A DNA stretch of 64,000 nt from Microbotryum violaceum (GCA_001244265.2 CDLV01000007.1:1798001-1862000), one strand, 5' to 3'. Shown: positions 1-64,000, numbered from the stretch's first letter. The notes: generated by a model from the sequence alone, not told the origin. Program-made: numbers and translations.

Positions 1-2785
1 GAGTCAGCTGCGACACCAGCGCCATAAGCTGGGATATCGGGGCTCACCTTTTTGGACGTGGCTTGCGCAGCTGCAATCACCCGTGTGATGGAAGCGACGA
101 ACACCTCGACGAGCAAAGACTCCTCCTCTTCTACGAGCTTGCAGCTTTCTTCGACCTTATCCCCTTCGGCAGGTTGCGTCGCCCTGCCCTTGCCCTTGCG
201 GCCACCCTTGCCCGAGGCGCCCGAGTGGTCGAGGAGCAAAAACTCCATGATGGACTGCCACTCCTGCACAGTGTCGAGATTGTCCCACAAGGCTTCGACC
301 GCGAAAGCGACGCGGCCATGGTGGGTCTTGACATCGGCCATATCGGCCTCCTTGGCGGTGTCGCCATCTCCCGAGGCCTCATCGTCATCCTCGCCATCGT
401 CAATGCCATCGATGGCGTTGCCATACTTGATTAACATCTCCGCCAGGGTCTTGAGTCGGATCTGCTTCTTCGTCTCCTCGGGCACTCCGGACCCCTTCTT
501 TTTGCCCGCGGCGCTCGGTTCTCGTCCGGTAGAGATTTCCTTCTCGCGTTCCGCGACTTCCTCCGTCCAGACCCTGATGAAAAAGTCCGCCGCAGCGCGG
601 CGCACGCGTGGCTCGGTCTCAAAGATGAGCTTGGCAATTTCATCACTCTGATCTTCGTCGAGTAGACCGTAGTCCTCGAGCTGCCGCAAGACTTGAATGG
701 TCTGAACCCGGATCGTTGTATCAACGTCGCCGATCGCCATCTGGACAATCGGCCCCTTGAAGCGCTCGGTGAAATGTTGAACAGCGCCGATATAGGCTTT
801 CTTGGCGTAAAGTGAGAACAGAGCGCGTACAGCCTCGCGGCGTGGCTCCTTGGACTACGACGATCGAACAGACGCCACAACGGTCAATATTGATAGTTCC
901 TTGGCGCTGCGTTTTTGGCCAAAGAATTGACATACCTCATCCGAAAGCACCCAGCCTATGTAGCGCATGTGCATTCCATCAATCCAGTAGTCAGGGTTGA
1001 TCTTGATGAGGACGGAAAACGCGGCAATGCATTCGCTACGGATGCCAGCGTCGGTATCTCGGTATCGATTCACAAATATTCTGAGCAGGGCCGCATTCTG
1101 AGATGGTCAGTGGACACTTTCGTGTGGCAGCAAAGGCCCGACTCACGTATCCCACAACGATTTGATGGTCACTTCAATCTGTTGCTGCTTGTTCTGGATC
1201 GCTTCGACCGTCTTCTTCAGTTCCTTCAGCCGGGTCTTGTCCTTGCGAGCCTTCCTGGTCTCCGCTTCGACTGCTCGGTTCGCCGTCGCGTGCTCCTTCT
1301 TGACCCCCGCATGGGTTGCGCTCAGGCCGGCGACCGAATACATGCCGAAGAGGGTGGCAGTGTGGCGGAACGATCGTATCTTGGAGGATGAAAGGGTGAC
1401 GATCCAAGGTAGTATGACGTTGCTGAAGTCGGACTCGTAAAGAACATCGGACGACGCGGCGGAATGGAAGAGTTTGGAAATGAACGCGGAGAGCGAACCT
1501 CGGAACTTCTTGTACGCCGCCGAGCGAGAAACGACCGGGTATGCCAGACTGGTTTCCTACAAGGAGAAAACTCCAAGGAGGTCAGTGAGACACTCAACGA
1601 GGAGCGCTCATCTTCTCGCCCTACGGTAGCACGCACATTCTTGAACTCGTCCTGGATATCGCTCAACGTCTCGACAACACCATCTTCGTCAACAGCTTGA
1701 TGCTCGTCAACGCTCGAGTTGCAGCCGCAAGACTGATGGGAGACGGGATTGTAGCTCAATCAGCTTTGTTCTGCTCAGCCTTGGCCATCCTGGTAACGAT
1801 CCTAGCCACCACTCACCCTGAGAAGGAAGTTGACCAGCTCGGCCATTGCCGGACCCGGCTCCTCGCTGTACTGCTCGAACCAGTCTTCAACGGTCGTTTC
1901 GAGGGCCGAGTTCCGGTCACGTACAGCATCTGAAAAAGTTCGCAGTTGTTTCGAGAGGAGATACACGTCAAGGTCAGCACAGCACGTCGACTAGTATTGA
2001 AGCGTCGACGAGCTCAAAAACAAGCGGACTGACTAAAGATGGAGTTGTCATCCTTAATCTTGAAGTCGCCTTTCGCCAAAGCACCGAGCGCAAACCCTTC
2101 AGCTTGACCATCTTCGCCTTCAGCAGGAATCTTCTTCTTCCTGGGGGCGCGACGGGCGGAGATCGACGGCTTGCGTTTCGAGGCCGAGCTGGCGACTGCC
2201 AGCTTGGCTGATAATGCCTTCGGCCGGGCTACCCTCTTCTTTCCAGAGCTCTTGAACGCCTCTGCCTCTTCTTCAGACTCCGTCTCACTGGGCATGCTGT
2301 CATCTTCCTCCTCGTTCTCCTCATCCTCATCCTCGGCTTGGGAGTTGAGGTCGCGCTCCGAGATAGACGTGCGCTTGTTCTTGGCTGCGGTGGCCGTTCC
2401 AGCTGTAGCAAAAGTCACTCAAGTCAGTCTAAGTCAATTCTGTGGATTAATGACTGGGGTGAAGTGGGTGTGGCGCAGGCAATAGGCTAGCGAGTGACGT
2501 TGTGCAACGCGGTCTCAATGAACGCGTCCCATCACGCGAAGTCAAGCCATCGACGCGTCCGCAGGGGCAACCAGCCGCCGCCCACGCAGCGTCGGACATT
2601 CATAGTAAGCATCCTCAACCTATTCCCACCCATCGATGAGTACACATGGACCTTACGTTCTGAACACTATCTGTGTCATGTAGAAGACACTCACGCTTCA
2701 GTCGTTCAGGCGCCTTGCGGACGCGACCGGACGCGCGTCGACCACCACCGCCAGGTCCACCTTCATCACCCGATGTACTGCTCAT
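1..2785 (-). CDS. SCC3: Cohesin subunit Scc3/Psc3/STAG, 5' part (multi-exon, continues beyond window start)
   Basis: Exons give MSSTSG..RRASGRVRKAPERL (ATG at 2785, then GTGAGT donor), an acidic region, AMAELVNFLLR-SCGC, the STAG-domain motif SSSKIRSFRHTAT, and the SCD motif FVNRYRDTDAGIRSECI..MRYIGWVLSDE. Confidence 0.9.
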
Positions 2786-3103
2786 GTTCTCGGTCTATCT
2801 TCCAGATATGTCTTGAGGTTATGTATGAACGCCAGGGTGTCGTGTCGATTTTGAGGCCGAGGATGGCTGGAAGGCAAGCCCGGAGCTAGCTTCGCGTGCT
2901 TCCCGACTCGCGGCCCCACGCGCGTGTGGATTGTGCTGTGCCAAACGAATCCGGAAGTGAAGCGGGCTCTTCTGCAGAGCGCTCAACCTGCAGTCCTTAA
3001 CCTCCACCACCCGATCCAATGCACCAAATCATGCTACTTGCTAAAAAAAACAAGCCGCACACCTCGCTGTTCTGCAGACAAGTGCCTCCTTCTGCACTGC
3101 TCG

Positions 3104-6042
3104 TGTAAGGGGATGCCTTACAGAACAGCCCTATAAGTAGCCTCTGACAGGGGTTCTCATAGGATCAGATCAGATCTAATTAACGCGCCCCCGGAGGGGG
3201 CGACGGGTCCCTGAACCTCTGACTGAGTACATAATACCGACTGACAGCCTCAGCTAGTATTACTAAGATGCCATGGATCGGGTATGCAGCATGGCACCGA
3301 CTCGGAGTTCCCGAGTCAGTTCGATTCACATAAATGAGGCGTGTAGATGTGCCAAACGTTAATGAACATGATTGCAGACAACGCGATCGAGCCAAAGTCG
3401 GGGTGTAAATGCATAAGTTGAGATCACTCGACACCGTCCATGTCACAGTCGGCTTCTGGACGAGTAAGTTGTGTTCGCATGTGGTCGTTAGCGCCGGGGA
3501 TCCACATCGCGCGTTCACCGAAGTCAGCCATAAGAAGTGGTCTCAGTTGACGTTGAGAGATCGGGACTTCCGGGAGCGACTTGGGCGCGACCTGCAGTGG
3601 CTAGGCGTGGTGAATGTGTCCACCGCTGAGAGACATGGGAGTCAAATGGCATGGAGTGTCAGTATTCCTCCACAGATCTTTCACAGTGGGAAAAGCGTTG
3701 CAACCCACGATTAGATGCGTTTTTGTCGTTGGCTTGAAACGGTACTGAAAGGCACGAAATTGCTCTCGAGCCTCACTGGTTCCGAGTCCAAACCGAAAGG
3801 ATCAAACGGTGTAATTTGCAGGCGAAGAAAGAATACTAAAAGGACTAAGGTCAAGAGACGCGGCGGCGCCGCGCGCGAGGGCAAGCGTGAGGTCGCAGAG
3901 GTCGGCTAGGACCCCCGAAAGCCCAGCCAGAGGCGCATGCGGAAAAACGCAATTTTATGGCCTTTTTGTCAAAGTTTTTTTACCCTATTTTGGCCCCAAA
4001 ATGTCAAAATTTCGCATGCGCCTCGGAAATATTATCAAAATGTGTTCTACATGCTCCAAAAATCGCTCAAAAGTCCTCGAAAACGCGTTCCGAGCGTTTG
4101 CGGGCGCGCGGCGGCCTATCGAAAGTGGCTCGCGGCGCGCGTCGCTTCGGCTGGTGTTGCGCGTGGCTCCAGGCTTGCAAACAAGCCTTCCTTGCTTTGC
4201 TGGCTGGCTCGCTGCTTCGTTGTCAGACTTCCTTTTTGCTGAAGTTGAGATCCTTGTTTCCGCGGTGGCATTTGTGCGGCTTGCAGAGGTTCTGCCGGCG
4301 GCATCTCGCAGGCCGGGCACGCTCCGAAGGGCGGCAAATCTTTGCTCGGCATGTGCGCTCGTGCTGATTAGGCGCTCGTCCGGGTAACATGAGGTAAGGT
4401 CCGTGGTTGAATGATATGTAGTCGTTGACGGACCTAATGACTCGATGACCTGACGACCATCAATCATGCGGAACGGCATAGTGCCATCAATGAGGTGTGT
4501 GGAATAGCATGTTTTCTTGATGAAGCGAAGCTCCTGTACGACGACATTTGAGAGTAAAACCAACGAGGCGAGCGTGTCTTGGTTGCAGTGGTTTGTTGTC
4601 ACTTTGCTGTAGATGTATCGCACTGTAGGACACAAGACTTGTGTCAAACGAGAACTTCACAGCTCAACAGCCATTCAAGGCATCGTACCAATTCCAATGA
4701 ACAGCACTTCTTCTCCATAGGCAGTTTGATCGCAGCTGATTGAATGCATGCCACGCTTGAGGCCAAAGCAGACCAGAGATCCGATCTCCGATGTTGTGGT
4801 AGTGGTTACAGCTCCGCCGTCAAGCGATCCAAAATGAGGATAGCGTTGTGCTAGTGCTCCGTCTGCTTGTTTCTCCAAACATTAGATCCAGTTGCCTTCA
4901 CTCCTAAATTCAGCAAAAACTCACCTGAATGCGACCATCCTCAGTATAGACATTCTTCTGGATCCTCGTGTGTTGTGAGTGCTCGGGCCATCTGGTCACC
5001 TCCAGTCCAGCAAAAGCTCCTCGTCGTGCCCGCCATGTCTTCGCAGCGAGATGGTCCCATGGACTGTACCAACCCTTTCAAGACGCATGAATGTGCTGTA
5101 CTGCGTCCTTCCTCGGTATTGCTAACCCCTACGCCTGCCTCTCCGCGAGTTGGGTCGCTCGCTTCCATCGGCCTCCCTTGAGTAGAACAGCTTGAGGTGG
5201 CTACACTTATGAGCAGCTTGATGGGCATTCAGGTTGGCCAGTTCAGCGAGAAATTGGTATCGCGAGCATCGACAACTTGAGGCGGAAGTTTCAATTGTGT
5301 GGGCTGTGTAGAACCAAACACGCGTTAGCTTCGACCAAAATTTCGATAGTTGAGCTTGGTGGACGCACGATTGGTCGTCGTGAGAAGCTGTTTGCTTTCT
5401 CAACGGCCTCGAGTAGATGATAAGGTCGAGTACTGGGTGTGCTCGTCTTTGGACAACTCGATGTGAAGAGACACGTCGGCGGGAGCGACATCGAAGGCGA
5501 GGAGCTCGGCGATCGTCATGTTCATGTTGGTGAGCGGCGATAATCAATCGAAGGCATCGTTCAAATAGTAGGCCTGCATGGGATGATGTTGTCGTGCTAT
5601 GCTCCAATCTCGGACCGAAGTGAAGCGGAACGGAACCTGCGCCCCTTCAATATCGAATCGGCCTAATCCCTCACAGCCACTTAACTCAAGTGATTACCGA
5701 AGATGGCTAGTACTAAGTGACTTGTTCAGGCGCGAGCATCGCTAAACGCGTCTCGAAGCGAAGGCGAACGGGCCCAAAGTCATGCCGAAGGTTGCTCAGG
5801 GTAGGCCAAAATTGGGCCGACTCACGGGAAAATGTCAAAATCTGGACATGCGCCTCGGGGGCGAAACGTGTGTTTCGTCCCAAAATGTCAATTTTTTGCA
5901 ATGCGCCTCGACAATTTCCAGGATTTTGGGTCCTCAAAATGTCAAAAAAAAAATAAAAAAAAATGAACGCCTCCGGCTGGGCTTTCGGGGGTCCTGGTCG
6001 GCTCGAGGTCGTCGTGAGGCGTAAGCGGAGCGGCGCCTTACA
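3104..6042. mobile_element. Probable solo LTR (~850 bp) split by the TIR element at 3908-5995
   Basis: Begins TGTAAGG(GGATGCCTTACA) at 3104 and ends GCCTTACA at 6042. Flanking 5-mers do not match (GCTCG/GGTAC), so no TSD. Confidence 0.4.
3908..5995. mobile_element. Non-autonomous TIR DNA transposon (AGGACCCCC family, copy 1), 8-bp TSD
   Basis: ~27-bp TIR AGGACCCCCGAAAGCCCAGCC(A/G)GAGGCG at both ends. Exact TSD GGTCGGCT at 3900-3907 and 5996-6003. Subterminal AAAATGTCAA..ATGCGCCTCG motifs. No transposase ORF recognised. Confidence 0.92.
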
Positions 6043-6900
6043 GGTACCTGCTTGGTCGAGAGACTTGTCCTTGATGCGCCCAAGGCTGTGAGATACCTCG
6101 TCATCGCAACGGTGAGTGTAACTCTGCCGGGTTGACGGTGACGAAGAGGGTGTACATACCGAACGCGTTGACGTTTCCGCGGATCTCATTCCTCATGTCG
6201 AGCATCTGCGCAGTTGTGCCGTGAATTTTGTCTCCGACGCTTTGCAATTCCTCCATAATACGGTTGATATGCTTCTCTGCTTCTGTTGTTGCCTTGTACC
6301 TTTTCGTATCCTTGATCTTTTGATCATTTCGGACACAACAACCATGTCGATTTCGAGCGGTGCTGCTCCGATTCGAGCCACTTTCTCTTTGGGGACCCGA
6401 AAAGCGAGTTGGCGAAACGCTTCTCGTCGGCGGAGCATGTTCGAGACGATGAATGGGAAAGACGGGTCGCATCGAAATCGCTGTCGTATAGATTGAGCAA
6501 ATGGTTGACTTGCTCGTCCAGAGAAACCTTGAGGTTGCGCTCGACACAGAAACCGACGAGACCAAATGGATCGAGGTGTGGCCACAGCTTTGGGAGCACG
6601 AGCTCGTCCGAGGGTTCCCACAAAGGGGCGTCGCCTGTTGGAATGACATAGGTGGGCTTGTCCTGGTTGAGATAACGGAGAGCTTTCTCAAAGAGCAGCG
6701 ATGAGTGAATTGGTTCGTCGGTAGGGGGTGGCGGCACATGGACGTGTTTGAATACTGGTTCATCAGAGTCGTTATGCAGTGCGTTGTTGCGTAGCCTTCA
6801 AAGCTTAAGAGCGATGATGTTGGTTCCACTGTCTCTGCGGTCACCACATTCGCCAAAACTACATCGGGCACGAGACCGTCTCCATCCGCGATTTGTCGAT
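6043..6900 (-). pseudogene. Helitron Rep/helicase fragment (helitron-like N-terminal domain), frameshifted
   Basis: Motifs LWPHLDPFGLVG, DPSFPFIVSNMLRRR and MRNEIRGNVNAFGMYTLFVTVNPAELHSP are spread over different frames. Confidence 0.8.
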
Positions 6901-6949
6901 CCGATACTTGGGGGGCAAGCCAGACGGAAGCCGAAATCGAAGTGAAAGC

Positions 6950-7625
6950 TGATAGTCTTTTCGGCCTTTGCTGCAAGATTTTGACACGGACAGCTCAAGC
7001 GCGCGCATTCTTTGGACCCTGTGCCAGCACGCACTCTTCTCGGCCCCCTTGGGCCTCCCGCCTTGCTCACCCGCTGGCGCGCGCGGGCCCTTCCTCTCCC
7101 TCTCCCTCGTCCTCCCGCACGCCTCAGCATTTCGTGTTGTGGTTCCGGCACCCCCCCTGCCAGTCTCTACTCACCCAAAGTGGGTAACATCCCTCGTAAG
7201 CCCTCTGCCCTTGTTGGACAGTTGGACTGATGAGCTAGCCTGCCACTACGTTGTAAGCAGCCGCCGTACCCGCTGCTTTGCAAGGTCGTATCGCACCCAC
7301 TGCTTAGAGCAAGGGCGAACTTTTCGAGACTCGCACTATCGCGGCTCGCTGTTTCTAGCTAAGGTTCGCATTCCGGATCACGACTGTCCTTGTTGGGCAT
7401 GTTGCCAAATTCCTTGTCCTTGTTGGGCAAGTTGACTCATGGGGCTACCTTGTATACAGACCTCGTTTGGCCGTGTCTACCTCCCGTGTCGCCTTCCTCC
7501 CCTGCCATCGCCCTGCGCTTTTCGAGCAAAGGTATGCCCTATCCCCCAAGTCAGTTGCAGTGTTTAGTTACTAATCGGATCTGCGCTCTTTGAGCAAAGC
7601 CGATCGACCATTCTTTTGAGCTTGG
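6950..7625. repeat. Dispersed repeat; an inverted copy lies at ~59755-60440 inside TIR element copy 2
   Basis: GATAGTCTTTTCGGCCTTTGCTGCAAG...TTTGAGCAAAGCCGAT matches the reverse complement of 59755-60440 closely, with small indels. Confidence 0.9.
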
Positions 7626-8680
7626 AGAGGTTGGGTTGAGCGCACCCGGGTCGGAACTGCGTCGAACGAGCTGTGCAATCGCCATCAAAGGAGACGGCAG
7701 AGTGCGCCGAGTTCTTGCTTTCATTGATCAACCGCCTGAGCATCTTTTGGATCCGACTCTGCTTCACGATCATGGGTCGACACTTGTCCAGCTCCGCAAC
7801 ATCAGCAACATCAGCAACTTTGCCACTCGCGCTTTAGTGCAATTTAGTGCAATTTAGCGCAGTGCACTTTCTATAATAATCTCCGGTGGGTCACTAAATG
7901 ACACTTCAACTCTCCAAAGCCGCTTGCACAGTGATTTTTAGCGAGAGAGGTGATGTCATGTTGCAGCGGGGCTTGAGAAACCGAAAGGAACCGTGTCGTA
8001 ACTAACAACTCGGTCACTATTGAAATGTATCAAAGTAGGAAAGAGACATTAGAGTGTAAATAGGGAAGGTGGGTGGGAAGCTTAAAGGACCGAGAGATCG
8101 CTTTGCGAGGCGTAGCGATCGGGATGATAAGTAACAGGGCAACTATGACAGAGGCACGGCGTAGCATACCTTTGCGAGGCGTAGCGCAGGCGTTCAACAC
8201 AATTGAACGAGCGTCCGGGAAGACTCCGCGGGAGGTAGCCTACGGAATGCTATGCGTTAATTTGGTGCGCCCAACTATAGCGATCTAGGAAAGGGTGAAG
8301 ATCGTACAGAGAGGTCGCGGAGAACTACTGCAGGGCAAGTGAGCTATGAGTACGTCGTGCAACTAGCCGAGCGTATTCTGAACACTTACCTCGAGCGCTT
8401 GGCAGGCGTGCGTGCGTCGAGGGTTTCTGGAGAGCAGCGGGCTGCTGTAAGGTCCTGATGAAGGACTCAGGAGACTACTGAGTGAGCGACGGATGGCTTG
8501 GATGAGGATCCAATGTTGGAGGACCAACTGACCCTTGGCAGAGGGTGGCAGTGCTGGAGCAGCGAGCTGGTCCCAGAACGTGTCGACGGTGCGGAACCGA
8601 GGAGAGGGTAAGCGGCGCGGACGCGAGGCACTCGCAGAGAGGCTGAGGGCTCTGAGGAACTCACGGAGAGATCTACTAGG

Positions 8681-8788
8681 ACGCTGAGCGCTCCGGAGAG
8701 GCTAGGAATACGCTAAGCGCTCCGGAGAGGCTAGGAAATACGCTGAGCGCTCCGGAGAGGCTAGAAAATACGCTGAGCGCTCCTGAGA
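8681..8788. repeat. Tandem repeat, ~30-bp unit x ~3.6 (ACGCTGAGCGCTCCGGAGAGGCTAGGAAAT), possibly in the U3 of a truncated LTR (~7954-8826)
   Basis: Units read directly. The LTR context is inferred only from a TGTCA terminus at 7954. Confidence 0.8.
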
Positions 8789-9668
8789 TCCTGAGAGGCT
8801 AGGATCGGCTGACGCTGAGTCAGGACTAAGCTCGACGCCCCTCCCAAAGGGAGGGGCTTGTGAGTTATCGGCGCGCTTGGCCCAGTTGCCCTCCGAAATT
8901 TCAGGGCCATTTTGGGGTGGTTCTCTGTAACCTGGCAAGTAGGCGCATCCATGCAAAAGTGAAGAACCCTATTTTTCTTTATGCTCTAAGAATGACATAC
9001 CCCAAGTGGCGAGAGCTTTCATAAGCTGTGGGTGGAGCTGCAGCGATCCGAAGTCTGCGATTTCGGTCGATCGGGCCTCAGATGGTCCGAGCGCATCGTG
9101 TAATCGGCGCTCTCATCATCGGCGAGCCTGCTCCGTTCGGCTTGATCCCTTTCCGTACGCTTCGCTGTTCTCCTCTTTTCACGATGATCCGTCGGCCACA
9201 TTAAGCGCGATAATATCTAAAACCAAAAATGACCCGAACAAGCAGACGCCATACCTCATCAACTTTTGCCAGAACAACCGCCGCGAGGCGGATCCGTATT
9301 CGCTGAATTTTGTAGCCGCGATCTCTCGCTATGTCAATACCTGTCGTGGTATTTCAGCCCATCCACACGATTTGAAAGCGTTCAAACACACCGACCAAAG
9401 CTGTTCAACAGCAACTGGTCCAGCCTTAAGCGTGTACTTGATCTCATTCTACGACTGGCACGCGAGGATGGCGCAGAGTCAAGAAGCCGACTCAAACAAG
9501 GACTGGATCGCCGAGCAGGTGGGCAATGCTTCGTACTTCTCGGATTGATTCTCCGGATTCAGTAAAGCTAGTTTATACTTGCCTTATCCGCCTGCAGGCC
9601 GACTCAATCATCATGAAAGAGATGAAGCGTGAGTGTTTCTGACCCTAGCTCGGCTGGGTATCGCAGCG

Positions 9669-9934
9669 TGTTGCAACAAGGACTAAGAGGTACTCCACGA
9701 GTCAGCTCCGAGATACACGAGTGAGATGATGAGAATAGCGTGGCTTTGCAGTAACTAAACTAAGAGGTACTCCACGACTCAGCTCCGAGATACACGAGTG
9801 AGATGATGAGAATAGCGTGGAGAAGGAACCCAGAAGGAAAAAAGACGCAAAGACAAAGATAGGCGCGCGCGCAGAATAAAGTATTAACCAAGACTAATAG
9901 CAATGAGTTAGGCTCTCAGACCCCACTTCTAACA
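9669..9934 (-). mobile_element. Solo LTR (266 bp) of the copia family at 47658-55752
   Basis: TG...CA ends, 5-bp TSD CAGCG (9664-9668 and 9935-9939), near-identical to the reverse complement of 47658-47923. Confidence 0.95.
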
Positions 9935-9982
9935 CAGCGAACTGACACCAAAAATCAACACGCTGGCCGCAGCTTTACCGCA

Positions 9983-10520
9983 GTGTCATGGGTCAGATCG
10001 AATTCGCTTGCAACCGAAGGAACAACGCCATGCAGCATCGCAACGGTTCTCATGACTCTCGCATGTGGAGCGAACGACCGATTGACAACATTTCTGTACG
10101 ATTGCGGCTTGACGACTGACATCTTGCTGGGCGACTCTCCAGGCAGCTGCCAGCTTGACGAAGGCGAATTGAAGGAGATTGGCTCGAACAAGTACTTCCA
10201 TGTGACCATTGACAACATCGACGTCACACATCACGTCAACGATCGGCAATTGGATCGACGAACCGAGCTGCTTCATGGAACTTTTGGTTACGCCCACATT
10301 CAGAACGGAGATATTGCCGGCGCTTACAACCTTCGAGCCTACTCTGCACATCAAGCGTCTTTGCCGCGAGTCAATCTCCAGCATCTCCTCCCAGCTCCCC
10401 AATCCGACTCGTCATTTACAACCGGGATCAAAGCCCAGATATATCGAGCGCTTGCTCGACTGGTTCCTCATCTTGGCCTCAGTCTTCGCGGTCCTCAATG
10501 CACACCACCCCTGTCCGGGC
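9983..10520 (+). pseudogene. Academ-type (DUF6589-like) transposase fragment
   Basis: YFHVTIDNIDVTHHVNDRQLDRRTELLHGTFGYAH resembles the DN..H....HGTxGYxH block of rust-fungal DUF6589 proteins. Confidence 0.65.
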
Positions 10521-10869
10521 AACTTGACGCGCTCTCGAAAGGACTCCTTCAAGATCACCTTTGCCCAATCTGCATTGTTGATATGCATTTAAGGAGACTT
10601 GAGACGCAGCAAACAGGAAGGCAAATCAACACATGTGTACTTCACTCAAACAGGAGGTCAACCGGCACATACGATCAGAATGAAGGAGATCGTGTGATTG
10701 GGGTCGTCCAACTGCCTGTACAGCTCGCCGTCTCTCCAGGTCTTCTCAGATACCACAACCGCTGTCTTTTCCTTTCGATTGAGATTGGCAGCCTGAAAGA
10801 AGCATGTGACTGCGGAAATCAGCACGGATGTCGGTCCCGCAAGCCCAGTCGACAGAAAAACTCACCGGA

Positions 10870-11150
10870 TGATTGCTCAGTGCATTTAGTGGACTGACAA
10901 CAATGCTGACGGCCCGGCGTCCATAAATGAGATACATTGCTTCGAAAATAACACTTTTGCCTAAATTTGTTGGCGCTGTGACAAACACAGCGTCATATCG
11001 ATCCCGGTTCCCAAATTGGTCGAGTTTGAAAAGTACAGCAATGGCCTCGATCTGCACGGGCCGGGGGTACGTCCTCCGAGTCGTCAAGACTTTCGCCCAG
11101 AATGACTTTGACCTTCTTGCGTCATTCGCTGGAATTCGTCCGTCCTCGTG
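10870..11150 (-). pseudogene. RecQ-like SF2 helicase N-terminal fragment
   Basis: YPRPVQIEAI (Q motif), DAVFVTAPTNLGKSVIF (Walker A) and SIVVSPLNAL (motif Ia). Confidence 0.8.
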
Positions 11151-13734
11151 AGTCAAACGTGGCCTCCAGTGACCGAGAACGGGCCGGGCGGCAGGAAAGT
11201 CGGTTGTCGGATTGGTTGAATGGTTCGGTGCTGGGGTCGTAGGACTGGCCCTGGAAGCTGATCGCAAGGGAGGCACCCTGAACTCAATTGATGGATGTCG
11301 ACAGTGCGGTCTCCTAACCGGCTTGAGTGTTTGTACCGACATGGCTTATCATGAGGGGAGATGCGATGTTGAGTGGAGGAGAGAGAGGATGTGTGAGGCG
11401 CGGCCGGGCTTAAGTGACCTGGATCTATGCAGCCTTCGACGCGGACCGGGCTACGACTGGTCCGTGCGCCAACCTGCGTCTCGTTCGGAATCAGTTGATT
11501 CAAGCTGCTGTAGCGAGATGATCAAGCGGTCCTAGACTTCAAGCTTCGGTGAAGCCTCATCAATAATGATGAGGTAAAAACTTATTCCTCCAGTTTTCAG
11601 ATAGCATCAATACATGCCATGCTACAGCAAGGGGGCACTTTTCAGGGCCAAAATTTCGGAGGGCAACTGGGCCAAGCGCGCCGATAACTCATAAGCCCCT
11701 CCCTTTGGGAGGGGCGTCGAGCTTAGATTTTCCCCTTTTGTGTAGTTCAGTCTCGGTCCTCTCTCTCCCTCTTGGAGAACACACTCATTCGGAACCGATC
11801 TGAAACAACGAACACAGTCAACAATACCATTTCGAATACGACGAATCGATCGGCCCAGTACTCGCGATCCTTCTGTAAGGCCACCGGCCTTACAATAAGC
11901 GCGCTTGAGCGATCGATGCCTGGTAGTACTGGTACATGCTTGCATTCCACTCATAATCACAGTGCTAAGTACTAGGCTACTGCCAGCCAAACAATCTATT
12001 CTGAGTCCTCTTCTTACGTATCATTCGGCACCAACTGTGCCCTGTGCCAGGCCTGCCTCGAGCGAGTCTTTGGCCGCTGCTTCGCCACCTGAAAACGGAA
12101 GCATAACCCCCCCCCCCCGGGAAACAACTCGTGTATGTCGCAGCATCTGGTGACTGAGACTCACCTGAGAACTCCGCAATCGGGGGCATCACCTTTTCAA
12201 GAGACACACGCGCCTATTGATGGGACCAGTAGACGAACGTTAGGTCGAATGTCACAGGGATAGCACCGATATCCGCGGAAAATCTCTCGACTCACCGCAG
12301 CTTAAGCGTAAGATACTAGACCAAAAGCCAGGGGTTGGTTGTCCGGCTGCGCCGCATTGAGGGAGGCCACCTTTTGACTCTTGGCGCAAGCTGCGAACAC
12401 GGCGGCAAGATCGTTCAACAGTGAGTTTGACAGGTCATCTGGCTTCCGGCCGAACTGGAAATCTCTCTGCTGTAATGCAAATACTTACCAGCCACTTCCT
12501 GCTCTGGACAACAGTATAACTTCTTCAAGATCACCCTAAAAGTGTGGCCACATCAAAGTTCCAAGAACCCCTCCAAAGATGGTCAGCGTTGCCAAGATGT
12601 GACGTGCGCCTCAGTCTGCTTCGTGTTTGTTCGACCGCGCATGGGTCCCGCCGCTCGCTGGCGGTATCTTTGCCGGCGGCTTGTAACGCTTCATCCATAC
12701 CTTTCTATGACTGTGCCATACGGTCGACTCACTCGGAAATAGCCAGGGGCAGATTGAAAGGTGATGGTGGAGGCAAAAGGGAAGAAGGGGTGGGGATCGC
12801 GAGCGGTGGCAGTGAGTGGGAGGAAGGAAAAGGAGGCTCGCGACGGCGCGTGGACTTGGTAAGCAACACGCGGCCGTGGCCTAATGCGAGTCACTTGGCC
12901 GTGACGGCCATTGCGCCCACGTCCTGGCGAAGGCCCGGTTCTCGCCAGTTGAGTCGGCGCGCCGCGCACTCGCGCCTTGCTCCCAAAATTTGTCTAAGTC
13001 CCACTCTGTCCGTAGGCGCAAGAGGCGCATTTCTTTCTTACGTCGCCGCACAGCGACTACTGCAATCTACGACACTCGGTTGAGGATGTTTTACGATCGG
13101 ATCTTGGGCAAGTGCTCTTTTGAGAAATGGAGATCACACCGGCATGGAATATCCAGAATGTTGTGGACATCTGGAACGACCAGTTGACTGTAAATCTGTG
13201 AACTTGTGAGCATGTATGTGATCGCTTTGGGAGGGTATTTAGCATCAAAATTCTACGTGATCCGAGAGCGCCTCAGAGTCGCGGGAAGGGCAAAGGGAGG
13301 GCGGCGCAAATGGATCTGTCAGGATAGCCCCTGTCATGAGTTTGCTCAATTGAATCATCAGTATAGCTTCAGTTCGAGAGTATTTTGCAATACTGCAAGT
13401 GTCGAGAGCAAATCGTGTCTTTATGTATCTATTGCAGGTCGAGTACTTGGTATACTGATACCTAGAGTTTGTAATAGGAAGAATAGCAACCAAGGTCCTA
13501 ACATTGTTACACCTCATCACAGCACTCCTCCAAATTTTGGGCCCGTAGACATGTCGGGGGGTGGAGGGGAGGAGAGGAAAAGAAAAGAAAAGAAAAATAA
13601 TAGGAAAAGGAAAAAGGTATGAGGCGCCTTTGGGGACACGAGAATCGCGCGCGCGCGCAGGAAAAAATAAAAAATAAAAAATCACACAAGAATGTCCGCT
13701 AGAAAAAAAAAATCCTCCAACTCTGGGGTGGTTC

Positions 13735-14323
13735 TAAGCTCGACGCCCCTCCCTTTGGGAAGGGCTTGTGAGTTATCGGCGCGTTTAGCCCAGTTGCCCT
13801 CCGAAATTTTGGCCCTAAAAAGTGCCCCCTTGCTGTAGCATGGCACATATTGGTGCTATCTGAAAACTGGAGGGATGCGTCTTTACTTCATCTCTATTGA
13901 TGAGGCTTCACCGAAGCTTGAAGTCTAGGAACGCTTAATCATCTCGCTACAGCAGCTTGAATCAAGTGGTTCCGAACGAGACGCAGGTCGGCGCACGGAC
14001 CAGTCGTAGTCCAGTCCGAGGCTCGCCGATGATGAGAGCGCCAATTACACGATGCGCTCGGACCATCTGAGGCCCGATCGACCGAAATCGCAGACTTCGG
14101 ATCGCTGTAGCTCCACCCACACCTTATGGAAGCTCTCGCCACTTGGGGTGTGTCATTTTTAAAGCATAAAGAAAAATAGAGTCCCTCACTTTTGCATGAA
14201 TGTAAGTATTTGCCAAGTTACAGAAAACCACCCCAAAATGGCCCTGAAATTTCGGAGGGCATCTGGGCCAAGCGCGCCGATAACTCGTAAGCCCCTCCCA
14301 GAGGGAGGGCTTAGTTGAGCTTA
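13735..14323. mobile_element. 589-bp MITE of the AcademH-like family, 9-bp TSD
   Basis: Made of the two ends of 8827-11725 in inverted orientation, with TAAGCTC...GAGCTTA termini. TSD GGGTGGTTC at 13726-13734 and 14324-14332 (7 bp if the terminal C/G is counted as element). Confidence 0.92.
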
Positions 14324-15462
14324 GGGTGGTTCAACCCTCGGGAGTCGTCGAGTGGCTAAGAGTTGACGACGGCGCTTTACGTCTGCTTCGGTCGCCCTAC
14401 AGTTCCCATTGCCCGAGATGGCTACGCTGCTGCCTGTTCTCACCCACCTTCAAGACGGCGATCAGCATGCCCAAGGAACGAAAATCGGCGACGAACTGCT
14501 GGACGGCTGGACGAAGAAGCCAAGACAGCCCTATTCGAAGAGATTCGAGTTCAAGGTTTCCAATCTAATGCTCTTGAGGTTGAGGAGGCGCGGCGGAAAT
14601 ATTGGTCGCTGTTCGATGGTCGGAAGAGAACCTTGCAATGTGTCAGCTTTTCAAATCATACCCTATCGCTCGCTAGCTGGAATTGATGGTCCAAGCTGGG
14701 CCTCATCCGAGTGACAAGTGACAGCCGCGCAGTGTCGCCGATGCGCCGATCCTCTCTGTCTCGCACCAGAGTCAAGATTTGGTACATGCTACAATTTTTT
14801 TCTATAGTTTCAATCCGAACTCGCTAGTCTACAACGCATGGTCTCGTGGCCGCGGGGGACGAGAGGTTCGTTCCGAGTGTCGAAGGGAGAAAACCTCCGA
14901 AGGCGCGTTCGACAAGGCGGGGTAGCAAGGCGAGTGAGATCTTCTGGAGGTTCGGTCGAAGAGCTAACGGTAGCATGTTCCCTTGAGTCGGCAAGTGATT
15001 GCATCTGCTGCTCAATCACCTGCCTTGGCTGTCGCTTCGGACCAAAGTTCGGTGGCGGAGGTAACGTTTCCTCCTCTGATCCCTCTTCGGATCTGAACTT
15101 GGTTTCATCCCCTATATCCTTTGCTTCCCCGCAAAGATGCCCTGAACTTGACGCCTCTCCGCACTTGATTCCGAAAGTCCCGACGATGGTGAAACATGAA
15201 ACATCCTCGCTCGCTTTGTCGTCGTCGTTGTCCCGGCAGATCAACACTTGCGCTCTTTCCCTAGTTTTCCTCTTCTTCTGCTTGCTTACCACTTACGAAT
15301 CTTTGTACGCCCTTGCCCTTCCTGCTCTCCTCTTTGCGAATGGGCATCACTTGCATCGCTTCGGCGGGGGAGGGGGAAGGGGCGCGCGAAGCGGATTTCT
15401 TGAGCCCCAGCTGAGCGCCACTCAGCCGGCCACGCGCCGAGCGTGCCGCTGGTGTAAAGAGC

Positions 15463-18400
15463 CTACCCCCATTGCGATCATCCGCATGTACCGGATATGA
15501 TCGCGACGTCCTTGCGTCGCTCGAGGTCGATCGGCTAAAAGCCGGGTCGGGCAATGGCGCGATGGGAGCTGGATGACGGGTGGTCGAGGCGCGACTCGAA
15601 GACTGCAAAAGAGTTGAGCTCGAACCCGAGGGATAGACGAGGGACGACTTGAGGATGTGGAAAAAGTCGAGCCGGATTTGAAGGGATGGCCAGTCGTTAA
15701 CGTAAGCCCAAGGCACATTGTCCCGGATCTAGTCTACGAAAGCGAGAGCCGAGAGATCAGCAATGGGACACGGAACAAGGGACGGCAAACGGCCAACGTG
15801 AATCGACGAGACTGACCTGTTTCCTCTAGACCCAGGTTGTGAGAGTTGATCAGCTCCAGATTTGCTGCTGGACCTCGTTTGTCAGCCGCGACCCTAGCAT
15901 CCGTCTGCCCGAAAGCCATCGCGCGTTGTTCAATTGAGCGTAGATCGGCTCAGCTCGCTTCGATCTTGGCAGCCATGGCAGCGAGTTGTTGTTCATCTTC
16001 TGGAGCGTTACCATCATGTTCATCATTTCGAGCTGTTGAGCTGGAGTGAGTGGAGCTTGAGGTTGAGGGCGCGAATGGGCCTAAGAACAGTCGGGCGCTC
16101 GCCCCAGCACGCGCTCGATACGTTGTTGTACCAAAAGGGGTGCATCGCCAGCAGTTGCAGCGCCAAAATAAGAGGCCGTATCGCAATTCAAGGCCAAGCT
16201 GAACAAATCGTCGGTCGAACCAGATGTTGAACCGTTCATGTTCATTAGGAGAGGCGAGGGGAAGAGAGTGGCAGGAGGAAAAGAGGCAAATCCAGGCCGA
16301 ACTCGAGGCGGTTGCCTGGGCGCTGGGTGCGGGAGGGTGCGGGCCTCAGGGTCAAGCAGCGCTGCAGCAGTAACAGCAACAGGCTCAGCTAGGTGGGTGC
16401 AGAAGAGCTGATGGCTACAAATGAGATTCATGAGAGCTTTCTCTGTCCCATGGATTGGAGGGAAGTCATGCCATGCCATGGGTCATGACGGACGACCTTG
16501 CGGCATGACTGTGCTGTGCTGTCATTTTTTATTTTTATTTTTTTTTCGCGCGAAATTCGTGTTAGCTCCGGCGCCTCATAGGGAAAGGGAAAAAAAGAAA
16601 AAGAAAAGAAAAAGAAAAAGAGGAGAGGGAAAGGGAAAAAAGGGGGGAAAAAGAGAAGAGGGAGGGGAAGAGAAAGAACTTGGAGAAAGAAGAAGAGGGA
16701 GGGGAGGTGAAAAAGGAGAAAGAGAGGAGGTGGTACGGAACAAGTCATTTTGACAACATACTTCATATGACGCAGGTATTATACAGCTACAAAGTTGTGA
16801 CACTTCTTTTGTTGCCAAGCTCGGCCATTCATCTCAGCCCTTGTCAGTCCTCTACAGAACCTTCGTGATTGTGGTTCGTTCGGATCCATCTCGTCTGTGC
16901 TTCCCGCAGTCCAAGCACGCCCCGTCACACTCAGTCACCGATCCGTCATCGCTTAGGTTTGACCCCTTGCGTCGACAAGTAGTTTGTCCACATAATCGAC
17001 AGTGCCTTGCCCCTTTTGTGGTACCCGCGCGCGTCAAAGCGCTGCTCGTGCCCAAGTCCGCGCTAGAACCAGCGTGGCTCGAGGCAGTTGCAACAAAGGC
17101 GCGGATGGATGACGTTGGAGGATCCGGAAATCGACTTCTACCTCTGTAAGCCTCCCCAAGACAGGCGGTTTGTGACCGAGTAATGGCTTAGCCGCTAGCA
17201 TGCTAACATCACGACCGCGGGAGGGATCGGTAAGCAAAGCTTGAATCACTATGACGTCGTTCCCACCCATGTTCATTGTGGCTTGAGCATTTGCCAGCGA
17301 CGACCATCTCGATGCCCATGTATTGATGTGCTCTGGCATCTGTGAGATTTGCGCTTCAGCTTAACATCACCATTCAGTGTGACACAGACGCGACATACTT
17401 TGTAAAAGATGTCTACTCCGTTGGCCTACTTGTTCCAAAGCTCGGTAATCTCCAATATCCGAAGATTTTGAGGAGCTCCCAGTCGTACCTTGCTTGAGAT
17501 ATATCTGTATAGCGCTCGTTCGCTGGGTGTGTGGACATACAATACATCGAATCGAGTACCCTGACGTTCCGCTAGCCAGTCGTGGCGAAGCTTGCGATTG
17601 GTTGGCAGCCGGCTTTGCATATGCTGTATCGCCGGCGTATTGTTCTGCAGCAAGTTCCGTGGCGACCACTTGACGGGCTCCAAACGCAGAGTCCCGCGCT
17701 CGACTTGATAGGGCTCGATCAAAAAGCGCATTTGCGCTGTTGGCGACTGAACAACAGGTACGATGCCGAATGTTTCGGTGGATGGGGTGTAGAGCAGCGA
17801 GTTGACTATATCTGACACGGTGATTGAGTGCCGTGGGAAATATGCCGAGGTTTTGCGCCTCAGACGATGTAATTCCACAGTGAGCCAGAGGTCGCAGTGC
17901 CCACGAATGGTTTTCCGGTACGATTGAACGTCCCAACCTGCGAATACAAGGGAGAATGGGTGAGAATGGTTGCCGCTTCTTTGAATTGCGATGGTGGAGT
18001 TGGACTGACCGTGAGATTGTGCACTAGCACGTAGTCAGCCGTGCACGCATTGACATGACACGGAGAAACACCAGACTTTGGAAACCGTTGGCGAAGGTTC
18101 CGATGGATGCCTCCTTCGAGACTGTTGGTGTCGCGCTGGCAGGAATATAAACGGACACCGTCATCCGCCTTTCCATCTGGCCCTCCGCAAGGCCCAAGGT
18201 CGGTGTACAGCTCGATGCCAACTGGATCCGATACTTGGCCTTTCCGAATCGCCTCAAGACATCTCTTCGCTGCCTCGTGCGCCGCTTTGTTGAAAAGAGG
18301 TTGCTTCGACTTCGCATCGACCGAGCTTCTCAAAGACCTCCCGGACCAAAGGCTCGAGAATGCCAGGCGGAGGGATCCATCGACGAACGCGTCTCCAAAG

Positions 18401-19000
18401 CTTCTTATTCCATACCGGCGAACGGACCGCTTCTTCCCACGTCATTCCGAGTTTTGCTAGGCGAGCCTTTATCAGGAGTCGATCATCCGCATTCGGGATG
18501 AAAACCGCATCGGAGAAGGCGCGAGCAAAGGCTTTGGCAGCGCCATGTTTTTTGGACACATAGATCCGGTCAAAGAAATGCCAGAAATCGATTAAAACCC
18601 GCACAGCGGTATCGTCTGAGGAAGGGACTAGTGAAAGGGGATAGTTTGAGATACATACATCAGCTCCAGCCCCGGCGCCAGGACTGGCGCAAGTCCGTAG
18701 TAACTCACCTTTGCTTGTTGCAGCCTTGCCCCAGATAGCTTTGCCAGCTGCTTCATTATGTCGTCCGTGTTATCGGCGCTTCGTTTCCGAAAAAAGCGTG
18801 ACAGCAGTTGCATCGTAGGATATGGCACGTTGCAGCATGAAGACAAGGGGGCACGCGGCGCGCCTGATTGCGCCGACTCAGTGCGCTAACTCAAGTGCGC
18901 TAACTCGGGAGCTCCACTGCGCCAACTCAAGTGAGCTAACTCAATTGCGCCAGCTCAGTTTGGCGCGCGCGAGGTTAGCGCAAAGCGCACCCCCCCGCAC
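15463..19000 (-). mobile_element. DNA transposon with a degenerate DxxH-type DDE transposase (DUF6729-associated family), copy 1
   Basis: RVLIDFWHFF..RRWIPPP..PLFN..SDPVGIELY..SCQRDTNSLEGGIH..GTFNRTGKPF and subterminal GAGTTAGCGCA repeats. Near-identical inverted copy at 36065-39641. A possible distal end GGGGCGCGC lies near 15379. Confidence 0.8.
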
Positions 19001-19026
19001 TGTGGGGCACATTCGCCGCGGCGAGA

Positions 19027-19049
19027 GGCGGAGGAGGACCCCGAAAACC
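19027..19049 (+). mobile_element. 8-bp TSD GGCGGAGG plus short AGGACCCCGAAA terminus (left end of the putative 43-kb unit)
   Basis: GGCGGAGG (19027-19034), then AGGACCCCGAAAACC, then G18. The same 8-mer directly follows the right TIR (62158-62165). Confidence 0.75.
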
Positions 19050-19162
19050 GGGGGGGGGGGGGGGGGGTGGCGCTGGCGCCTCTGGCTCTCCTGCTCCCTC
19101 ACTCACCAGCCATCGAACGTCACCTCAACGCGCCGGCTACTCATTCGAGAAATCGATCAATA

Positions 19163-21340
19163 ATGCACTTGCTCTGTCTTCCGCCCGAGATTCTGCTCGA
19201 GATCGTGGGCCAATTCGACTCGGTGTTGACGCTGCTTGCGTTTGCGAACCTTTGTCGATCGACCTACTCGTTCATGCACGAGGCTTCGGAACAAATCTAC
19301 CGCCAACTGTGCTTCAAGATCGGCTATACGGATGTCACCAGCTACGGCGCATCGAGCGCGATCGACACGCAATGGCGAGGCAGGTGGCGCATGTCGCACC
19401 GTGACCCCGGACTCGAATTGCGCGAAGCGCTCGGGAGGCAGAACAGTCGACGAAAGCCCATTTACCTTGACTGCGTGAGACGGTGGGAGCGGTTCGGTAA
19501 GATTTAAACTGGGCAAAAAAGGAGGGCAACCGGGGAGTGTTGTCTACTGACACGCGCGAAACGTCGTTTTGCCGCTTCAGCCAAGATGCGATTCTTTCTC
19601 GATCGCTCCTGGCGGCTGGGCGAACTCATGCTCACCTCGACGAAGATCGAAAATGGTGGACCACCCGGCGGCATCCATCGCTTCAAAGTCGACCCGGATT
19701 CGGGAATCTACTTGACCACTGGTGCGAATTGTAGGAGTCTCCTCTTGCTCATGGGGGATATCGTTTTTCCAGCATTGATCGCCGCAATCTTCAACGCCTT
19801 GATGCAGCCGGCATCGGCGCCTTTCGCGACGACGGGGTCGCCGAATGGCTCTGCAGTGAACCCACTACGATGTACGCTCACATTGAATTCAGGTACGTTT
19901 ACTCCTCGTTTCAAGTACGTCTGGAACTGTGCTTATTGCATCCCCCGTCCTCGCGAATTGACGTCCTCGCGAATTGACTGTTTGTGGGATAGCCAAGGAT
20001 ACATCGGGTGCATGGCGGGCGAACAGCACATCATCTGGCGACGCAGCGACATCTCGACACCCAAAGCCCCCATTTCTCAAGCCCGCGCCAAGTTCCTCGA
20101 ATCTCGTTCAATTAAGATCGGGGGACCGAGTGGTCGCGAGTTTCGACCGTTCGCCGAGATTGCGGCGCCAGGCTCTTTGAATGCCACCAAGATGCGTGAC
20201 CCCTATTTTATCGGCTCGTCTAATCAACGCCGTGCGCTCTATCGTTTCGATTACCATCGTGGCACAATGTCCACCTTGGACCTCTCGCGCCTTTGGCAAA
20301 CCACGGGAGAGAACGCTTTGGCGGACAGTACGATCACTTACGTCGAGATCCTTGATCGAGATCATGTCGTTGTCGCGGGCAGGAAGTCCATTTCGATTTG
20401 GCACCCGGACCGTGGCTGTGTCGCTCTGTTCCCCCCAGCCGCACCCGCTTCACGCGTCACCATTCCTCGCGCGCACTACCGATCTAACGCCAAGGCGCCC
20501 ACATGGACCGCGGTTCATCACGATCTCCGACACGGTCACCTGATCGCAACCAGCATGGGAGAACGAGGTGTGACAGGGTCCGGGAAATTAATCTGGATCC
20601 CCAATTGGAAGATGCTCATCAACGGCAGCCCTAGCGAAGTGGAAGATGCCACAGTAGTGCTGACCACGGTATGCAAAAACTCGCAATTGGTTCATTTGAC
20701 CAGCGAGCTGACGAGAAGTCTACGTCTCCTTCCTAGAACGCCGCGATCATCCAGTTGTCGGTGGAGAACGAACGGGCCTTGTTCGTCACCCAAGACTTCT
20801 CAACCAACATTTGTGCGCTCTGGCTGCTCCACCTTCGTCCGTTTACGTCGATTGAAGACTTCAAAGAAAACCCTCCTGTGCTGGTCAGTCCGGTTCCCTC
20901 TCGACTCTGCCCTCCACGTAAAGATCCTGACAGCATGTTACGCCCGCCGCTAGATGTGTCTGCTGTTCCCCCTGCCATGTACGCAGCCCCCTGCCCGTAT
21001 CGAGATGACGATCGATGAGATCATGTTCCCGTGCTGCTCCGAGTTCATGCCCCCTCCGGGTAGAGAGGCGAGGGAGGACGACTTGTCGAGCTGGTATCAA
21101 CGCGTGTTGAACCTCGCCAGAGGACTCAAACCTGTCGACATGAGGTGGGAGACGCTGAGCGCCGAGACGCTGTGGAAGGACCCTGGCAAACCCAACCCCG
21201 CCTCGGGATCTCCATCAAACGACCGAGACGCGCTGCGAGAGGTCGAGAAGCAGTGGGCGTCCGTCTTGTCGGAGGCGGATGGCACAATGGACAGCATGTG
21301 TTCGCTTTCGTTCGGAACAGATTTTTGGGCGCTGTGTTAG
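19163..21340 (+). CDS. F-box domain protein (multi-exon)
   Basis: N-terminal MHLLCLPPEILLEIVGQFDSVLTLLAFANLCRS F-box motif and downstream long exons separated by GT-AG introns. Confidence 0.75.
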
Positions 21341-21500
21341 TGAAGACCTCTCCCTGAATTCCGCTACAGTGTGTTATATTTATCTTCTTGGTGCCTAAAA
21401 TAACATTTGTTATTATCTACTGGACTTCTTTCGTTTGTTCTTCTCCTACCATACCTTACACGGGCACGCACAATACAGTCAAGGAACCTTGACCGTTCAG

Positions 21501-23234
21501 TCACGAGCTCTGGGCCCGGCCAACCTTGGCCTTCTTTTCACGCTCTTCATGTCCCGCAATCTCTTTGGCCTCTCGCTGTGCTTCCTTTTCCTCCCTTTCC
21601 CTCTTCTCTTCCGCTTCCTTGGCTTTTTTCTCTTCTTTCTCCTGTGAGAGAGATATCACCCCCAACGTAGATGGTTCAGTGTCGGCCTCTCAGTGCCTTC
21701 GTCGAGAATGGCGATCCCTAACCCACCTTGTCAATCTTGGAAAATTTCACATAAGCCGTGTCCGTCTTCTCAGCTCGGAACTCTCCTAAGTCAACGGAAT
21801 TTCTGAGACAAAGCATGAGCCCAACCACTCGTCAGTACCATGCTGAAATGAGCTCAAGCATCGTAAGCGCGCAAGATACCCTTTGGGAGTGTTCAAAGGT
21901 TGGCTCCTCAACTTTGCGATCTCGCCTCGAGTCTTGAGTGTTTGAACGTCGGGGGCAAAGTAGGATTCCCCTGCAAGGGTGAGCAGTATCGAGCTGCCGA
22001 CGACGGCCGTCAACCAAAATCGGTACTGCGCAGCGTGATTCCATTGGGTCAGTCAAGATTATTCATCCGCTGATCGGAGCGCTTATCCGTCAAGGACTCA
22101 GCTCTCCAGGTGTGAAGCAGATTTCCCATCAGACTCACAGTGGAATACCACCTAGGTGTCCACCCCCAAGTCGTGGCTCGTTGATCAAGCAACCAAGTAC
22201 CGAAGAATCCGGCCCATTGAGTGATCAGAGCCATTTGAGGCCCAAGGACCGGGAGGAGCAACATCGATCCCCATCCGACGATCACGGGTCCGATACCGGC
22301 GATGTAGCGCGTGTTGCCGACCACACCCCCGAATTTAGCGAATTCGAGGCCCTGCGCAATGTGAGGGTTGGATTCGGTGGTCAGATATTGTGCTCTCGGT
22401 CTTTGCCCAGTGCGGGGAAGTCGGTTTAAATATAAATGTCGACCCTTACCCAATGAATTGCACCGAGGAACGACAAGATGACGGCACCGTAGCTGATTTG
22501 GAGATGCTGGACCGAGCTGAGCAGCTCCATCGCCAGCTCGGCTTCGACGCCCGAGGCGTCTACCTCACACGCCTGAGCGGCTGATCGGGCGAGGTAGACC
22601 GTCGCCAATGAAGTGCCGGCATCTGTTTGAAACATACAAGTCTCAGTAACTTAGAACTGGGGTTTCTTGCACCGACTTTCGGGCGGCTGACATGGCAAGA
22701 GACCGGCTCCACCCCACACGAGGGCATCACGAGGGACTTTCTGGATAACCCCGGCAATACTTTGCTGTAGGCAGCATTTGCCAAATAATTCAAGCGTTGA
22801 GCTCTCTCTAAGTTAGACCCATTTCAAACACACTCGACGACGACCTCTTGATCAGTACTCACCATATCACCCTTGACGCTGTCGATTGCGCCAGCCTTTA
22901 GGTTTTCCTCCGCATTGCCGATCTGGCCGACCGAGGCATTCGCACCAGCCATAGCACCTCCAATGACGTGCCCCAACTTGTTCGCTTCGTCCTTGGCATT
23001 ATCACCTAGCTCTTTGAGCGTCTTGGACCCAGGTTGTTGCGACACGGAACCGGTTTCTTGGGCGTGGGAAGAGGGGTAGAACGAACTGACGCTCGAGGTG
23101 CTGAAGGAGCTTCGCGACGTCACTGCTGTTGCTGCGCCCATGTGGGGGAACGCCGAACCGGTTCGATTGAGCTGTCGAGGCAACACCTGATGGAGTAGAG
23201 CCGTGCGGGACGGCAGCAAACGGAGGGACGACAT
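21501..23234 (-). CDS. DUF3429/TMEM69-family mitochondrial membrane protein (multi-exon)
   Basis: Mitochondrial-type presequence; GGAGLLP, QISYGAVILSFLGAIHWG-LEFAKFGG and WTPRWYST-YRFWLTAVVG; charged C-terminal exon ending TGA at 21501-21503. Confidence 0.85.
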
Positions 23235-23730
23235 GCTTTGAGGGGCGAGGATGATTATGACTCTTTGTAGGTACGGTGGGAGGGGAAGAAGATAAGGCTC
23301 GAAAGAACGCTAGGGCGTTATGGCTGCCAATTCGGAAGCCCGCCCAATGGTGAAGGCCGTTTGGTCGGCGGGCAAGCGCCGCCATGACGTCGCGCAAGCG
23401 CAGATTCCGCGATTGGGGTGCAAAGTTTCCCCACCTCCGAGTGCTCGGATCAAGATGGGATGGTTTCCCTGGGCAGAGATTACCGCCTGCATCAGAGGAA
23501 ACCGGACTGAAGATCGTCTTCAATCGCGGCTGGCTTCCAGTAACGTCAGAGCTGGGCCTAAGCGAATCTTCAACTCGAACAGGTTCTGCGAAGCCGGAGG
23601 CCGATCGATCGTTGCGCGTCAGGACGAAATCCAGCCCCTGTGTTGGATTTCGGCGAAAAACAGATGTGGAAACCAACTTTTACACACATTTTCATGTTTC
23701 CAGGCCGACCTCCTTGCCCAATTCCCCAAC

Positions 23731-25492
23731 TCAAGCCTTGCCAATACAAAAAGTCCACCCATTCTTCTTCCAATACCCGTCCTCCTCCCACCCATCCAAC
23801 CTTGGCCACCCGCCACTCCACCTGTTTCTCACTGGTTCCCACTCCACCTTGACCATTTCCCTTCCCAACCCCATCTCCTTACCAAAAATCTCATTCAGAT
23901 CGTCTGTTGATTCTTCCTCTGTCTGAGCGGTGAAGAGGATGGGGGTCCCGGCTTGGAATAGGCTTTGGAGTGCGGGTTTGTGGTAATCTGGTGAGGTAGG
24001 ATCGAGGAGGGATTGGGAAAGGGTTGAATTGAGAGAGATAGCCAAAGTGGGGATCGACTCATTCAGAGCGGGCCAAGACCCTTGGTGGTGGGTGATGGAA
24101 CGCGTTCGACCGCTTTTCGTACATGCTGGGCAGAGGGGTAAGGGCACTGTTCGAGGTTTGGGAGGAGCAGCTCCACTGGGTGGTGAGAGAGAATGGGCGA
24201 CCAGTTCAAGATGGTGAAGCGAGGGGAGAATATGTTGTAGTTCTTCAAAAGCGGGTAGGATGGAGGAAAGGGTTTGGTGCGTCTCCTCGAGAAAGATGAG
24301 CCTTAGCGACGAAGCCGAGTCGATCGTCGAGGTGGGGAAGAGACGACGCAGGGAGGCCAATATGGTGAACACGGGAGAGAGAGCTTCGACGAAAACGCCG
24401 TACACTTCTGCTTGGGTCGAACGGGGTGGTGGCTCGACGGTCGAGAGATACTCGGGCCAGTTGGCTGGCAAGGCTGCTGGTTTGTTAAGGATTCGGGTCG
24501 GGACCCAGAGCGAAGGTGGGCTGCCTTCCCCTCCGACAGCGATGGCATGTCGGAGGTAGAATTCATCGATTTCGTTGGAAAGCTGGAACGTCTCGCACTG
24601 TGCATATATGAAGGCGATCCTGTCAATGTGGGGGTTGGGCTCGACAGAATCCGCCGTGGCAGAGACTGACCTGGGTTTTCCCGTCGTCACCCTTGATTTG
24701 GAGATGTTGTTCTTTGGTCTCCTTCTCGTGCCATTCAGAGCACCAAGGCATAATCCGACACTTGGAGCACACCCGCCAGCTGTCACCTTCATGCTCAGAG
24801 TCCCTGCCTTCGACATCGGCTTCTCGATCCCCTATGCGAGAGAGAAGCGGGGGTTTCCAGGACATGAGCTCGGACCTCAGCCAGTGACGAAGAAACAAAT
24901 CTCCCGGCTGACAGCATACAGCACATCGCGGCTCCCTCCATAGTAGTTTCGACTCGAGCATCGTCGGCTGACGTTTGAGTGCAGCGGCCATCAACTCGTC
25001 CTCCAGAGCGAAGTGAGCCCGGTGGGTCTGTCGTCGATCCGAAATGGAACTGTGGCAAACGGGGAACGATAAACACCAGATCAGACTTAAGCACAAGTCA
25101 TCGGAATACGAGATGAATACTCCTTGAACAGACTGACGAGAGTTGATAAATGGGTGGTAGGGTAGCCTGGGGTCGCTTGCGCATCGCACCGAATGCCCGA
25201 CAGAACGACTTGTGGTCAGGCCACTCCTTGAAGGAGCATTCCTTGGAACAGAATCTACAGTCAAGCAGTGGTGCATGGGTCAGCTTACTACCATTGGGCT
25301 GCCTGCGGCATGCTAGCCATGACCAGCCGTGTATGCCGGCTTGGTTCTCTGAGGGGTGGAGTGCTGTCGAACGTACTTTACTCGTTTGCAGCCCGAGCAG
25401 CGCGACAGAGGGGAGGTATTGGGAGGGGCTTGGTAGCAGCCCAAGCATGCTGTAGCAGCGAATGCCACGTTGGGTACCGGTGCAAGATCCAT
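23731..25492 (-). CDS. MYND zinc-finger protein with MSS51/ZMYND15-like C-terminal domain (multi-exon)
   Basis: CLGC..RCSGCKRVK-FCSKEC..EWPDHKSFC, a second degenerate finger, and a C-terminal ..PILFTAQTEEES..RNRWSG..YWKKNGW. Confidence 0.8.
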
Positions 25493-25709
25493 CGCTTGTT
25501 TGCACGTGGAATGGAGCCGAAGAGGTCAAAAGTGGGGGGTTGGTTCGACCATTTCCATTTCCACGATCGATGGCTGGTCCAGATCTGTCCAAATTTGCCC
25601 AAATATCGTCGCGGTCACCGGCCGGTCACAGGTCACCCCCCACCGTGTTGTCGTTCACCCCCACACCGTACGCTTCCGCACTTCGCTTACTCCTGCGTGA
25701 CCGTCCACC

Positions 25710-26783
25710 ATGGCGCGTCAAAGGAACGACAATCAACTCGCCTTGCTACAAAGCTCAGTCCGCATGCTGCAACTCGTGCAACGCGTCTCGGCCGGCATCT
25801 TCTCGACGTTCCTGATCGTCCACCTCTCCGCCCCCGTGATCGCGGCCATCACCATCACGGGCGATGCCGAACAGCAAGCCTCGGGCTTCATGCTCGTCGG
25901 ACGCGAGTGGTACCAGGGAGGAGGATACAAGAAGGAAGGCGTCATTGTCTGGTCCAGCGTGGCCGTACACGTCCTCTCGGGCATAGCTGCTAGGGCGGTC
26001 AAGAATGCCGAGAGGAAGGAGAGGAGAAAGAAGAGGAAGGCCGGGGTCGAACTGGCTGCACAAAGATACCAAGGTGAGCACGTTCAAGCCGATATTGACG
26101 GGCACTTACTCAGCCGTTGCTATCTTTGATTTGGAATCACAGCCCTCGGCGTAAACAGCCACGTTCCGACGATTGCTTCGTCCTCGGCAACCACGACAGA
26201 CGACTTTGACCCTGATCGGCTGGACGACGAAAACGTCAAAGTCGACCTGTCGACAACCGGAAAGGAGCGAGCTGAGAAGGCTGCGATCCCCGTATCGTCG
26301 GCTCTTCCGGCCCCTCAGCACCTAGCAGGCTACCTGCTTCTCCCGTTTGCGATTCACCACTCGATTTTGCATCGTATCCTTCCCCTCAAGCACAACCTCA
26401 CTCCTTTCTTTTCTTATTCGTTCGTCGGCTACTCGTTGTCGCAATCGGCGCCACTACTTCGAGCGATCTCGGTGGTTGGCTACGTCGGAGTCGCAGGCTT
26501 AGGGGTGTACCACGCTCTGGCCGGGATCAGGGTTATGGCGGACCCGACGGCGCCGGGATCGTTGCGACCGCAGTCCCGCGCACGGTCTGATCCAGAAGAT
26601 GGGGAAGGCTGGGCTGTGGCTCATCCGGGTAGGAGAGCTTGGCAAATCGCATACGTCGCGATCGTCACGACGATCGGGGCGGGGGTGGCTCGGATCGCCC
26701 TGTCAACGAGTGGGGCGGGCAAGGTGCCTGTATGGTTGATGGGCAAGTACGACCGAGTGCTGCAACAAGGTGCTGGCATGTAG
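25710..26783 (+). CDS. Mitochondrial adapter MCP1/DUF1691-family membrane protein (one intron)
   Basis: QRVSAGIFSTFLIVHL..FMLVGREWYQ..VHVLSG; QHLAGYLLLPFAIHHSILHR..FSYSFVGY..YHALAG. Confidence 0.8.
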
Positions 26784-27263
26784 AAATGCATTCATGCGAA
26801 TACCATAAAGGAGCTTTGTAAGGATTACCGGGAAACTCACTACATGATCGCATCGATTTTGGATTTGCGGGTAGCCGCGGCCATGGCCGAAAAGCGGAAA
26901 GATTCTGACTTTCGGGGTGAGCGATATTCATCAGGCGTCGTACCACATGTTTCCGTGGTTCACTTGATCGAGAGACATCGAAACGGCCCCTTAGGCGAGT
27001 GCACTGCTTCTGTTCGCGGCTTGATAGATACACGGCGCTTTTGGGCCCGATCACGGTTCGGATTGGCCAAACGGGTTAGTCCGCTCAAATCCGGGCCGTC
27101 GCAGCCGAGTCAACGCCTGTCCTCGCCTGTCAACGTTCGTTCGGACTTGGCCCTCCGTCCGCGTGGTGTCGCTCCTCTTCTGCCGTGCACTTGTTCATCG
27201 CTTGCCACCCACCCTCACTTGCGGCCACACTCCATCACACGCCTTACCCGTCTATTCACAACG

Positions 27264-29549
27264 ATGGTCAGAGAAGTAAGTCCGTGACCTCCTTCAGTGA
27301 GAGCACCACCTCTTCAGCCTTGGACCGGCCTTCGCCGGCTTGCCTTCTGGGTGGAGCCTCGGCAATCCGTCGTGGGCGTACACGTGCACACCACCAGCCA
27401 CATTTTGAGAACTACTGATGAAGCAGTACGAGGATCACCCGAGGCTGACACACGTTGCTCACCCCACCCGATGGGTTCGAACAGACCAAGCTATCGTTGA
27501 CGCTCGACGAGGCCCTCGCTCACCTCACCACCTCCGAAGCCGGCGCCCCTTCCACGTCAACGTCCTCGACCGCGACCAAAGGCAACTGTCTCCCCATATC
27601 GGCCAGGCTACCTGCTGACACCCTCACCCCCGTCATCGCGTACCTGCGGCTCACCAATGGCGCTAGGTCCGGTGAGAGCTTCCTGATGGAGTCGGTCGTC
27701 AGGGGTGAGACCGGTGGTCGTTGGAGTTATGTCGGTGCGAGTGAGTAATCCTTATTTCGCGGTCGGTCCGAGATAAGCCATATCGAGTTCTTGTATCTGA
27801 ACGATGCTTGCTCCCCACCCCTCCCCACCACCAGACCCCAAAAAGGTGCTTCGTACAGGAGCCAACTTTGAGTTGCAGGGTGATCCCCTCAAGCACCTCG
27901 AGAAGGATCTCGCGGACTACTCATTCATCAACGTCCCCGGTGCACCTCCATTGACGGGTCAGTATTTTACGTTGCTCTGCCCCTCTGTTCCCCAATGGGC
28001 GGTTGGACGAAGCCCGTGCTCGCCGAAAAACCGCTCCCAGGCTGACCGAACTCTCCACCCCCGTCCGCATTAGGTGGCATGTTTGGCTACGTCTCATACG
28101 ACTGCATCCACTACTTTGAACCCAAGACCGCTCGCGAGCTGTCGGACCCGCTCGGCATCCCCGAATCCGTCTTCCTTCTCGCTGACACGCTGATCGCGTT
28201 CGATCACCTCTTCCAACACGTCTACATCGTTTCCCACGTCTACGTGCCCCCTTCCACGCCTTCCGAACAGGTCGAGAACACAATCAAGACCTCGTATGCG
28301 AAAGCCAAGAACCAGATCGAGGGCATTGTCGCGCTCGTCTTTGCCACCGACTCGCCTTTGCCCATGCCCGCTCAACCCAAGATCACGATCCCGGCCAAGG
28401 AAGCCGTTAGCAATGTCGGCAAGGCTGGATACGAAGGCTTTGTCACGAGTCTCAAGACCAACATCGTCCAAGGTGACATCATCCAGGCCGTGCCGAGTCA
28501 GAGATTACGTCGCGAGACCGATCTGCACCCCTTCAACGTTTACAGGTCCGTCTTGCGAATGTGGTTCATGTTCAAGGAGGAAAAATCTGACATTCGGGTC
28601 GAATCCCTCCACGTCGAGCAGGCATCTCCGAGGTTTGAATCCTTCCCCGTACATGTTCTACGTCGACTGCGGTAACGAGCTGTGCCTTGTCGGTGCCAGT
28701 CCCGAGTGCCTCTGTAAGGTCGAAAAGAACGTTGTCACGAATCACGCCATCGCCGGGACCGTGCGACGTGGCAAGAGTGCAGAGGGTGGGTAGCTTTGCA
28801 AAGTAGTCAATCCAGTTGGCGCCATGACTGATCGCTTGACGATGACAATTCGCAGAGGACGAGATCTTGGCCGCCGAGCTGCAGGGCTCGCTCAAGGACC
28901 GGGCCGAACACGTTATGCTCGTCGACCTCGCTCGCAACGACGTCAACCGCGTGTGCCGACCCGAGACGGTCAAGGTCGACAGTCTGATGCAGGTCGAAAA
29001 GTTCTCCCATGTCATGCATCTCACCAGTCAGGTCTCGGGCAAGCTGCGAGACGGGCTGACTCGGTACGTTGCTTCGTTTTGCTCGGGTGTCTTTATCGAA
29101 GCACACTCGCTGATGTCGAGTTCCGCGCGCCCATCGTCTAGATTTGACGCCTTCCGTTCCATCTTCCCTGCTGGTACTGTTTCTGGTGCGCCCAAGATCC
29201 GTGCGATCCAACTCGTCGGTGAACTCGAACAAGAACGAAGAGGCGTGTACGCCGGTGCGATTGGCCACTTTGATTTTGCGAGCGATTCAATGGACACGTG
29301 CATTGCGATTCGTACGATGACCTTCTTCAAAGGTGTCGCTTACCTCCAAGCTGGGGGAGGTATCGTCTTTGATTCGGTCGAGGAAGATGAGTACGTCGAG
29401 ACTATCAACAAACTTGCTTCTAACGTCAAGTGCTTGAGCGAAGCTGAGGGTGAGCAGAATGTTTGCGACGGTGACGCATCTGGACAAGTTCTGACGCGTA
29501 TGCCTGAGGATCTCTCACAGCTTATCATGCATCGTTGCAAGAGGAGTAG
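27264..29549 (+). CDS. TRP2: Anthranilate synthase component I (multi-exon)
   Basis: [95 protein letters not shown] and [18 protein letters not shown]. Confidence 0.97.
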
Positions 29550-29804
29550 AGAGGTGGATGGCTGAGCATCGTTTCATGTCTATGGAGGGACTGTGCCAGG
29601 GGGTCGTGCATTTTGCAATTTGGAGTTTTAGAAATGGATACGATCGTTGCTTTCTCTTTGCAACTACAGGTTTTGCTATTACATCTGTCAAGAAGAAAAT
29701 TGTGTGCTTTATGTACTGCCAACACGGAAAGATGGTTGTGACTATGCATACAAAATACCTTGCATCGTAGAGCTGGACCGTAAGCCTGCTGCGCCTCCAC
29801 CCCC

Positions 29805-30512
29805 TTACGCTTGAGTGACCATGCAAACGATGATGACGATTGCGAGCGATCCTACAACACTCGTTCCCAGAAGGCACCAAGCGCACCTCTTGGCCCACAA
29901 CAATTCTTCCTCACGAAACGAGCGCATACATTCGCGCACCGAATTGACTCCCGCCGAACCATCTTGCACGACTCCTTGGACCCCTGCGTCTCTGGCACCG
30001 ACGTTGCTTTCGATCGACGCCAGCCATTTCTTCTCTGGGTTCTCGGGTCGCCAGATATGCACCATTCCGAGCGCCCAAGCGATGAAGGGGGGTACGAGAC
30101 CGAAGTAGAAGAGACGCTCGGCTCGAGTGCGAGGCGTTTCGCTGTAAGTCGGTGGGGGAGCTTGCTGGTCTTTGGAAGACCCGAGGGTGAGGGTGTGGTC
30201 TTGGGAATCGAGGGAGTCGCATGTTGGGTAAGGCGGATGGAAGCTAATGGGGTACACAGGGGATCGTGGTTCGTATTTAGGGAGACGGGTCATCGTTGCG
30301 GCGGATGTAGCCCCGAAAGACGTGTTGGGGTCGAAATTGTCGGTCGCGTGAGCAGGCTCAACGCCGCACGGGTTGGACGAGGTCGTCGCTGATTGAACCG
30401 GGAGACTCTCTTGCATCCCGCTTCCGCCGGGTGTTGCGTTCGTGGTGGTGGTAGAGGTTTGGATCGTCACTTGGACTGTAGAGGCCGAGTTTCGCTTTTG
30501 GAGGTACGTCAT
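29805..30512 (-). CDS. Hypothetical membrane protein (235 aa; PPxY motifs, hydrophobic segments)
   Basis: Single ATG-started ORF with LPKY/PPPTY motifs and LFYFGLVPPFIAWALG..EEELLWAKRCAW plus a C-terminal TM helix. Confidence 0.7.
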   Translation of the reverse strand: MTYLQKRNSASTVQVTIQTSTTTTNATPGGSGMQESLPVQSATTSSNPCGVEPAHATDNFDPNTSFGATSAATMTRLPKYEPRSPVYPISFHPPYPTCDSLDSQDHTLTLGSSKDQQAPPPTYSETPRTRAERLFYFGLVPPFIAWALGMVHIWRPENPEKKWLASIESNVGARDAGVQGVVQDGSAGVNSVRECMRSFREEELLWAKRCAWCLLGTSVVGSLAIVIIVCMVTQA

Positions 30513-31326
30513 TGGGACCAGGCAATCGAGAGGCGCCAGAGGGGGCTTGAGGGCGGAAATGGAAGCGTAAGCTACGACGAAGTGGGGGTGAGAAGACGAG
30601 ACCTCGGGGAGCGACTTGAAGGAACCTTGCAGTGAGATGTGGATGAGAGAAAGGAAAGAAAGAGAAAGGCCAGTGACTTCCGGTGATGTCTCTCATTTCA
30701 ACGTAGCCTCCTTCACTTCATCATCATGTCGAGCTGGTGCGAGCGGATAAGCCTCGTAGCCGAGAGGGGTTCCAACGACGATGATGAGTGGGTGATGGGG
30801 TGGCGAGTCTGGCGCGCGGCGACGGATGACGCGCTGACAGGCGCCGGCGCCGGTCGCGCAGTGTGGGGCGCACGGTGCTGCCAGTATTTGATCGAAGCAA
30901 GAAAAGTTATTGGAGACGTCACATACTCCTATCACTGGGCGGTATTCTTGGACTTTACTTCAACACATCAGAGTGATCTCCCTCCACTGCCCCCAGGGTG
31001 CTTAGCAGGACTGGGTGAAACGAAACTTCGTCCGGTGACTCGGAAGATCGCCTTCGTATGGAGTCACTATTGTGATTCGATTTACTCCTTTCAGTGGCCA
31101 CAGCAAATTTACTTAAAGTGGTGGGAAAATGATAGCTGCTACCGATTCCCAAGATACAGCCTCGAAGCACTAGTGGCTTCGCTGGGGCCTCTGACCGGTC
31201 TGTAAGGAGCTCAGATTACTCAGCAGCGGCGTAAGTAAAGGCGGGTTCCTCGGTAGTGCTCTCGATGTCGCGTGACGAATAGACAGTTCCAAAACCAGTC
31301 GATTGTCAAGTTTGAGTCAAGAGTGG

Positions 31327-34300
31327 CACTGAGGGCCTTTTTGGCCTGGTAATTCCAGGCGCCTGGAAATACCAGGGGCTTGGGTAATACCCCTCGTGAA
31401 GTGGTAATACCCGCGCGGCTGGTGTTTCCAGCCGCGCGGGTATTACCACTTCACGAGGGGTATTACCCAAGCCGCTGGTATTTCTGTCGGTTGGGTATTA
31501 ACCTTCTCAGCTGGTATTTCCACCCGAAAAGTCTCAATAGGGGCTCTTGTGCGGAGCACGACCGAGCGCAATTAGCATTAGGTTTTTTGTAATGGGTGTC
31601 ACCTTCGTAGTACTAATGCTCGTATTCGAATTTACTAATACTTACACTCGAATTTACTGATACTTGTATTCGAATTTACTAATGCTCATATCCGGCTTGT
31701 AGTTGTTCAATGCAGGGTTTTCTACTGTATTATGATATAGGTACACTACAAAGCAGCAAATTGAGTGTCCACGTCCGTCACAGGCTCCTCCCATTTGTCT
31801 GGATTGTCAGATTGATCAAGATCTAAACCGCCCGAAGCTCCGGCTGCCGCTCCTCTTGCCCGTTTCTTATACCCTTTAGTCGGCTCTAATTATTCTTCCT
31901 CCTCTTCCTCTACCCGAGACTGCTCTTCCTCGCTTTCTTCTCTGCGGCGGACCCGCCTGGTGATGGTGTTCTGGCTAATGCGAGAAGATTGTTTAGCGTT
32001 TGCCTCCTTCGTCGATTTAACTGACCCGGGCCTCTTGTTCAATCGAGAATAGTGACTAACCTTCAGAGCGATCCTACGCCTAGCTCGTTGCGCAATCTTG
32101 TGATGTCCGCCCTGGAAAGCCGTCCCATAATTCCCGCCAACCGACAGGCCTCACGGTCGTACTGCAGTCTATACGCGGCTCAGGACATTCGCCAACGCAT
32201 CAATAACAAGTTCCTCCAGAGCCAGTCGCCCGATGTGACCCTTGTGAAAGCCGTGCGCTCACGAATCTGAAAGACGATGACGAGTGAGTGCCCGAGCAAG
32301 CGCACGCTCCGTACAAGACTGGCAGGTTCCACGCAACTCACATATTTGACGATATCTCGTTGTTTTGCAGGTCCAAGACGTCCCCACACAGTAGTGTTGC
32401 TTTGCGCTTTGGCTTGAATGAGCTTGAACGCGTCCTTGAGGTTGAACTCCTTAGGCGTGTGGTAGTCTGGAGTCCACATGCCGACCATAAAGGTTGATGG
32501 GGTCAGGTGTGGTGATTCCTGCCTTTACTAGTGCATCCCGTACAACCGACTGGTCGAAGGACATCACACAGATGGTGAGCACTGAGGAGTCAGATCGACG
32601 AGATGGCATCGCGCCCCGATCGTTGAGCCGCCGGTACTCACGCGAACCCAATTATAGTATACTCACGCAGACTTATAGAACCCTTGTCTTTTCAACGTAT
32701 TTTCTGGCTGGAAGAAACAAGAAGACAGGTAGCCGCAGTGGGCCGATGGTGAAGGACGGCGGCGGGGTTGAAAAAGAACACGTCAGCAAATTCCCTCAAC
32801 TGTGGCGGTGCAGACGCAGACCGCGAAGATTTCAGCTCTCTGTACACACGTGGGCGTCATTCATGCGGTGGTTCGTTCTCCTTGTCCATCCTTGTTGTAC
32901 GTCTTGCCGTGGTTGGCGATGTTCGTGTCATGGTAGGAAGACGTAGGCGGGGAGGGTTGAGCTTCGACGTGGGCACAAGTGGATCGAAGGCGAAAGAAGG
33001 AAAGAAGCGCGCGGACGCATGGCGCCATTCTTCAGCGCACATAATCAAATCTGCCTAATCGCTGCTCGTATTGCGCATTACTGTAGCCCTAATGTCCCGG
33101 ATGGCCTGCCGGACTTAGCGTCGTTCGTTGCTCTTCAGTCTCACGTCTCACGGTAATTAACCAATCGATTGCGCCACCATGACACGCAACCAGTCTTCTC
33201 GCCTATGCCATTGTTCGTTGTGCAATGATGCAATGGTATCAAGAGCGACACTAGTTCTACCGCCACAAACGCCTACAACCTGTTGACTCTGCCAGAGCCG
33301 ACGCAACTGCTATCCTCGAGTTCTCGCGGCAGCCATCGGAACCTCCAACGTTGCTTGCTCCTGAGGCCCAATCGTTCCAGCCCCCTTTACCAACTCCTGG
33401 TTGGTTTGCAAGTCGCTCGCCACCACAATCAGCCACAAACGAAGCGGAATATGGAGTGCCCACCAGTCCCAAGGGTCCCTACTCTCCTCAAGGAGATCAC
33501 GAGTCCGAGCGAGCTACTTCGGTCGGGGGATCAATGGGGAGGACCAAGCGCTAGGATTGGACGAAGAAGATTTTCGCGAGACACAACAGTTTGACGCGGC
33601 ATTTGATTGGGGAATGGTGTCTCCTGACCTGGAATACGAGGACCGCTCCAGCTCTAGTAGCTCGCTCCCATTCAACGACGACGACGACGGCGACGACTCA
33701 CGTACAAACGCTAATTTGTGCCTCTCACTCCACAGACTTTCCTGGTAGGGAAGATCAGGTCTCTTAATCTAAGTCGATTGGAAGCCGTCGACGCTATCGA
33801 GCGAACTCCGGTGGCCAAGCCAGCGCAAAGGCGGCAAAAAAGAAAGGCGGCTTTTGTTGTCAGTGCGCAGAGGCACCAAAACTTGTTTTTCACTCGAGGT
33901 CAAGGAACTCTGGGAGCGATCGAGATTATAGATCTGCGCTGCATCTTAGGCTCAGCTGGTCGCATCTATCGGAGGGTGGGTCGAGACTCGAGAGGAGCCT
34001 CGCGAGTATATTTTTGACCGATTGGAGGACGAAGCTCGGCCCAATTTCTTGAACTTGTAATCCAATCCCAGCTATTTTCCATCTGCTAGGCTAGAAGTCA
34101 TTTGGCTCATGCTGAGACAGCTGAGAGTAGCGGTATGACTAGGATCTAGATCCAGTATATAAGTGGACAATACCATACCTGGCTGGGAAAACCACCGGGC
34201 GAGGGTAATAATGGTGCCGGCTGGTATTACCACGCGCCTGGGCAGAATCTCCTTCGGCCTGGGCGATATCACCTCGCGACCTGGAAATACCCAGGCGTCT

Positions 34301-34594
34301 GGGTAATACCCGACGGCCTGGTATTCCCAAGTGACGGCTGGAATTACCACGCGCTTGGGTAAAATCAGTGCGCGCGTGGAAATAACACCCTGCGCCCTGG
34401 AAATACCCAGGCGCGTGGTAAAACCAGGACCGTGGTAAAACCAGGCGCCCTGGAAATACCAGGCTGTCGGGTATTACCCAAGCGCGCTTTTGTAAATACC
34501 AGACGAGACCTCGGGTATTCCCCTCATTAATGAAGTCTATCAAATAAATAAATAAACCGAGGGTGGAATTCCCCGCTCTCTAGGGCCCTCAGTG
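31327..34594. mobile_element. Non-autonomous CACTA/CMC-EnSpm element (CACTG termini), 3-bp TSD
   Basis: TIR CACTGAGGGCC; TSD TGG (31324-31326 and 34595-34597); dense subterminal GG(T/A)A(A/T)TACC repeats at ~31345-31520 and ~34185-34520; internal ORF remnants. Confidence 0.92.
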
Positions 34595-34857
34595 TGGGGG
34601 TCCAGTGCAGGATGAGAAAAGAGGAAAAGAGAGAAGAGAGCTACGGATCGCTATTTAAGGAGATCTGGCGAAATGAAAGGGAGAGATGTAAACAATGTGG
34701 TTCTTTGTGGTGACCTAGGACAACCCCTGAAGCTCGTTAGAGCTGAATGTTTCGTTTCGAAAAATGGGGGTTCTCAGCCTCGAAAATGGTGCACTTCTGA
34801 GATTTTATTGGACGAAATGGCCGAAATACCCTGCACGCGCGTGGCTGTTGAAGTCCC

Positions 34858-35008
34858 ATAGGAGAGCCCGATTTCAGCGCCGATTGGTGCGAACAATGCT
34901 ACCCCGGATAGGAGGACCCTGCCTAAGAGCGCAATAGGGGAGCCCAATTTCAGCGCCGATCGGTTTGAACAAGGCTCCCCCGGATAGGAAGACCCCGGCT
35001 AAGCGCGC
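34858..35008. repeat. Two diverged tandem copies of a ~75-bp unit
   Basis: ATAGG(A/G)GAGCCC(G/A)ATTTCAGCGCCGAT..GAACAA..CCCCGGATAGGA.GACCC occurs twice. Confidence 0.75.
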
Positions 35009-36064
35009 CGATCATTATGTACTGCATTGTTCTAACTTGGACCGAGTTTCCTCGCATCTCTAAGACAGGCTATCATACAACCGCCGTCATGTCACTGCTT
35101 TCTGATTTTGTACATCTCCGCACCATCGAGGTCAGCCCACTGCAGTGCACAACGCTCGAATTTCGGCTACGTGTTAAGCCTCGCGTCCACCACTAGCGAC
35201 AGCCAATCCTCCCGCCGCATCAATCAAGCGCAGTATGTGTATTCCGGTCCGCTCTTACGCAACAGTCCAGTGTCAGCACTCGATGATGTGGTTGTCAAAT
35301 GCAGTCTTGGGCAGCTCGTGTACAGCAGCATCAACTTCAGCATGGATCTCTTGAAGGAGCTTTTTCGCAAGGTGCGGGTGTCAAGGTTGATCCTCCTCAT
35401 CAAGGCCGATGTCAGTGGTACGGTCGAGGCTCGGGCGCACCACGTGGAAGGATACTCCAGGAGGAATCCGCTTGCGAAAGAGCTATCCCTACAAGCGCTC
35501 CTTTGGCCGTGCGATCCCAACTGTAATGCTTGTTCAAATGGGTATGTTTTCAGAAGACAACAAGCCGCGAGTCCCGTGACTCCGCCACGTCGTCATTGCT
35601 TCTCCGACCACAGAGCATACGCATCAAAACCTGTTGACGTGCTTTGAGCCTGACTGAATAAGGAAGTCCAGAAGAATCGCGAGGACGTCTCAGCGACTGA
35701 CTCTAAAGAAACGCTGCACAGACGTCCACCGCTGCCTCCCGAACCCGCACAAGAAGATCTCGGTAAAGTGACAGCGCATTTTGCGCCAGCATCCGATCAG
35801 TTCAAGACCGAGAACCGTTCTGAATGGAATGAATACTCGTTCCCGTCTCTTCTGCTGCCTGATGTGTTCCGAGAGAGTGTTCGGGCATAACGTACGATGG
35901 GTCATCAGCAACTTTGCCACTTGGCTAAATGCCACTAAATAAATCCCGAGCCGCTAAACCGCTAAAGTGCGCAAAATGGCACAAAATGGCACGCAAATTG
36001 GCACTGTTTGATGAACTTGGCAAAGTTTGTTAAAGTTGACACTTCAATTTTGGGGGCGGTGCCG

Positions 36065-39000
36065 GTGCTGGGGGGTGCGCTTGCGCTAACCTCGCGCGCG
36101 CCAAACTGAGCTGGCGCAATTGAGTTAGCGCACTTGAGTTGGCGCAGTCGAGCTCCCGAGTTAGCGCACTTGAGTTAGCGCACCGCGCGCGCTTGAGTTG
36201 GCGCACTTGAGTTAGCGCACTGAGTCGGCGCAATCAGGCGCGCCGCGTGCCCCCTTGTCTTCATGCTGCAACGTGCCATATCCTACGATGCAACTGCTGT
36301 CACGCTTTTTTCGGAAATGAAGCGCCGATAACACGGACGACATAATGAAGCAGCTGGCAAAGCTATCTGGGGCAAGGCTGCAACAAGCAAAGGTGAGTTA
36401 CTACGGACTTGCGCCAGTCCTGGCGCCGGGGCTGGAGCTGATGTATGTATCTCAAACTATCCCCTTTCACTAGTCCCTTCCTCAGACGATACCGCTGTGC
36501 GGGTTTTAATCGATTTCTGGCATTTCTTTGACCGGATCTATGTGTCCAAAAAACATGGCGCTGCCAAAGCCTTTGCTCGCGCCTTCTCCGATGCGGTTTT
36601 CATCCCGAATGCGGATGATCGACTCCTGATAAAGGCTCGCCTAGCAAAACTCGGAATGACGTGGGAAGAAGCGGTCCGTTCGCCGGTATGGAATAAGAAG
36701 CTTTGGAGACGCGTTCGTCGATGGATCCCTCCGCCTGGCATTCTCGAGCCTTTGGTCCGGGAGGTCTTTGAGAAGCTCGGTCGATGCGAAGTCGAAGCAA
36801 CCTCTTTTCAACAAAGCGGCGCACGAGGCAGCGAAGAGATGTCTTGAGGCGATTCGGAAAGGCCAAGTATCGGATCCAGTTGGCATCGAGCTGTACACCG
36901 ACCTTGGGCCTTGCGGAGGGCCAGATGGAAAGGCGGATGACGGTGTCCGTTTATATTCCTGCCAGCGCGACACCAACAGTCTCGAAGGAGGCATCCATCG
37001 GAACCTTCGCCAACGGTTTCCAAAGTCTGGTGTTTCTCCGTGTCATGTCAATGCGTGCACGGCTGACTACGTGCTAGTGCACAATCTCACGGTCAGTCCA
37101 ACTCCACCATCGCAATTCAAAGAAGCGGCAACCATTCTCACCCATTCTCCCTTGTATTCGCAGGTTGGGACGTTCAATCGTACCGGAAAACCATTCGTGG
37201 GGCACTGCGACCTCTGGCTCACTGTGGAATTACATCGTCTGAGGCGCAAAACCTCGGCATATTTCCCACGGCACTCAATCACCGTGTCAGATATAGTCAA
37301 CTCGCTGCTCTACACCCCATCCACCGAAACATTCGGCATCGTACCTGTTGTTCAGTCGCCAACAGCGCAAATGCGCTTTTTGATCGAGCCCTATCAAGTC
37401 GAGCGCGGGACTCTGCGTTTGGAGCCCGTCAAGTGGTCGCCACGGAACTTGCTGCAGAACAATACGCCGGCGATACAGCATATGCAAAGCCGGCTGCCAA
37501 CCAATCGCAAGCTTCGCCACGACTGGCTAGCGGAACGTCAGGGTACTCGATTCGATGTATTGTATGTCCACACACCCAGCGAACGAGCGCTATACAGATA
37601 TATCTCAAGCAAGGTACGACTGGGAGCTCCTCAAAATCTTCGGATATTGGAGATTACCGAGCTTTGGAACAAGTAGGCCAACGGAGTAGACATCTTTTAC
37701 AAAGTATGTCGCGTCTGTGTCACACTGAATGGTGATGTTAAGCTGAAGCGCAAATCTCACAGATGCCAGAGCACATCAATACATGGGCATCGAGATGTGG
37801 TCGTCGCTGGCAAATGCTCAAGCCACAATGAACATGGGTGGGAACGACGTCATAGTGATTCAAGCTTTGCTTACCGATCCCTCCCGCGGTCGTGATGTTA
37901 GCATGCTAGCGGCTAAGCCATTACTCGGTCACAAACCGCCTGTCTTGGGGAGGCTTACAGAGGTAGAAGTCGATTTCCGGATCCTCCAACGTCATCCATC
38001 CGCGCCTTTGTTGCAACTGCCTCGAGCCACGCTGGTTCTAGCGCGGACTTGGGCACGAGCAGCGCTTTGACGCGCGCGGGTACCACAAAAGGGGCAAGGC
38101 ACTGTCGATTATGTGGACAAACTACTTGTCGACGCAAGGGGTCAAACCTAAGCGATGACGGATCGGTGACTGAGTGTGACGGGGCGTGCTTGGACTGCGG
38201 GAAGCACAGACGAGATGGATCCGAACGAACCACAATCACGAAGGTTCTGTAGAGGACTGACAAGGGCTGAGATGAATGGCCGAGCTTGGCAACAAAAGAA
38301 GTGTCACAACTTTGTAGCTGTATAATACCTGCGTCATATGAAGTATGTTGTCAAAATGACTTGTTCCGTACCACCTCCTCTCTTTCTCCTTTTTCACCTC
38401 CCCTCCCTCTTCTTCTTTCTCCAAGTTCTTTCTCTTCCCCTCCCTCTTCTCTTTTTCCCCCCTTTTTTCCCTTTCCCTCTCCTCTTTTTCTTTTTCTTTT
38501 CTTTTTCTTTTTTTCCCTTTCCCTATGAGGCGCCGGAGCTAACACGAATTTCGCGCGAAAAAAAATAAAAATAAAAAATGACAGCACAGCACAGTCATGC
38601 CGCAAGGTCGTCCGTCATGACCCATGGCATGGCATGACTTCCCTCCAATCCATGGGACAGAGAAAGCTCTCATGAATCTCATTTGTAGCCATCAGCTCTT
38701 CTGCACCCACCTAGCTGAGCCTGTTGCTGTTACTGCTGCAGCGCTGCTTGACCCTGAGGCCCGCACCCTCCCGCACCCAGCGCCCAGGCAACCGCCTCGA
38801 GTTCGGCCTGGATTTGCCTCTTTTCCTCCTGCCACTCTCTTCCCCTCGCCTCTCCTAATGAACATGAACGGTTCAACATCTGGTTCGACCGACGATTTGT
38901 TCAGCTTGGCCTTGAATTGCGATACGGCCTCTTATTTTGGCGCTGCAACTGCTGGCGATGCACCCCTTTTGGTACAACAACGTATCGAGCGCGTGCTGGG

Positions 39001-39641
39001 GCGAGCGCCCGACTGTTCTTAGGCCCATTCGCGCCCTCAACCTCAAGCTCCACTCACTCCAGCTCAACAGCTCGAAATGATGAACATGATGGTAACGCTC
39101 CAGAAGATGAACAACAACTCGCTGCCATGGCTGCCAAGATCGAAGCGAGCTGAGCCGATCTACGCTCAATTGAACAACGCGCGATGGCTTTCGGGCAGAC
39201 GGATGCTAGGGTCGCGGCTGACAAACGAGGTCCAGCAGCAAATCTGGAGCTGATCAACTCTCACAACCTGGGTCTAGAGGAAACAGGTCAGTCTCGTCGA
39301 TTCACGTTGGCCGTTTGCCGTCCCTTGTTCCGTGTCCCATTGCTGATCTCTCGGCTCTCGCTTTCGTAGACTAGATCCGGGACAATGTGCCTTGGGCTTA
39401 CGTTAACGACTGGCCATCCCTTCAAATCCGGCTCGACTTTTTCCACATCCTCAAGTCGTCCCTCGTCTATCCCTCGGGTTCGAGCTCAACTCTTTTGCAG
39501 TCTTCGAGTCGCGCCTCGACCACCCGTCATCCAGCTCCCATCGCGCCATTGCCCGACCCGGCTTTTAGCCGATCGACCTCGAGCGACGCAAGGACGTCGC
39601 GATCATATCCGGTACATGCGGATGATCGCAATGGGCGGTAG
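36065..39641 (+). mobile_element. DxxH-transposase element copy 2 (inverted relative to 15463-19000), 3'-truncated at a LINE
   Basis: Many six-frame ORFs are identical to copy 1. It carries ~36 bp of extra subterminal repeat and the same frameshift near 36780. Confidence 0.9.
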
Positions 39642-41545
39642 AGCCTGTTGAAGGCAATCGCAAGAACGAACCGAACGACGATGTAGGTCCGAGAGTCACG
39701 ACTTCCGCCTCGCACCCGAGGAAGGCCAAGCATGATCTGGGAAGAGTCAACTTCGCCAGATTGGAAGTCACCTGCCTGGCCAAGTGCAACCCTCAGCAGC
39801 TGCAAGGTCAGGCGCCAGAACTCACGTGAATGGTCACATTCAAAGTAGAAGTGCATGAAGGTGTCTCGTTCTCCGCACTGTGGACGCCCTTCAGATGCAG
39901 CGTGACCATGGTGATGTTGCAGAACGCATGTCGGCGTCGCCCCGAAGATCAGCTTCCAGTGAACATCCTATTCAATCGCTGTTGCCCATTGACCGTTGAG
40001 CCAAATCCAGACTTGTTGCTTCTGTGACTTTGTGAGATCTGTTGGCCACTTGAGTCGAGACCCGTCGTCCAGCGAGGGATGGCGGGCCTCATTGATGAAG
40101 TGCCGCAGAGCTTTGATCGTAAAAGGACGGGTCGCGCCAAGGAACGTGTAGGTGCAGGGTCGTAGGAAGTGGCACTCGCCAATGGCGGTCCGGACGGCGG
40201 CGGGCTGGGGCAATACAGAGGGTATCAGAGAGCTAGCACTCACAGCGGCCCAAAGCTTTTCCAATAACAATTCTGGTTGCAGGCCTGGGTTGACGGGGTC
40301 CCCTGTTGTCTGAGGCCTCCGGTAAAGATCGATGACTGCCCCAAACTTTTTGAGCCGCTTGCGCGCATCGTCCGACAGGCCTTGTGGGTGTAAGGAAGGC
40401 AGAGTAGGTGGGATCACGAGCACCTCGGTCGACCGAAGGAGCTCTGGGAACACATGGGGCAGCATCATTCGAGCAACGTTGATGACCTTTGTCCACCGCG
40501 CGTGGGTTGCGCGGCGAGGTGAGGCAATCAGTGTTGACCAAATCGACGTTTCTTCCGGATATGTGCGCTCCCAGCTGATCCGTGCGAGTGTAGCCCAGAT
40601 AGGCTCGGAGCCATGGGCAACGCAGTCCCAGAACCGGATCGCCATAAAGCAAACAATGTCCTCGATGCTCAGCAGGCCCAAACCACCAAGATCGCGACGG
40701 AGGAAGACCGCCTCTTTTGTCACGGGTCGGAAGGAGTCGTTATGCCACACGAAGGAGATGAGCGCTTGTTCGAAAGCGTCGACGAAAGTGACGGGCAGAA
40801 TGTCGAACGAGAGCAAGTGGATGACCCTCGAAGTGACATACGAGTTGGCGTACATCGCGCGAGCCCGTGGGGGAACACGTCGATTCGGTGCTGCATCCAG
40901 TTGAGCCTTTGCTCGGTTGAGTGTCGTGCTCCAGAAGAGCAAGAGATCGCCGTCGATGGAAACCGGATAGCCAGCCCAAGTCATACACTCACCAGCGCGC
41001 ACAATAGCGATCCCGGCTAGCCCGCTCGTCCTGAGTCCAGCCCAAGCCAAGAGGGAGAGCAGTCGTCTTGGCCGTGTTCGAGCGTCCGTTTGTAGCCAAG
41101 CGCCAATCAACGGCGAGGCCAGTCAGGAGATCGAGTGCTGCCGGTGACAAAACGAGCACGATCGCATCGTCCGCAAAGGCGAGGTGGGTGAGGATTGCAG
41201 CCTGGGTGGGAAGAAGTATTGCACTGAGATCAAGGGCAATTTTTCTCCTCACTAGGGCATCGAGGTAGGGCTGAAAGCACACTTCCAGATGGGACAACTC
41301 ACCTGATCTCCTTGCCCGAGCCCGCACACCATGCGCACAGCCTCCGTGAGGTATCCATTGATGATGTAACGAAGTGACACCGATCTGTAGATAACGTCGA
41401 GAAGGCCAAGGAAGCGTTCTGGCGCTCCCATCGCTCGAAAGACGTTCATAACCCAGTCATGATCAACTAGGTCATATGCGCTTTCCTGATCAAGCGATAG
41501 GAGAGCCGAGTCAGCGAGGTCACGGGAGCGTATTTGTTCCCTGCT
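39642..41545 (-). mobile_element. L1/Tx1-clade LINE ORF2 fragment (RT + zf-RVT), frameshifted and truncated at both ends
   Basis: SLDQESAYDLVDHDW, GLGQGD, HLAFADD, GGLGLL and CPQCGERDTFMHFYFECDHSREFW. Confidence 0.92.
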
Positions 41546-42173
41546 GTAGTCGTTACACCGTCGCCATCGGGTACACCCGTCTTTCAACGAGATGCGTTGT
41601 CAACCGCCAGCCCCGCGTCACCGGTCACTTCCCCTACCGTCATCACCGCCGCCATGGCTGCCACGGCTGCCCATGAGCAGACGATCCAAGAACAACAACG
41701 AGACCTTGTTGAACGTCTACTCTTCTGCAAGGAGCTCAATATTGTGCCAGGCCCCAACGCGGGGCGCATGCTTCATGTCCATCACCACCACCCCCTCTAC
41801 CCACCTACCTCTGCCATGGCGATGAAAGACGCCTCCAGGAAGTTGAAAGGATCCGAAACCGACTACCGCGATGTAGTCCAGCCCGACACCATATGTATCA
41901 CCCTCAGTCTTGCGACCCACAAGTCGCTCCCTCGCGTCGGCGTCGAAAAGGCGCTCATTGCACACTACAACATGGCGAAACCCAAATCCATGTGCCTCTT
42001 CTCCATCCCTAAAGCCAACATCAGCAAGCTCGGATCCAAATTCGATCACCTCCTTTCCGATATCAACGCAACCTCGAGGTAGTTCCAGACGAACCACTCC
42101 AACTTATCTTCAGTGGCGACTACTGGTTCTATGTGCAGCTTCCGGAAGAAGCGATGAAGGATGTCGACTTCAA

Positions 42174-42480
42174 TTTTTTTTTTTTTGGTAGAAAACGTTC
42201 ATCATATTGCCCCCAATTCATGTTCCCTCTATTTGGCCTACGGAAAAAACTAGATGGAAGTCGACGATGATAACACAAACCGCCCGCAAGATGCGAGAAA
42301 CGGGCCGGTGTCCACCAATCCGATACCTGGGATTCAAGTGCCCGAGCCAAGCGGTTGCTCCCCCCCAGGAGACGAATGAGAGAGAGAAAGAGAAAAAAAG
42401 AAATGTACTAACGACAGAAGGCCCACCCCACAGTCACTTCCCACTCGGTCGAGACAAAGACAAGAGCACGACTGCGCAAC
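42174..42480 (-). repeat. Poly(A)-tailed retroposon 3' end, family B (second copy at 59134-59440)
   Basis: T13 tract followed by ~300 bp matching 59134-59440. Confidence 0.85.
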
Positions 42481-42651
42481 AACCACGACCCTTGACGCTC
42501 CAAGTATTTGCTCAGTCACAACAAGATGCGGTGAAGGTCCCTCAAACCCTCCCCCTCGGCAGTCCCTGGCCCCTCAAAGCCGACTTTCTGCCTGTGTCCG
42601 CTGATCCCTCCCTTGACTCAGAACCCCGAAGCCAAAGAGCGCGAGCCACCC

Positions 42652-44394
42652 TTTTTTTTGGGGGGGGGGGGGGGGCTCATAAATTGCTATCCTTTGGGTT
42701 GGCTGGGACCGCTACAAAAAGGGCTAAAGGAGGTTATAAAGCAACGACGGCAAGCAGTTGGGTGAAAGTCAAACCCCTGCGCGCAACGAGCGCTGCGCAG
42801 ATCAAAACCCGCCGAGCACCTAACGCGGACTCCAACGGGCGGTGAGTACTGCTGCCGCTTCACGTCACAAGAGCGGGAGCGAAGATACTCGAAAACCAGG
42901 CAAGAGCGCCTAGAGAAAGAAGGGGGAGAGTATACAGAAAGTCACGACTGGGGATACGGGGAACCAGGAATACTAAGACAGAGAGGAGGGGAACACACCC
43001 GAGGGGCCAAGGGAGGGGGTCGAAGCCGGAGGTAGAGGTCCCCAGGGACTAACAGGCCGCAGCCAAGCCCCAGCTACTCGTCACCCCAACAGCGCCTGAT
43101 GTCCTCCCTTGGCTGAATCTTGAGTGCTGGCTGTTGAGCCGTCGGGGCCGAGAGAAAAGCGAACCAGTACAACGAAACGAGCCTCGCCTTGACGCGAGGA
43201 TATTGACCAGAAACGAGCGACCTTCCTTCCCGAGCCATGCCGTAGATCTTGACCAACGCGAACGAACGAACCATTCGACGGAATCCAACACACGGCTTAG
43301 GAGTAAAAGGAGAAGTGGCTGAAGCGTAGTCAACAACCGAGCAACAGGAACAAGAAGAGGAAGGGAAGGGAAAAAGGGGGAAAGGAGAGGGAAAACTTCA
43401 CAAAGCCTCCAACGCAAAGATGATCAACCTGGCTTGCCGATCCATCCAAGAACAAAAAAACCGCTACTGCGCAAAGTAGAGAGAGAGAGGGAGAGGTGCG
43501 CAGCCTTCCACTGCGCAACAAGTTTCAAGACAGTCAGCTTCTAAAAGAGGAGTTGACCTCCGAAAAAGAAGGGAGGAAAGGAGGGGAGGAAAACGGGAAG
43601 GAAGGACTTGACTCGGTCACCACACCTCCCAATCTTGAGCCCCAGGCACAAAACCCGCTCGAGAGAGAAAATCTTGCTCGAAAGCTCTGAGTGCACTGGG
43701 GAGCGAGGGAGGGGCCACGATCTTGTCCAGCTCGAACTGCTGATGAACGCGCCAGCGGAGCAGGTGCAGCCGCTGGAAGCCGATTGCGCAAGCCAGCCGA
43801 ACCCACATCCATTTCGAGGTCGTTCTCCTACGAGCCCGCAAAAGGGGGAGCCCCATAGTCAGCTGCTCCGGAGTGAACGTCGACGGATCGACGTCGGTAT
43901 CCTTGATGCCCAGCTTGTCGAACAGAATGCGAAGCACCCCGCCCCAGAAGCTGGTCGAGTACGCGCACTCAAAAAAGTAGTGCGAGACCGTCTCGATGAC
44001 CGCTGCATCGTTGCCGCAGAACAGACACGTCGGCGAAGAGGCATGACCCTGAGTATGCTGCCTCTTGCGCGTCGGCGTCACGTCCTACATGAGCCGCCAG
44101 TGGGTGTCCTGCTCCACAGCAGACGCAAACCGGTCATGAAGCCATCTCCAGAAGCGTTTCCTATCGCTTTGAGAAGTCCCATCACGGAAACGCTTGACAC
44201 GATCCTCCCTCCCTGGGAACCGAACCACGTTCACAAGCCGACGAAGCTTACAAATAGTGAACGGTTGGGTGAGCCCCAAGGAGTTGAAGCACCGAGGACG
44301 GGGAGCCTCCTTGAGAGGTATCCGAGCAGGTTGCAACGCGGTCTTGGGCAGCAAGGCTTTCGCCTTGAGCAACTGACCCACGCGCAACCACACG
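42652..44394 (-). mobile_element. LINE (L1/Tx1-like, family A): ORF2 C-terminus, ~960-bp 3'UTR and poly(C)-poly(A) tail
   Basis: CLFCGNDAAVIETVSHYFFEC zf-RVT motif; 3'UTR homologous to 57166-58020; tail at 42652-42675. Confidence 0.9.
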
Positions 44395-47657
<3,263 letters not shown>

Positions 47658-50600
47658 TGTTAGAAGTGGGGTCTGAGAGCCTAACTCATTGCTATTAGTC
47701 TTGGTTAATACTTTATTCTGCGCGCGCGCCTATCTTTGTCTTTGCGTCTTTTTTCTTTCTGGGTTCCTTCTCCACGCTATTCTCATCATCTCACTCGTGT
47801 ATCTCGGAGCTGAGTCGTGGAGTACCTCTTAGGTTAGTTACTGCAAAGCCAGGCTATTCTCATCATCTCACTTGTGTATCTCGGAGCTGAGTCATGGAGT
47901 ACCTCTTAGTCCTTGTTGCAACAGGTTATGAGCTCAACGGGCGAATCCGACTTCCCCAACGGGTCGGGCAATCACTTGTATCTCAAGGACACACAAGGAA
48001 GGGTACAAGAGCTGGTCACAACGTGCGTTTATCAATCTTCGAGCCGACAAAGTATGGGATGTCGTCAATCAATCCATCAACTCCCTTGTCGCGGACTATT
48101 GGTCCACGCTTGTTATCGCACATGCAACTGCGTCCGTTGCGCCAGTTGAACCAGCCTCCTCCGGCTTTAGCGGGCTTGGGGGGGGGGGGGGCGGGGGCTC
48201 TGGTTCTGCGCACTCGGACGCCTCGCCCAGGCTCACCAGCGTTCAAGTTGCGGACAAGGTCGCGGAATATTGCGAACGGGCCATCCGCCGCAACAATTTG
48301 GCATGCAAGTACATCGCCAATTCGATCTCTGAGGAACAGATGTCTCACTTGATTCATCTTACCTCGGCGTACAAGATGCGTGACACCCTCCGTGGTCTCC
48401 ACTCTCACGGTCGCCCGAGTCGCACTATGGACCTCCTCAACACTCTAGCGCAACCTTACTCTGGGGATATTCCTTTTGAGGAATTCGTCAACAAGGTCAA
48501 GATCACCATGACCGATTTTCAGAACCTCGGAGCTCCGCTTCCGCATTGGCTGTTTGCAGGCATGCTCGTTTGGTCGCTCCCAGCCCAGTATGACTCGATC
48601 GTTGGGAACCTTGCCTCCGACATCGACATCCACATGGATTGGAACACGTTCTATCCGAAACTCCTGATGAACGTCGAAATGGCTGATTCCCGAAACAAAC
48701 AAAAGGAATCGTTATCCGCTCGGATTGTTGACAATACTAGCCTTGTTGCCCATATTTCCACCACGGCACAAAAGGACTACTCCAAGTCGTATTGTTCGCG
48801 CTGCAAAGCACTGGGACACGAGCGTGGTTGGCGTCTCTGTCCAAGCAGGAACAAGGATGCGAGCGCTCCCGCTTCCTCGGACTCAAATTTGAACGTAGCT
48901 GCCATTGGTGTAGATGAATCTGCATTGATGACCTACACTTTCCCCTAGCCGCAAACGATGCCACGTTTTCCATGGATCATTGACTCGGGTGCTAAGGTCC
49001 ATTGCGTTGGAGACAAGTTGGTCCTATCGGACGTTGTCTCTGAGCCTCTCAAGAATTTCTGTCGCCAATCAATCTCAAATTGAATCTCCCGGTCATGGCT
49101 CAGTGACGTTTCTTACCTCATATGGCGCTCGTATCACCATTAAGAGTCTACTACATGCCCGGTGCTCAATGCGGTTTTATCTCCATCGACCGTCTGTTGG
49201 AATTGATGACGTACGCTGTTGGTCCCCAAAGCAATCTCATTTTCAGCATCCGCGGCAAGTCGATTCTGCGCTCGCTTCCTGGTCGGGGGTATGTCATGGG
49301 TGCAGCTCCCGTTCAGCCTATCATGTCATCCTCACCGCCTTCAATGGTCGGAGCCAATCGTCTCACTGGAACCTGTACGTTGATGCAAGCACATCGGAAG
49401 TTGGGCCATCAATCTCCTGCGGCGATCGTTTTGGCCGTCAAATCCGGGGCTATCACTGGCATCACTCTGAAGGACGAAAAGGTTACTCCTTGCTTCTCGT
49501 GCATCCAGGCCAAGTCAAAGCGATCACCCTTCTCCAACAAGAGTACCAAAGCGCCTCATGCACTCTACCGCGTCTTCATCGATCTCGGGTTTGTCAAACA
49601 TCCCAATCACCATGGCAATACTATCTATCTCGCTATTGTGGATCAGTATTTGATGGCTAAATGGACGATTGTGCTAAAGGACAAGAGGGCTGAGACAATT
49701 ATCAAAGCATGGTCAAAATTTCAAGCCGAGTCCGAGCGTCAAACGGGTCAGATCGGACAATAGTCGTGAATTTGACAACTCATTGTTCCGGGCTCTTCTT
49801 GAAAAGCAGGGCATCATCGTGGAATTCACGGCCCCCTCTACTCCGGAGCAAAATGGTCAAGTAGAGCGACTCAATGGATCTCTCATGGGTCTCGTTTGAT
49901 CAATGCTCCTCAACTCCGGTCTTCCCATGCGATTCTGGTCAGATGCTCTGGCCGTCGCGACATTTGTTCTCAATCGTTGACCACATCCTTGTATTCAAGC
50001 AAAAACGGCAATCGAAGTTCTTCTCGGCAAGAAGCCTAGTCTTGTGTAATACACCCCGTTGGAGTGTACACCTGAGCGACGACGACAAGGATCACAGGAC
50101 CAAAGTATGTAGAATTGACACTGGACACTTGTATCAGTCGCTGGTATGACAATGCCTTCTGATCCACCTTGTGCTCACCTGGACACTCGTATCAGTCGCT
50201 GGAGAGAGACTAAGAGTGCCCAGGCGCGCGTCCCCTCTTCCTAAGGCCCAGGCGCACGGGCCTTACACTCTCCACCACCTAAACCAAACTCCCCTCCCTC
50301 CTTACACCCTCCCCTCCTTGCCTTGTCCTCCCCCGCCTTCCCACTCTCCCACTCTTCCAATGCTGCGGTGTCTTCCAGGTGTGAGCATGGCTCCCATGTG
50401 TTGTCGCTGTCTGCCCACCCCTTCCATTTCACCAAGAACCTCTTCCTTGACCCCTTCCCCTTTTCGTCCACAATCCGTTCTACCTCCCATTCCTTGTTTC
50501 CTTGGACGATAATGGCCGCTGGTTCCGTTGCCTCTCGTCCTGGGAACACCACCCCATTGTTCTTTACCCAGCGTCGGAGCTTGGAGGCGTGGAAGACGTT

Positions 50601-53600
50601 GTGCGACTTGTCCCCCGCCTTGAGCTTCAGCTTGTAATTTGAGGTTTCGGGTCGTGCTGCTAGGACTTCGTAGGGGCCGTCAAACCGGGGAAAGAGTTTG
50701 GCTGACCGTGCTTCCCCATCGGCCTTGTACCGCAGTCGTCAATCCCGCGAGTCGACTAAGACCATGTCGCCAACTGCAAACCCGGGCTCCGGTTTCCTCG
50801 CCTTGTTGCTCTGGTTGGCCTGTCGGATCTTTGCAATTGCCAAATTGTCTCGGGCTTCCGCAACCGCTGCTTCACGTTGTTCCACGATGGATTTGACTGC
50901 CTGTGACGTGGTTGAGCCCCCACTGGGGTGATCGGTGTCAGCTCCGGCGTGAACCCAAGTACCACTTCAAATGGCGTCTTCCCCGTCGACCTGTTCATAC
51001 TGGAGTTGATCACAAACTCCACCGTAGCCAAGTGCTTTGACCAGTCATTTTGCCGTCGGTTGACCATTGTTCGCAGGACTTGGATCACGGTCCGATTTGT
51101 TCGCTCGCTTTGGCCATCCGTTTGTGGGTGGAAAGACGTCGATGTTGCCAGTTTCGTTCCCAGCTGGCCCATGTACGCTCGCCAGAACTCGCTTGTGAAG
51201 AGCTTGTCGCGGTCGGAGACCAGCACTCGTGGCATGCCGAAGTGTCGATGCCACCCCTCAAAGAACCGGTCCGCCGTGGTAGTCGCGTCGTCCGTCGTGC
51301 GGCAGGGGATGAGGCAAACGTAGCCTGAAAGGCGATCTGTTACCGTAAGCAGTGCGTCATTACCATTGCTAGGTACAAGTGGCCCGACAAAGTCTAGGCC
51401 AACTTCCCGCATTGGCCGGTCAGGCACATTCAAATTGTGGATCCGACCGGCAAAACCGGTGCCATGCATCTTCATTGTCTGACAAGCAGCACAGGACTCA
51501 ACGTAATCTTTGCATGCATCCTTCATTCCCGACCAGATAAAGTTGCGGCGTAGGTGTTCATACGTCTTGTGTAGTCCAAAATGGCCTGCGGCATCATGCG
51601 CGTCATGTAGCGCGTCCTCCCAAAAGTTCCCCGTCTTTGGCAGGAGGATCCGTCCTTCGAACCGTGCGATTCCATTGTCGACTGAGTAGCCTGGTGTTGA
51701 GTCAATGTTCTTGATAGCTTGTTGACATTGCGGGTCCTTGCGGTAACCGTCCCTGAGTTTGCAAAGGAAGGCAGGATCGAGAGTTGCCTCTGCCAGCACG
51801 TTGACATTGTCGCTCGCCTGGCGGCCGGCTGTGGGTTCCTCCGGGAAAGAGTAACGACTCAATGCATCAGCCACTGTGTTCTCTGGACCTCGTACATATA
51901 CAATCTCGAAGTCGTAATCGGCCAGTCGTTTGGTCCATCGAGCTTGTCGTCGTGAAAGGCTTGGTTGCTTCATGAAGCCCGCCAAGGAGTGGTGGTCTGT
52001 GAGGATCTTGAATCGAACACCCAAAAGGTCCGCCCGCCAGTGATGAAGGGCGTCCACAATTGCAAGCAATTCCATCTCGTGGGCTGCATAGTTGCCTTCC
52101 GCTGGGTTGTACTGTCGTGACCAATAGCCTGCCGGCATGGCCGTCTGCCATTGCTTTCCTTGACTGAGTGCCGCCCCGATTCCCCAATTGCTCGCGTCCG
52201 TCATCAGCCATAATGGGTCGCCCTTGTCGGAATGGTCAATGGGATGTAGAGAAGGAAGGTTGCCCACCAAGGACTTGATTGCCTCAAACGCCTTGTCGTG
52301 CTCTCCCGTCCAGCCTTCGTCGACATGCACCCCTTTCCGTGTCAGCGGGACTAAAACCGCCGTCAAATCCGCAAGCTTGTCGATGAACTTCCGCAGATAC
52401 TGCACCAGACCTAGGAATCCCCGCAATTGCTTCACCGTCCTTGGTCGCGGCCACTGTTGGATCCGCTCCACCTTGTCAGGATCGACCTTGATGCCTTCCC
52501 GAGTGATCTGGTGGCCGAGGAAAAAGCACTCGGCAGCAAACAGTTCCGTCTTCTTCGGCGATACGTACAGATCCGCCCGTCTCAGCGCCTCCAGGACTAG
52601 TCGCACCCGTCGTTCATGTTCCTCCAAGGTGTCGGCAAAGATTGTGATGTCATCGAGGTACACGAAACACACGCTCCCGATAAGGTCTCCGAGTGCCTCG
52701 TTGACTCGGCGCTGATGCGTTGCCGGGGCGTTGCAGAGTCCCATTGGCATTACCGTCCACTCGTACAATCCCCACGGTGTCACAATCGCCGTCTTCCGGA
52801 TGTCTTCCTCGGCCATCTTGGTTTGGAAGAAGGAGTTTGTCATGTCGATCTTCCCCCAGAATCGCGCGTTTGAGCAGACCGACAGAATCTCGTCCGGAAG
52901 TGGTAGAGGTGTGCGATCTCGGACCGTCCCTTCGTTGAGTACTCGGTAGTCACAGACCATGCGTGGTTGGATTGACGGGTCCTTATCCATACCTTTCTTT
53001 GGGATGACAAACGCCGGGGACGCAAACTCTGATGACGACTTTCGAAGGCGGCCATTGGCGACGTGCTGATCAATCAGGCGCTTCCAGGCTTCCCGGTAAC
53101 GGTGTGCCGCTCGATAACCCTTCAAGTTCGGTTTTGTTGCTCCGTCCTTCAGCTCGATTCGGTGTCGGACCGGTGATTCATACGTCGAAACCGGAGGAAT
53201 ATCCCCGGGAACCGATCCGCGAACTCGACCCGTAGCTTTGCCTCCCGCCGTCGCAACTCCGTCAACTCCGTTTCCCTTTGCTGGACCCCATCGATGTAGG
53301 CAATCACTGCACGCCAGTTGATCCGAGCTTTATCGCTTCGTTTGGCATTCCTCGCCGCGGCTCGCTGGGGTGGGGTCCGAAGACCGGCGCAAGAAGGTCG
53401 ATCTTTACGTCAGGCATGGTCGGATGTGGCACCAGGATCTTGTGTGCCGCGAAGTCGATGGTAACCTTGTGTTTTACAAGGAAGTTGAACCCCAGTACCA
53501 CTTCCAAGGGCTCCTGCAGTTTAGCCACCTTCAGAATCGTGTGTCCCGCTTCCCATGCGCCATTCTCGAGCGTGATCGGAATCTTTACAAACGAGGTAAC

Positions 53601-55752
53601 ATGAAACGCGCGTGCTTGGCCTTTGATTGCAGTTTTGACCAATGTAGGAACAAGGAGACGATGCATGACTAACCCCAGTTTCTCAACCACCTTATCTGCG
53701 ATAAAGGAGGAAGAGGCCCCAGAGTCAGCAAGTGCCTGCAACGTCTTTGACTTCGTGTTGTTGTGCAGAGTGATGGGAATGGTGGAGATGAACTGAGGGG
53801 CGTACTCGTTTTCTTCGTCCGTTGAGATGTCGTCTTCTGAGTTTTCCACAATTTGATGGAGGGTGTCGTTCTTAGCCGCTTTCGCCGTCTTCTTTTCGAA
53901 TTCGGCCCACCCCTCCGGGACATCCGGTGCCTGCTGCCAGTTGGCTGTACAGTCGCTCGCGCGGTGATCCGTGTTGATGCGTCTGCAGCTAAAGCATCCC
54001 TCCTTCTCCGAGAGATAATCCTTCATCGGGTCCGTGAGTCTCGTTGGCCTGCGTCGAGTGGTCGCCGAGGTCACGAAAGGTCGGCCAGAGCTGGTCTTTG
54101 GGCTCGTAGTCGAGGTTTGCGTTCGGGGAGTTGCTACAGGACGAACCGCTATGATCACATTCCATTGGGATCGTGCCAATCGCTCGAACACCTCGTAAGA
54201 TAATGTCTTGAGCTTGGGGAGCGCCGCCTTTGAAGCCGCCACGTAGTCTAAATCATCTTGGTGTAGGCCAGTACCCAACAGAAGGTCGTTCTGTCGTAGA
54301 ACAACGCTCAATTGAGGGTCCATGTTGAACAGTAGGATCTTGATGAACTCGATGTCGCTGAGGGCGGTCTGGCCGAGCTGCAGCTGTGAGGCCTGAAGTC
54401 CCGAAGCCCACGTCGCGTAGTCGTGGTTGCCTTGGTGGCTGTGGCGAATACGCTGCTCTGTCGTGAAGGCGAAATCCAAGGGTAGTGCCTTGCGGATGAA
54501 GGCGACCTTAAGCTTGTCCCACGTGCGTTCCTCCGTCGCCGTCACCAGCCAATCCTTGAGCGCCTCGTGTTCAATGTGGTTGGCGATGAACATTATCTTT
54601 AGTCGCATGTTCTTCACTTGGTACTGGAAGAACATGTTGTCCATGTCGTTGAGGAATGCGCGGATCGAGGAGAGAGTGAGTTTTGTGCCGTTCGCAAGCT
54701 TGGACACGCTGAGCTTCATGCCCCTTGGCATCGTTGCAACCTCCTGTTCATCGTCCAAGCTGTCCTCCCTTTCCTCTGGTGCCAATGGTGGCGCTGGTTG
54801 AGCGGTGGAGTTCTTGCCACGCGCCATGTTCGTCTGTTACCGTTCGTTGTTGTTTGTTCGTTCCGTGGGTGTGTCGCTGGCGCACGTGGCAGTGTGCGTC
54901 TTTGACCGGTGTTAAAAAAAAAAGTGTAATACACCCCGTTGGAGTGTACACCTGAGCGACGACGACAAGGATCACAGGACCAAAGTATGTAGAATTGACA
55001 CTGGACACTTGTATCAGTCGCTGGTATGACAATGCCTTCTGATCCACCTTGTGCTCACCTGGACACTCATATCAGTCGCTGGAGAGAGACTAAGAGTGCC
55101 CAGGCGCGCGTCCCCTCTTCCTAAGGCCCAGGCGCACGGGCCTTACACCTATGCATCAATGCTCGCTGGCGGCGTTATCTCCTGGAAGTCGAAGCAACAA
55201 TCTATGATTGCTACATCCACTACCAAAGCCGAAATCCTCTCTGCATCCTCAGCCACTCGTGAAGCAATCTGGCTCCGTCGTTTGGCTGGTGATGTCGGCA
55301 TTCCACAAGCACAGCCTACTATCATTCAAGAGGACAACGCCGCATGCATCCAGATCGCCAAGGATCCGGTCGATCACTTGCAAACCAAGCACTTCGACAT
55401 TGCTCATTTGTTTGTTCGAGAATGGGTTGCTTCTGGCGAGGTCGAACTTGAATACTGCCCTACCCACGTCAATGCTGCGGATATTATGACGAAGCCTTTG
55501 GGATTTCAACGCTTTGATCAACTTCATGCGCTACTTGGAATGGTCTTGTTAGTCTCTTTGACCAGTGGGAGTGTTAGAAGTGGGGTCTGAGAGCCTAACT
55601 CATTGCTATTAGTCTTGGTTATTCTGCGCGTGCGCCTATCTTTGTCTTTGCGTCTTTTTTACTTCTGGGTTCCTTCTCCACGCTATTCTCATCATCTCAC
55701 TTGTGTATCTCGGAGCTGAGTCATGGAGTACCTCTTAGTCCTTGTTGCAACA
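47658..55752 (+). mobile_element. Ty1/copia element (LTRs 47658-47923 and 55572-55752), degenerate, RT missing, interrupted by a gypsy element
   Basis: PBS GGTTATGAGC after the 5' LTR; gag with CSRCKALGHERG; protease WIIDSG; integrase HRKLGH..CFSCIQAK..EQNGQVER; RNase H ISWKSKQQ..AADIMTKPL; PPT AGTGGGAG. Flanks ATTGA/GATCG do not match. Confidence 0.93.
50045..55147 (-). mobile_element. Near full-length Ty3/gypsy chromovirus (223-bp LTRs 50045-50267 and 54925-55147)
   Basis: The LTRs differ at one position that I could see. gag-PR ORF 53304-54827 (CFSC..HRASDC, ALADSGA); RT-RH-IN ORF 50756-53125 (VYLDD, MTDAS, VSDRD); chromodomain 50241-50552. A T-rich tract replaces a tRNA PBS. Flanks TCTTG/CCTAT do not match. 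Confidence 0.96.
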
Positions 55753-56266
55753 GATCGGATGTTGAACGTCAACACGGTGAGAGACTCAATCATGATTAAA
55801 TCAGATCAGCGCTGCCCCTTTCAAATTCCGGCACCTCGGACCTGTAACCCCCGGAACTGTTGCCCCCTGAGTCGTCACCCCCTGATGCACCGTGGATCAT
55901 GGCGGATCCCGCCCGGGTGACACGTCGGTTGCCGGGTGCCAAGCTCGAACGAAGGCGTCGAGGACTCGTCGAGGTCGTGGTTGCCGATGTTCCCGACGTG
56001 CCACCGGACAAAGGCGAAGACGAAGTCGAAGTCAAAATCAGGCTCGATGTTGAGGTTGAGGTTGAGGTTGAAGGCGGAGACGGCGCTGATCCCGTAGCCG
56101 TCGGCGAGGGTGAGGGCGGCGTCATAGACGAAGTCGAAGTCAAAACCGGGCTCGCAATGGGCGCCGCCGCCGTTGTCTGTGTCCTGTTCTCTGACCCAGC
56201 GGTGGCGTTTGTTGAGGTGGCGTCGCCCTCCGGTTTGGTGGAAGCGACCAATGCGCCGTCAATATT

Positions 56267-56423
56267 TGTTGGAATCAACAATGATCCCAAAAATGATCAA
56301 CAAAAGAATAAGGACAGCTGGACCAGGAGTCGAACCTGGGTCGCCTCCATTAATTGGAAAAGCTTTGACCACTAAGCTATCCGGCCCCTGATATCAGTGC
56401 AAGGTCTACTAACACCTTCAACA
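56267..56423 (-). mobile_element. 157-bp solo LTR containing a tRNA-like sequence (Helenus-type TRIM LTR)
   Basis: TGTTG...CAACA termini; 5-bp TSD ATATT at 56262-56266 and 56424-56428. Confidence 0.88.
56315..56386 (-). ncRNA. tRNA-like cloverleaf / Pol III A+B box promoter inside the LTR
   Basis: GGCCGGA-TA-GCTT-AGTGGTCA-AAGC-T-TTTCC-AATTAAT-GGAGG-CGAC-CCAGG-TTCGACT-CCTGG-TCCAGCT-G, followed by T-rich tracts. Confidence 0.8.
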
Positions 56424-57165
56424 ATATTGTCGTCCTCATCGGTATTGTTGGCGCTCGCTAGGTCAGTGGCAGGGTTAGTGCGGGGACCCAACTGGATCAT
56501 GTTGGTACCGGAGGCACGAGAGGTCAGAGGTGTAGGCCCGCCGTGCTTTCCGTTCTTTCCGGCAACTCGGAAACCGCCTGTCGGAGTCGGAGTCAAAGTC
56601 GAGGTGCGGGCCCCTGGAACAGGGGCAGAGGGGGCGGAGACCGATGTCAACGCTGGCTTCCTGCAGGTGCCCCATTTGTGGCCGGCGCGATTGCATAGGC
56701 CGCAGTAGTGCGTCTCGAATTCGTGTCGCAAGCCGAACTTGGTACCGAGGATTGCGATTTCGTGGGGCAACGCGGCGTTGAGTGCCGCCTTTTGCGTCTC
56801 GGCCAAATCTTGGAAGAGGTCAGCAGGTAAGCGGAAGTACACGCAGTGGTACCCATCTTCGGTCATGGCCATCGGATTGGTCGAATCGGTCGCGAGGCCC
56901 CGCTGTAATTGCATCAGGGTATAACCTTGCATACAACCAGCGCAACCGAGCGAAGCAGTGACTGCATCATCAAGAGATTTGCGGAGAACAGAGGCGGGAA
57001 TCGCCATGAACTGAGGAGGGAGGGTGAATCGCACCTGAACAATGCGGTCCAAAGGGGAGGTGCTCGGGAGCTCAGTGACCATCTCCTTTCCATGATAGCG
57101 GAAGGGACCCGCTGCAGCGGCTTCAAGACAGGCCTGGTCAGATTCGAAGACGAGCTCGGACACCG

Positions 57166-58848
<1,683 letters not shown>

Positions 58849-59131
58849 TTTTTTTTTTTTTTTGGGGGCTCATAAATTGCAATCCTTCGGGTTGGCTGGG
58901 ACCGCTACAAAAAGAGCTAAAGGAGGTTATAAAGCAACGACGGCAAGCAGTTGGGTAAAAGTCAAACCCCTGCGCGCAAAGAGCGCTGCGCAGATCAAAA
59001 CCCGCCGAGCACCTAACGCGGACTCCAACGGGCGGTGAGTACTGCTGCCGCTTCACGTCCCAAGAGCGGGAGCAAAGATACTCGAAAACCAGGCAAGAGC
59101 GCCTAGAGAAAGAAGGGGGAGAGTATACAGA
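58849..59131 (-). repeat. 5'-truncated family A LINE tail with poly(A)
   Basis: T15 followed by ~270 bp near-identical to 42672-42938. Confidence 0.9.
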
Positions 59132-59133
59132 CG

Positions 59134-59440
59134 TTTTTTTTTTTTGCAGAAACTGTTCATCATATTGCCCCCAATTCATGTTCCCCCTATTTGGCCTACG
59201 GAAAAAACTAGATGGAAGTCGACGATGATAACACAAACCGCCCGCAAGATGCGAGAAACGGGCCGGTGTCCACCAATCCGATACCTGGGATTCAAGTGCC
59301 CGAGCCAAGCGGTTGCTCCCCCCAGGAGACGAATGAGAGAGAGAAGAGAAAGAGTAACAAAATAATTGACTAACGACAAGAGACCCACCCGCCGTCACTT
59401 CCCAACTCGGTCGAGACAAAGACAAGAGAGCGACTGCGCA
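59134..59440 (-). repeat. Family B poly(A)-tailed 3' end, copy 2
   Basis: T12 followed by a match to 42187-42480. Confidence 0.88.
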
Positions 59441-59530
59441 GCTACCCTGACCCGAATCCCGAAACTTGCCCTACGGGCCTCATAGGGCAAAAGCTGCCGA
59501 CTGCCCTCCATATTTTTCGCGCGCGCATGT

Positions 59531-62157
59531 GTAGCCATCTTCGGTAATCACTTGAGTTAAGTGGCTGTGAGGGATTAGGCCGATTAGATATTGAAGGGGC
59601 GCAGGTTCAACTCCTCCATAGTGCGCGCTGTTTGTGGCGTTTGTTTTAGGATGGAAGAGTCGAGTTGCAGTGATAAGAGAAAAACCCGCACTCCGTAACA
59701 AACGGAAGGTTTTCTAAACAGGAGTTATGAACAAGTAGGGTGGGAGGGAGGAGCTCAAAAAAAATGGTCAATCGGCTTTGCTCAAAGAGCGCAGGTCCGA
59801 TTAGTAACTAAACACTGCAACTGACTTGGGGGATAGGGCATACCTTTGCTCGAAAAGCGCAGGGCGATGGCAGGGGAGGAAGGCGACGTGATAGGTAGAC
59901 ACGGCCAAACGAGGTCTGTATACAAGGTAGCTCCATGAGTCAACTTGCCCAACAAGGACAGTCGTGATCCGGAATGCGAACCTTAGCTAGAAACAGCGAG
60001 CCACGATAGAGCGAGTCTCGAAAAGTTTGCCCTTGCTCTAAGCAGTGGATGCGATACGACCTTGCAAAGCAGCGGGTATGGCGGCTGCTTACAACGTAGT
60101 GGCAGGCTAGCTCATCAGTCCAACTGTCCAACAAGGGCAGAGGGCTTACGAGGGATGTTACCCACTTTGGGTGAGTAGAGACTGGCAGGGGGGTGCCGGA
60201 ACCACAACACGAAATGCTGAGGCGTGCGGGAGGACGAGGGAGAGGGAGAGGAAGGGCCCGCGCGCGCCAGTGGGTGAGCAAGGCGGGAGGCCCAAGGGGG
60301 CCGAGAAGAGTGCGTGCTGGCACAGGGTCCAAAGAATGCGTGTTCGAAGAGTGGAGCGCAAGCGGGCCCCGTTGGGCCGAGACCAGCGCGCTTGAGCTGT
60401 CCACGTCAAAATCTTGCAGCAAAGGCCGAAAAGACTATCCATCTGTTCCGCTTCACTTTGGTCCGAGATTGGAGCATAGCACGACAACATCATCCCATGC
60501 AGGCCTACTATTTGAACGATGCCTTCGATTGATCATTGCCACTCACCAACATGAACATGATGATCGCCGAGCTCCTCGCCTTTGATGGCGCTCCCGCCGA
60601 CGCGTCTTTTCACATCGAGTTGTCCAAAGACGAGCTCACCCACTACTCGACCTTAGCATCTACTCGAGGCCGTTGAGAAAGCAAACAGCTTCTCACGACG
60701 ACCAATTGTGCGTCCACCAAGCTCAACTATCCAAATTTTGGTCTAAGCTAACGCGTGTTTGGTTCTACACAGCCCACACAATTGAAACTTCCGTCTCAAG
60801 TTGTCGATGCTCACGATACCAATCTCTCGCTGAACTGGCCAACCTGATTCAATTGCCCATCAAGGTGCTCATAAGTGTAGCCACCTCAAGCTGTTCTACT
60901 CAAGGGAGGCCGATGGAAGCGAGCGACCCAACTCGCGGAGAGGCAGGCGTAGGGGTTAGCAATACCAAGGAAGGACGCAGTACAGCACATTCATGCGTCT
61001 TGAAAGGGTTGGTACAGTCCATGGGACCATCTCGCTGCGAAGACATGGCAGGCACGACGAGGAGCTTTTGCTGGACTGGAGGTGACCAGATGGCCCAAGC
61101 ACTCACAACACACGAGGATCCAGAAGAATGTCTATACTGAGGATGGTCGCATTCAGGTGAGTTTTTGCTGAATTTAGGAGTGAAGGCAACTGGATCTAAT
61201 GTTTGGAGAAACAAGCAGACGGAGCACTAGCACAACGCTATCCTCATTTTGGATCGCTTGACGGCGGAGCTGTAACCACTACCACAACATCGGAGATCGG
61301 ATCTCTGGTCTGCTTTGGCCTCAAGCGTGGCATGCATTCACTCAGCTGCGATCAAACTGCCTATGGAGAAGAAGTGCTGTCCATTGGAATTGGTACGATG
61401 CCTTGAATGGCAGTTGAGCTGTGACGTTCTCACTTGACACAGGCCTTGTCTGCTACAGTGCGATACATCTACAGCAAAGTGACAACAGCGCGCTTGCGTC
61501 GTTGGTTGTACTTTCAAATATCGTCGTACAGGAGCTTCGCCTCATCAAGAAAGCTTGCTCTTCTATTCACCTCATTGATGGCACTATGCCGTTCCGCATG
61601 ATTGATGGTCGACAGGTCATCGAGTCCTTAGGCCCGCCAAAGATCACATATAGTTCAACCACGGACGTTACCTCACTTTACCCCGACGAGCGCATAATCA
61701 GCACGAGCGCACCATGCCGAGCAAAGATTTGCCTCGCTTCGGAGCGTGCCCGGCCTGCGAGATGCCGCCGGCAGAACCTCTACAAGCCGCAAATGCCACG
61801 GCGGATACAAAAAGCTCAAGTTCAGCAAACCGATTCTGACAATGAAGTAGCGAGCCTGCCAGCCAAGCAAGGAAGGCTTGTTTGATGCCTGGAGCCACGC
61901 GCGACACCAGCCGAAGCGACGCGCGCCGCAAGCCACTTTCGATGTTTCGATTGGCCACCGCGTGCCCGCAAACGCTCGGAACGCGTTTTTGAGGGCTTTT
62001 GAGCGATTTTTGGAGCATGTAGAATACATTTTGATACACAGTTTGATAATATTTCCGAGGTGCAGGTCAAATTTTGACATTTTGGGGCCAAAATAGGGTA
62101 AAAACTTTGACAAAAAGGCCGAAAAGGGCGTTTTCCCACATTGCTTTCGGGGGTCCT
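59531..62157. mobile_element. AGGACCCCC-TIR family copy 2 (inverted relative to copy 1); right TIR intact, adjacent left end missing
   Basis: 60445-62157 is the reverse complement of 3908-5630 and 59531-59608 is the reverse complement of ~5633-5709, with ~840 bp extra between them. It ends CTTTCGGGGGTCCT, followed by GGCGGAGG. Confidence 0.92.
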
Positions 62158-62279
62158 GGCGGAGGGACGAGGCGGGCCGGCTGCTACAGGCTACTACAGG
62201 GCCAGCGGGCGCTCATGCTCAGCTCGATCACCCGACTGCCGGCTCAACCGCTCCTCAACCCTAACCCCCTCAAAGCACG

Positions 62280-63336
62280 ATGGCCTCGTTCGTCAAATCC
62301 GGGAAAAAGATTGTCGCAATCGGACGCAACTATGTCCAGCACGCCAAAGAACTCGGCAACTCGGTGCCCAAGCGCGAACCCATCATGTTCCTCAAGCCGA
62401 CGTCGTCCTACACGACTCGCAATGAGGTACACCTGCCACGAGGGATCCTTGTTCATCATGAGGTCGAGCTTGGATTGGTCATGAAGGCTGGAAAGGACAT
62501 CACCCAAGAAAATGCCCTCGATCACATTGCTGGGTTCGTCCGGACGGCCGGTGGTGCGAGCTCATGAAGGGGGGGGACTGATGTCTCCGAACTGGGTTTC
62601 ATCGCCCCCAGGTATGCACTTGCTATCGACTATACCGGACGGAACATTCAAAACGAAGCTCAATCCAAAGGCCTCCCGTTCGTCCACGCTGTGCCAAACT
62701 CCTCGCCAAGAGATCCGAGGAATCTGATATTTAGTCGCCATCTCCGTCTACAGGTGGTCAGCGGCCAAGGGTTTCGACGATGCATGCCCCATCGGCGAAT
62801 TCATCCCCAAGTCAAAAATCAAGGACCCCCACGCCGTCAAGATCTGGCTAAAGGTGCGCGAGCATGTTTCCAGTCCATGTCTACGCAGAGTTACGCAGAA
62901 TTTACTGACCCGAGGAGCTGACTTTCCAGATCAACAGCGAAACAAAGCAATCGGATTCGACCGAGTTGATGATCTACAAGATTCCTCGGCTGATCGAGCA
63001 CTGCTCCAGCATTATGAGCTTCGAGGATGGGGACTTGCTTTTGACAGGTGAGTCGATCCCGAATTCTCGCAGCTCTCGGCGTCCGAAGTCTTCGAGCTGA
63101 TCTTGCCACGACATGTCACAGGAACACCCGCCGGAGTTGGACCAGTGAAAGAAGGCGATGAGATCGAAGCTGGTACGTCACAGGTACCGAATGAGTGCTG
63201 CAGACTTGTAGCTTATTCCGAGTCCCCGACCCTTCGACCTCCAGGCCTGGTACAGGACGGAGAGCTCGTTTCCTCCATCAAGCATCTCGTCCGGACCCGC
63301 AAGGGAGGGTACCTCTTCAAGCCAGAAACCAAGTAG
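62280..63336 (+). CDS. Fumarylacetoacetate hydrolase-family protein (FAHD1/Fmp41-like, multi-exon)
   Basis: KKIVAIGRNY..HAKELGN..FLKPTSSY, HHEVELG, WSAAKGFD, GDLLLT-GTPAGVGP. Confidence 0.93.
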
Positions 63337-63470
63337 ATAGACTGCTTCACCCTCTTAGAGAATTGTCAATAACGTTTGCAACGTAAGTCTCGATAAATTT
63401 GGATGTTCATAATGCAAATGGACCTCGGCCAGAAATCCTCCATGATCCATGAGGAAAATTATACACTTTT

Positions 63471-64000
63471 TTACAGCAAGTCCTTTGGCCGTTCACCTGT
63501 CGAATCTATCGACGATCTCCGATGCGCAAGTACGATGTCGTCCGCGGGTACTCTGATTGTCCGCCCATCGACCTCACTGACGACTTCGACCATCCCTTCG
63601 TTTGTCATGTGCGCTGACCGCGCCATGCCGTGGCCTAAAGGCTCGTCTGCGGACGTCGCCAAGTCGGCTTGAAGTCCTGGCGAGGCTGCCGGAGAGCTGA
63701 TGGAATCACGCGATGCTGCACGTGGTAGGGATGGTGGTCGACTAGTGGAGCTGGTCGGTGTCTTAGCGGTAACATCCTCTATCGGTGAGCTCGGAGAGGA
63801 TAAAGCGCCGAAGGCCGCGGACCCATCCTCGACAGTGTCCCGCCTCAGTAGTGCCCCTGGTCGAGGCGCGCCGAAAGTGGGTGCGATCGTAGCCGAGTTG
63901 GGCGCGTCGAGATCCGGATTGCCCGCCGCAGCATTTGATTCGACGCGTCGCCCTTCTTCACCAAAGTCGAAGTCGTCCAACGCGTCATCCATCGATGGCA
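63471..64000 (-). CDS. C-terminal part of an unidentified gene entering from the right edge
   Basis: Open frame through to the stop at 63471; low-complexity S/P-rich tail; no family recognised. Confidence 0.55.
   Translation of the reverse strand, partial: PSMDDALDDFDFGEEGRRVESNAAAGNPDLDAPNSATIAPTFGAPRPGALLRRDTVEDGSAAFGALSSPSSPIEDVTAKTPTSSTSRPPSLPRAASRDSISSPAASPGLQADLATSADEPLGHGMARSAHMTNEGMVEVVSEVDGRTIRVPADDIVLAHRRSSIDSTGERPKDLL

Follow-up and report, generated by a model that had tools for sequence, protein, structure and literature searches.

The window (the whole 64,000-nt stretch of DNA that was analyzed) contains a block of six host genes lying between two copies of the 8-bp sequence GGCGGAGG, each of which adjoins a terminus of the same TIR element family, designated E (Table 1). 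The left host flank is the 5' part of the SCC3/IRR1 cohesin gene, which matches BQ5605_C029g10698 at 100% and BQ2448_2529 at 81% and has MVLG_06555 as its orthologue in the Lamole assembly. The right host flank is an FAHD1-like hydrolase gene (FAH) with several exons, the first of which matches MVLG_07097 and BQ5605_C029g10655 at 99%, Chr4-2g06900 at 94%, and BQ2448_2522 at 88%.

Table 1. Features of the window, with the basis on which each was recognized
Feature	Position	Strand	Basis or remark
SCC3/IRR1 cohesin gene, 5' part (left host flank)	3-854	-	Pfam SCD domain
E copy 1	3908-5995		TSD GGTCGGCT at 3900-3907 and 5996-6003
Repeat copy A, 3.5 kb, unclassified	15463-19003	+	Self-BLAST; left arm of bracket
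Flank f, unique DNA (23-24 bp) separating copy A from 8-mer	19004-19026	+	Sequence, X9 contig
TSD left copy, 8 bp, GGCGGAGG	19027-19034	+	Sequence, shuffles
Stub, 15-bp remnant of E-family terminal repeat core	19035-19049	+	Sequence, shuffles
18-G run, inner edge of stub	19050-19067	+	Sequence
Six-gene host block	19163-30692		Pfam, locus tags
F-box gene	ATG 19163, to 20953 (approximate)	+	Pfam F-box-like below cut-off
DUF3429 gene	about 22049-22564	-	Pfam above cut-off
MSS51-like gene	23731-24816 (approximate)	-	Pfam MSS51_C above cut-off
MCP1-like gene	about 25310-26783	+	Pfam MCP1_TM below cut-off
TRP2	about 27449-29565	+	Pfam TRP2 domains above cut-off
TM protein gene	29805-30512 (approximate)	-	Named orthologues
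Repeat copy B, inverted twin of A	36065-39641	-	Self-BLAST; right arm of bracket
ORF X, 338 aa	39968-40984	-	Multi-copy repeat gene, not host gene
Nested retroelements and other repeats	42175-59453		Self-comparison
Repeat R	42175-43571 and 57194-59453
Copia-like pieces	46796-49763
Ty3-type LTR element, 225-bp LTRs	50044-55148
E copy 2 body, true right end at 62143-62157	59532-62157	+	92% to copy 1
TSD right copy, 8 bp, GGCGGAGG	62158-62165	+	Sequence
FAH gene (right host flank)	62280-63336 (end approximate)	+	Exon 1 matches

Element family E and the two junctions

E copy 1 forms a discrete insertion: position 3899 is joined to position 5996, with 8 letters matching on either side, in contigs of all four sequencing runs, and the high depth of these contigs indicates that they represent unoccupied sites in further copies of the host repeat. 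E copy 2 carries a foreign insert at 59609-60441, and its similarity to copy 1 stops at 59532, leaving ~270 to 286 bp of the far (left) end missing. An exact 15-bp core, AGGACCCCCGAAAGC, is common to all three real E ends, and the family has TIRs of 15 to 27 bp, subterminal TTGACATTTTG repeats, and two 8-bp TSDs. The sequence-only reading had taken copy 1 to define the same terminus and TSD length as the 43-kb interval and had described copy 2 as lacking its own adjacent left end; the exact core, GGTCGGCT on both sides of copy 1, and the truncation of copy 2 bear out both statements. A TSD of 8 bp is typical of hAT elements but can be produced by other superfamilies as well. Family E has the 8-bp TSDs and short TIRs of a hAT family, an assignment made from TSD length only. 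Neither a hAT transposase domain (BED finger or dimerization domain) nor any other Pfam domain was matched by the six ORFs of copy 1 or by the ORFs at 3985-4479 and 5713-6189, and the E copies appear to be non-autonomous.

As read from the sequence, the left junction consists of GGCGGAGG, the stub AGGACCCCGAAAACC, and the G run, while at the right junction the E terminus (...GCTTTCGGGGGTCCT) ends at 62157 and is followed directly by GGCGGAGG. The stub differs from the core of the real ends at two positions (one C is missing and one G is replaced by A), as had been noted in part, and sequence comparison found no subterminal TTGACATTTTG repeats inward of it. A 12396-nt contig from run X9, which is labelled as coming from a second organism, carries the junction between 8-mer and stub and aligns without a break to 18858-23000; the left junction is real and not an assembly artefact. 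The X7 contig begins within the G run, and the X13 contig diverges from the window at 19077; we take the run as a rearrangement or deletion junction. Flank f would be old FAH-upstream DNA.

By itself the stub is not significant: a shuffled window contains 3.76 matches to the 13-nt end with up to two edits, and the 15-mer core with up to three mismatches was observed five times in the window, where 2.41 were expected. One alternative is that the stub resembles an E end by chance, or is an old end of other origin, and came to lie behind the same 8-mer accidentally, in which case only the inversion described below would be real. End look-alikes (up to two edits) and the 8-mer occur ~3.8 and ~3 times, respectively, per shuffled window, and the stub has its two differences in 15 bases whereas the three true ends are identical. 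However, a stub immediately after the same 8-mer was seen in none of 300 Markov shuffles (~9e-5 expected per window), and the 20-mer was seen in none of 100. Copy 2, moreover, truly lacks its other end, so that a stray end is expected somewhere. Such a coincidence is scarcely credible. The earlier observation that the same 8-mer lies beside inward-facing termini at 19027-19049 and 62143-62165 thus stands, and both junctions almost certainly derive from a single insertion by a TIR family with 8-bp TSDs, one from each side of it.

The bracketing repeats and gene order in related genomes

The stub junction falls inside a bracket formed by repeat copies A and B, 24 bp from copy A. In the self-BLAST comparison, 15463-18942 aligned with 39641-36158 at 99.5% identity. 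The copies are free of substitutions over ~3.3 kb; their differences, four substitutions and a 37-bp repeat-unit indel, are confined to the last 220 bp. No TSDs were detectable at A and B with any pairing of their flanks. Beyond copy B, ORF X, which had no Pfam match, belongs to a 90% cluster of 13 members located on many chromosomes of M. saponariae, M. silenes-dioicae, and M. lychnidis-dioicae.

Gene order in the relatives was taken from the positional locus tags of named Microbotryum proteins, not from DNA. In M. saponariae, FAH (g06900) is directly adjoined by the F-box gene (g06901), followed by TRP2 (g06905), TM (g06906), and SCC3 (g06909). In M. intermedium, FAH (2522), TRP2 (2527), and SCC3 (2529) are on one 1.96-Mb contig. 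The TRP2 and SCC3 tags are also adjacent in two more Microbotryomycetes and three apart in a third. In M. silenes-dioicae (FAH g10655, F-box g10673, TRP2 g10677, TM g10678, and SCC3 g10698), the old orientation is kept, with 17 gene models separating FAH from the F-box gene and 19 separating TM from SCC3. Relative to the tag order in these three Microbotryum species, the block is reversed in the window and in Lamole (M. lychnidis-dioicae), where F-box gene MVLG_06554 adjoins SCC3 (MVLG_06555). The two M. lychnidis-dioicae assemblies may come from one strain.

The tag order in the relatives means that the six-gene block was never elsewhere and is merely reversed in the window. The sequence-only reading had suggested that a block of housekeeping genes was brought to this site by a transposase, and as a check it had asked whether SCC3 and FAH are neighbours with the block at another location. 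Such a transfer fails the refutation test that the reading itself had set, being contradicted by the three relatives, in which the tested block genes already lie between FAH and SCC3, their ancestral position. Its other suggestion, translocation of the block into an existing element, came nearer: rearrangements did set the block between the junctions of one site, but the block was not brought in. Turning 19004-36064 round again recovers the gene order of the outgroups and places 26 kb of repeats between FAH and the F-box gene and 22.8 kb between TM and SCC3. The 17 gene models of M. silenes-dioicae fit this arrangement, their tag spacing suggesting that repeats, not genes, lay between the E ends.

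The segment thus has opposite homologous copies at both of its ends and is reversed relative to related genomes, as is expected of an inversion between inverted repeats. Long identical inverted repeats also make the segments that they enclose prone to misorientation during assembly, and the short-read contigs available here cannot span copies A and B; the true order could then be that of M. silenes-dioicae. Lamole, however, independently joins MVLG_06554 to MVLG_06555 on a contig of 53,032 bp, which carries TRP2 as well and encodes TM and X proteins identical to those of the window, and we give a misassembly a very slim chance indeed.

Starships are giant cargo elements of fungi with a tyrosine-recombinase "captain" at one end. 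The interval is similar to them in being a large fungal interval with host-like genes, but it has TIR ends with an 8-bp TSD, its host is a basidiomycete, and its cargo was not acquired. A scan of 70 ORF translations from across the window, which short or intron-split genes could escape, yielded no tyrosine recombinase, in agreement with the earlier view that this is no Starship.

Proposed history and alternative readings

We consider that the 43-kb interval is probably not a mobile unit but the outcome of two nested repeat-associated inversions around one TIR insertion site. The six-gene block was most likely always at this locus and was turned in place by recombination between near-identical repeats. 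After the split from M. saponariae, repeats would have filled the short spacer between the divergent F-box and FAH genes, and an E member would have inserted 114 bp upstream of FAH, duplicating GGCGGAGG. A first, gene-free inversion would then have turned the left junction (the flank, the 8-mer, and 15 bp of the element) and set it by the F-box promoter, the G run marking the joint. In the M. lychnidis-dioicae lineage, 19004-36064, comprising the six genes and the stub junction, was subsequently inverted; this inversion is observed, while recombination between A and B is its probable mechanism, and the position of the repeats suggests that the breakpoints lie within the two copies. Having been turned twice, the stub junction would now face the right end across 43 kb, giving the layout "TSD-end ... 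end-TSD" with genes in between.

With the segment flipped back, both E ends read ...TTTCGGGG(G)TCCT, followed by CCTCCGCC and GGCGGAGG, respectively; the ends are co-directional, the 8-mers are reverse complements, and only repeats lie between them. Such a layout would point to a small inversion, mediated by repeats, that preceded the large one, and it also arises from a break in one element or recombination of two copies. Among the possible causes of the first inversion, a break within the element would be slightly favored, and recombination of two inverted E copies and transposition using reversed ends or a hybrid element would each be somewhat less probable and equal to one another.

Reversed-ends (alternative) transposition of maize Ac/fAc yields inversions, as outlined in PMC8225341. 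As in that outline, the flipped-back ends are co-directional, each abuts one 8-bp repeat with the two in reverse complement, and the inverted part contains one element, the other lying immediately beyond it. Unlike the situation outlined for maize, the outer element is a 15-bp stub, neither a transposase nor an autonomous copy was found, the hAT assignment is by TSD length, and the layout is possible without a transposase. That the un-flipped ends, in the arrangement presumed for M. silenes-dioicae, record a natural alternative-transposition inversion by reversed ends or a hybrid element in a basidiomycete, disguised by the second inversion as a gene-carrying transposon, is a minority reading, which we regard as unlikely.

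Matching TSDs and facing ends around host genes are usually taken to prove that a unit has moved. Huang and Dooner reportedly described such macrotransposons, or composite insertions, of maize Ac in 2008. Applied here, local macro-transposition would mean that the outer ends of two E elements around the block were cut and the piece was reinserted in the opposite orientation at GGCGGAGG, some dozens of bases from where it had been, one element later being deleted to 15 bp. The window has exactly the layout so produced, both outer junctions having the same TSD, of the length seen in the family, and the block orientation is opposite to that in the relatives; on paper, two inversions that rebuild a textbook transposon layout are less simple than one such event. 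Maize Ac macrotransposons of 10 to 28 kb excise and reinsert, according to the account in PMC9910405, and as in that account the interval is bounded by ends of a single family with identical 8-bp TSDs and encloses genes over tens of kilobases. By comparison with the maize units as given there, however, the locus tags of three relatives place the "cargo" at this site ancestrally, the genes are outside the interval in the sister species, and one end has no subterminal sequence. Subterminal repeats accompany a complete right end, but the left is a 15-bp core only, so that two competent ends are not present and both elements are incomplete. Macro-transposition also predicts a prior state in which the F-box-FAH spacer was nearly empty and all repeats were between TM and SCC3, at odds with the 17 and 19 models of M. 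silenes-dioicae; it would leave the inverted twins around the block as a coincidence, and the junction in the X9 contig would exclude it if the X9 genome had the old orientation. We judge it highly improbable.

A single three-break rearrangement needs only one element, ordinarily inserted upstream of FAH: cuts between SCC3 and TM, between the F-box gene and the flank, and 15 bp inside the element would have allowed the block to be rejoined, flipped, within the element, with A and B uninvolved. The G run could be filler at such a break, and the region is repeat-rich. But the twin-repeat bracket is left unexplained, and here, too, the F-box-FAH spacer in M. silenes-dioicae should be nearly empty, with which the tag spacing disagrees, making this event decidedly unlikely.

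Implications and comparison with Galileo

Under the reading with two nested inversions, the locus most likely reveals no new class of mobile element but an ordinary repeat-driven inversion, and it is a cautionary case in which nested inversions most likely mimic a moved unit whose genes never left the locus. The inversion of the six housekeeping-type genes is very young, being present in M. lychnidis-dioicae and, by gene numbering, absent in its sister M. silenes-dioicae. Through such events rearrangements accumulate in repeat-rich regions of these fungi.

In Drosophila buzzatii, inversions have been generated by ectopic recombination between inverted copies of the transposon Galileo, and exchanged TSDs have been described after ectopic recombination or hybrid-element insertion, as summarized in PMC2775673. 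Compared with that summary, copies A and B differ in having no TSDs, and the un-inverted chromosome is known from gene numbering alone. In the same comparison, the likenesses are that opposite copies of one repeat lie at both ends of the reversed segment, that secondary repeats crowd the breakpoints, and that the E ends, with the window flipped back, have "exchanged" reverse-complement flanks.

Junction sequences and the E element family

At the left junction, the 8-mer GGCGGAGG is followed by AGGACCCCGAAAACC, a 15-bp remnant resembling the end of the small TIR element family E (here called the stub), and then by 18 G residues, whereas the right junction consists of an intact E end, ...GCTTTCGGGGGTCCT, followed by GGCGGAGG. 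Both junctions are as described in the sequence-only reading. The ends of E copy 1 are the same as the end at the right junction, and its own 8-bp duplication is GGTCGGCT. A 15-bp core is exact in all three true E ends; in the stub, this core lacks one C and carries one G-to-A change. In shuffled sequence, about 3.8 look-alikes of the stub (at most two edits) are found per window, and the stub taken by itself has no significance. For a stub directly behind an identical 8-mer, the expectation is about 9e-5 occurrences per window, and shuffling produced none in 300 trials and none in a separate set of 100. The similarity of E copy 2 to copy 1 stops at position 59532, and the far end of copy 2 is therefore missing, as had been noticed earlier. 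Given this missing end and the rarity of the 8-mer and stub combination, both junctions were accepted as the sides of one insertion site.

Contigs of all four read runs (X7, X9, X11, and X13) skip copy 1 exactly, at high depth and with 8 shared letters at the joint (3899>5996). This identifies copy 1 as a discrete insertion and shows that the family makes 8-bp duplications, the length first claimed from copy 1; the high depth of these contigs also means that the host repeat of copy 1 is present elsewhere without it. X7, X9, and X11 also contain a joint at single-copy depth (4129>5923), which indicates that the genome has, at another site, a family E derivative shortened by deletion to ~300 bp. 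Pfam gave no match in 16 ORFs from E, the twin repeat copies A and B, and ORF X, and no superfamily is named for E because its ORFs give no such match. In a published account of Microbotryum repeats, DNA transposons are mainly Helitrons and TIR elements, with M. intermedium being without TIR elements (PMC10502011), and this account fits the TIR and repeat setting seen here.

Of the two junctions proposed as transposon ends, the left one was confirmed on a long contig: a 12,396-nt X9 contig covers positions 18858 to 23000 without a break, and the junction is therefore no assembly artifact. The X7 contig begins within the 18-G run, and X11 is too fragmented at this site. A 4,521-nt X13 contig matches positions 19077 to 23000 and continues leftward with 110 unlike letters to its end; the fraction of sampled words present was 0.45 in X13 versus 0.95 in X9, under an identical organism label. 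The departure of X13 at 19077 shows that some genomes have another arrangement upstream of the F-box gene, and a second form of the F-box locus, ~2.5% diverged and with a different upstream sequence, exists. The idea that the 18-G run is the polypurine tract of an LTR element was rejected, since the sequence from 19068 onward is single copy by contig depth. There are five homopolymer G runs of 12 to 18 bases in the window; the run at 44580 just precedes a TG... start and resembles the polypurine tract that adjoins an LTR, and the other four have no such explanation.

Coordinates of features in the window
Feature	Position	Strand	Remark
E copy 1	3908-5995
E copy 2, body	59532-62157
Left junction	19027-19049
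Stub	19035-19049
Right junction	62143-62165
Twin repeat copy A	15463-19003
Twin repeat copy B	36065-39641
Host genes	19163-30692
ORF X	39968-40984	-	338 aa
Ty3-type element	50044-55148		225-bp LTRs, 1 difference between them
~266-bp repeat (three copies)	47658-47924; 55572-55753; 9669-9935
Helitron_like_N fragment	6101-6763	-
Piece recurring in E copy 2	7004-7622		Insert at 59609-60441, 96-98%
Palindrome	31366-31484		57-nt arms, 5-nt spacer
CCTGGAAATACC-type repeat clusters	34214-34479
G runs	19050-19067; 42660-42675; 48178-48191
G runs	44580-44591; 12107-12118	-

Gene order in relatives

By homology, the window belongs to Microbotryum. FAH exon 1 is 99% identical to MVLG_07097 of M. lychnidis-dioicae Lamole and to BQ5605_C029g10655 of M. 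silenes-dioicae, 94% identical to Chr4-2g06900 of M. saponariae, and 88% identical to BQ2448_2522 of M. intermedium. Gene order was read from the locus tags, which run along contigs in these annotations.

Locus tags of the block and its flanking genes in three relatives
Species	FAH	F-box	TRP2	TM	SCC3
M. saponariae	g06900	g06901	g06905	g06906	g06909
M. intermedium	2522	not found	2527	not found	2529
M. silenes-dioicae	g10655	g10673	g10677	g10678	g10698

The tag offsets of M. saponariae are repeated in M. intermedium. Two further Microbotryomycetes have adjacent TRP2 and SCC3 tags, and in another one these tags are three apart. The sequence-only reading had proposed 19027 to 62165 as a putative 43-kb gene-carrying TIR macro-transposon, the block having been either moved by a transposase or translocated into an existing element, and had named a block already beside FAH in outgroups as evidence against a move. 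The tag orders supply this evidence against a moved block: the six genes (F-box, DUF3429, MSS51-like, MCP1-like, TRP2, and TM) are old residents of the FAH-SCC3 interval, with the F-box gene beside FAH and the TM gene towards SCC3. The order in the window is SCC3, F-box, ..., TRP2, TM, FAH, and compared with that of the relatives, the block is thus reversed in place. The same arrangement is seen in the Lamole assembly, where F-box MVLG_06554 neighbors SCC3 MVLG_06555; the TM and X ORFs of the window are found letter for letter on a 53,032-bp contig, the length of the contig with MVLG_06554, MVLG_06555, and the Lamole TRP2.

In M. silenes-dioicae, where the block has the old orientation, 17 gene models lie between FAH and the F-box gene and 19 between TM and SCC3. 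Re-inverting the window segment that separates copies A and B (19004 to 36064) leaves 26 kb of repeats between FAH and the F-box gene and 22.8 kb between TM and SCC3, which fits the tag spacing of M. silenes-dioicae. This argument presupposes that most repeats here are common to both sister species, as the 42 models between FAH and SCC3 suggest. Macro-transposition of the gene block, in contrast, predicts a prior state that is nearly empty between the F-box gene and FAH, with all repeats on the SCC3 side, and a single three-break event predicts the same; both disagree with the M. silenes-dioicae spacing. The gene-carrying macro-transposon is therefore not supported and is considered very improbable. 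Among the matches listed for titles on macrotransposition or macrotransposons, none concerned a fungal macrotransposon.

Twin repeats and probable successive inversions

Self-comparison identified two mutually inverted copies, A and B, of a 3.5-kb repeat, a feature absent from the sequence-only reading; the right end of copy A lies 24 bp left of the 8-mer. Over ~3.3 kb, the copies differ by no substitutions and by only four small indels, and all four substitutions, together with a 37-bp repeat-unit indel, fall in the last 220 bp, a pattern suggesting that the copies either have undergone gene conversion or were inserted very recently. No TSDs of copies A and B were found with any pairing of their flanks. 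Copy A is crossed by a 351-codon open frame, which does not coincide with that of the F-box gene and was therefore judged a chance effect of G+C-rich DNA. Transport of the stub junction by copy A (3' transduction) was rejected as hardly credible, the hairpin-bearing end of A being the opposite one and the flank of B being different.

Turning 19004 to 36064 back restores the outgroup gene order and brings the stub junction next to copy B in the opposite orientation. In this state, the sequence of both E ends is ...TTTCGGGG(G)TCCT, and the letters that follow are CCTCCGCC at one end and GGCGGAGG at the other; the ends lie ~23 kb apart with nothing but repeats between them. This layout is like the product of reversed-ends transposition, which is described as having one element inside the inversion and one just outside, with 8-bp repeats at both ends (PMC8225341). 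It is also like the product of ectopic recombination of two copies in inverted orientation, or of hybrid-element insertion, from which exchanged TSDs result (PMC2775673). A first inversion could have followed either of these routes, and the same layout would also arise if a simple inversion had one of its breaks within one lone element, 15 bp from the end. The three routes are indistinguishable here: on its inner side the stub borders on the G run, and copy 2 has lost its inner end. A second inversion, between copies A and B, would have turned the stub junction again and produced the textbook layout of the window, its breakpoints being placed in A and B by position alone. Direct origin of the present layout from a reversed-ends event was rejected, since this mechanism (PMC8225341) leaves the two TSD copies on one side relative to the ends. 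Two successive inversions are the most likely origin of the layout. We regard the locus as a fresh instance of a known phenomenon, nested repeat-associated inversions around one transposon insertion site, and do not claim that the inversion is unpublished. The case warns against taking TSD pairs as proof of movement.

Contents of the interval

Beyond the host gene segment, the interval consists of repeats, including the Ty3-type element, copia-like pieces, and further repeats. Pfam matches above the cutoff were obtained for DUF3429, MSS51_C, and both TRP2 domains, and matches below it were obtained for F-box-like and MCP1_TM. ORF X belongs to a 90% cluster of at least 13 members, which are distributed among numerous chromosomes in M. 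saponariae, M. silenes-dioicae, and M. lychnidis-dioicae. The ORF has no Pfam domain, and its ESM Atlas matches are unnamed clusters only. ORF X is an unclassified repeat-borne gene and not a host gene.

Two direct copies of the ~266-bp repeat flank the Ty3-type element and copia-like gag/integrase pieces, an arrangement that looks like a nested LTR element pair. A Helitron_like_N fragment lies beside E copy 1, and a piece to its right recurs as an insert in E copy 2. Just past the TM gene, a near-perfect palindrome and, 3 kb from it, clusters of CCTGGAAATACC-type repeats may represent another TIR element with subterminal repeats.
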